DNA of 64,000 nt from a bacterium. GTDB lineage: Bacteria > UBA8248. Of this stretch, positions 1 to 64,000 are shown piece after piece (positions within the stretch are counted from its first letter, which is position 1; each line of letters begins with the position of its first letter). The stretch is taken from the NCBI GenBank assembly GCA_963692865.2, contig OY843592.1, positions 3,296,001-3,360,000 of the forward strand, written 5' to 3'. Made by a program: the position numbers and the translations under genes. The notes under the pieces were generated by a model, which saw only the letters and a list, made by a program, of their open reading frames with translations, was not told the origin of the DNA and ran no database searches.

Positions 1-854
1 GGGTCCGGCACGGGAACGGCCGAAAGCAACGCCCTTGTGTAGGGGTGCATGGGATTATCGTACAACTCGTCGCAATCCGCCAACTCCACGATCCGGCCCA
101 GATACATCACCGCCACGCGGTGGCACAAGTGGCGCACCACGCTCAAGTCGTGCGCGATGAACAGATAGGTGAGATTGTATTCGTCCCTCAAATCCTCGAG
201 CAAATTGATGATCTGCGCCTGAATGGACACGTCGAGGGCCGAGACGGGCTCGTCGCAGATGATGAATTCGGGCTTCAAGCTCAAGGCGCGGGCGATTCCC
301 ACGCGCTGGCGCTGCCCGCCGCTCATCTCGTGGGGATACCTGTCCGCCATCTTGGGGTTGAGCCCGCAGACGCTGAGCAGTTCGCTGACTCTCTGCTTTC
401 GCTTCTGCGCGTCGGGTTCGATGCCGTGAACGTACATGGGCTCGTCTATCATCTCGCCGATCTTCATGCGCGGATTCAGCGAACTGTAGGGGTCCTGGAA
501 GATGACCTGTATCTTCCGCCGGTATTCGCGCAGCGCGACCTGGTCGAGTTTCGCCAAGTCCACGCCCTCGAAGAATATCTCGCCCTCCGTGGGGCGTTCG
601 AGCTGGAGGATGCACCTGCCCGTCGTCGTCTTGCCGCAGCCGCTCTCGCCCACGAGGCCCAGCGTCTCGCCCCGTCGGATGTGAAAGTCCACGCCGTCCA
701 CCGCTTTCACGAGGCCGACGAGCTTGTTGAACACGATCCCCTCGGTGATGGGGAAGTGCATCTTGAGGCCCTTGACGTCCACGAGAACGTCCCCCGCCTC
801 CCCGTTTCGGGAGAGTCGGGCGCCGCTTTCGAGAGTAGCTGCGTCGGCCGTCAT
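1..854 (-). CDS. Oligopeptide/dipeptide ABC transporter ATP-binding subunit (OppF/DppF-like); 3' end runs off the window
   Basis: Not in the ORF track. My translation from ATG 854 gives MTADAATL...[15 protein letters not shown]...VKAVDGV, then Walker [10 protein letters not shown] and SGGQRQR. Lies directly downstream of the OppD-like gene. Confidence 0.88.
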
Positions 855-858
855 TCGC

Positions 859-1848
859 TCATCCTCCCGCCGTTTCGAGGTTTCCCTTTTCCCAACAGGC
901 GGCGAGATGGCCGTTCCCGATAGTTTCGAGCGGCGGAATCTCGCTTTCGCACCTGTCCGCGGCGAACTTGCACCGGGGCAAAAAAGAGCAGCCCCCGCCC
1001 AGCCGCGTGAGGTCGGGCGGCTGTCCGTCGATGGGGTCAAGGCGCTTTTGCCTGGGCTGGTCGAGCCTCGGCACCGAACTCAGCAGCCCCAGGGTGTATG
1101 GATGCCTCGGTTCGCGGTAGATGTCCGCCGCAAGGCCGCGCTCGATGATCTTTCCGGCGTACATGACGTTCACGCGGTCCGCGTAGCGGGCCACGACGCC
1201 CAAGTTGTGCGTGATGATGATGAGCGCAACGCCCATGCGTTTGGTGAGGTCCTTCATCAACTCCAGAATCTGGGCCTGTATGGTGACGTCCAGGGCCGTC
1301 GTCGGCTCATCGGCGATGATGAGCTTGGGCTCGCAGCAAAGCGCCATCGCGATCATCACCCTCTGGCGCATTCCGCCGCTCAGGTGGTGCGGGTACTGCC
1401 GGATTCGCCGCTCGGGCTCGGAGATTCCCACGAGGCGGAGATATTCGACCGCCTTTTTCTCCGCATCGGCCCTGTCCATGCCGATGTGGTGCTCCATCGT
1501 CTCGGTGAGCTGCAGCCCGATGGTCAGCACGGGGTTCAGGGAAGTCATGGGCTCCTGGAAGATCATGCCGATCTGGCGGCCCCGGATGTTCCTGATCTGG
1601 ATGTCGTCGAGCCGGATCAGATCGTCGCCCAGAAAGCGTATCGCTCCCCCGACGATGCGGCCGGGCGGATTCGGTATGAGGCCGAGAACGGAGAGCGCGC
1701 TGACAGACTTCCCGCAGCCCGACTCGCCGACTATCGCCACCGTCTCGCCTTCCTGCACGTCGTAGGAGATGCCGTCGACCGCCTTGACGACGCCGGAGGA
1801 GGTGAAAAAATGCGTTCTCAAGTCCTCGATTTCCAGAAGCGCGCTCAA
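859..1848 (-). CDS. Oligopeptide/dipeptide ABC transporter ATP-binding subunit (OppD/DppD-like)
   Basis: [28 protein letters not shown] and the C-terminal GCSFLPRC motif. Confidence 0.93.
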
Positions 1849-2026
1849 AGACCCCTACCCTTACGAAAACAGCCGGAAACAATCCCGAAAAATGTCATTT
1901 GAATCTTGGTGAATTCAAGGTACGGAGAACACTAAATCTTGTTGAAGGCAAAGTCAATCGGCGATTTTCGGCCTGCGGACGAAGCCTTTCTACGGGATCA
2001 AACCGTGGCGCGAAACGCGGCGTCAG

Positions 2027-2289
2027 GGGGTTGTTGAAAAAGTCCTCCAGGGGGAAATGATGTCCCAAAGAGCGCCGCCCGATGCGGGAAGGTGGTTTTG
2101 CTCCTCGCTTTTGATCGTCATTCCGGCGAAAGCCGGAATCCATTTACGGGTGCGGGTGAATGAAAGACGGCTTTTCATTCCCCGCCTATGCGCGGGAACC
2201 CTGACGAAAGGCAAAAGGCGTAAAAATGGATTCCGGCTTTCGCCGGAATGACGGCAAACCCTCCTACATCGAGGTTTTTCAACAACCCC
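2027..2289. mobile_element. MITE-like element with 15-bp terminal inverted repeats carrying a REP-type palindrome pair
   Basis: GGGGTTGTTGAAAAA (2027-2041) ... TTTTTCAACAACCCC (2275-2289). Internal inverted pair CGTCATTCCGGCGAAAGCCGGAATCCA (2116-2142) and its reverse complement (2227-2253). Confidence 0.8.
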
Positions 2290-2290
2290 A

Positions 2291-4402
2291 TCAAGCATCG
2301 TTTCCGGTGATGACGAGCCCATCCGCCACCAGGCACCCCCCGCCCCTCTCGCGCAGAAAAACGGGGTTCAAATCCATCTCCTCAATCCGCCCGCGGTGGG
2401 CGAAAGCGGCGTCTCCCAGGAGGCATACGGCCTCGGCGAACGCTGTTTTATCCAGCGGCCCGCGCCCCCGGCGGCTCTCGAAAACCTTCTTGCACTTGAG
2501 TTCATCCATCATCTCGTTGGCGTCATCGAGCGTGAGCGGGGCGACGCGCATGCTCACGTCGTCGAGTAGCTCCACATCCAGGCCGCCGAGTCCAATCGTC
2601 ACCACAAGACCGAACTGTGGGTCCCTTTTCACACCGAGCAAGAATTCCACACCGCCCTCGACCTGCTCCTGAAGCAGGTAGCCCTCCAGTTCGCACGCCT
2701 CCCGCAGTCTAGCGACCTCGGCGAGCGCGCCTTCGAGCGCCGCCTCATCGCCGAGGCCCGTTTTCACCAGTCCCCGCTCCGTTTTGTGGTGAATTTTCGA
2801 GGACACGCCCTTCAAAACGAGGGGAAATCGCAAATCACGCGCCGCGCGGCGAACCTCCTCACCCGAACGGCAGAACCGGTGCGCCACAACGGGCAAGCCA
2901 AAATCACGAGCGAGAGCCAGGCTTTGCGCCTCGTTCAGGACGCTCGCACTCGATAGTTTTTCCGCAATCAAGGGAGATGACGCTTGATACGCGGAGCGGG
3001 ATGCGCTTTTTCGCTCTCTTTTCAACACCTTCTCATATCGAACCAGGGCGGCCGCCGCGTGCGCGCAGCCCGGGATGGACTGAAAAGAGGCGATCCCCTC
3101 CCCCGCGAGCAGCCTGTGCGCATGCTCCGCATGGGGATTGAAATAGGCCAGCATGGGAACGCCGGGGTTCGTTTGCTTCAAGCGCACGATGGGCTCGACC
3201 CCCATCCCGGGCTTGAACTGCGCGCTCGAACCCACGATGGGAATCACCACGTCGAAGCAGCCGCTCTTGAGATAAGATTCGAGAAAATCAGAATACAGGT
3301 GAATGTCGGCGATGGTGGTGTCGAGCGGGTTCTCCATCCGCCCGAAGGCGGGGTGTTTTTCCTTCATTCGGGTACGGAGCGCGTCATCCACCTCGGCGAT
3401 TTCGAGGCCCAAGGCGCCGCACTTGTCGGCCATCAAGGCGCCGGCGCCGCCCGTCGTCGTTACGACTCCCAGTCTATTGCCTTCGGGAAGCGCCGAGACG
3501 CAGAACATGTGGGCGACCTCGAAAAGCGCTTCGAGGTCATCCACCCGCGCGACGCCCCACTTTCGGAACAGCGCCTCATATACCCTGTCCTCACCCACCA
3601 TGGCCCCCGTGTGGCTCAGGGCCGCTCGCTCCCCCTCGCGCGCTTCGCCCACTTTCAGCACGACCAGGGGTTTTTCCCGCCTCAGGGCCTTTTGGAGAAC
3701 TTTTTTGAACTTCTCCCCGTCGCGCACGCCTTCGAGATATACCGCGATGGCGCGGGTGTGGGGGTCGTCAATGAGATAATCGAGATAATCGGAGACCTCC
3801 AGGTCCATCTCGTTGCCGCAGGAGATGAGATGACTGAAGCCGACCCCGCGCTGCGTCGCGCGCGAGAGCAGCGCGCCGCCGATGCTTCCGCTCTGGCAGA
3901 CCACCCCGATGCCCCCGGGCAGCATCTCCTCCACGTCGAGCGCTATCAGGCCCGCCAGATGAAAATTGTGATGAAAGTTGTGCACGCCCGCCGTGTTCGG
4001 CCCGCAGACGCGGATGCCGGAATCCCGGGCGATGCGCTGGATTTCGGCTTCCAGGCGCGCGCCCGCCTCATCCGACTCGGAAAAACCGCCGGTATAGATG
4101 ATGGCCGCGCCCACCCCCGCCCCTGCGCATTGGCGCAGCACGCCCGCAACGCGCTCTCGTCCCACGGTGATGAAGGCGACGTCCGGCCCTTCGGGGAGCG
4201 CATCGAGCCTCGGCAGACAGCGCAGGCCGGCCACTTCTTCGTATTTGGGGTTTACGGGATAGACCCTGCCCGCAAATCCGTGGCGCAGGAGATTCTTCGC
4301 CACGCGGCCGTTGAATTGCTCCAGGTTCGCCGACGCTCCGACGATGGCTACCGACTCAGGTTTAAGAAGGCGCGCAAGGCTCTCGGTGGTTGCGGTCTGC
4401 AT
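2291..4402 (-). CDS. Acetate/acyl-CoA ligase (ADP-forming) family: CoA-binding domain plus ATP-grasp
   Basis: PESVAIVGAS, YPVNP, GPN, QSG, SHTGAM (phospho-His), HKTE and EMDLNPV motifs. Confidence 0.9.
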   Translation of the reverse strand: MQTATTESLARLLKPESVAIVGASANLEQFNGRVAKNLLRHGFAGRVYPVNPKYEEVAGLRCLPRLDALPEGPDVAFITVGRERVAGVLRQCAGAGVGAAIIYTGGFSESDEAGARLEAEIQRIARDSGIRVCGPNTAGVHNFHHNFHLAGLIALDVEEMLPGGIGVVCQSGSIGGALLSRATQRGVGFSHLISCGNEMDLEVSDYLDYLIDDPHTRAIAVYLEGVRDGEKFKKVLQKALRREKPLVVLKVGEAREGERAALSHTGAMVGEDRVYEALFRKWGVARVDDLEALFEVAHMFCVSALPEGNRLGVVTTTGGAGALMADKCGALGLEIAEVDDALRTRMKEKHPAFGRMENPLDTTIADIHLYSDFLESYLKSGCFDVVIPIVGSSAQFKPGMGVEPIVRLKQTNPGVPMLAYFNPHAEHAHRLLAGEGIASFQSIPGCAHAAAALVRYEKVLKRERKSASRSAYQASSPLIAEKLSSASVLNEAQSLALARDFGLPVVAHRFCRSGEEVRRAARDLRFPLVLKGVSSKIHHKTERGLVKTGLGDEAALEGALAEVARLREACELEGYLLQEQVEGGVEFLLGVKRDPQFGLVVTIGLGGLDVELLDDVSMRVAPLTLDDANEMMDELKCKKVFESRRGRGPLDKTAFAEAVCLLGDAAFAHRGRIEEMDLNPVFLRERGGGCLVADGLVITGNDA

Positions 4403-4440
4403 GATCAGGAGAATTCCCTAAAATTCATGGCGAGCGAAAA

Positions 4441-5592
4441 CTACGCCTTCGGCGGGCGCTGGCTGAAGGGCCGCTCGTAGATCAGGGAGGCCAGGCGGTT
4501 TCTCAGCATCTCGGTGGAGCCTCCCGCGATGGACCATCCGCGAATCTTGCGGTAGAGAAATTCGAGCGGCATCTCGGTCGAAAAGCCGTAGCCGCCGTGA
4601 AGTTGAATCGCGTCGTCCGCCACTTGGCGCGCCATCTCGTTGCAGTAGAGCTTGGCGCTCGTCGTCTCCAGGGCGGAGGGCAGGCCCGCGCGCGCGTTCG
4701 ATAGCGCCCGGTAGAGGAGCAGGCGCGCCGCCTCGAGTTTGACCCGCATGTCCGCCACCATCCACTGCACTCCCTGAAACTCGCACAGGGGGCGGCCGAA
4801 CTGCCGCCTCTCGCCGGTGTGGGCGACCGTCAAGTCGTAGGCCGCCTGCGCCAGGGCAAGGCAGCGCGTGGCGTTTCCGAGCCGCTCCACGTTGAACACG
4901 GGCATGAGCACCCGGAAACCCTCCTCATCCACCAGCACGTTCTCCCTGGGGATGCGCGCGTTCTCGAAATGAAGCGCGCAGTGCGCCTCCCCGCTCATGT
5001 AGTGTTCGGTCTTTCCCTTCGTGAAGCCGGGCGTTCCCGTTTCGACCACGACGGCGCCACAATCCCGCGTCCTGGGGCCGAAGCGGACGTAGACGACGAA
5101 CAAGTCCGCGTGCGGGGCGTTCGAGCTGAAGCACTTCCGGCCGTTCACGAGCACGCTCTCGCCGTCATATTCCGCCGTGGTCTGCAAGTCCGTGGCAGCC
5201 GAGCCGGCGTCCGGCTCCGTCATGCTGATGGAGACGATCTTCTCCCCACGGCATATCGGCGGCAGAAACTGATCTTTCTGCTCGGCGGAGCCCAACTCGT
5301 CTATCACGCGGATGGGTCCCATGTTCCCCATCTGCACCACGTCGCCGCTGTGGGGACACACCTGAGAGACCGCCTCCATCACCAGGCAGGCTTCGAAAAT
5401 CGATTGCCCCTCGCCGTGGGGTTCGGCCACCGTCATCCCCATCATGCCGTGCTCGGCCAGCACCTTCATGGAGCGCCGGGGGTACTCGCCCGTTCGCGCA
5501 TAGGAGAAGGCGTCGCCGGCGAACTCCCTCAAGGCCAGCTCCCGAGCCGTCTGCCGGAGCAGGCGGTCCGATTCTTCGAGACTGAAATCCAC
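4441..5592 (-). CDS. Acyl-CoA dehydrogenase family protein
   Basis: MTEPDAGS, NGRKCF, RRQFGRPL and QLHGGYG motifs. Confidence 0.93.
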   Translation of the reverse strand: MDFSLEESDRLLRQTARELALREFAGDAFSYARTGEYPRRSMKVLAEHGMMGMTVAEPHGEGQSIFEACLVMEAVSQVCPHSGDVVQMGNMGPIRVIDELGSAEQKDQFLPPICRGEKIVSISMTEPDAGSAATDLQTTAEYDGESVLVNGRKCFSSNAPHADLFVVYVRFGPRTRDCGAVVVETGTPGFTKGKTEHYMSGEAHCALHFENARIPRENVLVDEEGFRVLMPVFNVERLGNATRCLALAQAAYDLTVAHTGERRQFGRPLCEFQGVQWMVADMRVKLEAARLLLYRALSNARAGLPSALETTSAKLYCNEMARQVADDAIQLHGGYGFSTEMPLEFLYRKIRGWSIAGGSTEMLRNRLASLIYERPFSQRPPKA

Positions 5593-5848
5593 GTAATCTC
5601 CTTTTCAATCCGCTCAAGTGATGCCGCCGATAATGACTGAATGCGCTCCCCGGCCCAGAGATTCGCCTTACCGGGGCATGCGCGGCGCCTCCAAGTTTTA
5701 CAACACCTTTGCTTTCGAGGCGAGACGATGGCGCACACTGCTGGAGCCATGCCGCACCGCGATCAAAACGCCCCCGCTAATTCCGTTTTGCTCGCCCCCC
5801 GAATTGCTCTACAATTCCCTGAATCCATCACCCGTCCGGGAGTCCGCG

Positions 5849-6550
5849 ATGACAGCATCTGAAGAAGCCCAATTCCGCGTCGGCCTTCTGGTTCCCTCCT
5901 CGAACGCCACGATGGAGCGCGATTTTCACAGGAACCTGCCCGAGGAAGTCCACGTCGCCACCTCGCGCATGTTCCTGGACGAGACGACGAAACAGGCCGA
6001 AATCCGCATGCTCGAGGAATCCCTGCCCGAGGCGAACCGGATGCTCAAGACGGTCGCGCCGCATTTCTGCGTCTTCGGCTGCACGTCCGGCGGCGCGCTC
6101 TTCGGGCAGTCGCATGATAAGAAAATACAGGCGCAAATCGAGGAGGAAACCGGCGCCGAGACGGCCACCATTCTCTCGGCGCTCGCCCGTGAATTCGACG
6201 ACATGAACGCGAAAAAACTCGTGGTGCTCACCCCCTACGTCGATGAACTGAACGCGCCCATACGCGCTTCGCTCGAGGAAGACGGGCTGGAAGTCCTCTC
6301 GATAGACGGCATGGGAATAACGGACAACATCGAAATCGGCAACACGCGGGCGGATAAAATCCTCAAATTCGCGGACGAGAAGCTCTCCACGCAAAACCTC
6401 AAAAAAGCGGACTGCCTTTTCATCTCCTGCACGAACCTGCCCGCCGTAGACGCGCTGCCGGAGATTCAGACCCGCTACCCCGGCCTGCCCGTGATGACGA
6501 GCAACCTGGCCGCTCTCATGGCCGTGCGCAGAAAATTGGACGGAGAATAG
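5849..6550 (+). CDS. Maleate cis-trans isomerase / Asp-Glu racemase family protein
   Basis: VGLLVPSSN, GCTSG, LTPY and ISCTNL (two catalytic Cys). Start moved to ATG 5849 after GGGAG. Confidence 0.85.
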   Translation: MTASEEAQFRVGLLVPSSNATMERDFHRNLPEEVHVATSRMFLDETTKQAEIRMLEESLPEANRMLKTVAPHFCVFGCTSGGALFGQSHDKKIQAQIEEETGAETATILSALAREFDDMNAKKLVVLTPYVDELNAPIRASLEEDGLEVLSIDGMGITDNIEIGNTRADKILKFADEKLSTQNLKKADCLFISCTNLPAVDALPEIQTRYPGLPVMTSNLAALMAVRRKLDGE

Positions 6551-6710
6551 CGCCGCACCCCAGGTGTGTCTTCGTCTTTCTGTGATAGGAAAACCGGTGT
6601 AGGATGCGAACTCGTTATTTCGACATCACGGCATCCGGCATCAGGGCCTCTCGGGGCGTGTGTTCAGTAGCAGGATGCGCATGAACTTCACCAGAATGGA
6701 GTGACCTACT

Positions 6711-8087
6711 TTGGAAGCGCGCGTACTTTCTCCTTGCGGCGTCATCGGCTCTGGTTTCCCCGAAAGCTCATTCGAGCGCGGACTGTCCATGAAGCCCCAC
6801 GTCATCGCCTGCGACGGGGGCTCGACGGACAACGGACCGGCATTTCTGGGCGCGGGAAAACCGAACTTCTCCAGATCGGCGACCAAACGCGATCTCAAGC
6901 TCATGCTCCAGGGGCGCGAGAGCCTGGGCGTTCCCGTTATCGTGGGTTCATGCGGCACGGCGGGCGGCGACGCGGGTCTGGAATGGATGCGCGACATTTG
7001 TCTGGAAATCGCCCGCGAGGAGGGCCTGAACTTCAAACTCGCCCTGGTCCGAGGCGAACAGGATAAGGCCTATCTCAAGAAAAGATACAAAGAGGGCCGC
7101 ATCCAGGCGCTCGACCCGGCTCCCCCGCTCGATGAGGAAATTATCGACAAAAGCGCGCACATCGTGGGGATGATGGGGGATGAACCCATCGCCCGCGCGC
7201 TCGATGAGGGAGCGGACGTGGTGCTGACCGGCAGGGCTTCGGACACCTCGGTCTTCGCCTGCCACCCCGTGCGAATGGGCGCGGACAGGGGCCTCGCCTG
7301 GCATGCGGCGAAGATACTCGAGTGCGGCGCGGCCTGCGCGGTGCACCGGGCGCGGCCGGACGGCTGTTTCGCCTGGATTCGCGACGATCACTTCGTGGTC
7401 GAGCCGCTCAACCCGCAGATGTACTGCACCCCGCAGAGCGTGGCCTCGCACACCCTGTATGAGAACACCGATCCTTTCTTCATCACCGAGCCCGCGGGCG
7501 TCCTCGACACGAGCCATTCTACCTACTCGGCGGAAAGCGAGCGCGCCGTGCGCGTGAAAGGTTCCGAATTCCATACGGCGGAGCGTTATTCCATCAAGCT
7601 CGAGGGGGCGGAACTCGTCGGCTACCAGTCGGTGATCATCGGCGGGGTGCGCGACCCCATGATCCTCAAGCAACTCGACTCCTGGCTCGACGGCATCCGG
7701 GAGGGCTTCGAGACGCGCGTTCAGGAAATCTTCCCCGACCGCGAAACGCCGCCCACCCATCAACTCAACATCCGCGTGTTCGGGCGCGACGCCGTGATGG
7801 GAGCGCTCGAACCAGAGGCAAGCCGGATTCCGCATGAGGTGGGCGTACTCTTCGAGGTGACGGCGGAGGATCAGGTATCCGCCGGCACGATGGCGGCCAC
7901 GCTGGCCCATTTCGCGCTTCACTACCCCATCCCCGAGTGGAGCGGCCTCATCTCGACGCTGGCGTTTCCCTTCACGCCTGCGGAACTCGAAAAAGGCCCC
8001 GTCTTCCGCTTCAACCTGAACCACGTCGTCTATCCCGACGACCCCTACGAGATGTTCCCCGCCGAGATGATGGAGGTGGCGAACTGA
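6711..8087 (+). CDS. AtuA-like (acyclic terpene utilisation / DUF1446) protein
   Basis: DGGSTDNGP, GSCGTAG, GRASD, WHAAKILECG and SHTLYEN motifs; TTG start. Confidence 0.82.
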   Translation: MEARVLSPCGVIGSGFPESSFERGLSMKPHVIACDGGSTDNGPAFLGAGKPNFSRSATKRDLKLMLQGRESLGVPVIVGSCGTAGGDAGLEWMRDICLEIAREEGLNFKLALVRGEQDKAYLKKRYKEGRIQALDPAPPLDEEIIDKSAHIVGMMGDEPIARALDEGADVVLTGRASDTSVFACHPVRMGADRGLAWHAAKILECGAACAVHRARPDGCFAWIRDDHFVVEPLNPQMYCTPQSVASHTLYENTDPFFITEPAGVLDTSHSTYSAESERAVRVKGSEFHTAERYSIKLEGAELVGYQSVIIGGVRDPMILKQLDSWLDGIREGFETRVQEIFPDRETPPTHQLNIRVFGRDAVMGALEPEASRIPHEVGVLFEVTAEDQVSAGTMAATLAHFALHYPIPEWSGLISTLAFPFTPAELEKGPVFRFNLNHVVYPDDPYEMFPAEMMEVAN

Positions 8088-8401
8088 TGGCCACGCTCGG
8101 CGAACTCGCAAAACTCATCCGCTCGAAAAACGCAGGGCCGTTCAACCTCACGTTCGACGTCATGTTCGATGAGGAGGAAACCTACCGGCGCGTGGTGGAG
8201 GCGAACGTCCTCACAAAGGAGGTGTTCTGCCGCCTCTACAATCTGGCGGAGGAAAATGTGCTGCTCGTCCACCACGACGCCGCGCGCGCGATCAAGATAT
8301 CCATCCCCCGTCCCGTGTTCTCCTGCGACCTCGAAGACGGCGACTGCTACGGCGGCCAGCAGTTCGGCCCCCTCGTCGGCATAGAAGTCCCGGATATATA
8401 A
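8087..8401 (+). CDS. DUF4387 family small protein (usual AtuA-like partner)
   Basis: IRSKNAGPFNLTFD and DCYGGQQ. ATG overlaps the upstream TGA (TGATG). Confidence 0.85.
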   Translation: MATLGELAKLIRSKNAGPFNLTFDVMFDEEETYRRVVEANVLTKEVFCRLYNLAEENVLLVHHDAARAIKISIPRPVFSCDLEDGDCYGGQQFGPLVGIEVPDI

Positions 8402-8423
8402 GCGAAAACTGGAGAAGAGAAAA

Positions 8424-9032
8424 ATGGCGATTCAGACGAACGCAGACGAGATTCGGGCGCTTTTCCCCGAGTTGGAGCAAATCGAAGACTCAGCCTTGCG
8501 CGACGGCGTGATCGACATCTGGCTCGATTTGGCAGCGGAAACAACCTGGGAGCGCTTCGGGGACATTCCCAAGAACCTGAAGGACGAAAAACACATGACG
8601 CTCATCGGCCACGTACAGGGCGTGACGAGCATCGCGGTCGCCATGGCCGATCTCGTCAGGAAACTCCACGGCGTCGAGGTAGACCGCGACCTCCTCATCG
8701 CCTCGTGCGTTCTGCACGACATCTCGAAACCCCTGGAATCCGCGCCCAACCCCGGCGGCCCTCCCACGGGAAGCGATGTGCCGCCCGCGAAAATCACCGA
8801 GTTCGGCGCGAAAATACAGCACGGCGTCTACGGGGCGCACAAGATATGGGAGAAAGGACTGCCCAAGGCGCTCGAACTCGCCCACCTCGTCATCACCCAC
8901 ACGCGCGCGAGCAACACGCGCTCCAGGAGCTATGAGGCAGCGCTCCTTTTCTACGCCGACTGGGTGGATTCGGACGCGGGCATCGTCCTCGGCGGAGGAA
9001 CGCCCCTCGCCTCGAAATGGGTGGCGGAGTAG
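8424..9032 (+). CDS. HD-domain metal-dependent phosphohydrolase
   Basis: H...LHDISK...HG...H...D pattern. Confidence 0.8.
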   Translation: MAIQTNADEIRALFPELEQIEDSALRDGVIDIWLDLAAETTWERFGDIPKNLKDEKHMTLIGHVQGVTSIAVAMADLVRKLHGVEVDRDLLIASCVLHDISKPLESAPNPGGPPTGSDVPPAKITEFGAKIQHGVYGAHKIWEKGLPKALELAHLVITHTRASNTRSRSYEAALLFYADWVDSDAGIVLGGGTPLASKWVAE

Positions 9033-9065
9033 AAGCGATCGCGGGGGCGTCTCGCGATATCTTCT

Positions 9066-9968
9066 TCACTCCCCCCACGCGATTGCGAACGCGCCGATTA
9101 CGGACAGGACGCCTCCCATCACGATGCGGATCGTGACGCTCTCCTGTTTTTTCAAGAACAGCCACGAGAAGACGATGACCCACAAGACCGAGAGGCGGTT
9201 GATGGGTATCACCTGCACCACCTCCCCCTCCCGGAACGCCGTCCAGAAGCAAAGGGCGGCCGTCGTATTCGCAACGACCCCGCAGGCGATCGTCACCAGT
9301 CCCCTCGAATTCCAGTTCTTCCCGCCTCCTTCTTCTTTCGTGAACGGCATGGCCAGAAGGAGCAGGACCGTCGCCGTGATGGTGGAAATCGCAATCCCCA
9401 AAGATTCGGACGGTATGAGGAGGAGAGCGTATTTTCTGAAGACGAACGTGAGGGAAAACAGGAAAGAGGCGATGACCGGCACGAGGAAGTAAAGGAGTGA
9501 AACATCCTTCTCACCAGACTCTTTTTTGCCGGATTCTCGTTTGTAGACCAGGAGAACGGCCCCGACCATGATGGCCAGCGTGCCGACGGCCACGCCCGAC
9601 GAGAACCGTTCGCCCAGGATGAACACGCCCATGAGCGCCGACCAGACCAGTACCGACTGCACCATGATCTGCGTCCGCGCCAGGCCGATCAGGCGCATCG
9701 ACCAGAAAATCATGTACCGACCGATAGAACTCCCGAACAGACCGATGAGCATGTACCACATGACGCCCTCCAGGGGCCATGAAATGCTCTCGTCCCAGGC
9801 GAGGTAGAGCAAACTCGCCAGCGCCGCGGTGAGAACGTTCATTGCGATGGCCGCAATCCCCGGTCCGATATGGACCAATGCCTTTCGATAGAATACCTGG
9901 GAGATGGCGACGAAAAACGCCGCGATGAACGACAGGAGGTTCGGGTCCAGGGATTTGAGCAAAATCAC
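9066..9968 (-). CDS. EamA/DMT family transporter
   Basis: About ten hydrophobic segments in two repeats (FILGE, FLKKQE). Confidence 0.85.
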   Translation of the reverse strand: MILLKSLDPNLLSFIAAFFVAISQVFYRKALVHIGPGIAAIAMNVLTAALASLLYLAWDESISWPLEGVMWYMLIGLFGSSIGRYMIFWSMRLIGLARTQIMVQSVLVWSALMGVFILGERFSSGVAVGTLAIMVGAVLLVYKRESGKKESGEKDVSLLYFLVPVIASFLFSLTFVFRKYALLLIPSESLGIAISTITATVLLLLAMPFTKEEGGGKNWNSRGLVTIACGVVANTTAALCFWTAFREGEVVQVIPINRLSVLWVIVFSWLFLKKQESVTIRIVMGGVLSVIGAFAIAWGE

Positions 9969-10190
9969 CCCACAAAAGTACAGTGCGGCCGGCGCTTCCA
10001 GACTACACGGCCGCAGAAGCGGGCATCAGATACGCACTCCGCTCGCGCCGGTCTCGAAAACCGGAGAATCATCCACGACTCGTTCCGATGGGCCTCGCAT
10101 ACGGACGGAAAAGACTCATCCGGCGGAAAGGGCATGATGATCGGAACGGCTCGTGAAAAAGCCGCGCGGGGGAAATCTCTCGCCCTCGGC

Positions 10191-12086
10191 CTAAGCGGGA
10201 GGATAGCCAAGCCCGGCGAGCGCTTCGGTGATCTCGGGCAGGATGGCCGGATCGTCGATGGTGGCCGGCGTCTTGTATTCCTCGCCATCGGCGATGCTCG
10301 CCATCGTACCGCGCAGAATCTTGCCCGAGCGCGTCTTGGGCAGGCGATTCACAACCGTCGCCTGGCGGAAGGAGGCGACCGCGCCGATCTGCCGGCGAAC
10401 GAGTTGCACCACCTCGCCGACGATTTCTTCGTCGTTTCTATCGACGCCCGCCTTGAGAACCAGGAAGCCGAGGGGGAGTTGACCCTTGAGTTGATCCTTC
10501 ACGCCGATGACGGCGCACTCGGCCACGTCGGGATGGGCCGATAAAACCTCCTCCATCCCGCCCGTGGAGAGCCTGTGGCCCGCCACGTTGATGATGTCGT
10601 CTGTCCTCGACATCACGTAGACGTAGCCCTCCTCGTCCATGTATCCGGCGTCGCCCGTCTTGTAGAAGCCCGGGTATTCACTCAGGTAGGAGTCGATGAA
10701 GCGATCGTCCGCGTTCCAAAGCGTGGGCAGACACCCGGGCGGCAGGGGCAGACTGACGCACAGCGCGCCCATTTCTCCCGCGCCCACTTCGCGGCATTCG
10801 GGGTCCAAAACCTTGAAATCATAGCCGGGCACCGCCTTTGAGGGAGAACCGTACTTGACGGGCATGTGCTCGATGCCCATGGGATTCGCGAGCATCGGCC
10901 AGCCGGTCTCCGTCTGCCAGTAGTGGTCGATGACGGGAACCTTCAGGTGCTCCTCGGCCCACTGGATCGTGTCCGGGTCCGATCGCTCACCGGCCAGGAA
11001 AAGAATGCGGAAACGGCTGAGGTCGTAATTTTTCATGAGTTCGGCGTCGGGATCGTCCCGTTTGATCGCGCGGAACGCCGTGGGCGCGGTGAAGAAAACT
11101 TCCACGCCGTGCTCGGAGATGATGCGCCAGAAAACGCCCGCGTCGGGCGTGCCCACGGGCTTGCCCTCGAAGAGGATGGTGGTGCAGCCGTGAAGCAGCG
11201 GCGCGTACACGATATAGGAATGCCCCACCACCCAGCCGACGTCGGACGCGGCCCAGAACACTTGGCCCGGCGACACGTCGTACACGTTTTGCATCGACCA
11301 CTTGAGCGCCACCATGTGGCCTCCGTTGTCCCGCACCACGCCCTTGGGCTGGCCCGTCGTGCCCGAGGTATAGAGGACGTAGAGAGGGTCCGTAGCGGCT
11401 ACGGGCACGCAGTCCGCCGGGGCTGCGCCTTCGAGCGAATCGCTCCACTCGACGTCGCGGCCCTCGATGAGTTCCGCCTCGACCTGGGAGCGCTGCAAGA
11501 CAATGCATTTTTCCGGTTTCGTGGTGGATAAATTGATCGCCTCATCGAGCAGGGGCTTGTAGGCGATGACGCCCGAGGGTTCGACCCCGCACGAGGCGGA
11601 GATCATGAGTTTTGGTTTCGCGTCCTCGATGCGCGTGGCCAGTTCGTTGGGCGCGAAGCCCCCGAAAACGACCGAATGCACGGCGCCGATGCGCGCGCAG
11701 GCCAGCATGGCGACCGCGGCTTCGGGCACCATCGGCATGTAGATAATGACGCGATCACCCTTCTCCACACCCTGGGCCTTGAGGGCGCCCGCGAAATGCG
11801 CCACCTTGTGCTGCAATTCCCTGTAGGTGATCTTCCGGGTGGGCTCGCCCGTGATGGGCGTATCGTATATCAGGGCGAATTGATCCCCGCGGCCCTCCTC
11901 GACGTGCCTGTCGACCGCGTTGTAGCAGGTGTTGACCTCCCCCCCCGTGAACCAACGGTAGAAGGGAGGGTTCGAGTCGTGAAGCACCTTGTCCCACTTC
12001 TTGTACCAGTGGATATCTTGCGCCGCCTCCGCCCAGAAGGCTTCTCCATCCGAGAGAGAGCGCCCGTAAACTTCCGCATAGCCCAT
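10191..12086 (-). CDS. prpE: Propionyl-CoA synthetase
   Basis: YTSGTTGQPKGVVRDNGG, AGER, WQTETG, AGHRLSTG and LPKTRSGK motifs. Confidence 0.88.
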   Translation of the reverse strand: MGYAEVYGRSLSDGEAFWAEAAQDIHWYKKWDKVLHDSNPPFYRWFTGGEVNTCYNAVDRHVEEGRGDQFALIYDTPITGEPTRKITYRELQHKVAHFAGALKAQGVEKGDRVIIYMPMVPEAAVAMLACARIGAVHSVVFGGFAPNELATRIEDAKPKLMISASCGVEPSGVIAYKPLLDEAINLSTTKPEKCIVLQRSQVEAELIEGRDVEWSDSLEGAAPADCVPVAATDPLYVLYTSGTTGQPKGVVRDNGGHMVALKWSMQNVYDVSPGQVFWAASDVGWVVGHSYIVYAPLLHGCTTILFEGKPVGTPDAGVFWRIISEHGVEVFFTAPTAFRAIKRDDPDAELMKNYDLSRFRILFLAGERSDPDTIQWAEEHLKVPVIDHYWQTETGWPMLANPMGIEHMPVKYGSPSKAVPGYDFKVLDPECREVGAGEMGALCVSLPLPPGCLPTLWNADDRFIDSYLSEYPGFYKTGDAGYMDEEGYVYVMSRTDDIINVAGHRLSTGGMEEVLSAHPDVAECAVIGVKDQLKGQLPLGFLVLKAGVDRNDEEIVGEVVQLVRRQIGAVASFRQATVVNRLPKTRSGKILRGTMASIADGEEYKTPATIDDPAILPEITEALAGLGYPPA

Positions 12087-12238
12087 CCTTTTTCCTCCAA
12101 GCCGAAAACCCTTCGTTTTTCAGTCATATCATCGTATTTTTCTGTCATCCTTAAAAACGCATCATATCAAATTCCGCTTCTCTTTGCGCGGCCAGGATGC
12201 TAGGCTCGCTTTTCTCCTTCATAAGCACGGGATTCACC

Positions 12239-13498
12239 ATGGGCATGACCCTGACGGAAAAAATCATGGCCAGAGCCTCCGGCAGGGACGAGTTGCGGGC
12301 CGGGGAGATCGTCTACCCGGAGGCCGATCTGGCGACGATTCACGACCTCTACGTCGTGGAAGCCGACCGCCAACTCGCCGAACTCGGCGTGGAGCGCCCC
12401 TGGGACCCGGAGCGGGTGTTCGTATGCTTCGATCACGACACGATTCCCCAGACCGTCGCGGTCGCGAATCGCGCCAAGCAGATAAGGGAGATCGTGAAAC
12501 GCTGGGGCGTCAAGCACTTTTTCGGTCCCGGCCGCGGGCAGGGTCACGTGTTCCCGATGGAAATCGGCCTTATCAAACCCGGCGCATGCGTCCTCGCCTA
12601 TGACATTCACGTCACGAACTACGGCGCGGTGGGTTGTCTCGGCTTGGCGCTCGTCTTCGAGTTCCCCGCCGTGCTCGCCATGGGGAGTCACTGGCTCAAG
12701 GCGCCGGAGACGATACGAATCGATATAAGCGGAAAACTCCAGCCGGGTGTGGGAATCCGCGACGCCGCCGCGCGCATCATTCACGAGATCGGCCCCGACG
12801 CCGCCGATTACCGCGTCTTTGAATACACCGGAGGGGCCCTCACCCATCTGGGGGTCGATGCGCGGGTGAAACTCTGCAACCTGCCGATAGAGATCGGGGC
12901 GAAAAGCGCCATCGTTCCAGCCGATGAGGTCGTGGCCGAATGGATGCGCGAGAGAAACATCGAGGGATTCGAGGCGATGCAGAGCGACCTTGACGCCGTA
13001 TTCGCGGAAACATACGGGTTCGACCTCTCCGAAATGGAACCCACCGTAGCGCTTCCTCCGAGACCCGAGAACGTGGCCCCGCTTGGTGAGGCCCTGGGCG
13101 TCCCGATCCACGCGGCGTATCTGGGTTCATGCGCGGCGGATCAGTATGAGGACATGGCCGAAGCAGCCGGGATTCTGCGCGGGAAAAGGCTGGCGCCGGG
13201 CGTGCGGATGATCGTGACGCCCGGCAGTCGGGAGGTGCTCGCCCGCTGCGTCGAGGATGGATTGATGGACGTTTTCTGCGAAGCGGGCGCCATGGTGGGC
13301 CCGCCCGGGTGCGGCCCCTGCGCCATCGGCAGGGGAGGCCCCCTGGCGGACGGGGAAACCTGCATCGCCACGGTGACGCGAAACGACGTGGGGAGGATGG
13401 GGAGCCGGAAAGCCCGAATCTATCTCGCGAGTGCGGCTACGGTGGCGGCTTCCGCCGTGAGGGGCGAGATAGCAGACCCCAGGGAATTTCTGGCTTGA
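12239..13498 (+). CDS. Aconitase family / isopropylmalate isomerase large-subunit-like protein
   Basis: MTLTEKI N-terminus, FDH, three Fe-S Cys (GSC; PGCGPC) and YLASA. Several substrate motifs are non-canonical. Confidence 0.85.
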   Translation: MGMTLTEKIMARASGRDELRAGEIVYPEADLATIHDLYVVEADRQLAELGVERPWDPERVFVCFDHDTIPQTVAVANRAKQIREIVKRWGVKHFFGPGRGQGHVFPMEIGLIKPGACVLAYDIHVTNYGAVGCLGLALVFEFPAVLAMGSHWLKAPETIRIDISGKLQPGVGIRDAAARIIHEIGPDAADYRVFEYTGGALTHLGVDARVKLCNLPIEIGAKSAIVPADEVVAEWMRERNIEGFEAMQSDLDAVFAETYGFDLSEMEPTVALPPRPENVAPLGEALGVPIHAAYLGSCAADQYEDMAEAAGILRGKRLAPGVRMIVTPGSREVLARCVEDGLMDVFCEAGAMVGPPGCGPCAIGRGGPLADGETCIATVTRNDVGRMGSRKARIYLASAATVAASAVRGEIADPREFLA

Positions 13499-13508
13499 GG
13501 AACTCACC

Positions 13509-14036
13509 TTGAACTGGACGATGCAGGGGCGCTGCTGGAAATTCGGAGACAACCTCTCTCTCGACGACGACATTCTCGAATTCGCAAAGGTCTTCGTGGG
13601 GGGCGTGCGCGTATCGGACCCCGAATACCTGAAACAACACGTCTTCACGAATCTTATCCCCGATTTTCCCGAGCGCGCGGAACCGGGCGACATCGTGGTG
13701 GCGGGAAAGCGGTTTGGACAGGGGAATCCCCACATATACGGCCTGCTGGGCATGGCGGGCTTAGGGCTGGGCCTCATCGCGGAGAGCGTTCCCCATTTCA
13801 CCTACCGGATGATCGTGGCGGCGGGGCTGCCCGCGCTTCCTTTCTTCACCGGTATCGGGGCGCATGTGGAAGATGGAGACGAGTTGCGCGTCGATTTCGA
13901 ATCCGGAGAGGTCGAGAACCTGAGTCGTGGCGTGCACTGGAAGTCGGAGCCTCTGCCCGATGCGCTGAGAGAGATCATCGAAACTGGCGGATTTCTCCCT
14001 GCCCTCAAAAAACGCCTCAATGCCTCTCTTTCATAA
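13509..14036 (+). CDS. Aconitase family small subunit (LeuD-like)
   Basis: GRCWKFGDN, GDIVVAGKRFG and IIETGG; adjacent to the large subunit. Confidence 0.82.
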   Translation: MNWTMQGRCWKFGDNLSLDDDILEFAKVFVGGVRVSDPEYLKQHVFTNLIPDFPERAEPGDIVVAGKRFGQGNPHIYGLLGMAGLGLGLIAESVPHFTYRMIVAAGLPALPFFTGIGAHVEDGDELRVDFESGEVENLSRGVHWKSEPLPDALREIIETGGFLPALKKRLNASLS

Positions 14037-14132
14037 GGCGAGCAACTTAAAGAGCCTCCTGCAAATATCCCCTTACGCGACTCTGCTTCTCGGATGGGTT
14101 TTTGAGATTTTTCCCCCAGTCCAAAAATTTTT

Positions 14133-14141
14133 TGCTATAAT
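14133..14141 (+). promoter_or_regulatory. Candidate extended -10 promoter for the Rieske-cytb-octaheme operon
   Basis: TGCTATAAT, a perfect TGnTATAAT, in an AT-rich stretch about 55 nt upstream of the Rieske ATG. No clear -35. Confidence 0.5.
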
Positions 14142-14194
14142 TTTTGACGTGACGTTTCGCTTCAGCGCATGACTTTTCGCAGTGGGGGCAGGCG

Positions 14195-14650
14195 ATGGCG
14201 TCATCGGAAACAGAACCAGGACTTGAACGGCGAGGCTTCATCGCCACGCTGTGCATGGCCGGCGGCGTCATCGTAAGCTACGGCACGGCGGCCGTCTACG
14301 GACTGCGCTATCTCTTCGGGAGGCAGCTTCCCCCCCGCATGACGCAGGTGCTCGTCGGCTCTCTCAACGACATCCCCGACGGCGGCAGCATCCTCAGCCA
14401 GGATTTGAGCGGCAGGAAATTCCTGCTCGTGCGCGCGAATGATTCGGTGCGCGCGTTTTCGACCGCGTGCACGCACCTGGGATGCCAGGTGTATTGGCAG
14501 GGAGACAAAAAGGTTTTCTTTTGCCCTTGCCACAACGGTTTCTTCGACGCGGACGGAAAACCCACCGCGGGTCCCCCGCCGACTCCTCTCGCCCGGTACC
14601 CCGTGGAGGTGCGCGGGGCGAGCGTTTTCGTCACCATGCCCGAGGCCTGA
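14195..14650 (+). CDS. Rieske iron-sulfur subunit of a cytochrome bc-type complex
   Basis: Tat-like ERRGFI plus a TM segment; CTHLGC and CPCHNG boxes. Confidence 0.93.
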   Translation: MASSETEPGLERRGFIATLCMAGGVIVSYGTAAVYGLRYLFGRQLPPRMTQVLVGSLNDIPDGGSILSQDLSGRKFLLVRANDSVRAFSTACTHLGCQVYWQGDKKVFFCPCHNGFFDADGKPTAGPPPTPLARYPVEVRGASVFVTMPEA

Positions 14651-14653
14651 GCC

Positions 14654-15709
14654 ATGAACAGCCGCTTGCCGCATTGGGTGGAAGAACGGATTCCCTTCGA
14701 TTGGGACCACCTCAGACACATCACGAGCGAACCCATACCGCGCCACCTGAAAAAATGGTGGTTCTGCGTGGGCGGCACGCCGCTGTACCTGTTCTTCATC
14801 CAGATCGTCACAGGGATAGCCCTCACCTTCTACTACGTTCCCGAGCCGGGAAAGGCGTATGAATCGGTGCGCCACATCACCGAGGCCGTGCCCTTCGGCT
14901 GGTGGATTCGCGGGATACACCGATGGTCGGCGGAACTGATGGTGGTGACCGTCATCCTCCACATGATGCGGGTGTTCTTCACGGGCGCATACCGCAAGCC
15001 ACGCGAGATCAACTGGCTCATCGGCATGGGCCTCCTCATCACCGTGTTCACCTTCGGGTTCACGGGCTATTCCCTGATTTACAACCAGCTTTCCTACTGG
15101 GCGGCCGTGGTGGGCACGAACATCGCCGCGGCGGTGCCCGGCGTAGGGCCCTATCTGGCGGGCTTCATTCGCGGAGGTCCAGTCATCAGCGCGAACACGC
15201 TGACGCGCTTCTACGTGCTTCACATCGGAATCTTGCCGACCACCGCGTTCGCCCTGCTCGCCCTCCACATTTTCTTCATCCGCATCCACGGGGTGAGCGA
15301 GTTCATCGACCCCAAGGACGAGGAGGCGAAAAAAGACAGATTCTTCCCGTTTTTCCCGGACCATTTTCTGACCGAGGTGGCCCTGGGCGTTTTTCTCATC
15401 TTTCTGGTCAGCCAACTGGCCATCATCTTCCCCGCCCAGATGGGAGAGCCGGCGAACCCGGCGGTCACGCCCGAACACATCAAGCCGGAGTGGTATTTCT
15501 ACCCCGTTTTCCGCTGGCTGAAGCTGTTTTCCTTCGAGGCCGGCATCATCGGGGCGATTCTCGTCGTCATCCTCATGTTCGCCTGGCCGTGGGTGGACGC
15601 CGCCATCGAACGCCGCTGGCCCGGGCGTGACATCAGCGTGTACGCCGGCATCGTCGCCGTCGTAACGATGACGATTTTCCTCATCATCGAGGGTTTGTCG
15701 GGACACTAG
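14654..15709 (+). CDS. Cytochrome b (b6-type N-domain fused to subunit-IV-like domain)
   Basis: Four heme His (IHRW, LHMMR, VLHI, ALHI), Qo motif IKPEWYF and FCVGG (heme ci Cys position). Confidence 0.93.
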   Translation: MNSRLPHWVEERIPFDWDHLRHITSEPIPRHLKKWWFCVGGTPLYLFFIQIVTGIALTFYYVPEPGKAYESVRHITEAVPFGWWIRGIHRWSAELMVVTVILHMMRVFFTGAYRKPREINWLIGMGLLITVFTFGFTGYSLIYNQLSYWAAVVGTNIAAAVPGVGPYLAGFIRGGPVISANTLTRFYVLHIGILPTTAFALLALHIFFIRIHGVSEFIDPKDEEAKKDRFFPFFPDHFLTEVALGVFLIFLVSQLAIIFPAQMGEPANPAVTPEHIKPEWYFYPVFRWLKLFSFEAGIIGAILVVILMFAWPWVDAAIERRWPGRDISVYAGIVAVVTMTIFLIIEGLSGH

Positions 15710-15736
15710 ATTCGAGACGCCGGAAGGGAGGGAGCC

Positions 15737-17077
15737 ATGCAGCTGCAAGCCAAGCAATGGATAGTCGCTATCTTGAGTCTGTTCTTTCTCGGCTCCCTGA
15801 TCACCGTCGGCCTCATCGAGAGCGAGCGCCTCGTGCCCGAACGGGAGAAAAAAGCCGTCGTCACGGCCAAAAACGAAGGGTGCGTGAACTGCCACACGGA
15901 GAAATCGCCGGGCATCGTCGCCCAGTGGAAAGACAGCCGCCACGCGCAAATCGGCGTGGGCTGCCTGGACTGCCACGAAGCCGAGAAGGGCGACAAGGAC
16001 GCCTGGCAGCACGAGGGGTCCCTGGTGGCCGTCATCGTATCGCCCAAGGATTGCGCGAAGTGCCACGTCCAGCAAGCGGAGGAGTTCACGGCCAGCCACC
16101 ACGCCAAGGCGGCGCAGTTCATCGGCAGCCTGGACAACTTCCTGGGCGTCGTCGTCGAGGGCGTGCCGGCGGCGGTGGGCGGATGCCAGAAATGCCACGG
16201 CTCCACCGTGAAGGTGCTCGCGAACGGGAGGCTCGACCCCGCCACCTGGCCCAACACGGGCATGGGGCGCATCAACCCCGACGGCAGCAACGGCGCTTGC
16301 TCGGCCTGCCATGCGCGCCACCAGTTCTCTCCCGCGCAGTCGCGGCGGCCCGAGAACTGCGGAAAATGCCACATGGGGCCGGATCACCCCCAAATCGAGA
16401 TATACGAGGAATCCAAGCACGGAATCGTCTTCCACGCGCGCGAGAAGGAGATGAACCTCGACAGCAAGAGCTGGGTGGTCGGCAAGGACTACACGGCGGC
16501 GCCCACCTGCGCGACCTGCCACATGAGCGCGGCGCCGAAGCTGCCGACCACGCACGACGTAGGCAAGCGCATCAGCTGGACGCTCAGGCCCGTCATCTCC
16601 AAGAAACTCGAGAACTGGGAGCAGAAACGCGACGACATGAAGAAGGTGTGCGTCGCCTGCCACGCGCCCTCGTTCGTGAACGCCTTCTACACGCAATACG
16701 ACAACGTTATCGACCTGTATAACGAGAAATTCGCGCATCCGGCGCAGAACATCATGAACGAGCTCAGAAAACAGAAGAAGCTCACCTCGGCGCCGTTTGA
16801 CGAGAAGATCGAGTGGACCTTCTTCGAGCTGTGGCACCACGAGGGCCGACGCGCGCGGATGGGCGCGTCCATGCAGGGGCCCGACTTCACGCAGTGGCAC
16901 GGGTTCTACGAAGTCGCCAAGCACTTTTATTTCAAGTTCTTACCCGAAGCCGAGGAGCTCCTCCCCGGCGTGAGCGAGCAATTCGTCACGGGCAGGCACC
17001 ACGCCTGGCGCAAGGGCATGAGCAAGGCGCAGATCCAGCAGATGCTCGACTTTTACGAAACGCGGTACGGGAAGTAA
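15737..17077 (+). CDS. Membrane-anchored octaheme cytochrome c, hydroxylamine oxidoreductase (HAO) family
   Basis: Eight CxxCH motifs (CVNCH, CLDCH, CAKCH, CQKCH, CSACH, CGKCH, CATCH, CVACH), HMGPDHPQIEIYEESKHG, APTCATCHM and an N-terminal hydrophobic helix. Confidence 0.9.
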   Translation: MQLQAKQWIVAILSLFFLGSLITVGLIESERLVPEREKKAVVTAKNEGCVNCHTEKSPGIVAQWKDSRHAQIGVGCLDCHEAEKGDKDAWQHEGSLVAVIVSPKDCAKCHVQQAEEFTASHHAKAAQFIGSLDNFLGVVVEGVPAAVGGCQKCHGSTVKVLANGRLDPATWPNTGMGRINPDGSNGACSACHARHQFSPAQSRRPENCGKCHMGPDHPQIEIYEESKHGIVFHAREKEMNLDSKSWVVGKDYTAAPTCATCHMSAAPKLPTTHDVGKRISWTLRPVISKKLENWEQKRDDMKKVCVACHAPSFVNAFYTQYDNVIDLYNEKFAHPAQNIMNELRKQKKLTSAPFDEKIEWTFFELWHHEGRRARMGASMQGPDFTQWHGFYEVAKHFYFKFLPEAEELLPGVSEQFVTGRHHAWRKGMSKAQIQQMLDFYETRYGK

Positions 17078-17509
17078 AAACAACGGGATAAGAACGATAA
17101 CCTCGTCTTTTTCTTTCCTGTTCGGGGCGCATTTGCCCGCATTTGCAATGCCCGCGAGGGGGCCGAGATACGCTATGGTGCGTCCGCGCGGGAAATCGTT
17201 ACGCGGCGGTTTTCCTTCCATTTATTTATCGAAAAACATCGTGAATTTATCTGAATTTATACATATTTATTCGATATTTATCGAATTATCCGGGAGCCTG
17301 AAGATTCCGCGCCGTTTCCACCTTCTCTCGAACCGCTCGAAACGGATGCTCCCCCGGCGCGCGGGCATCCGGCGAAACGCCACGGAACGACCCTTCCCGC
17401 CCCGGCTCCTTCCCTCTAAAAAAACTACCCTTGCCCGTTGCGCTATGCTAACTTGCTTTTCCGGGCAGCCGGTTGTATTCGAACATCCCGTTCAGGGAGG
17501 AATTAAGCC

Positions 17510-18240
17510 ATGAGCAGCCATCCTTTCGACAACTAGTTCCACGTCACCCCCGAGCACAAGGAGCAATTCCGGCGCGACGGCTTCGTCAAGCTCGAAGGGT
17601 TCTACAACCCTGAAGTGGTCGAGGCGCTGCTTGCGCGCGTCGAAGCCGAAATGGACCGGGGGGTGGCCGGCGGTATAACGGGCGATGAAATGTTCAACCG
17701 GGCGAAGTATGACTTCGCAGGCGAAAGAACGGAAGTCTATGAACTGCTGGAGCGGCCTTACCTGCGAACGGCGCTTACGGATCTGGTCGAATGCGACCTC
17801 TTTCTGACCTTCGAGCAGTGCTTTGAAGTCGAAAAGAACGTCAGCAAGGGATTCCCCTGGCACGTCGGCGCGCAGAGCTTCGGCTTTCAACCCGCTGAGG
17901 AATTCGCGTGCACGCTGTGGGCGCCGCTGCATCCCGTGGACACGAAGGGCCAGCGGGGCGGGATGGCTTATGTCCCCGACCGCGTCATATCGGGCGATTT
18001 CATCTTCCGCCAGATCGAGCCGGCGGTCGTCTCCACGCTGGAGGCCAAGGAGCAAGCCGGCGTCAGGACGAACGTAGATGAATACTTCGCCATGCGTTCG
18101 GGGATCCTCAATTCGCCGACCATGTGCGAGATACTCGAGAACCACCAGGTCGAAGACGATTTCAAGCCCGGCGACGCGCTCCTGTTCAACAAAATGGTCG
18201 TCCACCGGAGCATAATGCTCGGCGAGGGCGCGCTTCCCAG
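17510..18240 (+). pseudogene. Phytanoyl-CoA dioxygenase-like (2OG-Fe(II)) gene with an in-frame TAG and a disrupted 3' end
   Basis: RBS AGGGAGG, ATG 17510, TAG at 17534-17536, then in-frame EHKEQFRRDGFVKL...WHVG...LWAPL...PGDALLF...VHRS. The C-terminus runs into repeat-derived sequence. Confidence 0.7.
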
Positions 18241-18343
18241 GCTGTTTGAAGATCGCCCGCGCAAACGCGTGAGGGCGCGCGCCGCAGGCCCGGGCGGGCG
18301 CAACTGCGATGAGCTTCCGAGCGGATTCCCGCACCCCCTTGAG

Positions 18344-18536
18344 GGGGTTGTTCAAAAAGCCCCCTCCGCCTCACCCTGAGTAGCGGCGAAGCCGCGTATC
18401 GAAGGGCGAAATTCGCGTCCCGCCGGTTGGATGCGTTCCCCCATCCTTCGATACGGCGCTTGCGCGCCTACTCGGGATGAGGAAAGAGGCGTCGGCGGTT
18501 TGCGGGGATCGAAGACGGGGGTTTTTCAACAGCCCC
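18344..18536. mobile_element. MITE-like element carrying a GAGTAG-hairpin-GTATCGAAGG inverted pair
   Basis: GGGGTTGTTCAAAAA ... TTTTTCAACAGCCCC. Internal CTGAGTAGCGGCGAAGCCGCGTATCGAAGG and inverted CCTTCGATACGGCGCTTGCGCGCCTACTC. An extra right end lies at 18577-18591. Confidence 0.75.
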
Positions 18537-18714
18537 TGACAAGGGAGGTCGGGAGGGTTGCTCTCTTGACAAAGGCTTTTTCAACAAGCCCGTATGCGGC
18601 CCCTGCGGGAGAATCCAGACACCCAAGCGACGATCCAAAAAGGCGCCGGGCGTGATAAGGTGAGACCATCGAAACCCGAGAAAAATCCGTGAACACCCAC
18701 CCGGAGAACGCCAC

Positions 18715-19743
18715 ATGAACGAGATGGACGAATTCGAATTTTTTCTGGAGAAACCCTGGTCGGACGGCCTCCCCGTGGTGACGCCCACCGAAGAGCGCGT
18801 CGAGCGCATGCTGGCGGGAACGTCGAGATCGCCCGACGAGGCCGTGACCCCCGTTCCCCCTCTGGACGAGGTCGCCACCGTTCGAGACATCGCCGCCCAC
18901 GCCGTCATGGCCGGATGCAAACCCGAGTACCTCCCCGTCGTCATCGCGGCTCTGGAACTCATCGTGGAGGAGCCGCTCAACCTGCGCGGCGTGCAGGCCA
19001 CCATGCACAGCGTCGCGCCCCTCCTCATCCTGAACGGCCCATATGCGAAGAAGATAGGCGTCACGGGCGGGCAGGGATGCTTCGGCCCCGGCTTTCGGGC
19101 GAACGCCACCATCGGCCGCGCCGTCCGCCTGCTTCTGCTCAACCTGGGCGGCGGAATCGCGCGCGTCGCGTGCATGAGCATCTACAGCCAGCCCTCGCGC
19201 TTCACGTTCTGCGTCGCGGAGAACGAGGAGGAAAGCCCCTGGGAGTCGCTCGCCGCATCGCGCGGCTATGGTGAAGATGAAGACGTGATCACCGCCGTCA
19301 TGGTGGAAAACCCCCACATCGTCTTCAACGACGTGGACCGCGACCCCGAGCGCCTGCTCGTCTCCCACATGGACAACATGGCGGCGATGGGTTCGTGGCC
19401 CATCTGGGTGAGGTCGGACACCGTGCTCGTCCTCTCCCCCGAGCACGCGCGCCTGTGCGCGGGAGCCGGCTTCTCGCGCGCGGACGTGCACGCGTACGTC
19501 TCGGAGAACGCGGGGCGCAGGGTGGGCGAACTCAAGCGCGGCGGCCCCTGGCGGGAGGACAAGCCGAACGGGCGGTGGGAGTACCCGGTGGACAGGGAGG
19601 ATGACGACTTCTTCATCCGCGTCGTGAACGAACCCGAAGACCTGCACCTCATCGTCGCGGGCGGCGAGGGGCCCCTCGGCGCGGTGATGCCCGGCTGGAA
19701 CGGCGCCAGCCGCGCCGTGCACCGGGCGTACGAGGCGACGTGA
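18715..19743 (+). CDS. Conserved hypothetical protein of the WxDGLPxxxPT family (usually found beside or fused to UGSC-type (seleno)proteins)
   Basis: WSDGLPVVTPTEERVERML, AVMAGCKPEYLPVV, RANATIGRAVRL and AENEEESPW motifs. Confidence 0.7.
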   Translation: MNEMDEFEFFLEKPWSDGLPVVTPTEERVERMLAGTSRSPDEAVTPVPPLDEVATVRDIAAHAVMAGCKPEYLPVVIAALELIVEEPLNLRGVQATMHSVAPLLILNGPYAKKIGVTGGQGCFGPGFRANATIGRAVRLLLLNLGGGIARVACMSIYSQPSRFTFCVAENEEESPWESLAASRGYGEDEDVITAVMVENPHIVFNDVDRDPERLLVSHMDNMAAMGSWPIWVRSDTVLVLSPEHARLCAGAGFSRADVHAYVSENAGRRVGELKRGGPWREDKPNGRWEYPVDREDDDFFIRVVNEPEDLHLIVAGGEGPLGAVMPGWNGASRAVHRAYEAT

Positions 19744-19793
19744 TGATCCGGTAAGGGCCGCATAAATACGGTATGGACCCACTCCTCCCCCGA

Positions 19794-20245
19794 GGGGTTG
19801 TTGAAAAACCCTATCCGCCTCATCCTGAGTAGCGGCGAAGCCGCGTATCGAAGGTCAATCGCAACCAATGCGGGAGCGAATGCCTCTCGCCTCTGCGCGA
19901 GGCATTCGACCCTCCTCGCCCTTCGATATAAACGCTCCTTTCTCGGGGCTGTTGAAAAACCCGGAGAGAGACAATTTGTTTGTAGGTGACAACCCCTCCT
20001 CGGGGTTGTCCCACACATATCATGCGACCCTGATTTTCGCCTCCGCAAGGCGGGCCGCATGATATGTCAGACATATATGTCTGACCTACAAAAACCGTTC
20101 CTCCCCGGTCGCGTAAAACACTCGCTCATCAGGACTTTTTCAACAGCCCATTCTCAGTCGCGTTTGACCTTCGGCGGCTGCTCAGGGTGAGGAAAAGGAC
20201 GTTGGCGGCTTGCCGGGGCCGCAGATGGGGTTATTCAACAACCCC
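19794..20245. mobile_element. Nested MITE-like element: inner element 19945-20149 inside an outer element homologous to 18344-18536
   Basis: Ends occur in the order L(19794) L(19945) R(20149) R(20245). The outer interior matches the 18344 element at both ends; the inner element carries GTAG-type hairpins. Confidence 0.72.
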
Positions 20246-20264
20246 TTTTAGGGTATCGCTTTTA

Positions 20265-20737
20265 CCCCCCTGACAAGGGGGACAGGGGGGGCTTTTTCGA
20301 CTGTTCCTTGCGGGCCGGTCGGGGTTCCCCCGTAGTGGGCCGTTCACGAAAACAACCCACTACAAAACCATCGCCCCCTTTTGCCTATGCTCGTCATTCC
20401 GGCGAAAGCCGGAATCCATTTGCGGACGCGGGTGAATGAACGACGGCGTTTCATTCCCCGACGATGCGCGGGAATCCTGACGAAAGGCGTAAAAATGGAT
20501 TCCGGCTTTCGCCGGAATGACGGTGGTTTTCCCGCATCAAGGAGACTTTTCAACAACCCCTTGAGGGTCGGGCGGATACACAGGCCCGCCGCTGCAAAGC
20601 CCCAAAAATCGTAATGAACCCGTAGGGGAGTACCCGCGTGTCCTCCCCCCCACGTCGTTCTGGTCGTGAGCCTGGTGTAGAGGCCGGAATGACGGCGGTG
20701 GTCAATTCCGATCGGGGAGGGGTTTTTCAACAACCCC
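20265..20737. repeat. Mosaic repeat island: CCCCCTGACAAGGGGG unit, REP-pair module, GTAG hairpin and two right-end TIRs
   Basis: Module 20392-20522 is nearly identical to 2116-2253. TTTTCAACAACCCC occurs at 20547-20560 and 20723-20737. Confidence 0.78.
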
Positions 20738-20755
20738 TGATCGATCGCGTTCGAT

Positions 20756-22057
20756 CTACAACTCGATCACGTCCATCGCGTCGGGGTTGAGGACGCGCGG
20801 GCCGTTCTCCTCCACGATCACCTGGGGGCCGAAGACCATGAATATCCTGTCCTCGTGCGCGGCCTTGATTTCGACTGCGAGGGCCATGCCCGCCTCCACC
20901 TCGAAATCCTCCAGGAAGCCGTAGCGGCCCCCCGCGAGTTCTTGCCATTCGGGGTTCTCGGCGAGGCTCCCCTCCACGTAGGGTTCGCGCCAGGGGAAGT
21001 TCCGGGGAATGTCGCCCGCGCATATCGTCGTCATGGGCGGCTCGATGCCGTCGAGCCCCACCCCGTGCACCTGGGGGATTTCGTGATAAAACCCGCTCCG
21101 CAGGATCGCCCCGTTCGAGGCGCGGTCCACCTCGCTCCACGGCGTGCCGGGCTTCAAGGCGTCGAGCGCGGCGTGGAGACACTCTCGCACCGCCTCATGA
21201 ATGGGCTTGTAGTCGTCATCCATCGGCCCCAGCGACATCGAGGTGTGCGGGTGGCTCCAGTAGCCCCCGTAGCGCGAGTAGTAGCCGATGCACAGCATGT
21301 CGCCCGCCCGCAGAATCCTGTCCGTGGGTCTCCGGTTCACCGGATAGCCCTTGCCCGAGCACATGATGAGCCAGCTGTCGCGCCCCGCCTCGGCGCCCGC
21401 GCGCAGGCTCGCGCTGAAAAGCTCCGCGTACACCTCGCTCTCGCGCACCCCCGGACGGCAGCAGCCGAGCACGGCGTCTATCTCGATGTTCACCATCTCG
21501 GCGGCCTTCTCCATCATCGCTATCTCCTCGGCGCTCTTGATGATGCGAAGGCGCGTGAGGATGTCCGAGGCGTCGGCGAACTGCGCGTCCGGCAGGAGGC
21601 GTTTGAGGTTCTGGTACGTCATGTATGGAATCGCGCCCTCCGCGCCGTATCCCCCGCCGATGAGTCCGACGACGCCGATTCTCCCGCTCTCGTAGCCCAA
21701 CTCCTTGATGGCGTCTGCCGCCACGATGCTCACCTTCCCCTCGTGGCCCCGGTAGCGCACCCCCTCGAAGCACGACTCGGTGTACCACTTGCCCCAGTTC
21801 TGCAGGAGCCAGAAGGTCACGGGCGCGCCGTTTCGGGGAAACACCATGCTGCGCTCGCCGTAATCGCCCCCGTCGAGCCAGCGGGCGTTGCCGTTGCCGT
21901 TCGAGCCGCGCCCGACCACGATGAGGCAATCGAGCCCGCGCTCGTCCATGGCGGCGCGCACCGCGCTCCACCGCCTGTCGCGCTCCTCGGCGGAAAACGC
22001 TGCCGCCGCATCGCCCGTGCGGCCGTCTTTCGGGAAAAACCTGGGGTCCGTTACCAT
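20756..22057 (-). CDS. M24 family (creatinase / Xaa-Pro peptidase fold) hydrolase
   Basis: Creatinase_N-like ERDRRWSAVRAAM, RIIKSAEEI, RPGVRESEV and HGVGLD. Most M24 metal ligands are absent. Confidence 0.82.
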   Translation of the reverse strand: MVTDPRFFPKDGRTGDAAAAFSAEERDRRWSAVRAAMDERGLDCLIVVGRGSNGNGNARWLDGGDYGERSMVFPRNGAPVTFWLLQNWGKWYTESCFEGVRYRGHEGKVSIVAADAIKELGYESGRIGVVGLIGGGYGAEGAIPYMTYQNLKRLLPDAQFADASDILTRLRIIKSAEEIAMMEKAAEMVNIEIDAVLGCCRPGVRESEVYAELFSASLRAGAEAGRDSWLIMCSGKGYPVNRRPTDRILRAGDMLCIGYYSRYGGYWSHPHTSMSLGPMDDDYKPIHEAVRECLHAALDALKPGTPWSEVDRASNGAILRSGFYHEIPQVHGVGLDGIEPPMTTICAGDIPRNFPWREPYVEGSLAENPEWQELAGGRYGFLEDFEVEAGMALAVEIKAAHEDRIFMVFGPQVIVEENGPRVLNPDAMDVIEL

Positions 22058-22380
22058 GAATGTCTCCTGTAATTCTCGATTTGAATGGGAATTATAAGTT
22101 TAAGTTGATGGCTTTTTCGAACAGCATTGTCAACCAACGAGAGAGAAGAGAACCACTCCCCCCTTGAAAGTCGCACATTCCGGGGATGAGGCGTCGCTTA
22201 TCGGAAACGAACCGCTGTCAGGCGCCCCGCTCAGCAGATGACCGTCCGCAGGCGAATCGGCGGCTCCTGAATGAACGTCGTTCAGAGTCGAAGCATCAAT
22301 TCGGACGAGCGCTTGCGGGCCGGGTACTGAAGGTGAAAACTGCTGAATATGACCGACGTCGAGCGAAAGGAGGGGAAACC

Positions 22381-22584
22381 GTGAAACTCAAGGTAGTCGT
22401 TCACGAGGCGGAAGAAGGGGGATATTGGGCCGAGGTGCCGGCCGTCCCCGGGTGCGCGACCCAGGGAGATACGTTCGAGGAGTTGTTGGGCAATCTCTAC
22501 GAGGCGGTTGAGGGATGCCTCTCCGTGGACGTCCGGGAAGTGGAAGTTTCGGGCGCGGGCAGGGTCGTCGAGATCGCCGTGTGA
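22381..22584 (+). CDS. hicB: HicB family antitoxin (short, no DNA-binding domain)
   Basis: EEGGYWAEVPAVPGCATQGDTFEEL; GTG start after GGAGG. Confidence 0.88.
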   Translation: MKLKVVVHEAEEGGYWAEVPAVPGCATQGDTFEELLGNLYEAVEGCLSVDVREVEVSGAGRVVEIAV

Positions 22585-22787
22585 AATCCGTCAGTGGAAA
22601 GCGCTTTTGCCGCATACTGGAAGCGAAGGGCTGGAAACTGGCGCGCTCCCGCGGCAGTCACCGCATTTGCGCGAAACAGGGTTCGGATATCGGCATCTCG
22701 GCGCCGGTCCATGGTGACGCGTCGCTCAAGCGCGGCTTGCAGAGACATCTCATGAAACTGGCGGACATCCAGGAATCCGAACTGTAG
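22581..22787 (+). CDS. hicA: HicA family toxin
   Basis: LEAKGWKLARSRGSH...PVHG...LKRG; GTG overlaps the hicB stop. Confidence 0.85.
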   Translation: MKSVSGKRFCRILEAKGWKLARSRGSHRICAKQGSDIGISAPVHGDASLKRGLQRHLMKLADIQESEL

Positions 22788-22864
22788 ACCGGGAGCGCGG
22801 TCGCCGCGGTATCTCCGCCCTCCTCGGTTCTGTAAGGGCGTCCTCTCGTGGTTCGCCTGTGGCT

Positions 22865-23877
22865 GTCATTCCGGTGTCAGACCCGACCAATGCGGGAGGG
22901 TTTGACGGAATCCAGAGCCGATGAGGATCAAGGCGCTCGGGACTTCCATGTTCTCACCGCTCAGATCGGAAATGGCGAAGTACAAAGACGAAAAGGCAAG
23001 GTGAAATGTCCCCCGTGGGACATTTCTGGATTCCGCATTCTCTTCCTCATCGGGCGAGAATGATCGCCGGAATGACGAGCAAAACCACTCATCCACTGTA
23101 GGGACAGGTCGCGACCTGTCCCTACGGGTTCGTTAAAATACGCGAGATGTCCGTAGGGGCGGCCCACCGTGTCCGCCCGGTTCCACACGCGGACATGGAG
23201 AACCGGGAGAACACATAGGTTCTCCCCTAAACAAGAACCTAGCGTAGGGGCGACCCCCCGTGGTCGCCCTTCCCCTTGTGGCGCCCTTCCTTCATCCCGA
23301 GTAGGCGCGCTCGCGCGCCGTATCGAGGGAGCGTGTCGAAGGGCCTGCCCTGAGCGCACCGAAGGGGAGCGCCCTTCGATACGCCGCTTCGCGGCTACTC
23401 AGGGTGAGGCCAGTGCGGGAGGCGGGCAAGACGAAGAGAGCGCCTCCGCTTCCGTAGGGGGTTTTTGATTTTACCCCCCTGTTAAGGGGGGTAGGGGGGG
23501 GTGCTTTTCCAGTCGAGAGGGGCGTCCCCTCTACCCCTTAAAAAGTCCACCTCGATCGGTCGATTCCTTCCTCATCGGCCGGAACCGACCACCGCCGTCA
23601 TTCCGGCGAATGCCGGAATCCAGGGGTTTCGTATTTCGTTTTTCGCCGCAATGCCCGTCCCATTAGAGAAGAAATGAAACGCCGCGATTTCTCCGCCCTC
23701 ATCGGTTCTGGATTCCGGCTTTCGCCGGAATGACGAACAATACCGCATTCGCCCGTAGCCGGACAGGCTTCTACGCCTGTCCAGGGTTCGCGTACTGTGG
23801 GACAACCCCGAGGAGGGGTTGTCACTACAATCCCATCATGTCGAACCTTCATTTATCAGGGCTTTTTCAACAACTCC
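22865..23877. repeat. About 1 kb non-coding mosaic of palindromic repeats
   Basis: REP pairs (22865-23077 variant; 23596-23735), GTAGGGACAGGTCGCGACCTGTCCCTAC (23098-23125), further GTAG hairpins, a GAGTAG/GTATCGA pair (about 23292-23409), CCCCCCTGTTAAGGGGGG and a right TIR at 23863-23877. Confidence 0.8.
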
Positions 23878-24002
23878 TCAGAGGGATTGACTCCATCATT
23901 CCCATCCGAATCTCACCCGCGCGACTGGACGGGGGCGAGCGGAATCATTTAGCCTTGAACGTCATTTACCCTCACGATAACGGATGAACCGGGCGCCGGA
24001 AA

Positions 24003-25136
24003 ATGAGAGAAGCGCAATTCGCCTGTATCGACTGCGGGGAGAAATACCCCCTGAACCTCCCCCGCTGGCGGTGCGGCTGCGGCGGGCCGCTGGAGGTTGC
24101 GCCGAACGCCGTCTTCACCCGTGAATCCCTGGCCTCCCGCCCCGCCACCTTGTGGCGCTACAGGGAGGCGATTCCGGTCGAGGACGATGAGAACGTCGTC
24201 AGCATGGACGAGGGGATGACGCCGCTCGTACCTCTCGCCCGCTCGGGGATGGAAATTCTCTGCAAGTTGGATTTCCTGTTCCCCACCGGCTCGTTCAAGG
24301 ACCGCGGCGCCGCCGTGCTGATGAGCAAGCTGAAGGAGTGGGGTCTCGCGCGGGTGCTCATGGATTCTTCTGGCAACGCCGCCGCCGCCGTCTCCGCCTA
24401 CGCCGCGCGCGCGGGAATCGAGTGCGACGTCTACGTTCCCGCCTCCACCTCCGCGGCCAAGCGCGCGCAAATCGCGGCCTACGGCGCAAGGCTTCACAAA
24501 ATCCCCGGTCCCCGCGCCGCCGCCACCGAAGCCGCCATGGAAGCGGCGGAAGAGGGCTTCTACGCCTCCCATTTCTGGAACCCCTGGTTCAACCACGGAA
24601 CCAAGACCTGGGCGTTCGAGGCCTGGGAGCAGCTCGGCTTCAAGGCGCCGGACGCCGTCGTCGCCCCCGCCGGGCACGGCTCCGTGCTTATCGGCGCGTA
24701 TCTGGGGTTTTCGGAACTCTTGCGCGCCGGCCATATCGACGAACTGCCCAAAATCTTCGCGGCCCAGGCGGCGAGATGCGCGCCCATGGTGCGGATGTGG
24801 GAGGAGAATCTCGAAGCCGTGCCCGAGATCACGCCCGAGGATACGCTCGCCGAGGGCATCTCCATCGCCGCGCCCGTGCGCTGGAAGCAGATGCTCGAAG
24901 CCGTCCGAGAGAGCGGGGGCTGCTTCGTCGCAGTAGAGGACGAAACCATCCCTCCCCTGCTCCGGGAGTTCGGCGCGAAAGGTGTCCTCATGGAGCCGAC
25001 GAGCGCCGTCCCCTTCGCAGCAGTCGAGACCTTGAGAGAGCAAGGCAAGATAAAGTCGTCCGACGCCGTGGTGGTTCCCGTGACGGGCCACGGACTCAAG
25101 GCCGCCGACAAGCTCGAAAAGCTGATGAGCGCCTGA
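24003..25136 (+). CDS. Threonine synthase-like PLP-dependent enzyme
   Basis: N-terminal CxxC...CxC, EGMTPL, PTGSFKDRG, SSGNA, EPTSA and TGHGLK. Confidence 0.88.
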   Translation: MREAQFACIDCGEKYPLNLPRWRCGCGGPLEVAPNAVFTRESLASRPATLWRYREAIPVEDDENVVSMDEGMTPLVPLARSGMEILCKLDFLFPTGSFKDRGAAVLMSKLKEWGLARVLMDSSGNAAAAVSAYAARAGIECDVYVPASTSAAKRAQIAAYGARLHKIPGPRAAATEAAMEAAEEGFYASHFWNPWFNHGTKTWAFEAWEQLGFKAPDAVVAPAGHGSVLIGAYLGFSELLRAGHIDELPKIFAAQAARCAPMVRMWEENLEAVPEITPEDTLAEGISIAAPVRWKQMLEAVRESGGCFVAVEDETIPPLLREFGAKGVLMEPTSAVPFAAVETLREQGKIKSSDAVVVPVTGHGLKAADKLEKLMSA

Positions 25137-25861
25137 TGGATTTTCGCCGCACCGAAAATACATGGGGCGCCTATTTCCGCCAGGGGATGAAGCACTGCGT
25201 ACAGGCGCCGGGCATCGGGCTTTTCGCCGCCATGTCGGGCTTCGGCGCGCTCGCCAGGGACAGCGGCGTATCGCTCCTGATCGCGTTGGGCATGACGGGC
25301 GGCATGTGGAGCACGCCGGGCCAGGTGGCCTTTGTCGAATTGTTCGCCGCGGGCGTCGGTGGAGTCGCTCTCATCGCCTCGGTCACCATCGCCAACGTGC
25401 GGATGTTCCCGCTCACCATCGCCCTCATGCCGCTCTTAAGATCGCGGCAGGGCGTCGAGACCGCGCATTTCTGGATGGCCCACGCCAACTCGGTCACCTC
25501 GTTCGTCCAGGTCGTCGAGATGTGCCGCCACGTCGAGGAGAAGCGCCTGCGCACGGCCTATTTCTTCGGCTTCACGACCGCCTGCATGTCTTCGGGCCTC
25601 CTCGGCACCGCCCTGGGCTACACGATGGCCTCCAGGATGCCCGGCCTCATCGCGCGGGCGCTCATGCTCGTAACGCCGCTCTTCATGCTGCTGCTGGCCG
25701 CCCGGAGCAATCAGCGCTCGCTGCTGACCTCGGTGGCGCTCGGCTGCGCCCTCGTGCCCGCGGGATACCTCGTCTCCACCGACTGGGGGCTTCTCGCGGG
25801 CGGCGTCCTGGCCGGAACGCTCGCATTCGGGTTCGAGAGAATGAGGAAGAACAATGCCTGA
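25136..25861 (+). CDS. AzlC family exporter permease
   Basis: Hydrophobic; FGALA, STPGQ, ANVR and GTALG. ATG overlaps the upstream TGA. Confidence 0.8.
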   Translation: MDFRRTENTWGAYFRQGMKHCVQAPGIGLFAAMSGFGALARDSGVSLLIALGMTGGMWSTPGQVAFVELFAAGVGGVALIASVTIANVRMFPLTIALMPLLRSRQGVETAHFWMAHANSVTSFVQVVEMCRHVEEKRLRTAYFFGFTTACMSSGLLGTALGYTMASRMPGLIARALMLVTPLFMLLLAARSNQRSLLTSVALGCALVPAGYLVSTDWGLLAGGVLAGTLAFGFERMRKNNA

Positions 25862-26186
25862 CGCCGCGATCCTCTTGGGAATCGCCATCGTCTGCACCTA
25901 TTCCTGGCGGTGGATGGGCGTGCTCATCGCGGGCCGGATCGAGGACGACAGCCCCGTCTTCGAGTGGGTGACCTGCGTGGCCTACGCCATCGCCACGGGC
26001 CTGATGATGAAGATCATCCTGCTGCCCGGCGGCGCGCTCGCGGAATCACACCTCATCGACCGCCTCGCGGGTCTGGCGGTCTGCGTGGGCGTCTTCTATG
26101 GTTTGAGAAAAAACCTGCTCGCGGGCCTCGGCGCGGGCGTTTGCGCGTTCATGCTGTTTCCAGGCCTGCGGAGCCTGTTGTTCTAG
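25854..26186 (+). CDS. AzlD family membrane protein
   Basis: TYSWR motif, small and hydrophobic, overlaps azlC. Confidence 0.78.
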   Translation: MPDAAILLGIAIVCTYSWRWMGVLIAGRIEDDSPVFEWVTCVAYAIATGLMMKIILLPGGALAESHLIDRLAGLAVCVGVFYGLRKNLLAGLGAGVCAFMLFPGLRSLLF

Positions 26187-26215
26187 GGTCGAACCCACAC
26201 GAGAGGAGGCAAATC

Positions 26216-27055
26216 ATGGAGACCGCCGAAACCCCCTGGGCGCATGAGAAAAGCTGGCGCGAGGTGCGCGAATACCTCGGTTCGGGAAACGATATGGCGA
26301 TTCTGCCCGTGGGAAGCGTGGAGCAGCACGGCCCGCACATGCCCATGGGCCACGACGCGTTCGCCGCCCACCATGTCGCACAAGACGCGGGCCGGCGGGC
26401 GGGCGTTCTGGTCTACCCCACCCTCTGGTACGGCTGGACCAACAACCACATGGCGCTTACGGGCACGGTAACGCTGAGACCCGAGACGCTCACCGCCGTC
26501 GTGACCGACATCATGAGCAGCCTCCTCTACCACGGCTTCAACCGGGTGATCATCGTGAACGGGCACCGGAGGGCCAATCTCGCGCCGCTCGAAATCGCCG
26601 TGAACCAGATGCGCCAGAAGACCGGGGCGGCGCTCGCCATCGTGGACGTCGGCATCATCGCCTTCGACCGGATCCCCGACATCAGAACCACGCCCCCCGG
26701 CGGACAGGGCCACGCGTGCGAGCTGGAAGCTTCGCACGCGCTTCACTTGTATCCCCACCTGGTGGACCTGGAGAAAGCGACGCCTCAGAACTCGAACCCC
26801 GAGCCCGAGTGGATGACGGCCCACCACATCAGTGATCCAGGCGTGGACGCGCCGCGCTTTTTCTACCCCAAGACGGTGGCCGAATACCGCGCCGAAATCG
26901 GAGACCAAGGACAATCCGGCGACCCGACGCAGGCTACACCTGAGAAAGGGCGCGCCTTCCACGAAGCCGTGGTGGAACGTCTCATCGGCGTCATCGAGTA
27001 TATCAAGGCGCGGGAAGTGAACGTCCACCACCGCCCCGCGCCGTTCGAGGATTGA
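26216..27055 (+). CDS. Creatininase family amidohydrolase
   Basis: LPVGSVEQHGPHMPMGHD, NGH, GHACELE and GDPTQATPEKG. Confidence 0.9.
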   Translation: METAETPWAHEKSWREVREYLGSGNDMAILPVGSVEQHGPHMPMGHDAFAAHHVAQDAGRRAGVLVYPTLWYGWTNNHMALTGTVTLRPETLTAVVTDIMSSLLYHGFNRVIIVNGHRRANLAPLEIAVNQMRQKTGAALAIVDVGIIAFDRIPDIRTTPPGGQGHACELEASHALHLYPHLVDLEKATPQNSNPEPEWMTAHHISDPGVDAPRFFYPKTVAEYRAEIGDQGQSGDPTQATPEKGRAFHEAVVERLIGVIEYIKAREVNVHHRPAPFED

Positions 27056-27087
27056 GGGGGCGCTACTGATGGACTTTTTCGCTGACA

Positions 27088-27441
27088 GGGGCTGTTAAAA
27101 AATCGTGTTTTCGTGATTCAGCGTATGGTGTAGGGGTCGTTCGCGAACGTCCCCTACAGAAAACATGGCATTCGCCTTGCTCGTCATTCCAGCGAAAGCC
27201 GGAATCCATTTGCGAGTGAGATTGAATGAACGGCGGCCTTTCATTCCCCGCCGATGCGTTGGAACCCTGACGAAAGGCAAGAGCGAGGAAGATATGTAAC
27301 CTCCTCATCCCGAGTAGGCCCGTAAGGGCCGTATCGAGGGACGAGGAGGGTCGAAAGCCTCGCGCCGGGCGAAAGGGCATCCTTCGATACGCAGCTTCGC
27401 CGCTACTCAGGATGAGGCGGAGGGGGCTTTTTTAACAGCCC
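27088..27441. mobile_element. MITE-like element with a TIR variant and mixed palindromic cargo
   Basis: GGGGCTGTTAAAAAA ... TTTTTTAACAGCCC, with the same G>A change in both ends. Cargo is a GTAG hairpin, a partial REP module (from 27182) and a GAGTAG/GTATCGA pair. Confidence 0.72.
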
Positions 27442-27475
27442 TTGAAGGTCTTTGTCTTGTGACGAGAGAGAAATT

Positions 27476-27693
27476 CACTCCCCTCCTTGAGGGGGAGTCG
27501 GTGAAGCCGAGCGATTTGTGCGAAGGCTGAACCGGTGGGGGGTCAATTCCGAGCGAGAAGCGAGGAATTGCGTTCCGATGGCAGCCTCGCCTTAGGCCTG
27601 TAAACGCTCCCTAATCGGTCGCGATTGACCCCCCACCGACTCGCTTGCGGGCTTACGCCCTTAGCTCGTCGACTCCCCCTCAAGGGGGGAGTG
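27476..27693. repeat. CACTCCCCCCTTGAGGGGGAGTCG-type inverted-repeat element
   Basis: Inverted ends CACTCCCCTCCTTGAGGGGGAGTCG / CGACTCCCCCTCAAGGGGGGAGTG. Homologues at 29177-29337 and 54557-54726. Confidence 0.8.
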
Positions 27694-27852
27694 GTTGCTA
27701 AATGCTCTACAAAGGGGAAGTGAAATTCCTCATTCGTTTTTTGTGCCTTATCCCCAAGTGTGGAGTGTTGTATCCTGTCCCGACATTCGTCTAGATACCC
27801 GGAATCGCGGAATCAGGGGTTTTTCAACAACTCCCGACAGGAGAGACTGAGA

Positions 27853-29031
27853 TTGCCGAAAAGAAAACCGGGCAACTCCTTCATGGGCTACAGGCGGCCT
27901 AGCGGGCCCCCCGGCGCGCGGAACCACCTCGTCGTCGTGAGCGCGATGGACAACGCCAACCCCCTCGCGCGGCGGATCGGGAAACTCGTGCGCGAGGCGG
28001 TCGTCGTGAACACGACGTTCGGCAGAAACCTCTTCGGCGAGGACGAGCGGCAGCACTACCGGGTGATGGGCCGCACGGCGGGCCACCCGAACGTGGGCGC
28101 GGCCATCGTCGTGAGCCTGGAGCCCAAAAGCGCGCGGGACGTGGCCGACGTTGCGGCGGAAGCATCGCCCTGGATGCCTATCGAGACCCTCACCATCCAC
28201 GAGACGGGCGGCACGCTCCGGACGGCGAACCGGGGGGTGGAGATCGCCCAGAAGCTGTACCGGCGCCTGAGCGCGGCGAGGCGCGGACGGTGCGATCTCT
28301 CCGAGATCACGCTGGGCACGGAATGCGGGGGCTCCGACACCACGAGCGGTCTCGTGGCGAACCCTGTCACCGGGGTGCTCGCGGACAGGATCGTGGACGC
28401 AGGGGGCGTCGTGCTTTTTTCCGAGACCATGGAGATCGTCGGCGCGGAGCACCTTCTCGCAAAGCGGGCGGCCAGCCCGAAAGTGCGCAAGAAACTGCTC
28501 GGAGCGGTTGCGCGCACGATGGACTACGCACATGAGATGGGGATGGACATCATCGGCTGCAACCCGACGGAGGACAACATCCAGGGCGGACTCTCCTCGA
28601 TTGAGGAGAAAAGCCTGGGCGCGGTGAAAAAAGCGGGTACGCGCGATATCGCCGACGTCATCGTTCCGGGCGAGCGCACGAAAGAGCGCGGCTGCGTGTT
28701 CCTGGACGCGCCGAGCGCGGGCGTCGAGAACGTAACGGCGCTGGCGGCGTGCGGGTCGCAGGCCATCGTCTTCAACACGGGAAACGGAAACCCCATCGGC
28801 CACCCCGTCTCCCCCACCATCAAGGTGACGGCGAATCCCCGCACGGCGGCGCGCATGGCGGAGAACACCGACCTCGACATCAGCGGCGTCATGCGCGGCG
28901 AGCTCTCGAGGGATGAGGCCGTGGACCTCCTGCACGAGGAGTTGACGGCCGTCTTGAGCGGCAAGCGAACGCGGGCGGAAATTCTCGAAGAAACGGAAAT
29001 CACCGTGAGCCGCCTGGCGCTTAACTTATAG
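27853..29031 (+). CDS. UxaA/GarD/SuyB family dehydratase or sulfo-lyase, large (C-terminal) subunit
   Basis: GYRRPSG...GARNH, HPNVGA, ECGGSDTTSG, SET, NIQGGLSSIEEKSLG and FNTGNG. TTG start after AGGAG; no SAF domain. Confidence 0.87.
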   Translation: MPKRKPGNSFMGYRRPSGPPGARNHLVVVSAMDNANPLARRIGKLVREAVVVNTTFGRNLFGEDERQHYRVMGRTAGHPNVGAAIVVSLEPKSARDVADVAAEASPWMPIETLTIHETGGTLRTANRGVEIAQKLYRRLSAARRGRCDLSEITLGTECGGSDTTSGLVANPVTGVLADRIVDAGGVVLFSETMEIVGAEHLLAKRAASPKVRKKLLGAVARTMDYAHEMGMDIIGCNPTEDNIQGGLSSIEEKSLGAVKKAGTRDIADVIVPGERTKERGCVFLDAPSAGVENVTALAACGSQAIVFNTGNGNPIGHPVSPTIKVTANPRTAARMAENTDLDISGVMRGELSRDEAVDLLHEELTAVLSGKRTRAEILEETEITVSRLALNL

Positions 29032-29176
29032 GGGAATGATATACATGACTCGGCGGCGGGATTCCGGGTTCTGAAATCGAAAAGAAAAGACATAATTATT
29101 CCCCTTTTGAGGGGGTTATTGAATAAACTCGATTTCGTGATTTGGCGTGTGTAATCGACAGACGAGATACAAGAAT

Positions 29177-29337
29177 CACTCCCCCCTTGAGGGGGAGTCG
29201 GCAAGACGAGGACGAAGTCCGAAGTCGCGCCGGTGGGGGGTAAAACGTGTTTGATCGCCATTTCGAATTATACCCCCCACCGAATCGCTTTCGGGCTTAC
29301 GCCCTCAGCTCTTCGACTCCCCCTCAAGGGGGGAGTG
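29177..29337. repeat. Second copy of the CACTCCCCCCTTGAGGGGGAGTCG element
   Basis: Same inverted ends and the internal CCCCCCACCGAxTCGCTT..GGGCTTACGCCCT as 27476-27693, in the same orientation. Confidence 0.8.
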
Positions 29338-29511
29338 ATTTTTCTCCCTCGTGTGTCGGCCACAACCCTCCAGGGCCGAGTGAGAAAACCCAGCATGAGG
29401 AAGCGGTTTTGGAGAAGGAAATATGAATTCACCGGCGGATTTTCATGAATTCAACGGAAAGAAAAAATCGTCATCTCAGGCACATCATTCCCATTGGAAA
29501 GGAGTTTTTTC

Positions 29512-30717
29512 ATGAACAGCGCCATCACCCCCGTTCCCGTGGATGGGGACTACGTCGTCGGACTCGCGCAGGAGTTGATCCGCATACCGGCTGAAAACCC
29601 GCCGGGGGACTGCTCGGACATGGCCGAGCGCATTCTCGCGGAACTCAAAACCATCGACGTAGGTGATATCACCACTTATGAGTACGAATCGGGAATGCCC
29701 AACTTCATCATCCAGGCGGGAGACGGCGGCCCGGGCGGGCATTTCGTCATCGGCGGCCACATGGACACCGTTCCCGTCCATCCCGAAGAAATCGACGCCT
29801 GGGAGGTCCCCCCCTTCAGCGGCGAACTGAAAGACGGCGAAATCTGGGGGCGCGGCGCCGCCGACATGAAGGGCGCGCTGGCGTCCACCATCGGCGCGTT
29901 CAAGGCCTTGAGGGATGAGAAAATCACGCTGAACGGAACGCTCACCTGGGTGCTGCTCTCGGACGGCGAGAAGGGCGACTACTACGGCGCGCAATCGCTG
30001 GTGAACCACGGAATCTTGAAAGAACTCGGCGGCGACATGGTGCTCTACACCGAATCGACGGGCAACAACATCATCCGCTCCTTCAAGGGGCGGGTGTTCT
30101 TCGAGGTCAAGGTGCGCGGACGCTCGGTGCACGTGAGCGTGCCCGAGAAGGGCGTCAACGCCATCGAGAAGATGGCCAGGATCATCGACGCCTTCAGGGC
30201 CGAGCGCATCGCGCCTCCCCCGCACCCCTTCCTCGGGCCGGGCACGCTCGCCTTCTCCACCATCAAGGGAGGCTCCGCGGTGAACGTCGTGGGCGGACGG
30301 TGCAGCGCCACCTTCGACGTGCGCATGCTGCCGGGGCAGACTTCCGCGGGCGTCAAGGAGAAACTGGAGGGCATTCTGGCCGAACTCGCGCAGGACGACC
30401 CCGAGTTCGACGCCTCGGTCGAGATCATGCCGAGCGGCGCGCGCGAGGTCACCGAAATCGCGGAAGAAGAACCCGTCGTACAACTCATGGAACGAGTCGT
30501 GCCCACCGTGCGCGGTACGCCGAACGAGTACCTGCCCGGCATCGAGTCTCCCGGCGCGCTCAGGCTCTTCATCGAGAACGGGATTCCGGGCGTCTTCTTC
30601 GGTCCCGGCGAGTTCATCTCCGAAGCCCATCTGCCGAACGAGCGCGTGCCCGCGAAGAACCTCATCGACGCCGCCGGCATGTTCGCCACCGCCGCTCGGG
30701 CGCACTGCAACGGGTGA
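29512..30717 (+). CDS. M20 family metallopeptidase (ArgE/DapE-like)
   Basis: GHMDTV, GRGAADMKG, GVNAI and AHLPNE motifs. Confidence 0.88.
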   Translation: MNSAITPVPVDGDYVVGLAQELIRIPAENPPGDCSDMAERILAELKTIDVGDITTYEYESGMPNFIIQAGDGGPGGHFVIGGHMDTVPVHPEEIDAWEVPPFSGELKDGEIWGRGAADMKGALASTIGAFKALRDEKITLNGTLTWVLLSDGEKGDYYGAQSLVNHGILKELGGDMVLYTESTGNNIIRSFKGRVFFEVKVRGRSVHVSVPEKGVNAIEKMARIIDAFRAERIAPPPHPFLGPGTLAFSTIKGGSAVNVVGGRCSATFDVRMLPGQTSAGVKEKLEGILAELAQDDPEFDASVEIMPSGAREVTEIAEEEPVVQLMERVVPTVRGTPNEYLPGIESPGALRLFIENGIPGVFFGPGEFISEAHLPNERVPAKNLIDAAGMFATAARAHCNG

Positions 30718-30855
30718 GGGGGGCAATTCATTTGCATCCGAATGAGGCCAAGAGCAGGGACAGGCCCCCCGTGCCTCTCCTGATGAGGAACAGCCGAGGG
30801 GGCAGGCATCGGCCCGCCGCCGTGAAAACACGATACTCGTATAGAGGCCGCATAC

Positions 30856-31078
30856 GGGGTAATTGAAAACCCTCTTTCAAGAACGGGCGGACACTCGGGT
30901 CCGCCCCTACGCAAGGCGCGATGGCACTGTAGGGGAGGACCTGTGTGTCCTCCCACCTCCCCACTCCTCCTTGCCGTGAACCCTCCAACCCCCCTTGTCA
31001 GGGGGGCTTTGATTTTATCCCCCTGTTAAGGGGGAACAGGGGGGTGCTTTGCAGGGACAGGTCGCGACCTGTCCCTAC
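30856..31078. repeat. Mosaic of GTAG-type hairpins and CCCCC-TGT(T/C)A-GGGGG units
   Basis: GGGCGGACACTCGGGTCCGCCCCTAC, GTAGGGGAGGAC...GTCCTCCC, CCCCCCTTGTCAGGGGGG and AGGGACAGGTCGCGACCTGTCCCTAC. Confidence 0.7.
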
Positions 31079-31102
31079 GGGCTCGCAAGGCATCCCTCAA
31101 AC

Positions 31103-31137
31103 AAAAAAACCGGGGGAGCGTCACACACTCCCCCGGT
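31103..31137 (-). terminator. Rho-independent terminator of the minus-strand LLM/AhpD/MBL/CMD cluster
   Basis: On the minus strand: ACCGGGGGAGTG-loop-CGCTCCCCCGGT followed by a T-run. Confidence 0.8.
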
Positions 31138-31159
31138 CGAACCGCCTTCAGTCCTGCTT

Positions 31160-31537
31160 CTAATACCCCTCGTCGATCACCTCTTTGAGCTGCGTGCAGC
31201 CCGCCACGAGCGCCGTCATCCCGCAGGGGGGGAGCATGCACTCCAGGGCTTCCGTCGCCTCCTCGACGGTCGCGCCCAGTTGGAGCGCCTTTTTCAGGTG
31301 ATTCTTGATCCCCTCGGTGTCGGAGGGGTCGCGCGAGGCGCTCGCCACGGCGATGAAGAGCTCCTTGTACTTCTCGTGAAAGGGGCCCTGTTTCTTCATG
31401 ATGTGATTCTTCAGGTTCTCGTAGTTCTCCAGAAGTTCCGGGTCTACCTCGCAGAGGAGCTCGTACGCCGGGTAGATGAACCCGCGCGCCGCCTTCATCT
31501 CCTCGTACAAGGCCCTGCCCCGCTCGCTCATCGCCAT
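31160..31537 (-). CDS. Carboxymuconolactone decarboxylase (CMD) family protein
   Basis: KYKELFIAVA...HLKKALQLGATVEE. Confidence 0.82.
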   Translation of the reverse strand: MAMSERGRALYEEMKAARGFIYPAYELLCEVDPELLENYENLKNHIMKKQGPFHEKYKELFIAVASASRDPSDTEGIKNHLKKALQLGATVEEATEALECMLPPCGMTALVAGCTQLKEVIDEGY

Positions 31538-31581
31538 CTTGGATCCTCCTCAGGAAAACGCCCGCTCCGGGCGCAACACTC

Positions 31582-32352
31582 CTATGGATACACTTCCTTC
31601 TCGAGCACGGAAACCTCGTGACCGGGCAGGATGTATTCCTCCTTCGTGGCGCGCTCGATGCACTTGTGGATGGAGTCCATCGCGTCGCGCATGCTCGACA
31701 TCTGGCCGGCGGGAACGCGGCGCTCGAGGCCTTCGTTGATCTGGATGACGTCGGCGGCGATGACGTAGGTGCCCACGCGCGTCTCGACGGCGACCGAGCA
31801 ATGCCCCGGCGTGTGGCCCGGCGTGTGGAAATAGGTGACGCCCGGCACGATCTCGGTATTGTCCTTCCAGATGGGTTCGAAGATGATGCCCTGCTGCGCG
31901 ATCACCGGCCAGCGGGTGTTGGGGTGAATCGGCGCGTCATAGGGCTTCGCCTGCAGCGCGACCGGGCACATGGAGTATTGAAGCTCCTCCGCCCACACGT
32001 ACTTGATCGCGTTGGTGAAGAGATCGCAGTTCTGGGAGTGATCCCAGTGCAGGTGCGTGAGGATGAGGATGTCCACTTCCTCGGGCTTCCAGCCCGCGCC
32101 TTCCAACTGCTCGCGCACGCCCTGGCCGGGCTCCCGGCTCGCGGGCCAGGGGGCGCCGCCGCGTTCGGGGTCGAGAAAACTGGTGTCGACCACGACCTTC
32201 ACGTCCTTGCCGTCGTGGTCCTTCGCCCCCTCGATCATGTAGATGAACGAGGGAATCTCGAGCTTTGTCCCGAAGTTCGTCCAATACACCATATTGGAGT
32301 AATCCGTATGGATGGTGCCGCAGTTCAGCGGACGGATGGTGAGGTCTGACAT
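31582..32352 (-). CDS. Metallo-beta-lactamase fold hydrolase (AHL-lactonase-like)
   Basis: THLHWDH, TPGHTPGH, AAD and LPGH motifs. Confidence 0.88.
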   Translation of the reverse strand: MSDLTIRPLNCGTIHTDYSNMVYWTNFGTKLEIPSFIYMIEGAKDHDGKDVKVVVDTSFLDPERGGAPWPASREPGQGVREQLEGAGWKPEEVDILILTHLHWDHSQNCDLFTNAIKYVWAEELQYSMCPVALQAKPYDAPIHPNTRWPVIAQQGIIFEPIWKDNTEIVPGVTYFHTPGHTPGHCSVAVETRVGTYVIAADVIQINEGLERRVPAGQMSSMRDAMDSIHKCIERATKEEYILPGHEVSVLEKEVYP

Positions 32353-32470
32353 GGAAACTGTTCCTTTCTGCGTTGTTTCGCGGCCCGCAGCGGGGCGCAA
32401 ATGAACGATGGCGAATTTGCCTGTTAATCACCGGCCGGGCGTCACGATGCCGGCGAACGGATGTGCGTTT

Positions 32471-33070
32471 TCAAGCCCGCGCGGTTCTCGCGAAGCGCAC
32501 CACCTCCATCAACTCGTCCGGGCCTTCGGGTTCGACCGCGTCGAGGCCGAGCGCCAGATTCAGCCGGTTGCTCATGTTCCGGTACGACACCGAGCCGATG
32601 ATGTCCAATATGTTCTCATCTGAGAACCCCGCCTCGCGCAGCGCGTCCAGGTCCGTCTCGCTCATGGCGTAGTGGTCGAACGTGAGTTTTTCGGCGAAGG
32701 CGAGCATCGCCTTGTCCGCGTCGTCGAGAGCCGGGGAATTGTCCCTGTCCATCACCACGCCGGCCACGTCGGCCAGCGTTACGTCGTCGCCGCTTTCAGC
32801 ACGGAAAGCCTGGCCATGGTTCATCGTTCAGCCGTAGCACCCGCCGATGGTGGCGACGTAGTAGGAGATCAACTCCTCGCGCCTCCCGCCCAGCGTCGAG
32901 TTGCCGCCATGAACGGCCATGTTCATCGTCTGGCGTCCGTTCAAAACTTGGGGCCTGCGCGCCATCGTGAGCAACAGCTTGGGCACCGCGCCTCTCTTCG
33001 CCCGGATGCCCTCGAGAATCCCTCTAGCGGGCTCCTGGGCGTCATTCAGCCTTAATGGGGATATCCACAT
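32471..33070 (-). CDS. AhpD-like peroxidase-related selenoprotein (CxxU), 199 aa with UGA recoded
   Basis: Two track ORFs are in frame across TGA 32830-32828: ...RREELISYYVATIGG-C-Y-G-U-T-M-N-H-G...AMLAFAEKLT...LREAGFSDENI...NMSNR. The TGA sits at the second Cys of the AhpD CxxC, with a SECIS-like hairpin downstream. Confidence 0.83.
32789..32814 (-). promoter_or_regulatory. Candidate bacterial SECIS element
   Basis: mRNA after the UGA: GCC-AG-GCUUUC[CGUGCU]GAAAGC-GGC. The loop starts 24 nt after the UGA and has G at loop position 2. Confidence 0.65.
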
Positions 33071-33094
33071 TCTCCGTTCTCCTCGATACCAGCG

Positions 33095-34150
33095 TTATTC
33101 GCTTGAGCTTGCCGCGCGCTCTTCCGCGAACGCGGGCATCACCTCTTTCGCAAACCTCTCTATGGATTCAATCGCCTCGCCCTGGGCGATGCCGCGCAGC
33201 ACGAAGATCATGATGTGGTTCACCTGGAACTCCGCCTGGAGCCGCTTGAGATCGGCGATCACCTTATCCGGCGGGCCGATGACGCCGCCGCCCTCGATGA
33301 CCTGGCGGATGTCGACGTCGTAGCTCCAGTTGCGCTTAAGGGCCTCTTTCTCCTCGAGCGGCATCTCGATGGCGTTCACCGCGCTGCGGTAGGAGAGATA
33401 CCACGATTCGGAGGGTTCGATTTGCCGCCAGGCGTGCTCGGGGTCGTCGCATACGTGGACGTGGTGCGCCATGAGGGAGGGATACTCATCCGGGTCGCCG
33501 CCGCGCTTGCGCACGGTTTCCTGGAAGAGCGCCATCTTCTCCAGATACACGTCGGGCCCCTTGAAGGTGCCCGACGCCATGATGTTGTACCCCCTCTCGC
33601 CGGCGAAGACGTAGGTTTCGGGACTCGTGCCGGCCAGCCAGATGGGAGGGCGCGGCTTCTGGACGGGTTTCGGGAAAATCTCCGCGTCGATGCAGCTGTA
33701 GTGCTTCCCGTGGAAGGTGAGGCATTCCCCCTCCAGCAGGCGGGTCATCACCTCGATGCCCTCCTGCATCTTTTCCCTGCTCTCGGAAGGGGAGATGTTG
33801 AAGCCCTGAAACTCCTTGGGCTGGGAGCCTCTGCCAACGCCCAGTTCCAGGCGTCCGCCGCTCAGCACGTCGACCAGGGCCGCCTGTTCGGCCAGGCGCA
33901 CCGGATTGTGGAAGGGCATGATGCAGATGGCGGTGCCGATCCGTATCTTCTTGGTTCTTTGCGCGATGGCGAGCGCGACCATCAAGGCGTCGGGGCACAT
34001 GCCCACGCGGGAGAAGTGGTGCTCGGCCAGGAATACCGTGTCGTAGCCGAGTTCGTCCGCCACCTCGCACTGTTCGATCAACAGATCGAACTCGTGCTTA
34101 TAGGTTTCTCCCTCCTGACAGGCGGGAATGTAGAAAAGCGAGAATTTCAT
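33095..34150 (-). CDS. Luciferase-like monooxygenase (LLM) family
   Basis: AEHHF, PVRLAEQAALVDVLSGGRLELGVGRG and PKPVQKPRPPIW. True start ATG 34150. Confidence 0.9.
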   Translation of the reverse strand: MKFSLFYIPACQEGETYKHEFDLLIEQCEVADELGYDTVFLAEHHFSRVGMCPDALMVALAIAQRTKKIRIGTAICIMPFHNPVRLAEQAALVDVLSGGRLELGVGRGSQPKEFQGFNISPSESREKMQEGIEVMTRLLEGECLTFHGKHYSCIDAEIFPKPVQKPRPPIWLAGTSPETYVFAGERGYNIMASGTFKGPDVYLEKMALFQETVRKRGGDPDEYPSLMAHHVHVCDDPEHAWRQIEPSESWYLSYRSAVNAIEMPLEEKEALKRNWSYDVDIRQVIEGGGVIGPPDKVIADLKRLQAEFQVNHIMIFVLRGIAQGEAIESIERFAKEVMPAFAEERAASSSE

Positions 34151-34197
34151 CTTTCCGGTCTCCTTCACGTACGCGAAAATCCTGCGCGCATGGCGGC

Positions 34198-34596
34198 TTA
34201 CGCGCCCATCGTGAACACCTTGTCCGCCCGGATGCGGTAGATGACGCGCACCTGCCCCGCCTGACGGTTGGGATAGCTGTCCACCCCCAGGTACTTGTTC
34301 GCGAGAGCGTCGATGTGCTCTTCCGCCCCGTTCTCGGTTATCTCGACCACCGTGCCCTGCAACCCCACCCACCTGTAGGCGTTTTCGGGGTCGACGATGG
34401 CCATCGACACCTTGGGACGCGCGCGCATGTTCAGGTCCTTGAGACGCCCCTTGGCCGAATTGACCTCGATGATGTCCCCGTTGGTCCCGAACCACACGGG
34501 AGAGACCTGGGGAGAGCCGTCCTTGTTCTGGGTTCCCAGATACAGGAGGGCCTTGGTGTCGAGAATGCCTGCATGAGATTCGGGTATCAGCGCCAT
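34198..34596 (-). CDS. PPOX-class (split-barrel) probable F420-dependent oxidoreductase
   Basis: DGSPQVSPVW, KxxN..RP.V and HIDALANKY. Confidence 0.85.
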   Translation of the reverse strand: MALIPESHAGILDTKALLYLGTQNKDGSPQVSPVWFGTNGDIIEVNSAKGRLKDLNMRARPKVSMAIVDPENAYRWVGLQGTVVEITENGAEEHIDALANKYLGVDSYPNRQAGQVRVIYRIRADKVFTMGA

Positions 34597-34644
34597 TTTT
34601 AGTTCCTCATAAGAAAAAGACTTTCGATTGCGCCCCGGATGCGA

Positions 34645-35625
34645 TCATACGCACCTGGGCAAAACCTCTTCGGTGAACATTCTGAGCGATTCGTCGAAAT
34701 CCTGGACCGGCGGGTCGATCATGATGCTCTTGACGCCGTAGGACTCGATTTCCTGGATGCGCTCGACGCACTGCTCGGGCGTTCCCGTGATGGTGAAACG
34801 GTCCAGAATGTAGTCGGTGATGAGGGGCACGTGCTTGGGATCCCGCCAGTTGCTCACGTCGAAGTTGTCGAGGAGGTTCTGAATCTCTGGCTTGAACGGG
34901 TCGGGCACCGAGTCGAGCGTCATGCGGAAGTTGTGGTGCGCGCGGTTCGCCACCCGCGCCCGCACCTTCTCGCGCGCGCGCACGCCGTCGGTGTCCACCG
35001 AGACGACCGCGCCGAATATGACGTCCATCTCCCCGAGAGAGGCGTCGCGATTCGCCATCCCCTCGTTCAGGTACTTCATCACCCAGTCCACCGTCTCCTG
35101 GTAGACGCCCGAACCGACGATGACGCCGTCGGCGACCTCCGCCGACATGGCGAGCGTCCTCGGGCCTTCGGCCGAGGTGTAGATGGGGATATCGCGCTCA
35201 CACCACATCTTCACGTTCACGCCTTCGGCGTATTCCACCGTCTCGCCGCGCGTGAACGCGCGAACGGCCGCGATGGACTCGCGCATCCGGGCGAGTCTGG
35301 CCATCTTCTTTCCCAGCGTGTAGACGGGCGTGTCTCCCGAGCCGATGCCGAACAGCACGCGGCCGCCCGAGAGTTCGTCGAGCGTGGCGATGGCGCTCGC
35401 CGCCACGCTGTCGTCGTGCAGCACCGGGTTCGTCACGCCGGGGCCGATTTTCACGTGCGAGGTGTTCTCTATCGCCAGAGCGAGCGCGACGTTGTGATCC
35501 CGGCAGGTGAGGTGGCTCTCCGCTATCCAGACCTGTTCGAAACCGTTGTCCTCCGCGTATTTCGAACGCTGCGCCACGAGCCGGATGTCGTCCGGCACCA
35601 AGTGAAGACTAAAACTCATACCCAC
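34645..35625 (-). CDS. LLM family oxidoreductase (Mer / F420-dependent-like)
   Basis: WIAESH, IGPGVTNP, ATLDELSGGRVLFGIGSGD and AEGPRTL...ADG. Confidence 0.85.
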   Translation of the reverse strand: MGMSFSLHLVPDDIRLVAQRSKYAEDNGFEQVWIAESHLTCRDHNVALALAIENTSHVKIGPGVTNPVLHDDSVAASAIATLDELSGGRVLFGIGSGDTPVYTLGKKMARLARMRESIAAVRAFTRGETVEYAEGVNVKMWCERDIPIYTSAEGPRTLAMSAEVADGVIVGSGVYQETVDWVMKYLNEGMANRDASLGEMDVIFGAVVSVDTDGVRAREKVRARVANRAHHNFRMTLDSVPDPFKPEIQNLLDNFDVSNWRDPKHVPLITDYILDRFTITGTPEQCVERIQEIESYGVKSIMIDPPVQDFDESLRMFTEEVLPRCV

Positions 35626-35665
35626 GAAAAAGCGCCTCCAGAATGTTCAGGAAAAGAAGATGACA

Positions 35666-36736
35666 TCAAGCGTTGCTGCCGTTCGAAGCGGCGGGCGCGG
35701 CGGCGTTCACCAGCGGCATGACGTCGTTCGCGAAGCTCTCTATCGAGCGCATCACCGAGGCGTGGTCCGGCCCGCGCCAGGGCGCCAGGATGACGTGATT
35801 GACCCCGTAGTCATCGCGCAGCCTGCAGATATCCTCCGCGACGGCTCCCGGATCGGCGATGATGCCGCCGCCCCTGACGATCTCCTCGACGTTCAGCTCA
35901 TAGCTCCAGTTGCGCTTCAGGTGCTTCGCCTCGTCCTCGGGCATCTCGACCTCGTTCATCTTCGCCCGGTAGCGCAGGTATTCGCCCTCGCCTTCTACAG
36001 TGAGGTTGAAGTATTCTTCCGCATCCGCCGCGTCGCACACGTGGATGTGGTGAACGAGCGGCCTCTCGATTCCGGCGGGGTCGCCGCCCGATTTTCGGAT
36101 GGCGTCCTCATACAGCCCGAACTTTTGCTTGTACACTTCGGGCCCCGTGAAGCCCGCCGAGGCCATCACCTTGAAGCCGTTCTCGCCCGCATAGGTGTAG
36201 GTTTCGGGGCTCGTGCCCGCCAGCCAGATGGGGGGTCTCGGCTTTTGCAGGGGCTTGGGGAAGATTTCCACGTCCTCGCAACTGTGATACCGCCCCTGGA
36301 ACGTCACTTTTTCCCCTTCGAGAAGGCGGGAGAGAATATGGAGCCCCTCTTTTAAGCGCTCGCGGCTCTCGGACGGCTTGGCGCCGAATCCCTGGAACTC
36401 CTTGGGCTGGGAGCCGCGCCCCACGCCCAACTCCAGCCTGCCGCCGCTCAGGAGATCGACCATGGCGGCCTGCTCGGCCAGCCGGATGGGATCGTGGAAC
36501 GACATGATGGAAATGGCCGTGCCCACGTGGATTTTCTTCGTCTTCTGGGCCACGGCGGCGCAAATCAGGAGGGGATCGGGAATCATCCCGACGCGGGAGA
36601 AGTGATGCTCGGCGTACCATACGCACGAATAGCCCAACTCGTCCGCCAGTATACTTTCCGTGAGCATATCCTCATGAACCTGGGCCTCGGTCATATCTTC
36701 GGGACGGTACAGAATGTAAAAAAGCGAAAAGTCCAT
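35666..36736 (-). CDS. LLM family monooxygenase, paralogue of 33095-34150
   Basis: AEHHFSRVGM, DLLSGGRLELGVGRGSQPKEFQGF and PPIWLAGTSPETY. Confidence 0.9.
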   Translation of the reverse strand: MDFSLFYILYRPEDMTEAQVHEDMLTESILADELGYSCVWYAEHHFSRVGMIPDPLLICAAVAQKTKKIHVGTAISIMSFHDPIRLAEQAAMVDLLSGGRLELGVGRGSQPKEFQGFGAKPSESRERLKEGLHILSRLLEGEKVTFQGRYHSCEDVEIFPKPLQKPRPPIWLAGTSPETYTYAGENGFKVMASAGFTGPEVYKQKFGLYEDAIRKSGGDPAGIERPLVHHIHVCDAADAEEYFNLTVEGEGEYLRYRAKMNEVEMPEDEAKHLKRNWSYELNVEEIVRGGGIIADPGAVAEDICRLRDDYGVNHVILAPWRGPDHASVMRSIESFANDVMPLVNAAAPAASNGSNA

Positions 36737-36991
36737 AAAAAATCCCCGGCTTCGTTGCGCGAAACTCGCTTGGGTGAATTCCTCTCGGGCGGCCCGCAAG
36801 GCGATCCTCAAGACGAAAAAAACGCGACTCTCGGGTTTCCCGCATCAGGAATCGGGGAGCATAATGCCGATACCGGCGCGGGCGCGTCAAGGTTGCCCGC
36901 TTAATTTACAGATTTCCGTTTATGAAATATGCTTGGCCGCTCTTCGAGCCATTCAGGACGATGTATCGCAGGTTTTCCAAGCGGAGGCGCC

Positions 36992-37750
36992 TTGAACCCA
37001 CTCGCATTGATACTCGCCTTTTGCGCCGCCTTCGTCGGCTCGGGCCTGAAAGCCGTGGGCGGATTCGGCTTCGCCACCTTGACGACGCCCACCGTGGCCA
37101 TTTTCTGGGATTTGCCCACGGCCATCGCCGTCATCTCCATTCCCACCCTGTGCACGAGCCTCATGAACGCCTGGCGAACGCGCGCCGCCGTCCACGAAGG
37201 CTTGCGGCCCTTTGTTCCCTTCTTTTCGATGAGCCTCGTGGGTCTGGCCGCCGGCCTCACGATTCTCCTGAACACGGACCCGCGCCTGATGAAATTCATC
37301 CTGGGCGCCTTCCTGATCTGTCAGATCGTCTGGCAATGGAGCCGGCCCGAAAAGCCTGATCCCGAGGATTCGCTGAAGCGCTCACTGGGCATGGGCGCGG
37401 TCGCGGGACTGATGCTGGGCACCATCAACATCCCATCCCACGTCATCGCCTCCTATCTCACGGGCATGAAGATATCGAAGGAGCGCTACCTCTTCGTGCT
37501 GAGCGCAAGCCAGGTGGTGCTCCGCGTCGCCGCCATCGCCTCCATCGCGGCGGCGGGCTACATCGGCGAGACGGCCCTGTGGCTCATCCTCATCCTCTCG
37601 ACGCCCGTGCTGCTCGGCTTTTTCGTGGGCACGAAGATATACAACATCTTCTCGGATCAGGCGTTCTTCCGTATCGTCACGGCTGTTCTGTTCCTCATGG
37701 GCGCCGTCCTCCTCGTCATGAACTACGAGGGAGTCGCCGTAATTTTCTGA
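36992..37750 (+). CDS. Sulfite exporter TauE/SafE family
   Basis: GGFGFA, GAVAGLMLG, about eight TM segments; TTG start after GGAGG. Confidence 0.8.
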   Translation: MNPLALILAFCAAFVGSGLKAVGGFGFATLTTPTVAIFWDLPTAIAVISIPTLCTSLMNAWRTRAAVHEGLRPFVPFFSMSLVGLAAGLTILLNTDPRLMKFILGAFLICQIVWQWSRPEKPDPEDSLKRSLGMGAVAGLMLGTINIPSHVIASYLTGMKISKERYLFVLSASQVVLRVAAIASIAAAGYIGETALWLILILSTPVLLGFFVGTKIYNIFSDQAFFRIVTAVLFLMGAVLLVMNYEGVAVIF

Positions 37751-37882
37751 TTTTTCAGAAAAGAATCGAGTAGCCCGACGGAATTGACGAAGGCGGAGCA
37801 TCTGCGCTATTTTTCGGATTCATCGCGAAAAACGAAAAAGCGAAATCACGCTCCATCAGATATCTCATAAGGACCGAACAAC

Positions 37883-38635
37883 ATGCCGGCGAAAGTAAGC
37901 ATCAAGAATCTGCACATGGAATACTACCTGAAGGACAGAAAGGTGTACGCCCTACAGGACATCAACCTAGACATCCAGGACGGGGAATTCCTCTGCGTCG
38001 TGGGACTGTCCGGTTGCGGGAAAACCACGCTGCTGAACATTCTCGCGGGCTTCCTGAACCACACGGCGGGCTCCATTCTTTTGGACGGCAACCCCATTTC
38101 CGCCGCGGGCCGCATGAACCGGGGCGTCGTTTTTCAGGAATACGCGCTTTTCCCCTGGCGCACGGCGCTCAGGAACGTCGAGTTCGGCCTGGAGATGAAA
38201 GGCCTCGGCAAGGAGGAGCGCAGTCAAAAGGCGCAGGAATTTCTCGAGCTCGTCCACCTCGAAAAATTCACCCATCTCTACCCCCACAACCTCTCGGGCG
38301 GCATGAAGCAGCGCGTCGCCGTGGCGCGGGCGTACGCCTACGAGCCGCAGTTCATGCTCATGGACGAACCCTTCGGCGCGCTCGACGCGCAGACGCGCGA
38401 GAACCTCCAGTCGCTTACGGTCGAGGTATGGGAGAAAACGAAGAAGACCATCTTCTACGTCACGCACAACCTGAGCGAGGCGGTCTACCTCGCGGACAGG
38501 ATCATCGTTCTCGCGGGCCAGCCGGGGCAGATTCACAAGGAGATCGTCGTGGACGTCCCGCGTCCCCGCGACCCCTTCGACCCGAGGGTTATCGAACTCG
38601 AACACATGGCGACCGAAGCCGTGCGCGGCAACTAG
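37883..38635 (+). CDS. NitT/TauT (sulfonate/nitrate) ABC ATP-binding protein
   Basis: GLSGCGKTT, VVFQEYALFPW, LSGGMKQR and DEPFGALDAQTR. Confidence 0.92.
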   Translation: MPAKVSIKNLHMEYYLKDRKVYALQDINLDIQDGEFLCVVGLSGCGKTTLLNILAGFLNHTAGSILLDGNPISAAGRMNRGVVFQEYALFPWRTALRNVEFGLEMKGLGKEERSQKAQEFLELVHLEKFTHLYPHNLSGGMKQRVAVARAYAYEPQFMLMDEPFGALDAQTRENLQSLTVEVWEKTKKTIFYVTHNLSEAVYLADRIIVLAGQPGQIHKEIVVDVPRPRDPFDPRVIELEHMATEAVRGN

Positions 38636-38658
38636 CGTCACTTCCTCTTCGGAATCAC

Positions 38659-38700
38659 AAAAAGAAAGGCCGGCCCCACTCGGGAGCCGGCCTTTCTTGT
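38659..38700. terminator. Bidirectional terminator-like hairpin between convergent ABC genes
   Basis: AAGAAAGGCCGGC-loop-GCCGGCCTTTCTT with A- and T-rich flanks. Confidence 0.75.
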
Positions 38701-38718
38701 TCCTGTCGGTGTTATCGG

Positions 38719-39588
38719 CTATTGGCGCTGTCCGCCGACCTCTTCCATCATGCCCCACTTGACGACGGTCACCTTCTCGAACTTCTCGAAGATGAACTTC
38801 TCCATCACGAAGCCGACCAGGGCGATGGCCGCGATGCCCACCAGCATGAAGGCGGTGTCCAGGTCCTCGCGGCTGTCGAAGATGGCGTAGCCGAGACCCC
38901 AGTCGCTCGCGGCCACCATCTCGCCCGCGATGCCGGCGCGCCAGGCGCGCGCCAAGCCGATGCGGATGCCCGAGAGGATGAAGGGCAGCGAGCCGGGGAA
39001 AATGACCTTCCAGAACAGGGTCATTCCCTCGGCGTTCATCGACTGCGCCGCCCGTATCCAGATCGGATTGATGGTCTTCACGCCCGTCCAGGTGGAGGAG
39101 ATGGCCGGAAGCGCCGCGGCGAACGCGGTAATGAAGATCATCGTCGTGTTGCCGAGGCCGAACCACAGGACGAGAATCGGGCTCCACGCCAGGGCCGGAA
39201 TGGGCAGGAGCATGCTCAGGATGGGGATCATGAACTTCTCGAACCAGCCGATTCGCCCCATCGCGATCCCGATGCCTATCCCCACGAAGCCCGCGATGAT
39301 CATTCCCACCATAATCCGCCATGCGGTGTGATAGGAGTGTACGCACAAAACGCATGTGGTCTCACCGGACTTCAGGAAGGTGACCTCGTAGAAGCGGTGC
39401 AGAATGGGGAATACGCGCGGAAACAGCGCGGGCTCGCTCACGTACCAGGCGATGCACTCCCATATCACGAGCACCGCGATGAAGCTCGGGACGTTGTCCT
39501 TGAGCCACATCCAGACTCTTTCCTGCTTCGTGTATTCGTCAGGCAGTTTTACGTCATCTCTTCTGACTTCATCCGTCGCCGTCGCCAT
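38719..39588 (-). CDS. NitT/TauT ABC permease
   Basis: PIPALAWSPILVLWFG, the EAA loop (RAAQSMNA), LPFILSG and AGEM. Confidence 0.9.
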   Translation of the reverse strand: MATATDEVRRDDVKLPDEYTKQERVWMWLKDNVPSFIAVLVIWECIAWYVSEPALFPRVFPILHRFYEVTFLKSGETTCVLCVHSYHTAWRIMVGMIIAGFVGIGIGIAMGRIGWFEKFMIPILSMLLPIPALAWSPILVLWFGLGNTTMIFITAFAAALPAISSTWTGVKTINPIWIRAAQSMNAEGMTLFWKVIFPGSLPFILSGIRIGLARAWRAGIAGEMVAASDWGLGYAIFDSREDLDTAFMLVGIAAIALVGFVMEKFIFEKFEKVTVVKWGMMEEVGGQRQ

Positions 39589-39835
39589 CAACAGCCTCCC
39601 AAATCATGCGATTTTCAAATCATTTCGTATGCAATGCGTCCACGGCCGAAGCCGTGGAATTATCCATCTACTCTGGATGATTCATTGCGGGTGGATTCCG
39701 ATTTGCGGCCATTCTTGCAAAATTGCTTTCCCAAGTCAAAATCATCGGGCAAAGATTTTCTCGTTTTCGGATCATGGAATTTCACCCGCGATCATCACCT
39801 CACGACGCTTTCGTCCACCCGGGCCGATTACCGCT

Positions 39836-40270
39836 TTATTCAGGGCCTTGATCGGCAATATCCCGAAACCGCGCGGCCACGCTCTCGTCCGCCCCTTCGC
39901 CGATATAGGCGCCGTAGGTCGTATCATCCTCGGCGACCCCCTCGATCTGCCAGGTCGTATCCTTCGCCACGATGAAGACGACGTCCTCATCGTCGGTGGC
40001 CACCATGCTGTGGAGCGAATTGGCCGGTATGTGGATGATGCCCCCCTTGCCGACCGTCTTGCGCTCGCCGTCGATCATCGCCTGCAGGCTGCCCTGCTGC
40101 ACGAAGATGAACTGCTCGTTGGGGTGGCGGTGCGGCCTGCTGCCCGTGCCCGCGGGCTTGTTGATGACGCCGAAGATGACGCGATCGCCGTCCACCCACA
40201 CGCCCTCGGAGGTGCTGTAGCTCGCCCCCGCCAGTTTCTGCTCCATCGTCTTGGGATCGTAAAAAGGCAT
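39836..40270 (-). CDS. Cupin domain protein
   Basis: PHRHPNEQF...G...HIPANSLH. Confidence 0.85.
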   Translation of the reverse strand: MPFYDPKTMEQKLAGASYSTSEGVWVDGDRVIFGVINKPAGTGSRPHRHPNEQFIFVQQGSLQAMIDGERKTVGKGGIIHIPANSLHSMVATDDEDVVFIVAKDTTWQIEGVAEDDTTYGAYIGEGADESVAARFRDIADQGPE

Positions 40271-40336
40271 TGTCTTTCGTTTCCTCCAATCGATTGTTCA
40301 AGGATTCATGGATTCATTCTACGCTTCCACGCGTTA

Positions 40337-41365
40337 TTATATTTCGCGATATTCGGTGGCGACGGCGAACCCCTTGTTGCCCACCTCGAACGGCCCGCTG
40401 CACCTGCTGAAGAAGAGCACGCCATCGGCCGGACTGCGGAGCTCCTCCACCACTTCGAGACTGTACGGGTCCAGCATTTCCCCCAGAAGCTCACCTTCGC
40501 TCACCTTCGCGCCCAGGTCCGCGAAGTGCGTTTTGCGCGAGATGAGGTATCCCCCGTTCGACGGGTTGGCCTCGGCGCGGTGGGCGAAATCGAAATAGGT
40601 GACCCTCAATCTCTTCTCCTCTCCCGGCAGCATCCCGAGGTGAACGAGGAGGTTCAAAAAACCTTTCTCCATGTCAGCGCGGTAGAGGTTCTCCTCGCAT
40701 TCGGGCAGATAAGCGCCGCCTATCTCCACGCTCACGGCGGGTATCCCCTGCGTGAGCGCATGGCCCGAAGCGCTCGATTTGCTGAAAGGCACGCCATGCA
40801 CCAAGCCTGCGCCCCCGCTCGCGAAGGCGATAGCCATCCCGCGCGATTTCTCGCCGACCGCGCCATCTATGCCCGGGTCCGTATCGACGCGCCTCTGGAT
40901 TCTCCCGGCCGCGCCGCCCGAGTGGAACTCCACGAGATAATCCGCGCGCTCGATCAGGGTTTCACGAATCTTGTGCGCATAGCGCTGCGTGAGCGTCCCC
41001 CTGGCGGAGCCCGGAAACGCGCCCCAGAGGTTCGTCTGCTCGTGCTGATCCGGGGATTGACGCGAGAAATTCGAAAAGGCGAAAGGATTCGCCACCGGAA
41101 CGAGAAGAAGAGCGCCGCTCAACTGCGCGCGGTCGATTTGCGCCAGGACGTTCTGAAACGCGCGAATCGGCTGCGGCTCGTCCCCGTGGACGCATGCGAG
41201 AACGGAGAGGGTGGGGCCGGCCTTCGCCCCTCTCACGCAGTGAAGGGGCAGACCCGTCTCGGCGCCGGTGAGCATCCGCGCCACCGGAATTCTCATGTAT
41301 TCATACGCGCCGGGGGCTACTCCCAAGCCCCCGATTTCCCGGACGTCCGCTCCGCTCACGCTCAA
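40337..41365 (-). CDS. Succinylglutamate desuccinylase / aspartoacylase (M14) family
   Basis: VHGDE, VPVANP, FPG, EFHSG, VEIGG and C-terminal SPADG. Confidence 0.87.
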   Translation of the reverse strand: MSVSGADVREIGGLGVAPGAYEYMRIPVARMLTGAETGLPLHCVRGAKAGPTLSVLACVHGDEPQPIRAFQNVLAQIDRAQLSGALLLVPVANPFAFSNFSRQSPDQHEQTNLWGAFPGSARGTLTQRYAHKIRETLIERADYLVEFHSGGAAGRIQRRVDTDPGIDGAVGEKSRGMAIAFASGGAGLVHGVPFSKSSASGHALTQGIPAVSVEIGGAYLPECEENLYRADMEKGFLNLLVHLGMLPGEEKRLRVTYFDFAHRAEANPSNGGYLISRKTHFADLGAKVSEGELLGEMLDPYSLEVVEELRSPADGVLFFSRCSGPFEVGNKGFAVATEYREI

Positions 41366-42375
41366 TGCCCCCTGATCTCCGAAACCTCGACCACGCGCCC
41401 GCTCTTCGCACTCTCGACGATCGACTCCAGAACGGCCACGACTTCACGCGCCGCTCTTCCGTCCGTTTCGGGCGCGGCCTCGCCCCGGATGCACTTGCCG
41501 AATTCCTGTATTTCTTCGGCGAGCGCATCGCCGCCGTCCACGGAAAGCTCGCTCCTTTGGGTTTCGTCTTTTTTCTGGAGATAGAGCCGCTCTCCCTCGT
41601 CCTCGCTCCATGCGGAGGCTTCGGTGCCGTGGGCCGATGTCGTGCATTGCTTGGGCGTGACGTAGCAGGTGGTGATGTAGCCGAGCGGGCCGCTTTCGTA
41701 TTCGAGGACGATGTTCGTCACGTCATCGAGGTTGCCCGCGGCGTACAGTTGCTTGCTGAACGCGCTCACCCGCTTCACAGGGCCGGCCAGGTACTGGAGG
41801 TTGTCCACCATGTGGACGCCGAGTCCCGTCATTCCCCCCGCCGGGCATTCCGCCGGGTCGTTTCGCCAGCCGCTTCTCGGGTTCTGGCCGTTGGGGTTGG
41901 AGAGGTTCGCCTCCAGGGCGTGGATCATCCCGAGTGCGCCCTCGTCTATCATCCCGCGAATCTTTCGGTTCGCGCCCTGCCGCCTCCTGTGGTGTCCGAT
42001 AAGGAGCGTGACGCCCGCCTTTTCCGTAGCTTCGATGCACTTGTCCGCATCCGCCACCGTCAGGGTGAGCGGTTTTTCGACGAAGACGTGCTTGCCGGCC
42101 GATGCGGCCTGCGTGATCAAGTCCGTATGCGTGGAATGGGGCGTGGCGATGAGAATCCCCTCCACCTCGCTGTCCTTCAGCACTTCATCGTAAGACGCCG
42201 CCGGGCGGCACCCGAATTTCTCCGCAAACTCCTCGCGCGCCGATTCGGTTCTCGTGAAACACCGGGTAATCTCCACGTTTCCCGCCCTTTTCGCGGCGTT
42301 CGCCAGGGTGGTTCCCCAGTTGGCCAGGCCGATGGACGCCAACCGAACCTTTTCATCCGCCATAACAACCCCCAT
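41362..42375 (-). CDS. Gfo/Idh/MocA family oxidoreductase
   Basis: IGLANWG, ATP, GKHVFVEKP and GVHMVD. Confidence 0.9.
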   Translation of the reverse strand: MGVVMADEKVRLASIGLANWGTTLANAAKRAGNVEITRCFTRTESAREEFAEKFGCRPAASYDEVLKDSEVEGILIATPHSTHTDLITQAASAGKHVFVEKPLTLTVADADKCIEATEKAGVTLLIGHHRRRQGANRKIRGMIDEGALGMIHALEANLSNPNGQNPRSGWRNDPAECPAGGMTGLGVHMVDNLQYLAGPVKRVSAFSKQLYAAGNLDDVTNIVLEYESGPLGYITTCYVTPKQCTTSAHGTEASAWSEDEGERLYLQKKDETQRSELSVDGGDALAEEIQEFGKCIRGEAAPETDGRAAREVVAVLESIVESAKSGRVVEVSEIRGH

Positions 42376-42597
42376 TCAGTTAGATGTATGCCGTGCAAAA
42401 TCCTCGTTTACACTCATCGCCAATGAAATGCTGGAGAGCGCCTCTTTTTTTTTGTCGAACATAAATTGTCAGATGCGACGGGAAAGGGTAACATTCGCGC
42501 CTTGGGTTCAACAAACCTGATAACAAAATTTTTCGAATCGTGGTGATTCACCAAAATTTCGGTACGGGTAATTTCGTCAAAATAAGGAGTTCATCGG

Positions 42598-43425
42598 ATG
42601 CCGTTTCATCGTTTCGAAGGAATAGAAAAAAAGGCCCTCTCACCCCACCTCTCCTCCGGCCAGGGCGCCATCGTGGAGGGGGAATACATGTATTTCTGCC
42701 GGGTCAGCAAGGTGGCCGGCACGGGTTCCCAGATACATTACCACCCCAACGAACTCATGATTTTCCCGGTCAGCGGGAAAATCAATGCGCTCGTCGGACA
42801 GGACAGGCGGGTCGTCACGCCGGGCACCTTCGTTCACGTGCCCGCTTTCGCCCAGCACCAGATGATCGCCACCGAGGACGGCGACATGGAATATCTCTAC
42901 GTGAAGGACCGCTCCTGGACGGTCGTGGGCCTCGATAGAGACCAGGTCGTGCCGGACAAGGCGCCCAGCGTCGATGAGATCAACGAAATGTACGAGGACG
43001 GCTCCACCGAAAGCTTCGAAAAAGACGCCGCCAAGGCGCAAATCATCGTCGAGGGCCTGAACAACTCCTATTACCCGATACTCCCCTCCCTGGACGCTCC
43101 CGCATGCTCGGGACGCCATACCGTGTGGATCGAGGGCGAGCGCCTCGCGTTCGGGTATGGCGAGATCCCCGAGGGTTTCGAGGATCAGACCACCGAGAAC
43201 GCGCACGAACAATTCGTCTACGTCATCAAGGGAATCATCGACGCCCAGGTGGACGACGAGCGGCAACAGGCGGGTCCCGGCTCCATCATCCACGTCCCGA
43301 AGGGATCGAAGCGGAGCCTCTCCACGCAGAGCGGCCAGCACGCGCGCTACGCGTCGGTGCGGGCCATGCCGAAGCTAGAGGAGATGTTGAGGGAAAAAGC
43401 GGCGGCCGCGGCGGCGGAAAACTAG
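42598..43425 (+). CDS. Bicupin protein
   Basis: Domain 1 HYHPNE...HVPAFAQH; domain 2 degenerate (HEQF...HVPKG). Confidence 0.82.
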   Translation: MPFHRFEGIEKKALSPHLSSGQGAIVEGEYMYFCRVSKVAGTGSQIHYHPNELMIFPVSGKINALVGQDRRVVTPGTFVHVPAFAQHQMIATEDGDMEYLYVKDRSWTVVGLDRDQVVPDKAPSVDEINEMYEDGSTESFEKDAAKAQIIVEGLNNSYYPILPSLDAPACSGRHTVWIEGERLAFGYGEIPEGFEDQTTENAHEQFVYVIKGIIDAQVDDERQQAGPGSIIHVPKGSKRSLSTQSGQHARYASVRAMPKLEEMLREKAAAAAAEN

Positions 43426-43442
43426 GGCGGGGCGAATCGCGC

Positions 43443-43841
43443 ATGGCGAAACACCTGGTGTGCAAGATATCGGAACTGCCCCCCGGCGCGCGGAAGATAG
43501 TCGATGTCGAAGGCCGCTCCATCGGCGTGTTCAACATCAAGAATTCCCTGTATGCGGTCAGGAATTCCTGCCCGCACCAGGGCGCGCCGCTTTGTCTCGG
43601 CAAGGTCAAGGGGACGATGAAGTCCTCCAGGCCGCATTCGTATGAATACGTGATGGACGAGCAGGTTCTCGTGTGCCCCTGGCATTGCTGGGAATTCGAC
43701 ATCACGAACGGGCGCTCCGTATTCAACCCCCACAGGATGCGCGTCAAGACCTACGAGGTCACGCTCGAGGCGGAAGAAGACCCCTCCATCGAGACGTATG
43801 AGGTAACGCTCGAAAAAGACCTGGTGATGCTGCACGTGTGA
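43443..43841 (+). CDS. Small soluble Rieske [2Fe-2S] ferredoxin
   Basis: CPHQGA and CPWH boxes; true start ATG 43443. Confidence 0.88.
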   Translation: MAKHLVCKISELPPGARKIVDVEGRSIGVFNIKNSLYAVRNSCPHQGAPLCLGKVKGTMKSSRPHSYEYVMDEQVLVCPWHCWEFDITNGRSVFNPHRMRVKTYEVTLEAEEDPSIETYEVTLEKDLVMLHV

Positions 43842-43869
43842 TTCCCCGCCACAGGAGCCGAGAGAACGA

Positions 43870-44967
43870 ATGAGAAAAATCGAGAGAATAGAACTCTTCC
43901 CCGTCGCCATTCCGCTCAACCATCCCTACAAGAGCGCCACGCGCACCGCGACGCATTCCGAGGACATCGTCGTCAAAATCACCTGCGAGGGCGTTTCCGG
44001 CTGGGGTGGCGCGCCGCTTCGCTCGTTTCCGACCGGGGAGACGCTGAAGAGCGCGTACCAGATTCTCGATGAATACCTGGTTCCCGCGGTCGCCGATTGC
44101 AATCCCTTCGACAGGGAACTCATCGTCCACAAGATGGAAAAGGCCATCCCCTTCCATTACTCGCCGAAAGCGGCGGTCGACTGCGCGGTGCACGATCTTA
44201 TCGGACGCATGCTGGATTGCCCGGTCTACGATCTGCTGGGCGGAAAAATCAGGGACGAGATGCCCGCCTTCGACATCCTGCCCTTGGAATCGCCCGAACG
44301 AACCGCCGAACTCGCGGCGGAATCCATGGCCCTGGGAATCACCTCGTTCAAGGTGAAGATGAACCGCGACACGAAGACGAGCGTCGCCCGCGTGGCGGCG
44401 GCCCGGGAGGCGGCCGGGGATGCGGCGCACATCGTCGTCGACGCGAACATGAGCTGGACGCCCAAGCTCGCCGTGCAGATGTGCGCGCGCATCGAGGAGT
44501 ACGGCATCACCATGCTGGAGCAGCCCGTGCCCGGCAACGACCTCGACGGTCTGGAGTTCGTCACCAGGAACACGCGCATCCCCATCTGCGCGGACGAATC
44601 GTTCCGGCCCGACTATCTGGCCCGGATCGCCCGCAGGCGCGCCGCCGACATCGTGAACCTGAAGGTGAACCGCGAGGGCGGTCTGCTCCACGCGAAAAAG
44701 GCCGCCGCCCTCATCGAGATTCACGGCATCGAGGGCATCTGCGGCAGCGTGATCCACAGCGCGCTGAACGACGCCGCCTGCGCGCACCTTTTCGCCTCGA
44801 CTCCCGCTATCGTCTACAACGAATCAGGAAAAGCTCCCGCCTGGCATGATGAGGACATCGTTACCGGCTTCGAGGCCGAAGGCGGGGTCGTCAAAGTGCC
44901 CGAAGGCCCTGGCTTGGGAGTGGAAGTGAACGAGGAGGCGGTCCAGAAATTCCGCATCGATGTTTGA
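43870..44967 (+). CDS. Enolase superfamily (muconate cycloisomerase / dipeptide epimerase subgroup)
   Basis: FKVK, DAN, EQP, ADES, NLK...GG and GPGLG. Confidence 0.9.
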   Translation: MRKIERIELFPVAIPLNHPYKSATRTATHSEDIVVKITCEGVSGWGGAPLRSFPTGETLKSAYQILDEYLVPAVADCNPFDRELIVHKMEKAIPFHYSPKAAVDCAVHDLIGRMLDCPVYDLLGGKIRDEMPAFDILPLESPERTAELAAESMALGITSFKVKMNRDTKTSVARVAAAREAAGDAAHIVVDANMSWTPKLAVQMCARIEEYGITMLEQPVPGNDLDGLEFVTRNTRIPICADESFRPDYLARIARRRAADIVNLKVNREGGLLHAKKAAALIEIHGIEGICGSVIHSALNDAACAHLFASTPAIVYNESGKAPAWHDEDIVTGFEAEGGVVKVPEGPGLGVEVNEEAVQKFRIDV

Positions 44968-44988
44968 TGCGGGCTGTCCTCGCCCATA

Positions 44989-45278
44989 GGAGCTGTTGAA
45001 AACCCTTTCCCGCTCGGTTTTCACCATCGCCGTCATTCCGGCGAAAGCCGGAATCCATTCTAAAGCAGAATGACAATACGCGGGCTGCTCATCTCCCCGT
45101 CATTGGCGAGAATCTGACAAAAAACAAAGGCAAGACAAATGGATTCCGGCTTTCGCCGGAATGACGAACAAAATCGAACCGCCTCTTGTAGGGACAGGTC
45201 GCGACCTGTCCCTACGGACCTTCCTCCCCGGTTGGTTCCATTTGCCAAATCACGGAATCAGGACTTTATCAACTGCCC
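44989..45278. mobile_element. Degenerate MITE-like element with a REP pair and a GTAG hairpin
   Basis: GGAGCTGTTGAAAA ... TTTATCAACTGCCC; REP pair at 45031-45057 / 45140-45166; GTAGGGACAGGTCGCGACCTGTCCCTAC at about 45188-45215. Confidence 0.68.
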
Positions 45279-45294
45279 TATTACGATCTCCCGC

Positions 45295-46440
45295 TCAGAG
45301 CTTGTGGCCGTAGAGTTCCTCGGCGCTTTCATGGTAGATGCGCCGCCTCATCTCGTCGGAGACTTCCTGAAAAACCTGCCGGGGGTTGTCGAAATCCCAA
45401 TGCGGATAATCAGAGGCGAACAGCAGCGTCTTCTCCGCCTTGGCCATCCTCAGAATCTGGCGGTGATCCTCGTTCGTGGGCGGCTCGGCGATGGGCTGCG
45501 TGGTCAGCCGGACGTGGTCGACGATGTATTCGCTCGGCGGACGCTCCAGCCAGGGGACTTCCGCGCGAAGTGAGCGCCATTCCTGATCGAAGCGCCACAT
45601 GATGCTCGGCAGCCAGGCGTAGCCCATCTCCTGAAAGACGACCTTGAGTTTCGGGAAACGAACGAACACGCCCTCGCACACCAGGCTGATGACCTGGGCC
45701 TGCGCGATGGTCACCGCGCCCGTGTGCACCTCGATGTAGTAGGCGGGTATTCCCGTGGGGTTCATGGGCGTGTTCACGCCCGCCGCCTCGCCCGCGCCGT
45801 GCATCCCGATAGGGAGCCCCAAGGCCTCGGCGGCTTCGTAGATGGGATAGTAGTGGCGGTTCCCCATCAGAACGTCCATCTGCGGAATCTGCACCTGAAC
45901 CACGGCGGGATGCGCGCCGACCCGCTCGATTTCCTTAGCGGCGAGCACGGGGTCTCGCGGGCCGACGTGCATGGCGAGCTTGAGGCGGGGTTCCGGCTCG
46001 CACCACTCGTGCAGCAGCCAGTCGTTGTTCGCCGCGATGAAGGCGGCCGCCATGTCGGCGTCCGGCAGCCCGCCGATGCCGAACAGGTCACCGGCGATGA
46101 GAACGCCGGCGTCGACCCCGTATTTGTCCAGATGGTGGGAGCGCAGCATGTCGAGGTCGGAACCCGGTCTCCCGCCGTCGGGCGGCAGGGCGTCGGGACG
46201 CTCGGCGCCGTGGGGGTGGTAATACCAGCGCTTGGGTATCGAAAAGACGTTTCGCGCGGTGTTCGGGTCCTTGGCGGAACTGAGCGGCGCCACGCCCATG
46301 CGCTTGCGCCACGATTCCGAGAGATACGGATGAAGCTGGTGCATACCGTTCATGCGCGGGTGGATGTCCGCGTCGATGATCTTGAGCTTCACCTCATCCG
46401 TAGTTTCTTCCACCGCAGTTTCAAGTCCCGTCTCGTTCAT
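45295..46440 (-). CDS. Amidohydrolase_2 family protein
   Basis: IIDADIH, NDW, PIGMH, FPKLKVVFQEMG and FASDYPHWDFD. Confidence 0.88.
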   Translation of the reverse strand: MNETGLETAVEETTDEVKLKIIDADIHPRMNGMHQLHPYLSESWRKRMGVAPLSSAKDPNTARNVFSIPKRWYYHPHGAERPDALPPDGGRPGSDLDMLRSHHLDKYGVDAGVLIAGDLFGIGGLPDADMAAAFIAANNDWLLHEWCEPEPRLKLAMHVGPRDPVLAAKEIERVGAHPAVVQVQIPQMDVLMGNRHYYPIYEAAEALGLPIGMHGAGEAAGVNTPMNPTGIPAYYIEVHTGAVTIAQAQVISLVCEGVFVRFPKLKVVFQEMGYAWLPSIMWRFDQEWRSLRAEVPWLERPPSEYIVDHVRLTTQPIAEPPTNEDHRQILRMAKAEKTLLFASDYPHWDFDNPRQVFQEVSDEMRRRIYHESAEELYGHKL

Positions 46441-46483
46441 TTCAAGGCCCCTCTATGTCAAGAACTCGAAAACGTATGCCGTC

Positions 46484-47827
46484 CTAAAATTCGGGAAACG
46501 CCGCCCGCCAGTCCATCTCCTCCTCGAACCACCTCGCCGCCGCCAGCAGCTTTTCCTCGCCTAAACGCATCGCGCCGAACTGGATGCCCAAGGGGAGATT
46601 CATATCCCCGCGCCCCAGGGGAAGTGTAATCGCCGGCTGTCCCGAAAAAGTGAGCGGCTGCAAAAAGGCGGGCGAGCCCGTGGACTCCTCCCACGGCGGC
46701 GGCCCCGAGTCGAAACTCGGCAGGGCGAACAGATCGTAGCGCTCCATCAGATCGTCCATCTTCCGCATGAATGCGGTACGCACGCGCAACGCCTTCACGT
46801 AATGGACCGCGGGCGCCATGAATCCGATCGTCATGCTCCTGCGCACGTAAGGCGGGAGTTCGTCCTTGTGGGCATCGTACAATTCCTGGTGGCAAGCGGC
46901 GGAATCCACGCAGCGGGCGATGAAATGCGCCGCGTTTATCTCATCCATGCTCATCGGGAGCTCTATTTCGTGGACGGCGACCCCTTTCGCTCTTATCCGT
47001 TCCACCGCCCCCTCGGTCCACTCGGCGACTTCCTCGCCGGCCAGCGCGAGCAGGTGCTTGAAGTACGCGATTTTTCCGGGCTTTCGGGGCGTAACGTACG
47101 CGCTTGGCGGCGGGGCGTCCACGGCGCCGTGATCCGCGCCATCGGGGCCTGCCGCCACCGCCAGCACCCTCGCGATGTCCTCGACCGTGCGCGCGATGAT
47201 TCCCAGATGATCGAAGTTCCACGATACGTCGATGACGCCCGTCCTGGGAATGCGCCCATAGGTGGGCTTGAGACCCGGCACGCCGCAATACGCGGCGGGG
47301 CGAAGGGTGGAGCCCGTCGTCTGGCTGCCGAACGCGGCGGGAACCATGCCCGCCCCCACGGCGGCGGCCGAACCGCTGCTCGACCCGCCCGGGCTTCGCT
47401 CGACGTTCCAGGGATTGCGGGCGATGGATGGGTCCCCCTGCGCGAAGGGCGTCGTCACCGTCTTGCCGAGGGCGATTGCGCCCGCACCCCGAAGACGCGC
47501 CACGCAGGCGGCGTCCTCGGAGGCGGTTCGTCCCTCGAAGATATGCGCTCCGGCTTCGAGCTTGAGACCTCGTATGGCGAAAATATCCTTGGCGGCATAC
47601 GGCGCGCCCGCCAGAGGACCCAGTTCCTCCCCCGCGCTTCTGGCGTCGTCCACCGCCTTCGCCGCCTTGAGAGCGCCCTGCGCGTCCACCTGCACCCAGG
47701 CCTTCACCTGCTCTTCGCAAGCGTCAATGCGCGACAGCAAGGAACGCACCCACTCCTCCGACGTAAGGGCGTCCTCCTCCATCCTGCTCAAGCCCTCGCT
47801 CAAAGAGAGCCGCCAGTGCTCGCTCAT
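46484..47827 (-). CDS. Amidase signature family protein
   Basis: KD, GKT, PGGSSSGSAAAV and GSQTTGSTLRPA. Confidence 0.9.
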   Translation of the reverse strand: MSEHWRLSLSEGLSRMEEDALTSEEWVRSLLSRIDACEEQVKAWVQVDAQGALKAAKAVDDARSAGEELGPLAGAPYAAKDIFAIRGLKLEAGAHIFEGRTASEDAACVARLRGAGAIALGKTVTTPFAQGDPSIARNPWNVERSPGGSSSGSAAAVGAGMVPAAFGSQTTGSTLRPAAYCGVPGLKPTYGRIPRTGVIDVSWNFDHLGIIARTVEDIARVLAVAAGPDGADHGAVDAPPPSAYVTPRKPGKIAYFKHLLALAGEEVAEWTEGAVERIRAKGVAVHEIELPMSMDEINAAHFIARCVDSAACHQELYDAHKDELPPYVRRSMTIGFMAPAVHYVKALRVRTAFMRKMDDLMERYDLFALPSFDSGPPPWEESTGSPAFLQPLTFSGQPAITLPLGRGDMNLPLGIQFGAMRLGEEKLLAAARWFEEEMDWRAAFPEF

Positions 47828-48039
47828 ACCACGCCCTCATCGGCATCTTGTTCTTTCAGCTTAGGAATAAACGGCTCATTCGTAGACTCCACGGGCGTGT
47901 CGGAGAGAATCTGCATCATCCGCGCGCAGTCATCCGCCGTCCTGAGGCCCAGTTCATCCTGAGGCACGCCGAAGATGGTCAGAGCCATCTCGCCGATCCG
48001 CGCCGCCGTTTTCTCTTGAGCCTCTCGCGGTTCCGCCAT
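47824..48039 (-). CDS. Small acidic protein, translationally coupled to the amidase (GatC/AtzG-like position)
   Basis: 71 aa, RBS GGAGGGGAG, stop overlaps the amidase ATG (ATGA). Confidence 0.55.
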   Translation of the reverse strand: MAEPREAQEKTAARIGEMALTIFGVPQDELGLRTADDCARMMQILSDTPVESTNEPFIPKLKEQDADEGVV

Positions 48040-48159
48040 CTCCCCTCCCCTCGTCACGCGAACGTTCGCCTCTTGCGCATCGCATATTGGGCATCTCGAA
48101 TGAAAAGCATCATACTATAAAGGAGCCGCCGGACTTAAGGGCGGTGAAGGGGAAAGCGC

Positions 48160-48612
48160 ATGAAAATCTGGGTGGATGCGGACGCATGTCCGCAAGAGGT
48201 CAAGGAAATTCTCTACAAGACCGCCGAGCGCCTCGACATACCCACCGTGCTGGTGGCGAACATGAAGCTCAGGACGCCGGACATCCCATGCGTCTCGATG
48301 ATTCAGGTTCCAGGCGGGGCGGACGTTGCCGATGAGTACATCGTCGAGAACCTGAGCGCGGGCGATTTCGTCATCACGGCGGACGTTCCCTTCGCGGCGA
48401 AGGCGGTGGAGAAAGGCGCGCTGGCCATCGACCCGCGTGGCGAGGTCTACACCGAGGAAAACGTGGGCGAGCGGCTGTCTTTAAGAAACTTCATGATGGA
48501 GATGCGCTCGGGCGGCCTCGTCCAGGGCGGCCCGCCGCCCATGGCCACTGCGGATCGCAAAAAATTCGCTGCGGCCTTAGACCGCGAGTTGACGAAAAAA
48601 AGAAACGCCTAG
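48160..48612 (+). CDS. YaiI/YqxD (UPF0178) family protein
   Basis: IWVDADACP, ADEYI, ITAD, PRG and GGPPP. Confidence 0.9.
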   Translation: MKIWVDADACPQEVKEILYKTAERLDIPTVLVANMKLRTPDIPCVSMIQVPGGADVADEYIVENLSAGDFVITADVPFAAKAVEKGALAIDPRGEVYTEENVGERLSLRNFMMEMRSGGLVQGGPPPMATADRKKFAAALDRELTKKRNA

Positions 48613-49595
48613 GCGTTCACGTCCACGACCACGCGGCCACGCACCCGCCCTTTCAGGATATCGCCGCCCAGACCGGGCAGATCGGACAGCGCCGCTTCGG
48701 TGATCATGGATTCGAGTTTCTCCTGCGGCATCTCCTCCGCGAGCCGCGCCCACGCCTTCTTGCGAGGCTCATGGGGGCACATGACGGAATCGATGCCCAG
48801 CAGATTCACGCCCCGCAGGAGAAAAGGAATCACCGTCGTCTCTAGCGCGCTCCCGCCGGCCAGACCCACCGCCGCCACCGAGCTTCGGTGTTTCATCTGC
48901 GTGAGCAGGCGCGCAAGCGTCGTGCCGCCCACCGAGTCGATGCACCCCGCCCAGCGCTCGCTATCGAGCGGCCGCTTGGTGGGCTCGGCCAGTTCGCTGC
49001 GGGCGATGATATTCGAAGCGCCGAGTGAGCCGAGATACTCGTGGGTCTCCTCCCTTCCCGTCGACGCGGCGACGGAATAACCCAGGTTCGCGAGAACGGC
49101 CACGGCGACGGAACCTACTCCACCGGCGGCGCCCGTGACGAGCACTTCCCCGTCATCCACGCCCATGTCGTGGTCTTCCAGCGCCTGAACGGAGAGCATG
49201 GCCGTGAAGCCGGCCGTGCCGAGCGCCATCGCCTGTCTCGTGGAGAGAGTTGATGGCAGATGCACCAGCCAGTCCCCCTTCACGCGCGCCTTTTGGGAAT
49301 ATCCCCCCCAGTGCGCCTCGCCGACCCGCCAGCCGGTGAGAATCACCTTGTCGCCTGCGCGGTAATCGGGGTGCGCGCTTTCCTCCACCGTGCCCGAGAA
49401 ATCGATGCCTCCGATGTGGGGATAATTCCGCACCAGCCGCCCGATGCCGCCCAGGATCATCCCGTCCTTGTAGTTGAGCGTCGAATAATCGATCGCAACC
49501 GTCACGTCGCCATCCGGCAGGCTCGCCTCCTCAAGCTCCTGAATCGACGGGCTGACTTTCCCGTCCGCTTCTTCTAAAACCAGAGCACGAAACAT
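48609..49595 (-). CDS. acuI: Acrylyl-CoA reductase AcuI/YhdH family
   Basis: STLNYKD, GTAGFTAML, VTGAAGGVGS and PFLLRGVNLLGIDSV. Confidence 0.85.
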   Translation of the reverse strand: MFRALVLEEADGKVSPSIQELEEASLPDGDVTVAIDYSTLNYKDGMILGGIGRLVRNYPHIGGIDFSGTVEESAHPDYRAGDKVILTGWRVGEAHWGGYSQKARVKGDWLVHLPSTLSTRQAMALGTAGFTAMLSVQALEDHDMGVDDGEVLVTGAAGGVGSVAVAVLANLGYSVAASTGREETHEYLGSLGASNIIARSELAEPTKRPLDSERWAGCIDSVGGTTLARLLTQMKHRSSVAAVGLAGGSALETTVIPFLLRGVNLLGIDSVMCPHEPRKKAWARLAEEMPQEKLESMITEAALSDLPGLGGDILKGRVRGRVVVDVNA

Positions 49596-49716
49596 AGCGC
49601 ATCATCTCCATATGGTTAGTTTTGGGGGAATCACTTCCTTGACTAAGCATAATATTTAATATACGAACCCCCACAAAAATCACAAGAGAGTTAGTCAATG
49701 AATGAAAGGGCGGAAG

Positions 49717-50010
49717 ATGAATGAATTTCTTGCCAGATCCCTCGGTGCATTCAACGCAATTTTGTCGGTTATCGTCATTTCCGTTTCCGGTTTAGTTGGC
49801 TTCCGTATCGGTCAAGATCAGATTTCGGATTACGGCGGCTTCATTGGCATTGCTATCGGCCTCATGGTTGGCTGGATCGTTGCCGTAATCGTGTTCGGCA
49901 CACTCGCCGTGTTACTCAACATCAGAGAATTGCTCGTCAACGTCCATGACACGCTTGAAAAACAGCAAGTCGAAAGAAGGATCAGGAGAAGGTCCGAACC
50001 CAGATTATGA
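49717..50010 (+). CDS. Hypothetical two-TM membrane protein, lower GC
   Basis: Two hydrophobic segments and a charged tail; AT-rich upstream region. Confidence 0.6.
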   Translation: MNEFLARSLGAFNAILSVIVISVSGLVGFRIGQDQISDYGGFIGIAIGLMVGWIVAVIVFGTLAVLLNIRELLVNVHDTLEKQQVERRIRRRSEPRL

Positions 50011-50087
50011 CAAGATCGATCTCCGGCCTAGATTGGACAGGACTTGACGTTTTTCGGGAATCCCCAATAACCGAACGTAACGGAGGG

Positions 50088-50600
50088 TCACTCCCAAGAC
50101 GAACTTTGATTTGTTCCGTTTTTCTCGATTGCCTCTTTGAGCAAACCGAGCGTCGCCTCGGCGAACGCCCACATGTTCGCCTCCCTGTCCGCATCGCCCG
50201 TCTCGAGCGTCATCACCTTATCCACCGGGCCGGATACGGCCATGCACGAATGCCCCGGCGCATCCCCGTACCTGTTCCCCGAAGGGCCGGCCGCCCCCGT
50301 TTCGGAAACGCCCCAGGTCGAGCCCAGCCTGTCCTTAATCGCCGCGGCCAGCTTCGCCGCGTAGGGCTCCGTGCTCGGCCGCATTCCCTCGAAGGCGCTT
50401 TCGGGCAGCCCGAGCAGGATGCTTCTCGAATCATACGTGTAGAGCACGCCGCCGCCCATGTAGTAGGCCGAAGCCCCCGGAACGGCGAGAAGAGCGGAGG
50501 AGACCAGGCCGCCTGCGGAGGTTTCCGCAACGGCGACCGTTTGTTCCCTATCCTTCAGCAATTGCCCGATTTCACCGGCCATTCGCGTGAGCAGATCCAT
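50088..50600 (-). CDS. CinA C-terminal / PncC-like protein
   Basis: VAVAETSAGG, VPGASAYY and SETGAAGP. Confidence 0.85.
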   Translation of the reverse strand: MDLLTRMAGEIGQLLKDREQTVAVAETSAGGLVSSALLAVPGASAYYMGGGVLYTYDSRSILLGLPESAFEGMRPSTEPYAAKLAAAIKDRLGSTWGVSETGAAGPSGNRYGDAPGHSCMAVSGPVDKVMTLETGDADREANMWAFAEATLGLLKEAIEKNGTNQSSSWE

Positions 50601-50794
50601 GAGGTTCTCCAGATGAGAAAAAATTGAACCCGGAAGGTGGAACAATGGCATATTCTCGCCTTAAAATCACCCCGTCACCGCTTTATGGCGCGCGAAACGC
50701 CGGGACGGGGGGACTTGGTTCCCACACGTGATATACTGCGCAGAATGCACGCCAAATCATGAGTCCGACCCGGATACGTGGAGGAAGTCATCTG

Positions 50795-53122
50795 ATGCCC
50801 GGCGGGCAAGAAGGAATCGAAAAACGTCACCACAGTTCCCATTGGGGGGCGTTCCGGGCGCACGTGCGCGATGGCCGCATGGTGGGTTTCGAGCCGTTCG
50901 CCAAGGACCCGGCGCCCTCGCCCATCCTGGAATCGATCCAGGACGCCATATACGACGAAACACGCATCTCCCAACCGATGATCCGAGCGGGCTGGCTCGA
51001 AGGCGGCCCCGGAAATAACTCCGAAGGACGCGGCGGCGAACCCTTCGTGCCCGTCTCCTGGGAGACGGCCCTCGGAATGGTCGCCGACGAAGTCATGCGC
51101 GTCAAAACCGAATACGGCAACGAGTCCATTTTCGCGGGTTCATACGGCTGGGCGAGCGCGGGCCGCTTCCACCATGCGAACACGCTGCTGAAGAGATTCT
51201 TCAACTGCTACGGCGGCTTCACGGATCAGGTGACCACCTACAGCATCGCCGCCGGGTACGTCATCCTTCCACACGTCATGGGGGATTTTATCTCCTGCGC
51301 CGGACACATCACGACTTGGGACAGCATCGCGCAAGACTCAGGGCTGTTCGTCATGTTCGGCGGCGTTCCTGTCAAGAACGCGCAGGTGGCTGCGGGAGGC
51401 GCGGGAGAACACTCCCTGGAGCTATGGCTCGAAAGGGCGAAGGCGAACGGGGTGGAATTCGTGAACGTAAGCCCCCTGAAAGACGATGCGCCAGATTTCC
51501 TGGACGCGCAGTGGCTCGCCGTGCGCCCGAATACGGACGTGGCGCTCATGCTCGGCCTCGCCCATACGCTTCGGGAGGAGAACCTGCACGATACGGATTT
51601 CCTCGCGCGCTATTGCGTGGGTTTCGAGAAGTTCGAAGCCTATCTGACGGGCGAAACCGACGGCCGGCCCAAGAACGCGGACTGGGCGGCCCCCATCACG
51701 GGAATCGGGGCGGACGTCATCCGAACCCTCGCCCGGCGCATGGCGGGCGCGCGAACCATGCTCAACACGAACTGGTCGCTCCAGCGCGCGGACCACGGCG
51801 AGCAGACGTTCTGGATGACCATCACGCTCGCCGCCATGCTCGGTCAAATCGGCCTGCCCGGCGGCGGCTTCGGCTTCGGCTACGGGAGCATGGGCGGACG
51901 CGGCGAGCCGCGCGAGAACATCCCTTCCGTCAGAATGGGGTTCGGGAAAAACCCGACCGGCAGCTTCATCCCCGTCGCCCGCATCGCGGACATGATGCTC
52001 CACCCGGGCGGGGAATACGACTTCAACGGCGAGCGCCGCACCTACCCGGACATCCGCATGGTGTACTGGTGCGGCGGCAATCCCTTCCACCACCACCAGG
52101 ATTTGAACCGGTTGGTGAAGGCGTGGCGGCGGCCCGAGACCATCGTCGTCCACGACCCCTGGTGGACGTCCACGGCGCGCCATGCGGACATCGTGCTGCC
52201 CGCCACCACGACGCTCGAGCGCAACGACATCGGTTCGAGTTCGAGAGACCGCTTCATCCTCGCCATGCACAAGGTGATCGAGCCGGTCGGAGAGGCCCGG
52301 CACGATTTCGACATCTTCGCCGACTTGGCCGAACGCCTCGGCTTTAAGAGCGCCTTCACCGAAGACCGCGGCGAGACGGAATGGCTGAGACACATCTACG
52401 AGGAGGCGCGCCAGAAGGCCGCCTCTCAGGGCGTGGTCCTCGATACGTTCGAGCATTTCTGGGAGACGGGACACACGGAAGTCGCTACGCCTGAGACGCC
52501 GCACGTCTATCTGGCCGATTTCCGGGAAGACCCGGAGAACAAGCCGCTCAAGACGCCCTCCGGGAAAATCGAGATATATTCGGAGCGCATCGAGAGCTTC
52601 GGGTACGCTGATTGTCCGCCCCACCCCGCCTGGCTCGAACCCATGGAGTGGCTGGGGAGCGGACTGGCGGAGAAATTCCCGCTGCACATGATCTCGAACC
52701 AGCCGCGCACGAGACTCCACGGCCAGATGGACAGCGGCTCCACCAGCGTCAAGAGCAAGATTCAAGGCAGGGAGCCGGTGTGGATTCACCCCGCAGACGC
52801 CGCAGCCAGAGGAATCGCAGGCGGAGACGTCGTTCGAATCTTCAATGAGCGGGGCGCGATTCTGGCGGGCGCCGTCATCACGGACGGGCTGCTGCCCGGC
52901 GTCATCCAGCTCTCCACGGGCGCGTGGTACGACCCGCAGGAACCGGGGAGAATCGGCGCGCTCGACAAGCACGGAAACCCCAACGTCCTGACGCCCGACA
53001 AGGGAACCTCGAGCCTCGGCCAGGGCCCCAGCGCGCACAGCGCGCTGGTGGAGATGGAGCGCTACGAGGAAGAGCTTCCCGAAGTCACGGCGTTTCAACC
53101 CCCATCCTTCATCGAGGCGTAA
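50795..53122 (+). CDS. Molybdopterin oxidoreductase of the DMSO/TMAO/biotin-sulfoxide reductase clade, no Tat signal (BisC-like)
   Basis: SHWG, GSYGWASAGRFHHA, TYS (Ser Mo ligand), QRADHGEQ, GGNPFHHHQD, TPSGKIE and RLHGQ. Confidence 0.9.
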   Translation: MPGGQEGIEKRHHSSHWGAFRAHVRDGRMVGFEPFAKDPAPSPILESIQDAIYDETRISQPMIRAGWLEGGPGNNSEGRGGEPFVPVSWETALGMVADEVMRVKTEYGNESIFAGSYGWASAGRFHHANTLLKRFFNCYGGFTDQVTTYSIAAGYVILPHVMGDFISCAGHITTWDSIAQDSGLFVMFGGVPVKNAQVAAGGAGEHSLELWLERAKANGVEFVNVSPLKDDAPDFLDAQWLAVRPNTDVALMLGLAHTLREENLHDTDFLARYCVGFEKFEAYLTGETDGRPKNADWAAPITGIGADVIRTLARRMAGARTMLNTNWSLQRADHGEQTFWMTITLAAMLGQIGLPGGGFGFGYGSMGGRGEPRENIPSVRMGFGKNPTGSFIPVARIADMMLHPGGEYDFNGERRTYPDIRMVYWCGGNPFHHHQDLNRLVKAWRRPETIVVHDPWWTSTARHADIVLPATTTLERNDIGSSSRDRFILAMHKVIEPVGEARHDFDIFADLAERLGFKSAFTEDRGETEWLRHIYEEARQKAASQGVVLDTFEHFWETGHTEVATPETPHVYLADFREDPENKPLKTPSGKIEIYSERIESFGYADCPPHPAWLEPMEWLGSGLAEKFPLHMISNQPRTRLHGQMDSGSTSVKSKIQGREPVWIHPADAAARGIAGGDVVRIFNERGAILAGAVITDGLLPGVIQLSTGAWYDPQEPGRIGALDKHGNPNVLTPDKGTSSLGQGPSAHSALVEMERYEEELPEVTAFQPPSFIEA

Positions 53123-54514
53123 ATGTCCAGAAAATTCTTCTCAGACCACGCGAAGTGGCCCCGGTGCGTTTCGGGTGGGCCTTTCCTGTTCTTCAGCGGG
53201 CGGATGGGAATGCGCCCGGGTACGGGGAACATCTGCACCAGGTACGCCGAAATCGGAGAAAAGGGGCCTGCGCGGACGAAGAACTACCCCTGGGTCGACA
53301 GGATAGAAGCGCCCATCGGCGCGCAAGCCATCGCCACCTACGAAGGCGTGGGAGAAACGCTCGAAGCGCATGGCGGAGGGCTGGAGAACCTGCTCCGGTT
53401 CCATCTCTATCAACTCGACAAGCGCTTTTTCCCGGTATTCGACAGCATCCGGCGCCACTATGAACCGAAAGACCCGACGCCGAGCACCGCCGTAGGCATG
53501 GGCGCGTTCGATCTGGAGCGTACCGTGCGCTTCAACATCGACGCCATCGCTCTTAATCCCGAAGCCGCGAAAACGCTGGGGAAAAGAATGGCGCACGAAG
53601 GCTCGAAGGCGCATTCGGCCGCGGCCCATTTCTCCCACGTCGTGGGCGCGGGGCCGTACCTTTTCGTCGCCGGGCAGATTCCGACGGATACCTCGAAACC
53701 CGGCTCCCCCCTCATCCGCAACTATCCCGACATCCCCAAGAGGGGGAGATTCCTCTCCGTCGGCCAGAGCCATGAGGACAGCAGGAACGGCCCCATCGCC
53801 GCGCAGACATGGTTCGTCTACGATCTGATCCGCAAACATCTGGAAGGCTCGGGGTCGTCTCTCGAAAACATCCTGAACCTGACCGTCTATCTCGGGGACA
53901 TGCGCGATTTCCCCACCTTCCACCGCATCCATGAGCGGTTCTTCCCGAAAGACCCGCCCGCCCTCACGGTGATGCAGGTGGCGGAAGTCGGCCACAAGGG
54001 GGAGAAGATCGAAATCGAACCGACGGCGCTGATGGATAAAAGCAAGATCAAGCGCGAGGTGATACGGGGTGAGGATGGCGCAGGCGCCCAGATGAGCCTG
54101 GGCGTCGCGGCGGGCGGCGTGTTGTTCCTCTCGAACCTGATCGGCCTGAACGGGGACGGCGAGCCGATCAGCAAAAGGAGCGAGCTCAAGGGAGCGCTCC
54201 GCCGGAGACTGCCGAAAGCGCCTTCACCGGCGACGAGAAACGTAGTCCTACAGGGGCTTGCGATTCTGGATCGGATGGAAGGCGCGATGAAGGCCGCAGA
54301 CGCCGACATGAGCCGCGTGACGCACCTGACGCTGTTTCTCCAGAACATCGCTCACCTATCGGCGCTCGAACCCCTGTTCAGGAAATACTTCCCGAAGCGA
54401 AGGCCGGCCTTCACCGCCATCCAGATACCCGAAACCTCTCCCGTGGCCGGTACGGAAGTCTCGATGACGGCCATCGGGTGGATAGGCGACGGCGCCCCGG
54501 AGATCGTCGCGTAA
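53123..54514 (+). CDS. Protein with three tandem RidA/YjgF-like domains
   Basis: Three repeats of GxxLFxSGxxG...AQ...L...G..L.....TxYL...F...P(A/T)xT...IEIxxxA. Starts right after the Mo-enzyme stop (TAAATG). Confidence 0.8.
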   Translation: MSRKFFSDHAKWPRCVSGGPFLFFSGRMGMRPGTGNICTRYAEIGEKGPARTKNYPWVDRIEAPIGAQAIATYEGVGETLEAHGGGLENLLRFHLYQLDKRFFPVFDSIRRHYEPKDPTPSTAVGMGAFDLERTVRFNIDAIALNPEAAKTLGKRMAHEGSKAHSAAAHFSHVVGAGPYLFVAGQIPTDTSKPGSPLIRNYPDIPKRGRFLSVGQSHEDSRNGPIAAQTWFVYDLIRKHLEGSGSSLENILNLTVYLGDMRDFPTFHRIHERFFPKDPPALTVMQVAEVGHKGEKIEIEPTALMDKSKIKREVIRGEDGAGAQMSLGVAAGGVLFLSNLIGLNGDGEPISKRSELKGALRRRLPKAPSPATRNVVLQGLAILDRMEGAMKAADADMSRVTHLTLFLQNIAHLSALEPLFRKYFPKRRPAFTAIQIPETSPVAGTEVSMTAIGWIGDGAPEIVA

Positions 54515-54515
54515 A

Positions 54516-54783
54516 GGGGTTGTTGAAAAAGCCCACAGAAGGAGCGCGCCCAATTTCACTCCCCCCTTGAGGGGGAGTCGACGAGGTAAGGGCGTAAGCC
54601 CGCAAGCGAGTCGGTGGGGGGAGCTTTTTCTGTGGCACGTCCCCCCACCGAGTCAGCCTTCACCTGTCGGTTCGGCTTCCTCGTCTGGCTTTCCCCTCGG
54701 AAAGCCAGACCCTCAAGGGGGGAGTGAACTTCAAAAGCGCGCACGCAACCCAAAATCGCTTACCGGGGGTTTTTCAACAACCC
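54516..54783. mobile_element. MITE-like element carrying an inverted copy of the CACTCCCCCCTTGAG element
   Basis: GGGGTTGTTGAAAAA (54516-54530) ... TTTTTCAACAACCC (54770-54783); cargo at 54557-54726. Confidence 0.78.
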
Positions 54784-54790
54784 GATAAAG

Positions 54791-55690
54791 CTAGTTCGAA
54801 TCGCAGACCCTGTGCCCGGCGAGGTCCTCGATGAGGGTGGCGAAACCGCTGTGGTCCAACTCCCCGCGGTCCGCCGCCAGGAGCGCGGTGAACATCTGGT
54901 AGAGTTGGCCCGTCGCCGGTATGGCCACGCCCAAATCCGCCCCGGCTTCCATGGCGAGACGCAGGTCCTTGCGGTGCAGGCGAATCCGGAAGCCCGGCGG
55001 GTATTCGCCCTTCACCAGATTCGGCCCGCGCAGCTCGAGCACGCGGGATTGCGCAAGGCCGCCGGATAGCGCCGCTATCATCTTCTCGGGATTCACGCCC
55101 GCTTTCGAGCCCAGCACCAGCGCCTCGCTCATTGCGGCGATGTGCAGCCCCACCATGATCTGATTCGCGATTTTCACGTACCCGCCGTCTCCCACGTTCT
55201 CGCCCACGTGGACGATGGTCTTCCCCATGGCCTCGAAGACGGGGAGCGCATCCTCGAAATCCGCCGCGGCGCCACCCACCATGATGGAGAGCGTGCCCTC
55301 CCTGGCGCCTACGTCGCCTCCGCTCACGGGGGCATCGAGCATGCGCACGCCCCTCTCCCCCAAAGCCCCCGCCACTTTCTTGGAGACGCCGGGAGCGATG
55401 GTGCTCATGTCGATGAAAAGGGACCCCTCCCCCGCTCCCTCGATGACGCCCCCCTCGCCCAGGGCGACCAGTTCGACGTCCGGGGAATCGGGAAGACAGG
55501 TGATGATGACCTCGGCCCTGGAAGCCGCTTCCGATGCGGACCCGCAAACAACCGCGCCCGCCTCACCCAGCTCCTCCAGCGGGGGTTTGCTCCGGTTGTG
55601 GACGGCCACCGAATGACCGGCTTTCAGCAAGTTCAACACCATGGGCTTGCCCATGATGCCGGTTCCGATAAAGGCGACGGATCGCCTCAT
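54791..55690 (-). CDS. 2-hydroxy-3-oxopropionate reductase / beta-hydroxyacid dehydrogenase family
   Basis: FIGTGIMG, DAPVSGG, LSIMVGG, KIANQ and HRKDL. Confidence 0.88.
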   Translation of the reverse strand: MRRSVAFIGTGIMGKPMVLNLLKAGHSVAVHNRSKPPLEELGEAGAVVCGSASEAASRAEVIITCLPDSPDVELVALGEGGVIEGAGEGSLFIDMSTIAPGVSKKVAGALGERGVRMLDAPVSGGDVGAREGTLSIMVGGAAADFEDALPVFEAMGKTIVHVGENVGDGGYVKIANQIMVGLHIAAMSEALVLGSKAGVNPEKMIAALSGGLAQSRVLELRGPNLVKGEYPPGFRIRLHRKDLRLAMEAGADLGVAIPATGQLYQMFTALLAADRGELDHSGFATLIEDLAGHRVCDSN

Positions 55691-55798
55691 GTCTACGCCT
55701 CCCTTTTGGCGATTTATGGACAAACAAGTCGCGGGCTGGCCCCTCTGACGCAATCGCGAAAGTTATGCGGACTCCTGCGCTTTACGCCTCCTGGCAGA

Positions 55799-57136
55799 TT
55801 ACCCGCCGAGGCGGGACTCCAGCCATCTTGCTGTTCTCAGCAGTCTCGCGTCGTCTCCCCTAGGCCCCACGAGCTGCGCGCCGAGCGGCATCCCGTCCGC
55901 TCCCTCCAGCAGGGGAAGCGTAACGGCCGGCGTCCCGCACAAGGTCCAGATGGTGCAGAAAACCGGATTCCCCGTCGCGCCCAGCCCAAGCGGCGCCTGC
56001 CCCGGCGCAGGCGGGGTCAAGATGGCGTCGAACCGCGCAAAAATTTCTCCCAGCAATCCGTTCAGAACGGGCACGCGCTCCACCGCCCGGGTGTAATCCA
56101 CCGCGAGATATTTCTTGCCGCGTTCCATCATCTTGCGCAGAAGATCGCTCAGCTGGTCTTTCCCGCGCTCGTATTCCGTCTCAAAGTTCCGCGCGAGGTT
56201 CGATTCCAGGATGACCTGGTGCCACTCGATCGCGCTGTTGAAGGCATCGGGAAGTTCGACTTCCTCCACGACCTCACCGCCCAGACTTGTCGCCAATCCT
56301 TCAAAGGCCGCCTGCGCGTCCTCTTCGGCCTGATCCCACACGGGCGTTTTCACGAACGCGAAACGCGGCGTGACAGGAGGCTCCGAGGCGGCGGTTTCCA
56401 GCAGCCTCGGGGCCGCGCGATGCCGCATGTCCGGGTCGCGCGCGTCAAAGACCATCAGTTGATCGCCCAGGAAGGCGACGTCCTCGACCGAGCGCGCGAA
56501 GAGGCCCACGTGATCGATCGGCCTCGACTGCGGAAGCATGCCGTAGCGTGAAATCGATCCGTGGGTGGGCTTGAAGCCGCAGACCCCGCAAAAAGAGGCA
56601 GGTCGGATGACGGAGCCGTTCGTCTGGCTCCCCACCGCGGCGGGAACCATGCGGGAGGCGACGGAGGCGGCGGAACCGCTCGACGAACCGCCGGGCGTGC
56701 GGTTCGGATCGTGGGGATTCTTCGTCTTGCCGGGAGAATAGACGGCGAACTCCGTCGTCACGGTCTTGCCCATAATGACGGCGCCCGCGCTTTTCAGCAG
56801 GGATACGAGCGCGGCGTCCTCGGTGGGCTGCCGGCCCGCGTGAAGTATGGAGCCGTTCTCGGTCGGCAGATCGGCGGTGTCGATGATGTCCTTGATCCCG
56901 ACGGGAACCCCGTGAAAGGGTCCCAGGGCCTTCCCTTCCCCTCTGGCCTGGTCGGCTTCCCTCGCCTGCCTCAGGGCGAACTCCTCATCCAGGTGCTCCC
57001 AGGCGCCGATTTGCTCCTCACACGCCTCGATGCGGGCCAGGCACGCCCTGACGAGTTCTTCGGAGGTCAATTCACCTTCGCGTATTGCCTCTGCGGCGCG
57101 AAGGGCGCTCAGTTGGGCCGGATTGCTCTCTTCCAT
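55799..57136 (-). CDS. Amidase signature family protein
   Basis: GIKD, GKTVTTEFA, PGGSSSGSAA and GSQTNGSVIRPASFCG. Confidence 0.9.
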   Translation of the reverse strand: MEESNPAQLSALRAAEAIREGELTSEELVRACLARIEACEEQIGAWEHLDEEFALRQAREADQARGEGKALGPFHGVPVGIKDIIDTADLPTENGSILHAGRQPTEDAALVSLLKSAGAVIMGKTVTTEFAVYSPGKTKNPHDPNRTPGGSSSGSAASVASRMVPAAVGSQTNGSVIRPASFCGVCGFKPTHGSISRYGMLPQSRPIDHVGLFARSVEDVAFLGDQLMVFDARDPDMRHRAAPRLLETAASEPPVTPRFAFVKTPVWDQAEEDAQAAFEGLATSLGGEVVEEVELPDAFNSAIEWHQVILESNLARNFETEYERGKDQLSDLLRKMMERGKKYLAVDYTRAVERVPVLNGLLGEIFARFDAILTPPAPGQAPLGLGATGNPVFCTIWTLCGTPAVTLPLLEGADGMPLGAQLVGPRGDDARLLRTARWLESRLGG

Positions 57137-57194
57137 CAGATTACTCCTCCAATCAGCGCGCTTCGTCCTCGGGCGCATCCTTTCAATACATCGA

Positions 57195-58094
57195 TCATCG
57201 GGGACGCTCCGCCGCTCCCGTCAACATGGCCACCGCGGCGAAATCCAGATCCCCCAGGCCATCGCGCGAGGCCATGCGGTAGACCTGGTTCGCGGCCGCG
57301 CCGGCAGGGCACGGAATTCCCAGGGACATCAGGGCGGAAACGGCCAGGGACATGTCCTTGAGCATCAAGTCCACCGTAAAGCCGGCTTCGAAATCCTTGC
57401 TCGATGGCGCGCCCTCGATGAGGCCGGCGCACGGCGGGTCTTTCTCCATCACCCAGCTCCCGCCGCTGCTCGTGCGGACCACCTCATGTAAAATTTTGGT
57501 ATCCACACCCGACGCCTTGCCCATGGCGAACGCCTCCGCCGCCGCCACCATGGTGACGCCCGCGATGAGATTGTTGCAGAGTTTCGCAACCTGCCCCGCG
57601 CCGTACCCCCCGACGTGGATGATGTTCTTCCCCATCAGCGCCAGAACGGGCTGCGCGGTCTCGAACGCCTCTTTCGGCCCCCCGACCATAATCGTAAGGC
57701 TTGCCGCCTCAGCCCCCATCACCCCGCCCGAAACTGGCGCATCGAGCGCCACCGCCCCGCGCTCGGCCGCTTCGGCGGCGAGTTTGCGGCTCTGATCGGG
57801 CTCGATGGTGGAGAGGTCGACCAGCAAGCCGCCCTCGCCCACGGCTTCCATGAGGCCGCCCTCGCCCATGAATACCTCTTCCACTTCGGCTCCCGTGGGC
57901 AGGGAAGTGAGTACGATTTCGCACGTAGAGGCGAGTTCCGCAGGACCGGACGCCTCGAAGGCGCCATGAGACACGGCGCGCTCCACGGATTCCGGGACGA
58001 CGTCCACGACGCCCACTTCATGGCCCGCCTTGATGAGGTGCGGCACCATGCGGCCGCCCATCGCTCCCACGCCTACAAAACCCAATCGCTTCAT
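57195..58094 (-). CDS. 3-hydroxyisobutyrate dehydrogenase family
   Basis: GFVGVGAMG, DAPVSGG, KLCNN and LMLKD. Confidence 0.88.
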   Translation of the reverse strand: MKRLGFVGVGAMGGRMVPHLIKAGHEVGVVDVVPESVERAVSHGAFEASGPAELASTCEIVLTSLPTGAEVEEVFMGEGGLMEAVGEGGLLVDLSTIEPDQSRKLAAEAAERGAVALDAPVSGGVMGAEAASLTIMVGGPKEAFETAQPVLALMGKNIIHVGGYGAGQVAKLCNNLIAGVTMVAAAEAFAMGKASGVDTKILHEVVRTSSGGSWVMEKDPPCAGLIEGAPSSKDFEAGFTVDLMLKDMSLAVSALMSLGIPCPAGAAANQVYRMASRDGLGDLDFAAVAMLTGAAERPR

Positions 58095-58134
58095 CAGATT
58101 TCCTCCACGAAAAATTTTCTCATTTTCATTTATC

Positions 58135-59514
58135 TTAACCCGCCCCCGCCAGAAACTCCTCCGCCACCGCGCACAGGAACCCCTCCCTGAAAGCGGGCGC
58201 AAGCAGGGTCATCCCGATGGGCAGCCCGTTCGCATAAAAACCGTTCGGGACGGCGATGGCGCATAAATCCAGCAAATTCACAAAATTCGTATACATCCCC
58301 AGGTTCGCGTTCAAGGCAACGGGGTCACCATTCACTTCATCTATTGTGTAGGCTGTGGGCGTCGTTGGAACCGACATAATATCAATATCTTCCCAGGCTG
58401 ATCTCGCCTCACGCTTTAATTCCTCCAGGCGATAGAATGCCCGGTAGGCGTCGACCGCCGTGTACCGGGCGGCGCCCGCAATCAACTCCTTCGTCACGGG
58501 ATGAAGGGCTCCGGGTTTCTTTCCGAAAAAATCCTCAATCGCCGCCAGACGCTCCGCCATCCAGGGGCCGCCGTAGAGGAGTTTCGCCGCCTCGAAAAAA
58601 GGCGAGAAATCAACTTCCCGAACAGCCACGCCCATCTGTACAACCCGCTCGATGCCCCTCTCATAGGCGCTTCGCGCCTCACCATCTCCCAGAAAATCCC
58701 TTTGTCCGGGGAGGGGAACGCCCGCCTGAATACCCTCCGGCAAGTCGATCATCTCCAAAGACGCTCCCTCCGGAAGAGAGCGGCTGTAAGGGTCCTCATC
58801 GGGCGCGGCCATCGTCTCGAGGGCGCAGAGCGCATCCGCAACCTCCAGGGCGAAGACCGATACGCAATCGAGCGTCCGGCAGGCGGGAACCACGCCCCGC
58901 GCGCTCACCAGTCCTCGCGAGGGCTTGAGACCCACGATGTTGTTGAACCCCGCGGGAACCCGGCCCGATCCTGCCGTATCCGTGCCGAGCGCGAAACTCA
59001 CCAACCCCGCCGCGACGGCCACGGCAGAACCGGAACTCGAACCGCCCGGAACGTAGTCCGCGTGAAACGGATTTCGGGCCACGCCATACGGACTGCGAAC
59101 GCCGACGAGGCCCAGCGCGAACTGATCCAGATTCGTCTTCCCGACGAAAACGGCCCCCGCGTCGAGCAGAAGCGCCACGCATGGAGCGCTCTCATCCGGC
59201 GTATAGGCGTATTCGGGGCACGCCGCCGTCGTCGGAACACCCGCCACGTCAATGTTGTCCTTCACCGCAAAGGGCACGCCGTAAAGGGGGAGTTCGTCCG
59301 CATCCGCGCTACGGGCCTCCAACTCTTGCGCCCGCGCGAGTAATTTATCCTCGGATTCCAAGTGAATCCACACGCCGTCATCACCGCGCGCGGCGATTCG
59401 CTTGCAAACCTCATGAACCACGTCCGAAGGCGTACGCTCTCCCGAAGAATACGCTGCCTGAAGGCGGGAGAATCTCATCTCCTCCGCGCCCGTCCCTGCG
59501 CCCGGCTTCATCAT
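58135..59514 (-). CDS. atzF: Allophanate hydrolase-like amidase (N-terminal amidase domain only)
   Basis: KDNIDVAG.PTTAACP, GKTNLDQFA, GTDTAGSGRVPA, VVPACRTLDCVS and YTNFVNLLD. ATG overlaps the upstream stop. Confidence 0.8.
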   Translation of the reverse strand: MMKPGAGTGAEEMRFSRLQAAYSSGERTPSDVVHEVCKRIAARGDDGVWIHLESEDKLLARAQELEARSADADELPLYGVPFAVKDNIDVAGVPTTAACPEYAYTPDESAPCVALLLDAGAVFVGKTNLDQFALGLVGVRSPYGVARNPFHADYVPGGSSSGSAVAVAAGLVSFALGTDTAGSGRVPAGFNNIVGLKPSRGLVSARGVVPACRTLDCVSVFALEVADALCALETMAAPDEDPYSRSLPEGASLEMIDLPEGIQAGVPLPGQRDFLGDGEARSAYERGIERVVQMGVAVREVDFSPFFEAAKLLYGGPWMAERLAAIEDFFGKKPGALHPVTKELIAGAARYTAVDAYRAFYRLEELKREARSAWEDIDIMSVPTTPTAYTIDEVNGDPVALNANLGMYTNFVNLLDLCAIAVPNGFYANGLPIGMTLLAPAFREGFLCAVAEEFLAGAG

Positions 59515-61058
59515 CCACAGCTCTGTTGAGATTCGCGCTCCGCCATCTCCCGAAGCGCGGTCTTCAAGACTTTTCCGTAGTTGTTCTTGGGCAGGGCCTC
59601 GATGAAGCGGTACGCGCGGGGACGCTTGAAGCGCGCAATGTGTTCGAGACACAAGCCGTCGAGTTCTTCCTGGCTCACTTGCTCCCCATCCTTGCGCACC
59701 ACGAAGGCCATGACCTCCTCTCCCCAATCCGGGTGCGGACGACCGATGACGGAGACTTCCAGAACGCCCTCGTGGCGGAGCAGCACTTCCTCCACCTCGC
59801 GGGGATAGATGTTGCTGCCGCCGCTGATGATGAGGTCCTTGGAGCGATCCCTGAGGGTGAGGAAACCATCCTCATCCATCACCCCCACGTCGCCCGTGTG
59901 GAGCCAGCCTCCCTTTAGCGCACTCGCCGTGGCCTCGGGGTTGTTCCAGTAGCCTTTCATGACGACGTCGCCGCGCACGAGCACCTCGCCGGTCTCTCCC
60001 GGCGGCAGGGTGTTGTCCTCGGCGTCCACCACGCGCACTTCGACCACGGTGTGCGGCACTCCGACGGAGGCGAGCCGCTCCTCGAAGCGGGGGTGCTGCG
60101 TATCGACGTGCCGCTCTCTGGAGACGACCGTGATGGTCATGGGGCTTTCTCCCTGTCCGTATACCTGAACGAGCTTGTTCCCCAGAGCCTCCATGGCCTT
60201 TTTGAGGTCTTCCAGGTACATCGGACCGCCGCCGTATGCGATGGTCTTGAGATTCGTGGTATCCGCACCCCTGAGCGCCTCGCTCTGAACCAGACGCGTC
60301 ACCATCGTGGGCGCCGCAAACATGGCGAGGCCAGGATATGCCTCGATGAGGCGAAAAATCTCCGGGGGCTCGAACCCCCCGCTCTCGGGGACGATGTTGT
60401 TCGCGCCCTTGTAGACGTGCGGTATGGCGTAGAGGCCCGAGCCGTGCGACAAGGGCGCGGCGTGCAGGATGCAATCGTTTTCGGAGACCGGATCGACGTC
60501 GGCGAAATAGCTCAGGGACATGCTGTGGAGGTTCCGGTGGGTGAGCATGGCACCCTTCGGCCTGCCCGTCGTGCCGCTCGTATAGAAGAGCCAAGCCAGA
60601 TCATCCGGCGCCTGGGGTTCGATGGGGACGGGCTCCCGGGACTGGATCGACCTATATTCGGGAGTATCGGCCTCCATCACGCTTTCCAAGGTCCCGATTT
60701 CATCGACAAGCGGCGATACCGTCCCCATGAGATCGGAAGTGGCGAAACAGCAGCGCGCGCCCGCATTTTCCAGGATGAAGGCCATCTCTTTCGGATGGAG
60801 CTTCGCGTTGATGGGCAAGGCGCAGCACCCCGCATGCCATATGGCGTAGAGGACCTCCAGAAACGCCGGACAGTTCTTCATGGTGATGGCGGCGCGATCC
60901 CCGGGTCTCAGCCCGAGTTCGTCTTTCAGATAGCCCGCCATGGCGCCGGCCCTGCGGGCAAGCGTCTCATACGTGCAATGAACCGCCTCGCCATGAGAAA
61001 TGGCCGGCCGCTCGCCACAGGCGCTGGCCGCCCGGGCCAAAAACTCCGCCATGTTCAT
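59511..61058 (-). CDS. AMP-binding acyl-CoA synthetase
   Basis: YTSGTTGRPKG, YGQGE, HTGD, SGGSNIYPREVE and GKVLK. Confidence 0.92.
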   Translation of the reverse strand: MNMAEFLARAASACGERPAISHGEAVHCTYETLARRAGAMAGYLKDELGLRPGDRAAITMKNCPAFLEVLYAIWHAGCCALPINAKLHPKEMAFILENAGARCCFATSDLMGTVSPLVDEIGTLESVMEADTPEYRSIQSREPVPIEPQAPDDLAWLFYTSGTTGRPKGAMLTHRNLHSMSLSYFADVDPVSENDCILHAAPLSHGSGLYAIPHVYKGANNIVPESGGFEPPEIFRLIEAYPGLAMFAAPTMVTRLVQSEALRGADTTNLKTIAYGGGPMYLEDLKKAMEALGNKLVQVYGQGESPMTITVVSRERHVDTQHPRFEERLASVGVPHTVVEVRVVDAEDNTLPPGETGEVLVRGDVVMKGYWNNPEATASALKGGWLHTGDVGVMDEDGFLTLRDRSKDLIISGGSNIYPREVEEVLLRHEGVLEVSVIGRPHPDWGEEVMAFVVRKDGEQVSQEELDGLCLEHIARFKRPRAYRFIEALPKNNYGKVLKTALREMAERESQQSCG

Positions 61059-61301
61059 TCGAAACCACCCTCCCGCAAGTCACGGCCCACGATCGCGCAA
61101 GCACGCGGTTTCACGGGCGATTCATCGTTGGAAGACCGTCGCTTCATGGCTTGATGATAAGCCATATCCGAATCCATGAATATGCGCTAGTATTAAACCA
61201 TATCTCATCGTTTCATGGAGCGCGGCTCCGGCCGGAAAAACCGCATATGCGAGAGGATCCCAACGAGCGTCCCCTCTTCTCATACCCGTGGAGGCATTTC
61301 C

Positions 61302-62615
61302 ATGCGAAGCGAAAAAGACCTGCTCGATTCGGCCAAGAAATACAGCTTTCGCGGGCGGGTGGACAAGTCGGTTTTCTCGGGCCCCGTCTTCGTGCGCGGC
61401 GAGGGTTCCACCGTCGAGGACGTGAACGGCAAGCAATACCTCGATTTCAATTCGGGCCAGATGTGCTCCGCCCTCGGGCACAACCACCCCACCGTCACGG
61501 ACGCCATCAAGAAAAGCTGCGATGAGCTGATTCACGCGCACAGCAGTTTCTTCAACGATCAGGAAATCATCCTCGCCGAGCGTCTCGGCGCGCTGCTGCC
61601 GCCCCCACTCGAGAAGAGCCTGTTTCTCGGTTCGGGTGCGGACGCCAACGAGGCGGCGGTGACTATCGCCCGCAAATTCACCGGCGGCTTCGAGGTGGCG
61701 AGCCCCCACATCAGCTTCCACGGCCTCTCCGACACGGCGCGCTCGCTCACCTTCGCGGGCTGGCACAGCGGGCACGGGCCGCTCTCGCCGGGGAGCATGG
61801 CCATGGTCGCGCCCTACTGCTACCGCTGCCCGCTCGCCCAGAAATTCCCCGATTGCGAGATCGCCTGCCTGGACACGAGCTTCGAACTCATCGACGCGCA
61901 AACGACGAGCAAGCCCGCCGCCGTCATCACCGAGCCCCTGTTCAGCGCGGGCGGCGTGGTCGAGCCGCCGCCCGGGTGGCTCAAGAAGCTCAAAGAAAAC
62001 TGCGAGGAGCGCGACATGCTCCTCATCGTGGACGACGAACAGACGGGGCTCGGCAAGCTGGGGACGATGTTCGGCTTCGAGAAGGACGAGGTGGCACCCG
62101 ACGTCGTGACGCTGGCGAAACATTTCGGCGGGGGCGTGAGCATCTCTTCGGTCTCGACGAGCGCCGAGGTGGAGGAGAAGATAGCGTCCACAGAGTTCGT
62201 CGTCACCCATTCGCACACCAACGACCCGCTCGCCTGCGCCGCGGGCGTGGCGAGCCTCGACGTCATCGAAGGTGAAGACGTTCCCGCCAAGGCCCGAAAA
62301 ATCGGCGCTCACCTGAGAGAGCGCCTCACCTGGCTGGGCGAACAGTATGAAATGGTGGGCGACATCAGGGGCCGGGGCCTCCTCCAGGGGATTGAACTCG
62401 TGGAGGACAGGCGCTCCAAGACGCCCGCCACCAGACAGGGTAGCGAGATCAACCGCAGGTGCCTGGAGAACGGACTTATCTTCAGCCAGCGGCGCGGGGG
62501 AAGCGTTCTTCGCTTCGTGCCGCCGGCCACGACGACGGAAGGGCAGATGGATCAGGCGATGGACATCCTCACCGACGCGGTGGACAAGGCGAGCGTTCGC
62601 GGCGCCGTCTCGTGA
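61302..62615 (+). CDS. Class-III aminotransferase (dialkylglycine decarboxylase-like)
   Basis: YLDFNSGQM, SFHG, EP, QTG, TLAK (PLP Lys) and RGRGLL. Confidence 0.87.
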   Translation: MRSEKDLLDSAKKYSFRGRVDKSVFSGPVFVRGEGSTVEDVNGKQYLDFNSGQMCSALGHNHPTVTDAIKKSCDELIHAHSSFFNDQEIILAERLGALLPPPLEKSLFLGSGADANEAAVTIARKFTGGFEVASPHISFHGLSDTARSLTFAGWHSGHGPLSPGSMAMVAPYCYRCPLAQKFPDCEIACLDTSFELIDAQTTSKPAAVITEPLFSAGGVVEPPPGWLKKLKENCEERDMLLIVDDEQTGLGKLGTMFGFEKDEVAPDVVTLAKHFGGGVSISSVSTSAEVEEKIASTEFVVTHSHTNDPLACAAGVASLDVIEGEDVPAKARKIGAHLRERLTWLGEQYEMVGDIRGRGLLQGIELVEDRRSKTPATRQGSEINRRCLENGLIFSQRRGGSVLRFVPPATTTEGQMDQAMDILTDAVDKASVRGAVS

Positions 62616-62656
62616 GCATGAGCAATTCCGGCTGCCCTAATTTCGACTAGTATCAA

Positions 62657-63148
62657 ATGCTCCACGTCGCTCTCTACCATCCCGCGATTCCGCAGAACAC
62701 CGGGAACATCGGCCGCTTGTGCGTGGGGATGGATGCGCATCTGCACGTCATCGAACCCGCGAAATTCGATTTTTCGGACAACTCCCTCAAAAGAGCGGGG
62801 CTAGACTACTGGCCGGACGTAAAGCTCACGGTCCACGAGAACGAAGCGCTCTTCCTCGAATGGCTGGGCGGGAGAACGCCCTGGCTCATCACGAAGTTCG
62901 GCGCTTCTCGATTCGATAGAGTCTCATTTCGGGACGAGGACGTGCTGCTCCTGGGAAACGAGAACACCGGTCTCCCTGATTCATGGCACGCGCGCTGGGC
63001 CGAGCGGCGGATCTACGTGCCCATGCCCGGGCCGATCCGCTCCTACAACCTCGCCAACACCGCCGCCATCGTCCTCGCGCAGGCCTACGTGCAACTGAAT
63101 GACGAGGAAGTTACGAACCACGGTGGAGGGCAGGACCCCATCGGCTGA
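62657..63148 (+). CDS. trmL: tRNA (cytidine/uridine-34-2'-O)-methyltransferase, SpoU family
   Basis: PAIPQNTGNIGR, RAGLDYW, GNE and RSYNLAN. Confidence 0.9.
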   Translation: MLHVALYHPAIPQNTGNIGRLCVGMDAHLHVIEPAKFDFSDNSLKRAGLDYWPDVKLTVHENEALFLEWLGGRTPWLITKFGASRFDRVSFRDEDVLLLGNENTGLPDSWHARWAERRIYVPMPGPIRSYNLANTAAIVLAQAYVQLNDEEVTNHGGGQDPIG

Positions 63149-63212
63149 AATCTGAAATTTCTAAGCTGGCGAATGAAAAACCTCTGGCAATTACCCGAGG
63201 ATAGCGAAACCA

Positions 63213-64000
63213 TCACGGCGTCATATCCACCCAGCCGCCCTCTTGCGCGCTTTTCAGGCATGCTTCGGCGAGCCTTACGTCGCGGATGCCTGCGGAGAGA
63301 TCGGCGTAGAAGGGCTCATCGCCCGCCACGTGGCGGATGAAGCGCTCCCAGCCATAGCGGTAGGGGTTCTTGTAGGACTCAGCATCTAGCTCTTCCTCCC
63401 AGTTTTCTTGGTAATCCACCGAAACGTCCATTGTGTCCGCGTCGCGGCCCATCAGGAAACCCCGCACCAAAGGCGTATCGCCCGCCGCCTGCTTCCAGCA
63501 ACGTCTTAACCCCGCCACCGCGGAGCCCCCTGTTCCATCCACCTGGAAGGTCACCAGGTCCTCGCGCCGCACGCGGGTGGACCAGGAGCTCAGAATCGCG
63601 CCGCGCGCGCCGCTTTCGAGTTCCAGTAACGTGTGCGCGTTATCCTCTACGTCGACGCGGAAGCGCTCCCCCGCCTCGTCGGCACGCTCGGTCTGGCCCG
63701 TCCAGGAGAGCGCCGCAACGCGCGCAATCGGCCCCAGAACCCCCTCGACGATGTAGCGCCAGTGCGGGTGCATGTCCGAGATGAGTCCGCCGCCGCCCGC
63801 CTTTCGGTAGTTCCAGCTCGGGCGCTGGCATTCGGCCTCGACCCCGTCGAACACCCACCAGCCGAAATTGATCTGAAAACCGATGATCCGCCCCAGAAAA
63901 CCACTCTCAACGATTCGCCTGAGTTTCAGAAACCCCGGCAGGAAGAGCTTGTCCTCCACCGCGCCGTGCTTGAGACCCTTGGCCCGTGCCGCGCGCAGGA
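63213..64000 (-). CDS. Gfo/Idh/MocA family oxidoreductase; 5' end lies outside the window
   Basis: DKLFLPG, FGWWVF, QRPSWNYR and GGGLISDM. Confidence 0.85.
   Translation of the reverse strand, partial: LRAARAKGLKHGAVEDKLFLPGFLKLRRIVESGFLGRIIGFQINFGWWVFDGVEAECQRPSWNYRKAGGGGLISDMHPHWRYIVEGVLGPIARVAALSWTGQTERADEAGERFRVDVEDNAHTLLELESGARGAILSSWSTRVRREDLVTFQVDGTGGSAVAGLRRCWKQAAGDTPLVRGFLMGRDADTMDVSVDYQENWEEELDAESYKNPYRYGWERFIRHVAGDEPFYADLSAGIRDVRLAEACLKSAQEGGWVDMTP

Follow-up and report, generated by a model that had tools for sequence, protein, structure and literature searches.

The window (the whole stretch of 64,000 nucleotides that we analyzed) carries, between its genes, short elements bounded by paired terminal inverted repeats (TIRs), together with unpaired ends and a repeat island (Table 1). 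The core 15-mer of the ends, GGGGYTGTTGAAAAA, gave 16 window matches at ≤1 mismatch where 0.02 were expected, a number reached in 0 of 100 shuffles of the window. Relaxing to ≤3 mismatches gave 30 matches against 2.06 expected and added the degenerate ends at 27428-27442, 29112-29126, 44989-45003 and 45265-45279. All ends listed in a preliminary description of this DNA were recovered, with its right-hand coordinates being off by 1 in four pairs.

Table 1. Predicted MITEs, unpaired ends and repeat island in the window.
Feature	Position	Strand	Flanks and location	Interior or contents
Paired MITE, 263 bp	2027..2289	.	5-bp repeats GTCAG (2022-2026) and ATCAA (2290-2294), the right one overlapping the stop codon of the acyl-CoA synthetase-like gene 2291-4402 (-)	Inverted pair of ATTCCGG hairpins; interior cluster 3
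Paired MITE, 193 bp	18344..18536	.	Left, C-tract half-hairpin (…CCCCC TTGAG); right, TGACA then G-rich tract	GAGTAG...GTATCGAAGG hairpin pair; interior cluster 1
Unpaired right end	18577..18591	-	41 bp past right end of 18344..18536 MITE	
Outer MITE, 452 bp	19794..20245	.		GAGTAG-type cargo; encloses second MITE
Inner MITE, 206 bp	19945..20150	.	Nested in 19794..20245; perfect 5-bp TSD TTCTC at 19940-19944 and 20151-20155	GTAG-hairpin cargo; interior cluster 0
Unpaired right end	20546..20560	-	Left, ATTCCGG hairpin pair (about 20393-20521); right, TTGAG then GGTCGGG	
Unpaired right end	20723..20737	-	Adjoins M24 peptidase-like gene 20756-22057 (-)	
Unpaired right end	23863..23877	-	Within variable intergenic DNA (about 22160-23860)	
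Repeat island	27060..27843	.	Between creatininase-like and dehydratase-like genes	27088-27442 MITE, CACTCCCCCC-type hairpin pair, right end 27820-27834
Paired MITE, 355 bp	27088..27442	.		GTAG, ATTCCGG and GAGTAG modules; interior singleton
Unpaired degenerate left end, 2 mismatches	29112..29126	+		
Degenerate paired MITE, 291 bp, ends with 2 and 3 mismatches	44989..45279	.	Between convergent genes	ATTCCGG pair and GTAG hairpin
Paired MITE, 269 bp	54516..54784	.	TSD GTAAA (54511-54515) and ATAAA (54785-54789), the left copy overlapping the TAA stop of gene 53123-54514 (+); gene 54791-55753 convergent	CACTCCCCCC-type cargo; interior cluster 2

Across the genome, which was assembled from a metagenome and has contamination estimated at 6.69% as well as duplicate haplotype contigs, the 15-mer occurred 413 times exactly, 806 times at ≤1 mismatch (37 of these on the small contigs C2-C8, duplicates of parts of C1) and 1073 times at ≤2 mismatches, against 0, 0 and 12 matches for a reversed-pattern control. 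Adjacent ends that face each other (+/-) were spaced 100-500 bp apart in 275 of 321 cases, versus 24 of 318 for -/+ neighbors, which places the pairing noted in the preliminary description far above chance. The conserved TIR starts with GGGG and spans ~19 bp, beyond which conservation stops, and unpaired ends numbered 417 at ≤2 mismatches, with a weak partner found for 209 of them against 114 in an outward control. An identical G-to-A change in both ends of the 27088..27442 MITE had been taken as a sign that pairing of the ends is maintained; the change is real but a lone case, with 218 same-variant end pairs observed genome-wide over 22 terminal positions where 217.7 were expected. The two ends do not co-vary, which fits a protein recognizing each end.

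The same TIRs bound a 1514-bp insertion sequence (IS) that is present in two 100% identical copies with exact TIRs elsewhere on this chromosome, beyond the window, and that encodes a single 480-aa ORF (DDE transposase) between its ~19-bp ends. Genome-wide tblastn with this transposase matched only these two copies (C1:1499197-1500636 and C1:1724400-1725839) and two fragments (C1:414457-414837 and one on C2); there was no match anywhere in the window, so the earlier statement that the window holds no transposase is true for the IS1182 transposase. The ORF scored 345.5 bits against the NCBIfam IS1182 model NF033551 (cut-off 270), with the second-best model, that of IS5, reaching 91.6 bits and staying under its own cut-off, and it possessed the Pfam domains PF05598, PF01609 and PF13751 (DUF772, DDE_Tnp_1, DDE_Tnp_1_6) above their cut-offs. 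IS1182-family elements are single-ORF elements of ~1.3-2 kb with short TIRs (size range as in ISfinder), and some members use palindromic targets. Curated-model score, domain make-up (N-terminal DUF772 region, then a DDE domain whose C-terminal part is DDE_Tnp_1_6), single-ORF TIR-bounded structure, a short target duplication and the C-tract/G-tract target all place our element in this family. Both copies have perfect 5-bp target-site duplications (TSDs; TTGAG and CTCAA) and lie in the same hairpin repeat. The same TIR is found on related IS copies in congeners (76-84% aa identity) and on more distant copies (59-61%), and the transposase is present in 14 of the 17 genomes that have the 15-mer (this genome counted) versus 0 of the 6 congeners that do not. 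This IS1182-family IS has the 15-mer as the core of its ~19-bp TIR, and the non-autonomous, IS-derived nature first suggested for the ends (IS5/IS1182 type) is thus upheld for the IS1182 type, down to finding a transposase gene bounded by the same TIR.

Genome-wide, 291 paired elements ranged from 70 to 756 bp (median 251), and they share with MITEs the lack of a transposase gene, IS-matching TIRs, a TSD of the length made by the IS, and presence/absence breakpoints at their ends. We read the 150-500 bp elements as MITEs of the IS1182-family IS, and the co-occurrence of TIR and transposase suggests that they are mobilised in trans by its predicted transposase activity. At E ≤ 1e-10, a single end-related match of 55 bp to the IS was found and otherwise just the terminal ~19 bp were shared, which argues against the MITEs being simple deletion derivatives of the parent IS, although an interior derived from the parent is not demanded by most MITE definitions.

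Contrary to the preliminary description, which saw no consistent TSD, a 5-bp duplication was exact in 57 of the 291 elements and present with ≤1 mismatch in 87, against 4.9 expected, and the excess was limited to exactly the 5 flanking positions. CCCC lay within 8 nt on the left of 85/291 elements and GGGG on the right of 86/291, with both present at 40/291, whereas random or local controls gave 2.4-3.3% for a single side and 0.1-0.2% for both. The target-site profile, built from 25 non-redundant sites, shows a strongly preferred target consisting of a C-tract, 5 nt and a G-tract, corresponding to the loop in the genome's hairpin repeats with G/C stems. A hairpin is not required for insertion, and the two unique-sequence empty sites examined were no more stably folded than shuffled sequence (z -0.02 to +1.5). 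Only ~30% of paired elements still have a visible TSD, and the others are flanked by two different hairpins or by none; other processes, such as recombination, adjacent deletion or replacement, must therefore be frequent. At the 18344..18536 MITE, the left and right flanks form no matching TSD.

Comparison with related genomes revealed empty sites whose breakpoints lie exactly at the element ends, the presence/absence polymorphism to which the preliminary description had looked. G003, G008 and G017 have no element at the 2027..2289 site, the two flanks overlapping by exactly 5 bp in the latter two, and the 44989..45279 slot is empty in G016 (56 bp there). The 27060..27843 island is replaced by just 31-32 bp in G008 and G002, and the inserts of G011, G012 and G016 at this place gave no alignment to the window island. 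Ten related genomes have nothing at the 54516..54784 site, and 6 further sequences hold unrelated interiors there. The filling of intergenic slots changes rapidly from one related species to the next, and turnover of element occupancy was seen at both strain and species level.

Evaluating what lies between the ends, we found that the interiors of the 291 elements formed 98 clusters when ≥60% coverage was required (the biggest with 84, 32, 28 and 26 members), that the five strict window pairs fell into five different clusters, and that at least 14 subterminal arm types, with 14-65 copies each, occurred in many pairings. The early impression of mostly non-homologous interiors, and of combinatorial elements instead of a uniform MITE family, was accordingly a good one. 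Many MITE arms contain hairpins of the target type, and elements sit nested in these. Pairs enclosing other ends made up 35 of 328 in the genome, and 118 same-orientation neighbor pairs were ≤100 bp apart, such as the right ends of the 18344..18536 MITE and at 18577..18591; in these tandem ends, the outer arm closes with a hairpin half that immediately precedes the inner TIR. Composites have also moved recently in their entirety, since of 44 element pairs that are ≥97% identical, 42 share no related flank on either side.

We give a probability of about 85% to a MITE swarm of the IS1182-family IS, in which the transposase targets C-tract/G-tract hairpin loops and the MITEs nest in each other. 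The IS1182-type transposase would insert MITEs into the loop formed by a C-tract, 5 nt and a G-tract, duplicating 5 bp, and insertion of a GGGG...CCCC element would leave a target-like junction (C-tract, 5 nt, GGGG) on both sides; because every insertion would create such junctions, nesting and clustering would be self-feeding. The interiors would be mosaic because the MITEs carry target-like hairpins, nest into one another and are later trimmed, such that deletion or recombination between common modules after a nesting event could give new arm-and-cargo combinations and any segment retaining two good ends could be amplified. Self-targeting of this sort would explain the mosaics and make the interchangeable cargo a by-product with no packaging function. 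The elements are a known kind of mobile DNA, namely IS1182-type MITEs, in a very abundant example.

An unlikely alternative is in-situ replacement, whereby an incoming MITE would oust the resident at the same site, with the old 5-bp repeats retained and the cargo truly exchanged. At the 54516..54784 site, the second haplotype contig C3 has an element at the identical position and between the same 5-bp repeats that possesses an unrelated interior and different TIR variants; in a tree, the two haplotypes group as sisters (100/99 support) and the next branches are the empty G018 and G003. At this site, 7 of 17 sequences are filled, with at least 4 unrelated interiors. Around window position ~26190, four species have common rare outer-TIR variants yet different interiors, and an insertion that replaces inverted repeats has been proposed for IS1272, another IS1182-family member (PMC5678879). 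However, independent insertions at one preferred site explain the same data and have a precedent in TnSha1, for which multiple independent insertions into one target are reported (PMC4923244). With flanks that differ by 3-10% between them, the two haplotypes have had time to receive separate insertions; nesting and deletion inside a retained outer element explain the ~26190 case, and no intermediate or footprint was seen. A related idea, doubtful but not far-fetched, is that the transposase takes resident MITEs or insertion-made junction hairpins as preferred targets, swapping MITEs at a fixed address by stem-loop-replacing transposition. If so, limited intergenic slots, often at stop codons between convergent genes, would be repeatedly refilled with different hairpin cargo, and a self-renewing, self-targeting MITE ecosystem would be shuffling several repeat families across the whole genus.

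The preliminary description went further and read the ends as carriers or hotspots for REP families that package interchangeable cargo (a modular MITE/REP system); that the TIR pair is a dedicated carrier which actively captures or packages REP-family modules we consider improbable. Its association of the ends with several hairpin-repeat families was well founded, as 37-59% of the copies of 7 of 8 module motifs (19% for the eighth) sit in the 1.9% of the genome made up by paired elements, a 10-30 times enrichment, and the diverse interiors point the same way. Yet 41-81% of module copies lie outside TIR pairs, a ~150-bp ATTCCGG element recurs without TIRs across the genus, and hairpins are as frequent in the flank (target) role as in the cargo role, while to our knowledge no capture mechanism exists for DDE transposases of the IS1182 family. 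A carrier of interchangeable cargo is thus partly right as a description but is not supported as a mechanism; target preference, nesting and deletion explain the data more simply.

A REP/REPIN system in which a RAYT (Y1 tyrosine transposase) drives movement and the 15-mer belongs to a REPIN is very improbable. REP-typical GTAG-plus-hairpin units are abundant (241 and 116 copies of two types) and present as inverted pairs, and REP/BIME/REPIN mosaics are likewise intergenic and built from few hairpin modules; REPINs depend on RAYTs, however, and a search of this genome with Y1_Tnp (PF01797) gave no match; among 23 genomes from the genus, 11 gave weak or partial matches. The RAYT link once suggested for the modules is thereby left without a gene here, and neither 5-bp TSDs nor a DDE IS that shares these ends is in keeping with RAYT biology. 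Equally little credence is due to Tn3-derived miniature elements (TIMEs), which GGGG termini and a 5-bp duplication, both Tn3-family hallmarks, might suggest, and whose ends likewise bracket and move varied DNA as mosaic non-autonomous elements with solo ends common. The genome has no DDE_Tnp_Tn3 (PF01526) match, end conservation stops after ~19 bp where TIME IRs are ~38 bp, identical ends occur on an IS of another transposase family, IS1182, and the cargo is short hairpin repeats and not genes. A host regulatory or structural motif (protein-binding site or terminator) would suit the intergenic location near stop codons but is barely credible given the TSDs, the exact empty sites, an IS that shares the ends and near-identical copies whose flanks are unrelated, and no Rfam family was found in the window.

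Our preferred reading of an IS1182-type MITE swarm has its closest counterpart in MITEPye1, described with ISPye18 in Paracoccus yeei (PMC11578231), which is similarly gene-less and intergenic with IS1182-like TIRs (~18 bp), short direct repeats and presumed movement in trans. As described there, MITEPye1 has 4-bp repeats and 1-3 copies per chromosome that are 96-100% identical, whereas here we see 5-bp repeats, 328 or more paired elements accompanied by hundreds of single ends, highly diverse interiors and insertion that favors a C-tract/G-tract hairpin loop. The target duplication is likewise given as 4 bp for ISPse1 (PMC3281130). The IS1182-family members IS1272 and TnSha1 of staphylococci target stem-loops or palindromes (PMC5678879, PMC4923244) and resemble our system in family, inverted-repeat or hairpin targets, little primary-sequence requirement and repeated independent insertions per target. 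The accounts of these two elements describe no TSD, with the hairpin deleted or replaced, unlike here, where the hairpin is retained, its 5-nt loop is duplicated ("pathway c" of the PMC5678879 model) and non-hairpin sites are also used. Landing of a mobile element inside extragenic palindromes is also described for ISPpu9 of Pseudomonas putida, which targets REP sequences (PMC12288879, PMC8450116) but belongs to the IS110 family and is not known to spawn a MITE swarm. G/C-stem hairpin repeats fill the intergenic DNA of the present genome.

The 15-mer GGGGYTGTTGAAAAA, which forms the core of the terminal inverted repeats (TIRs), occurred in the window 16 times at ≤1 mismatch (0.02 expected) and 30 times at ≤3 mismatches (2.06 expected). 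The whole 4.15-Mb assembly of 8 contigs, in which the window spans C1:3296001-3360000, contained 413 exact copies, 806 at ≤1 mismatch and 1073 at ≤2 mismatches, with a reversed-pattern control giving 0, 0 and 12. The assembly is of metagenomic origin, its contamination is estimated at 6.69%, and it contains duplicate haplotype contigs, which inflate these repeat counts slightly. The small contigs C2-C8 repeat regions of the main contig C1 in diverged form (window positions 31982-64000 match C3 at 89.5-97.4% identity) and probably stem from a second, co-assembled strain, such that strain-level comparisons are gained for free.

The orientation of the ends was strongly non-random, with 275 of 321 adjacent +/- neighbours spaced 100-500 bp apart but only 24 of 318 adjacent -/+ neighbours so spaced. 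Hence the facing of ends into pairs, which the preliminary description had proposed from the window alone, is borne out genome-wide, and all of its coordinates were recovered, including the degenerate pair at 44989-45279 and the ends at 27428-27442 and 29112-29126 (≤3 mismatches). Simple paired elements numbered 291 (70-756 bp, median 251) and together spanned 78,870 bp, or 1.9% of the assembly, while bracket-style matching of ends gave 328 pairs, 35 of them containing other ends, and left 417 ends without a partner. Conservation covered the 15-mer plus about 4 further inner bases (GGGGYTGTTGAAAAA-S-Y-C-C) and was at background level farther inside. The two ends of an element did not co-vary (218 same-variant pairs with 217.7 expected, over the 22 terminal positions minus position 5, the Y), which argues for separate recognition of each end by a protein and against a need for the ends to pair. 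Maintained pairing had been suggested from a substitution shared at 27088/27442; the G-to-A change is real, but it is a single case at that position (0.1 expected) and does not carry the suggestion.

Candidates for an autonomous insertion sequence (IS) were sought among +/- pairs 700-6000 bp apart, and two pairs of exactly 1514 bp with one long ORF each were found. These copies are 100% identical to each other and both lie on C1 outside the window, in agreement with the earlier observation that the window holds no transposase. Their 480-aa product scored 345.5 bits on the NCBIfam IS1182 model (cut-off 270) and carried the Pfam domains DUF772, DDE_Tnp_1 and DDE_Tnp_1_6. Both copies were inserted in the same repeat, with a CACTCCCCCC tract on one side and a GGTCGGG... 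tract on the other, and were surrounded by perfect 5-bp direct repeats (TTGAG; CTCAA). Transposase relatives at 76-84% identity occurred in the same genus, in up to ~30 copies per genome and with the same ends, and more distant ones (59-61% identity) occurred with the same ends in other metagenome-assembled genomes. Among the related IS copies of 1513-1529 bp, the only ones informative for target-site duplications (TSDs), perfect TSDs surrounded L031, L036 and L046 and were absent from several others (L037, L047, L050-L052, L055 and L060). Judged from its sequence, the autonomous element agrees with the IS1182 family in every trait tested. Six transposase copies in related genome G014 (e.g., G014:C4:589150-590580) have a single in-frame TGA in common and score identically; this stop-codon copy has apparently been amplified and was presumably moved in trans.

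Coordinates of the autonomous IS copies and of hairpin units in the window
Feature	Coordinates	Length	Remark
IS copy 1	C1:1499149-1500662	1514 bp	perfect ends
IS copy 2	C1:1724374-1725887	1514 bp	perfect ends
GTAG-plus-hairpin unit (example)	window 19990-20090		
GTAG-plus-hairpin unit (example)	window 27130-27160		
GTAG-plus-hairpin unit (example)	window 45190-45215		
ATTCCGG-bounded unit	window 2117-2253	~130-150 bp	
ATTCCGG-bounded unit	window 20393-20521	~130-150 bp	
ATTCCGG-bounded unit	window 45033-45166	~130-150 bp	

Among the genomes searched, the family was limited to this genus. Exact copies of the 15-mer numbered 31-338 in 16 of 22 congeners, the studied genome being the richest with its 413, and none of 28 other genomes of the class had >2. 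The transposase was present in 14 of the 17 motif-bearing genomes (the studied genome counted), the three exceptions being assemblies of 190-470 contigs, and in 0 of the 6 congeners without the motif.

The short elements, for which no consistent target-site duplication had been seen in the window, do have one of 5 bp. The five bases flush with both ends were identical in 57 of 291 elements, with 4.9 expected from shuffled partners, and differed at ≤1 position in 87. The excess fell at exactly five flanking positions (129-141 matches vs 76-87 expected), and one base farther out on either side the 291 elements showed no excess; a TSD was still recognisable in only ~30% of them. Empty sites gave a matching picture. 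Element 2027-2289 is missing from three related genomes (G003, G008 and G017), the last two showing an overlap of exactly 5 bp between the flanks, with breakpoints taken from BLAST coordinates, the MAFFT alignment being distorted by the large gap. At the island 27060-27843, 31-32 bp stand in its place in G008 and G002, and at C1:1220359 two sites ~60 bp apart are occupied by different MITEs, one in contig C4 and the other in C1, each contig being empty at the site filled in the other. Recent copies were also evident, in that 42 of 278 paired elements on C1 had a full-length relative ≥97% identical elsewhere on that contig, and in 42 of 44 such pairs the flanks were unrelated on both sides, which indicates that whole composites, ends and interior together, transpose as units. 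The short elements, best explained as MITEs of the 1514-bp IS, show the tested traits of such elements, with the exception that no interior derived from the IS was seen; only the terminal ~19 bp are common to MITE and IS. Public sequencing runs add nothing on empty alleles or present activity: four runs of one study contained the stretch, with contigs ending at both MITEs and no joint among the 15 listed skipping a whole element, and 20 other runs contained only small shares of it (0.12-0.18).

Two other origins were considered. Mosaic non-autonomous elements assembled by miniature elements have already been described in the Tn3 family (PMC4133298); a Tn3/TIME origin is ruled out here, as the studied genome has no Tn3-type transposase. 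A RAYT/REPIN origin, and with it the link drawn earlier between RAYT genes and the hairpin modules, falls for this genome on the lack of any Y1_Tnp (RAYT) transposase, and across the genus matches to Y1_Tnp were weak or partial only (11 of 23 genomes). Rfam and tRNA scans of the window matched nothing.

Grouped at ≥60% mutual coverage, the interiors gave 98 clusters, of which the largest had 84, 32, 28 and 26 members and most others were singletons, and the five strict pairs of the window fell into five different clusters, as expected from the earlier view that the interiors mostly differ. Some local similarity nevertheless linked 288 of the 291 interiors, and the pieces in common were the hairpin modules of the preliminary description. 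For 7 of 8 motifs tested, 37-59% of copies lay within the 1.9% of the genome made up by paired elements, with 19% for the C5-TGACAA-G5 unit, and modules also stand alone outside TIR pairs. At least 14 subterminal arm types (14-65 copies each) occurred in many pairings, the same type being rare at both ends; many arms consist of or end in the target hairpin, and the shortest elements (73-83 bp) are hardly more than one C/G hairpin between two TIRs. Several module types recur in their own right. GTAG-plus-hairpin units of the classic REP form had 241 and 116 copies of two types genome-wide, and C7-TA-C7 units beside C6-TTGTCA-G6 hairpins recurred as both cargo and target (at the relatives' loci L017, L019, L068, L072 and L074, and in element flanks of the studied genome). 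ATTCCGG-stem hairpins, as an inverted pair, bound a unit that also occurs without IS1182-type ends at well over 100 places across the genus among the matches listed (83-96% identity), with 651 matches beyond these, and that looks like a separate small mobile element.

The commonest duplicated pentamers were TTGAG, GACAA, TTGTC, TTCTC and CTCAA, with a C-run on one side and a G-run on the other, which identifies them as loops of the genome's G/C-stem hairpin repeats. Among the 291 elements, 85 had CCCC ≤8 nt to the left of the duplicated bases, 86 had GGGG to their right and 40 had both, as compared with 2.4%, 2.4% and 0.10% at random positions and 3.3%, 3.2% and 0.20% at control positions 150-400 bp away. 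The profile of 25 non-redundant reconstructed sites was symmetric, with C at 46-80% over seven positions, five mixed A/T-richer positions and then G at 46-80%. A strict test (stem ≥4 flush with a 5-nt loop) found 14 of 291 and was too strict, such that tract counts are preferred. A hairpin is not an obligatory target: 2027-2289 and 54516-54784 are the two window elements with exact empty sites in relatives, and their unique-sequence sites folded no better than shuffles (five folds, z-scores -0.02 to +1.48). At these two sites the duplicated pentamer (2290-2294 and 54511-54515) shares bases with a neighbouring gene's stop codon, and the gap beside or between the genes is very short.

Members of the IS1182 family are known to favour palindromes or stem-loops: IS1272 and TnSha1 go into hairpins, and a single target was hit independently several times (PMC5678879, PMC4923244). 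As described there, those elements leave no TSD and delete the hairpin, whereas the MITEs studied here duplicate a 5-bp loop, which corresponds to 'pathway c' in the model set out in PMC5678879.

Nesting was directly visible. In the window, 19945-20150 lies within 19794-20245 with the TSD TTCTC. Ends of like orientation lay ≤100 bp apart in 118 pairs, in which the outer arm as a rule extends to a hairpin half with the inner TIR directly after it. Insertion of GGGG...CCCC ends into a C-tract/5 nt/G-tract site would leave a target-like junction on both sides, so that insertions would make new targets and favour clusters and nests; deletion or recombination could then yield new end-cargo-end combinations, and any segment keeping two intact ends would be amplifiable. 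Near window position 26190, the studied genome and G008 are empty, and G002, G011, G012 and G016 share rare outer-end variants around four different interiors; nested insertions, with later deletions taking part of the older element, would account for the differences.

Comparing the window with syntenic DNA of three relatives (G011, G012 and G016) revealed colinearity breaks of ≥60 bp at 13-15 places per comparison. The 12 intergenic slots compared closely held inserts of 170-2100 bp in at least one genome, mostly with these ends, between flanking genes 75-93% identical. Where the studied genome and a relative both held ≥120 bp, 0-43% of the shorter insert aligned to the other; among the inserts of the three relatives, 0-100% was common. 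Slot 54516-54784 was empty in 10 genomes and filled at the same position in seven sequences with at least four unrelated interiors; relatives have only ~3 nt there between two convergent genes, yet it was filled in 7 of 17 sequences. In the slot tree, the window and C3 haplotypes were sisters (100/99 support), and the branches next to them, G018 and G003, were empty. The elements of the two haplotypes are nevertheless unrelated and differ in TIR variant, while the pentamer beside them is the same. The rest of the tree was set aside: two of its basal branches are long (0.35 and 0.38), a probable effect of the only partial homology of the right flank in G014, G010 and G034. Two options would account for the slot, namely repeated independent insertion into one preferred site and replacement of a resident element, the latter of which we consider unlikely.

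IS1182-derived MITEs and hairpin targeting in this family are known already. MITEPye1, as portrayed in the account of it in PMC11578231, differs in having 4-bp repeats and 1-3 near-identical copies per chromosome, and our literature search (ISfinder lay outside its scope) found no description of this TIR family or of an IS1182 MITE swarm this large. What is notable here is the abundance, the 5-bp loop-duplicating insertion directed by C- and G-tracts, the wealth of arm combinations and the way the same intergenic slots are filled time after time. The presence of one 15-mer at least 1000 times in a genome of 4.15 Mb is thereby explained by ordinary transposon biology with a named enzyme family, and the sites form a natural data set on IS1182-family target choice in which the hairpin loop is duplicated, as opposed to the hairpin-deleting mode of IS1272. 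Because of the abundance, the arm combinations and the same slots being refilled in related species, the genus is a good system for studying MITE family diversification and the pace of intergenic DNA turnover. In short-read assemblies of these organisms, the MITEs will cause breaks at predictable places.

At the thirteenth common break, 14020-20720, the genomes differ in the genes they carry; the stretch measures 6.7 kb in the studied genome, 14.6 kb in G016 and 2.6-2.7 kb in G011 and G012, and it is bordered by the window's densest cluster of MITE ends. A further variable intergenic stretch contains a small ORF at 22186-22584 with a weak UPF0150-like match (27.2 bits, cut-off 27.3).

Follow-up and report, generated by a model that had tools for sequence, protein, structure and literature searches.

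The three genes at positions 14195..17077 of the 64,000-nucleotide stretch of bacterial DNA analysed here (the window) probably encode one membrane complex, which would use quinol to reduce nitrite, and perhaps hydroxylamine or NO, at a membrane-anchored octaheme cytochrome c. In the mechanism that we favour, the Rieske/cytochrome b pair would oxidise quinol at the Qo site, and electrons would pass from the Rieske cluster into the haem chain of the octaheme, which would be held by its own N-terminal transmembrane helix and replace cytochrome c1 or f. Nitrite, the presumed substrate, would be reduced on the outer side of the membrane, at the five-coordinate haem 4, and the octaheme would probably also reduce hydroxylamine or NO. 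The likeliest product appears to be ammonium, with NO as an alternative that the sequence cannot discriminate from it. If haems bL, bH and probably haem ci run a Q cycle, the reaction may add to the proton-motive force.

The first-pass annotation had described a compact three-gene operon of a Tat-Rieske protein, a cytochrome b with PEWY and the FCxGG cysteine and, at the usual place of cytochrome c1, an HAO-like protein with eight CxxCH motifs and an N-terminal transmembrane helix. This description held for each of the three genes. All features reported here lie on the + strand, with ORFs at 14195-14650, 14654-15709 and 15737-17077 that are separated by gaps of 3 and 27 nt (ORF translation). 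A possible terminator, a hairpin with an 11-pair stem at 17190..17215, lies 113 nt past the octaheme stop codon; it comes from a consensus scan that found 9 sites where 4.4 were expected. The promoter scan detected no sigma-70-like promoter upstream of the trio. The operon and its immediate surroundings contain no further gene for a c-type cytochrome; its neighbours encode an aconitase-like protein and an acyl-CoA synthetase. The closest relative locus shares only the three trio genes with the window; its flanks are unrelated and variable, and the region upstream of the trio is not conserved between the two. One metatranscriptome library contained contigs 90-95% alike to the trio, i.e., a relative's copy, one of which crosses the cytochrome b/octaheme junction and leaves the Rieske part uncovered. 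These contigs are a weak hint that the trio is transcribed, and the gap over the Rieske part carries no meaning.

The first gene (14195..14650) encodes a Rieske [2Fe-2S] subunit of 151 aa (PF00355, 1.1e-13) with a single transmembrane helix. The translated ORF contains the Tat motif RR (residues 12-13 in LERRGFIATL, 14228-14233), CTHLGC (residues 92-97, 14468-14485) and CPCH (residues 110-113, 14522-14533). Both arginines as well as C92, C97, C110, C112 and H113 are invariant across 19 triad-linked Rieske proteins. The subunit thus combines the CxHxGC...CxCH pattern, Tat signal and membrane anchor of the bc1/b6f type, and every NCBIfam b6f/bc Rieske model scored under its cut-off.

The cytochrome b encoded by the second gene (14654..15709) has 351 aa and is of the fused b6 plus subunit IV type (PF00033, 1.7e-52; PF13631; PF00032). 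It carries the features of the bc1/b6f type, namely four haem-ligating histidines in helices B and D and the Qo motif PEWY (residues 278-281, 15485-15496); the four histidines, P278 and W280 are invariant in 47 sequences. With 13 residues between His89 and His103 and 14 between His190 and His205, the spacing follows the b6 pattern. The translated ORF also contains FCVGG with Cys38 (14762-14776), which we take to be the haem ci-binding cysteine; judged by this motif, haem ci is probably bound there. The 14-residue histidine spacing of helix D and the haem ci cysteine together mark the protein as b6-type. The best NCBIfam models, ExtP cytochrome b and cytochrome b6, both scored under their cut-offs.

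The third gene (15737..17077) encodes an octaheme cytochrome c of 446 aa from the IhOCC/'ONR' branch of the HAO family. It has exactly eight CxxCH motifs (C49, C76, C106, C150, C188, C208, C258 and C305) and 16 cysteines in total. The motifs follow the HAO order, and the family match is significant (PF13447, 4.9e-29, 101.9 bits against a cut-off of 21.9; hhalign against comammox HAO, probability 99.8, E 1.9e-30), which places the protein in the HAO superfamily. Its best solved relative is IhOCC (4qo5), both by sequence (phmmer 7.4e-45) and by profile (3.3e-67). The AF2 monomer (mean pLDDT 73.4, pTM 0.63) falls below pLDDT 50 at residues 122-198, around haems 4-5, because haems are absent from the model. 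Foldseek again ranked 4qo5 first (E 4.5e-15, TMq 0.59), ahead of HAO/HDH chains (E 1e-9 to 1e-10); the probability of the HAO/IhOCC fold was 1.00 for 4qo5, 6h5l, 1fgj, 4n4j and 6hif (E 4.5e-15 to 7.8e-9). Together with 55% identity to the Nitrospira moscoviensis OCC over residues 2-441, these rankings place the octaheme in the IhOCC/Nitrospira-type OCC clade. A tree made by a quick method, with HAO as the root on a very long branch (2.66), likewise groups it with IhOCC/'ONR' proteins, far from the HAO outgroup; a basal position of the Rieske/cytochrome b-linked octahemes on this tree is only a hint. As described in passages of PMC9250108, IhOCC is an octaheme nitrite reductase that lacks P460 and falls in one clade with HAO/HDH. 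The family is large, spans many phyla and is highly conserved, with 1990 representatives at E <= 0.001 and 297 at E <= 1e-30 (50%-identity cluster representatives).

Other family assignments fitted poorly. The NCBIfam equivalog for hydrazine_HDH (NF052343) scored 96.6 bits against a cut-off of 900. Thioalkalivibrio-type ONR/TvNiR and NrfA were rejected as well, all eight motifs being CxxCH with no CxxCK; PF02335 reached 16.6 bits on the octaheme, under its cut-off of 24.1. Given the lack of CxxCK and the weak match to 3sxq (Foldseek E 0.025, TMq 0.27), the 'ONR' label of the Nitrospira protein denotes another family than TvNiR.

In HAO the catalytic haem is haem 4, to which Tyr467 of the adjacent subunit is cross-linked in N. 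europaea, and Asp267, His268 and Tyr334 take part in catalysis. The fourth haem motif of the window octaheme, CQKCH (C150-H154, 16184..16198), stands as GCQKCH opposite the fourth CxxCH of comammox HAO (hhalign) and is invariant in 80 of 80 relatives. In a profile alignment to 4fas_A, Asp216-His217 (16382..16387) lie opposite the distal Asp267-His268 of Nitrosomonas europaea HAO and Arg284 (16586-16588) opposite Tyr334; D216, H217 and R284 are each found in all 80 relatives. The counterpart of the HAO loop with the cross-linking tyrosine is GPDFTQWHG (residues 381-389, 16877..16903), between AF2 helices 357-378 and 384-408. The phmmer, 30-sequence profile and hhalign alignments all end short of this loop (query residues 333-367), and the cross-link position was therefore placed with comammox HAO sequences and MAFFT. 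In the resulting L-INS-i alignment of 66 sequences, octaheme D-F-T-Q-W-H-G-F stands opposite HAO G-Y-T-Y-T-V-G-W, so that the tyrosine faces Gln386, with Trp387 one residue on; an ungapped register instead sets Trp387 at this position. Tyr491 of the 6m0p precursor sits in GGWTYTEGW and is presumably the cross-linking residue (mature Tyr467 plus a 24-residue offset).

Among the 80 octaheme sequences, position 386 is Gln in 55, Trp in 15 and His in 10, and position 387 is always Trp. The first-pass annotation had seen Trp in place of the P460 tyrosine; the missing tyrosine stands under either register and in every sequence, whereas the residue itself is Gln386 in the MAFFT alignment, with the tryptophan next to it. 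On this alignment-based register the protein would fall outside the oxidative P460 HAO/HDH group. The missing cross-link tyrosine, the Asp216-His217 pair opposite Asp267-His268 and the invariant Arg284 in place of Tyr334 support the earlier assignment of the octaheme to the cross-link-less, putatively reductive type. In the passages of PMC8042395 on this subject, the cross-link-less HAOs tested so far are reductases with negligible oxidation activity.

To assess the trio as an assembly, we modelled the three chains together. The model scored 0.72 compared to 0.20 for the best of 3 controls; of 157 solved complexes 116 attain this mark, and of 215 mismatched pairs 2 do, counts that hold only roughly because our own alignments and three chains were used. 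Contact agreement between runs was at least 92%, and partner pLDDT was at least 85. The Rieske/cytochrome b part resembles solved b6f/bc complexes, and the octaheme anchor packs on cytochrome b residues 77-84 and 235-257 and on the Rieske transmembrane helix (13-35). On the Rieske side, the contacts with the octaheme (residues 48-56, 69-71 and 140-150) lie outside the cluster loops, so the model does not show a pose competent for electron transfer. We take the model as support for the octaheme binding the Rieske/cytochrome b pair as a subunit.

The predicted membrane anchor (MQLQAKQWIVAILSLFFLGSLITVGLIESERLV, 15737..15835) forms an AF2 helix at residues 3-32, hydrophobic at residues ~7-27. It is followed by charged residues, not by a small-x-small site, and looks similar across phyla in the Rieske/cytochrome b-linked copies, while in the other copies an A-x-A-type signal-peptide site closes the N-terminal segment. 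A simple hydrophobicity threshold gave no clean split between anchors and signal peptides (1.7-3.1 in Rieske/cytochrome b-linked copies, up to 2.9 in the others, with some ORF starts miscalled), and neither did the tblastn start position. The anchor call therefore relies on the residues that follow the helix and on the complex model, and these support an uncleaved-looking anchor that fits a subunit of a Rieske/cytochrome b complex.

A synteny survey of 80 related loci confirmed that the triad recurs: in 20 of them, which by record title represent at least 8 phyla, the octaheme gene immediately follows those for Rieske and cytochrome b. A tetrahaem gene lies downstream at 11 of the 80 loci (6 of these match NapC/NirT, PF03264), some loci have no haem partner, and other copies adjoin genes for NarJ-like proteins (2 loci), molybdopterin oxidoreductases (2) or Hcp (1). 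Within the genus the trio is patchy, strong orthologues being present in 5 of 19 genomes, its own included.

The trio is not the sole quinol oxidase of the host, whose genome also encodes an ACIII-like protein, one haem-copper oxidase and another Rieske/b6/subunit IV cluster, of the split form. Among the 7 molybdoenzyme ORFs scored across the whole host genome, none matched NapA, NarG or NasA above cut-off; nitrite would therefore come from outside the cell. PF02335 (NrfA) had no match in the host genome.

Nitrite reduction by the trio is in line with work on Nitrospira, where, in passages of PMC6606698, PMC6311188 and PMC12342949, the three genes show matching expression levels with nitrite as the sole N source and a coupling of nitrite reduction to the quinone pool is proposed. 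The papers cited here report no purification or assay of a Rieske/cytochrome b-octaheme complex of this kind, as PMC6311188 states for Nitrospira.

It is unlikely that quinol instead drives the reduction of some other periplasmic acceptor, either hydroxylamine or NO in detoxification or a sulfur oxyanion, for example sulfite or tetrathionate. The host has no recognisable nitrate reductase to make nitrite internally, one soluble orthologue adjoins Hcp, a hydroxylamine/NO-related enzyme, and NO and hydroxylamine, besides nitrite, are reduced by related HAOs that lack the cross-link (PMC8042395). Sulfite and tetrathionate reductases do occur among the octaheme relatives; however, MccA and OTR fall into separate clades, in which the catalytic haem has another position (both according to passages of PMC9250108), their fold matches are weak or absent (4rkm, Foldseek E 0.5), and the gene contexts found for the octaheme are nitrogen-related, not sulfur-related.

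An Asp-His pair and an active-site arginine invariant in 80 of 80 sequences would be needless in a pure wire. This argues against an octaheme that serves only in electron transfer, as a multihaem stand-in for cytochrome c1/f in an ordinary complex III feeding an oxidase or soluble carriers, a reading that we consider quite unlikely. It draws on Nitrospina gracilis, where a similar octaheme is treated as the only candidate cytochrome c subunit of a bc-like operon (PMC3578206), on multihaem c subunits proposed for early bc complexes (Dibrova 2013, cited in a passage of PMC5317091) and on the absence of nitrogen genes beside the trio in the window. However, soluble orthologues adjoin NapC-type, NarJ-like, molybdopterin and Hcp genes, the genome already has the other Rieske/b6/subunit IV cluster and the ACIII-like protein, and in Nitrospira the trio is expressed when nitrite is the only N source (PMC6606698). 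Oxidation of hydroxylamine or hydrazine with electron delivery to the quinone pool is highly improbable, for despite the HAO superfamily membership, shared haem order and Asp-His pair, the cross-link tyrosine is absent throughout, HAOs of this kind show negligible oxidation activity (PMC8042395, in part), electron flow through Rieske/cytochrome b in reverse, with a c-type donor and quinone as acceptor, is uphill, and the surroundings of the trio showed no ammonia monooxygenase context.

Quinol-driven nitrite reduction by a trio of this kind is not a new idea, and the module has been described in Nitrospira (PMC6606698, PMC6311188, PMC12342949), Nitrospina gracilis (PMC3578206) and Caldithrix abyssi (PMC5317091). 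The first-pass annotation had named anammox bacteria as the known bearers of such clusters; this is correct but too narrow, and the anammox complexes contain extra subunits (PMC12954380). One of the closest counterparts is the petBC-OCC ('ONR') cluster of Nitrospira moscoviensis and N. japonica (Koch 2015 and Ushiki 2018, via passages of PMC6606698, PMC6311188, PMC5767232 and PMC12342949), which has the same gene order, an octaheme with an N-terminal hydrophobic anchor and no cross-link tyrosine, and a proposed role in quinol-linked nitrite reduction to ammonium. The cytochrome b and Rieske subunits, in contrast, share only 39% and 38% identity with those of N. moscoviensis (locus L041), the Nitrospira-type cytochrome b lacks the FCxGG cysteine that is Cys38 in the window, and the Nitrospira-type Rieske protein has CTDLGC where the window has CTHLGC. 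In Nitrospira the trio is part of a cluster for nitrogen assimilation (PMC5767232), whereas that of the window lies between carbon-metabolism genes and is flanked by no nitrogen-assimilation or nitrate-reductase genes. It is conceivable, though doubtful, that the anchored, Rieske/cytochrome b-bound form is ancestral, with NapC-linked and orphan forms derived from it, that it is a Q-cycle-coupled nitrite reductase, and that the window holds a second module design. The two designs would then differ as a canonical His-Rieske with a haem-ci cysteine and the Asp-Rieske, Cys-less design of Nitrospira.

Caldithrix abyssi also has a Rieske/cytochrome b pair (Cabys_2558/2557) beside a Tyr-less HAO-type octaheme ('epsilonHao', Cabys_2556) proposed to be a nitrite reductase, and electrogenic operation through Rieske/cytochrome b was already raised for it; there the module adjoins napMADGH, and its octaheme, compared here by description only, is drawn as soluble and periplasmic (PMC5317091). 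Cytochrome b proteins named Calditrichaeota share 55-56% identity with that of the window. IhOCC from the archaeon Ignicoccus hospitalis (4qo5) shares the eight haems in HAO order, the lack of P460 and membrane association, but has ~24% Foldseek identity to the window octaheme and a one-residue insertion in the loop. The N. europaea HAO (1fgj, 4fas, 6m0p) shares haem order, fold (Foldseek E 1.3e-9) and the distal Asp-His; compared to it, the window octaheme has Gln386 for the cross-link tyrosine and Arg284 for Tyr334, is ~100 residues shorter at ~20% identity, and carries its membrane segment at the N-terminus instead of the C-terminus. The anammox Kuste4569-4574 complex likewise pairs a b6-type Rieske/cytochrome b with an HAO-like octaheme for proposed nitrite reduction, with NO as the proposed product, but its b6 and subunit IV are split, and it includes a further hexa- or octaheme cytochrome as well as a putative subunit of the NAD(P) oxidoreductase type (PMC12954380). 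An assignment of the window trio to this type was rejected, its three genes including neither an NAD(P) oxidoreductase nor an additional multihaem protein.

At the 11 orthologue loci with a NapC/NrfH-type tetrahaem partner the octaheme has a cleavable-looking signal peptide, whereas the partner in the window is Rieske/cytochrome b. NapC/NrfH-type quinol dehydrogenases, which feed NrfA and epsilonHao, are generally regarded as non-electrogenic. Modules of this type (NrfHA; Campylobacterota epsilonHao; Nitrospira lineage IV ONR plus NapC, in a passage of PMC12342949) pass electrons from quinol to a periplasmic multihaem nitrite reductase, as proposed for the trio. Reduction of nitrite to ammonium retains nitrogen in ecosystems, and a nitrite reductase on a Rieske/cytochrome b complex could add a Q cycle's worth of proton translocation. 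If this Q-cycle-coupled reading is true, nitrite reduction itself would conserve energy, unlike in the NrfH/NapC-fed systems. The window extends the known module to a further lineage, with a clean three-gene example, and supplies computed support for the octaheme as a bound subunit.

Three co-oriented open reading frames (ORFs) on the + strand of the window (14195-17077), separated by gaps of 3 and 27 nt, encode a Rieske protein, a cytochrome b and an octaheme protein of the hydroxylamine oxidoreductase (HAO) family. The Rieske protein (14195-14650, +; 151 aa; PF00355, 1.1e-13) has a twin-arginine motif (LERRGFIATL), a single hydrophobic helix and, in translation, the cluster motifs CTHLGC and CPCH. 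The cytochrome b (14654-15709, +; 351 aa; PF00033, 1.7e-52; PF00032, 2.3e-12) is a single chain that combines the b6 and subunit IV parts. Its His pairs are His89/His103 and His190/His205, with a b6-type helix D spacing of 14 residues; PEWY is located at 278-281 and Cys38 lies within FCVGG. An alignment of 47 relatives showed no variation at the four His, Pro278 or Trp280. The octaheme protein (15737-17077, +; 446 aa; PF13447, HAO family, 4.9e-29) contains exactly eight CxxCH motifs and a hydrophobic helix at its N terminus, and no CxxCK motif was found in its translated sequence. The first-pass annotation had described the three genes correctly.

An extended -10-like element (TGCTATAAT, approximately 14130-14140, +) is present in the 158-nt gap 5' of the Rieske gene. 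A promoter scan upstream of the operon that required a -35 match reported no site, and the region 5' of the Rieske gene was not conserved in the closest relative among the best 80 loci (L001). A hairpin followed by T's, with a weak match to the consensus, is located 113 nt 3' of the trio. A 907-aa antisense open frame (14201-16924, -), rich in arginine and glycine, lies opposite nearly the whole trio. Such shadow frames are common in 60% G+C DNA, and we did not count it as a gene.

Among solved structures, the octaheme protein matched the octaheme of Ignicoccus hospitalis (IhOCC, PDB 4qo5) best by far (7.4e-45 with phmmer, 3.3e-67 with a 30-sequence profile), followed by HAO/HDH proteins of nitrifiers and anammox bacteria (1e-18 to 1e-32); matches to NrfA and TvNiR were marginal. 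The AlphaFold2 model (mean pLDDT 73.4, pTM 0.63) had low confidence around haems 4-5 because the haems were not modelled. Foldseek searches with this model resulted in the same ranking as the sequence: 4qo5 (E = 4.5e-15), the reductive Kustc0458 (2.8e-10), N. europaea HAO (1.3e-9) and TvNiR (0.025). The NCBIfam hydrazine dehydrogenase model scored 96.6 bits, below its cut-off of 900. IhOCC is described as belonging to the same clade as HAO/HDH, as lacking P460 (the cofactor with the Tyr cross-link), and is named octaheme nitrite reductase (PMC9250108). The octaheme family is very large, with strong conservation: each of the 8000 candidates scored from 90% clusters was significant, and the top 120 of these share 58-89% identity with the octaheme protein and bear names from many phyla. 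Among 50%-identity representatives, 1990 proteins matched at E up to 0.001 and 297 at E up to 1e-30.

Direct searches (phmmer, profile and hhalign) left the C-terminal part of the octaheme protein unaligned against HAO. Therefore, we took two comammox-type HAO genes from Nitrospira relatives, one of which aligns end to end with the precursor of 6m0p (N. europaea HAO), and aligned 66 sequences with MAFFT L-INS-i (the window, the two HAOs and a further 63 drawn from the family and from more distant representatives). The cross-link Tyr is Tyr491 of the 6m0p precursor, within GGWTYTEGW (counted in the printed alignment; offset 24 residues), which we take to be Tyr467 in the mature numbering of N. 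europaea HAO. MAFFT pairs DFTQWHGF of the octaheme protein with GYTYTVGW of HAO and therefore places Gln386 opposite the cross-link Tyr, with Trp387 next to it; an ungapped register would instead bring Trp387 opposite. Across 80 sequences (the window and 79 loci), position 386 is Gln in 55, Trp in 15 and His in 10, position 387 is Trp in all, and Tyr occurs at neither position. The aromatic residue two positions upstream of 386 (position 384) is Tyr in 66 and Phe in 14, the window having Phe. By sequence alignment, and in either register, the octaheme protein is predicted to be devoid of the cross-link Tyr. The absence of Tyr claimed at first pass thus holds, but the Trp named for this position is off by one, since the alignment gives Gln386.

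In a profile alignment to 4fas, another structure of N. europaea HAO (printed chain numbers), Asp216-His217 lie opposite HAO Asp267-His268 and Arg284 opposite HAO Tyr334; these three HAO residues are the distal catalytic ones. Asp216, His217 and Arg284 are each invariant in the 80 sequences; an Arg conserved without exception in the predicted pocket would suit an anion such as nitrite as substrate. HAOs without the cross-link are reported to be reductases where assayed (PMC8042395).

A scan of genome contigs matched at least 590 stretches, at least 584 of which encode a relative; the best 80 were kept and searched by tblastn with the window's Rieske and cytochrome b proteins. Both genes are located directly upstream of the octaheme gene in 20 of these best 80 of at least 584 loci. 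In two additional loci (L005 and L064), a cytochrome b fragment lies at the contig edge. In 8 of the remaining 58 loci, the upstream sequence is shorter than about 1.1 kb, too little to judge, and L056, with a Rieske-like match downstream on the opposite strand, was left out of the count. The 20 linked loci are labeled Nitrospirota, Planctomycetota, Myxococcota, Acidobacteriota, Bacteroidota, Cloacimonadota, Thermodesulfobacteriota and, in one case, as a Rickettsiales bin. The locus of Nitrospira moscoviensis NSP M-1 (L041) shares 55% (octaheme), 39% (cytochrome b) and 38% (Rieske) identity with the window.

Among loci without Rieske/cytochrome b, a tetrahaem gene directly follows the octaheme gene in 11, six of which match NapC/NirT (PF03264), including Agarivorans, Photobacterium, Neiella and Aliagarivorans. 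Other neighbors of unlinked octahemes, identified by Pfam on 56 same-strand ORFs (at least 100 aa, within 260 nt), were NarJ-like proteins (2 loci), molybdopterin oxidoreductases (2), Hcp (1) and a Crp-type regulator (1). Genes for Alginate_exp-family outer-membrane porins, possibly nitrite or nitrate porins, directly adjoin a soluble octaheme in L007, L009, L072 and L080 (4 of the 56 ORFs).

In the Rieske/cytochrome b-linked octahemes, charged residues come after a long hydrophobic helix at the N terminus, as in ...LSLFFLGSLITVGLIESER (window), ...LIVVAWVEGGKQR (several phyla) and ...LVLFLALTGVGYIQVEER (Nitrospira), whereas most other copies have an N-terminal signal peptide ending with an A-x-A-type site. 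A plain hydrophobicity threshold did not cleanly separate linked from other copies, and the distinction between anchor and signal peptide is therefore a qualitative reading.

Two distinct designs of the partner pair are visible. The window type pairs a cytochrome b that is 47-85% identical to that of the window and has the FCxGG Cys with a canonical Rieske protein. In the Nitrospira type, including L003 and L008, the cytochrome b (35-41% identity) lacks the FCxGG Cys and the Rieske protein has CTDLGC. Of 19 aligned Rieske proteins, 8 carry this motif in place of CTHLGC (L003, L008, L040, L041, L042, L044, L047 and L049), with Asp at the position expected for a cluster-ligating His; the Rieske protein of the window is canonical.

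A quick maximum-likelihood tree was built from the core region (without the N terminus) of 78 octahemes, two HAO sequences serving as the outgroup. L071, which has no full ORF, was left out, as were L013 and L056, with fewer than eight haem motifs. The tree requires at least five changes between Rieske/cytochrome b-linked and other states when four contig-truncated loci are omitted. The linked octahemes form a basal grade, a rooting that is only a hint given the great length of the outgroup branch (2.66).

Strong orthologues of the trio were found in 5 of 19 same-genus genomes searched, the window's own genome counted, and in 2 of 7 same-class genomes, with a fragmented third. In L001, the trio has the window's acyl-CoA synthetase gene on one side and its downstream gene on the other, without the stretch corresponding to 17100-20700 and without the aconitase-like pair directly upstream of the trio (12197-14036, +). 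Therefore, we regard the trio as the conserved unit. The pair, an aconitase-family large subunit of 433 aa and a 175-aa ORF of small-subunit size for which no Pfam match was found, is missing there in L001 and is thus a local insertion outside the module.

A three-chain model of cytochrome b, Rieske and octaheme protein, with an own alignment for each chain, scored 0.72, compared to 0.20 for the best of three controls. Of 157 solved complexes, 116 scored that high, as did 2 of 215 mismatched pairs; these counts calibrate only roughly here, because we supplied our own alignments and modelled three chains. Contact agreement between runs was at least 92% and partner pLDDT at least 85. In the model, the octaheme helix (2-44) packs on cytochrome b 77-84 and 235-257 and on the Rieske membrane helix (13-35), and the haem 2/3 region (71-78 and 107-111) contacts the Rieske soluble domain. 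The Rieske/cytochrome b portion resembles solved b6f/bc complexes; we know of no solved Rieske/cytochrome b-octaheme complex. The modelled octaheme contacts do not include the Rieske cluster loops, and the model therefore does not show a pose competent for electron transfer. The modelling, which the first-pass annotation had suggested, supports its prediction that the octaheme protein binds the Rieske/cytochrome b pair.

The own genome is 97% complete by marker genes. None of its seven molybdoenzyme ORFs scored reached the NapA, NarG or NasA cut-offs; one of them is a formate dehydrogenase. Another, in the window, is a BisC-family S/N-oxide reductase (50759-53122, +; 787 aa; 1082 bits, cut-off 1017.55). 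A truncated near-copy (643 aa) of this enzyme on the small contig C3 may be a duplicate, an assembly artefact or a binning artefact. No NrfA match was found in the genome, and its one NirA/sulfite-reductase-like protein scored below its cut-offs. The nitrite supply would have to be external to the cell.

The genome further contains one haem-copper oxidase and, outside the window, a second, split Rieske/cytochrome b cluster (G000:C1:2759045-2761387, -) encoding a Rieske protein (231 aa), a cytochrome b6 (262 aa; near the ExtP model, 278 bits vs 290) and a subunit IV-like protein (259 aa), with no adjoining c-type cytochrome gene among the ORFs tested. About 7 kb away, also outside the window, lies a gene for a 977-aa protein with eight CxxCH (G000:C1:2748821-2751754, +) and class I cytochrome c, FixO-like and cbb3 subunit III-like domains. 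Across the genome, five or more CxxCH motifs occur in just three ORFs. Given these other quinol-chain genes, we propose that the trio is an extra respiratory branch in a cell with another quinol oxidase.

One metatranscriptome library contained six contigs 90-95% alike to the trio, a likeness indicating that they derive from a relative's copy. One of 1482 nt crosses the cytochrome b/octaheme junction and another diverges directly after the octaheme stop codon. DNA may occur in metatranscriptome libraries, and a two-gene contig is not proof of a single transcript; the relative's contigs thus weakly suggest transcription of the trio.

The module is already in print, and a claim of novelty fails. 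Nitrospina gracilis is described as having a bc-like operon that includes 'an atypical octaheme cytochrome c', reportedly conserved in Kuenenia and Methylomirabilis (PMC3578206). For N. moscoviensis and N. japonica, published accounts place two Rieske/cytochrome b genes upstream of the octaheme (OCC or 'ONR'), report co-expression of the trio with nitrite as sole N source, propose that it links assimilatory nitrite reduction to the quinone pool, and explicitly state that the OCC lacks biochemical characterization (PMC6606698, PMC6311188, PMC5767232). The first-pass reading of the putative function, a quinol:N-oxide (or S-oxyanion) reductase, matches this published hypothesis for the same module and is the best available. 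In Caldithrix abyssi, Rieske/cytochrome b genes are described as adjoining a Tyr-less 'epsilonHao' at the nap cluster, and electrogenicity is discussed (PMC5317091). The anammox Rieske/cytochrome b complexes with an HAO-like octaheme differ from the trio, as they are described with further subunits, among them a putative NAD(P) oxidoreductase (PMC12954380). According to a 2025 survey of Nitrospirales, petBC adjoins most ONR genes and NapC takes its place in a quarter (PMC12342949), the same alternation that we found across phyla. Somewhat beyond these accounts are the co-occurrence of the putative anchor with Rieske/cytochrome b genes across phyla, a predicted complex that passes its controls, and the two distinct designs of the Rieske/cytochrome b partner.
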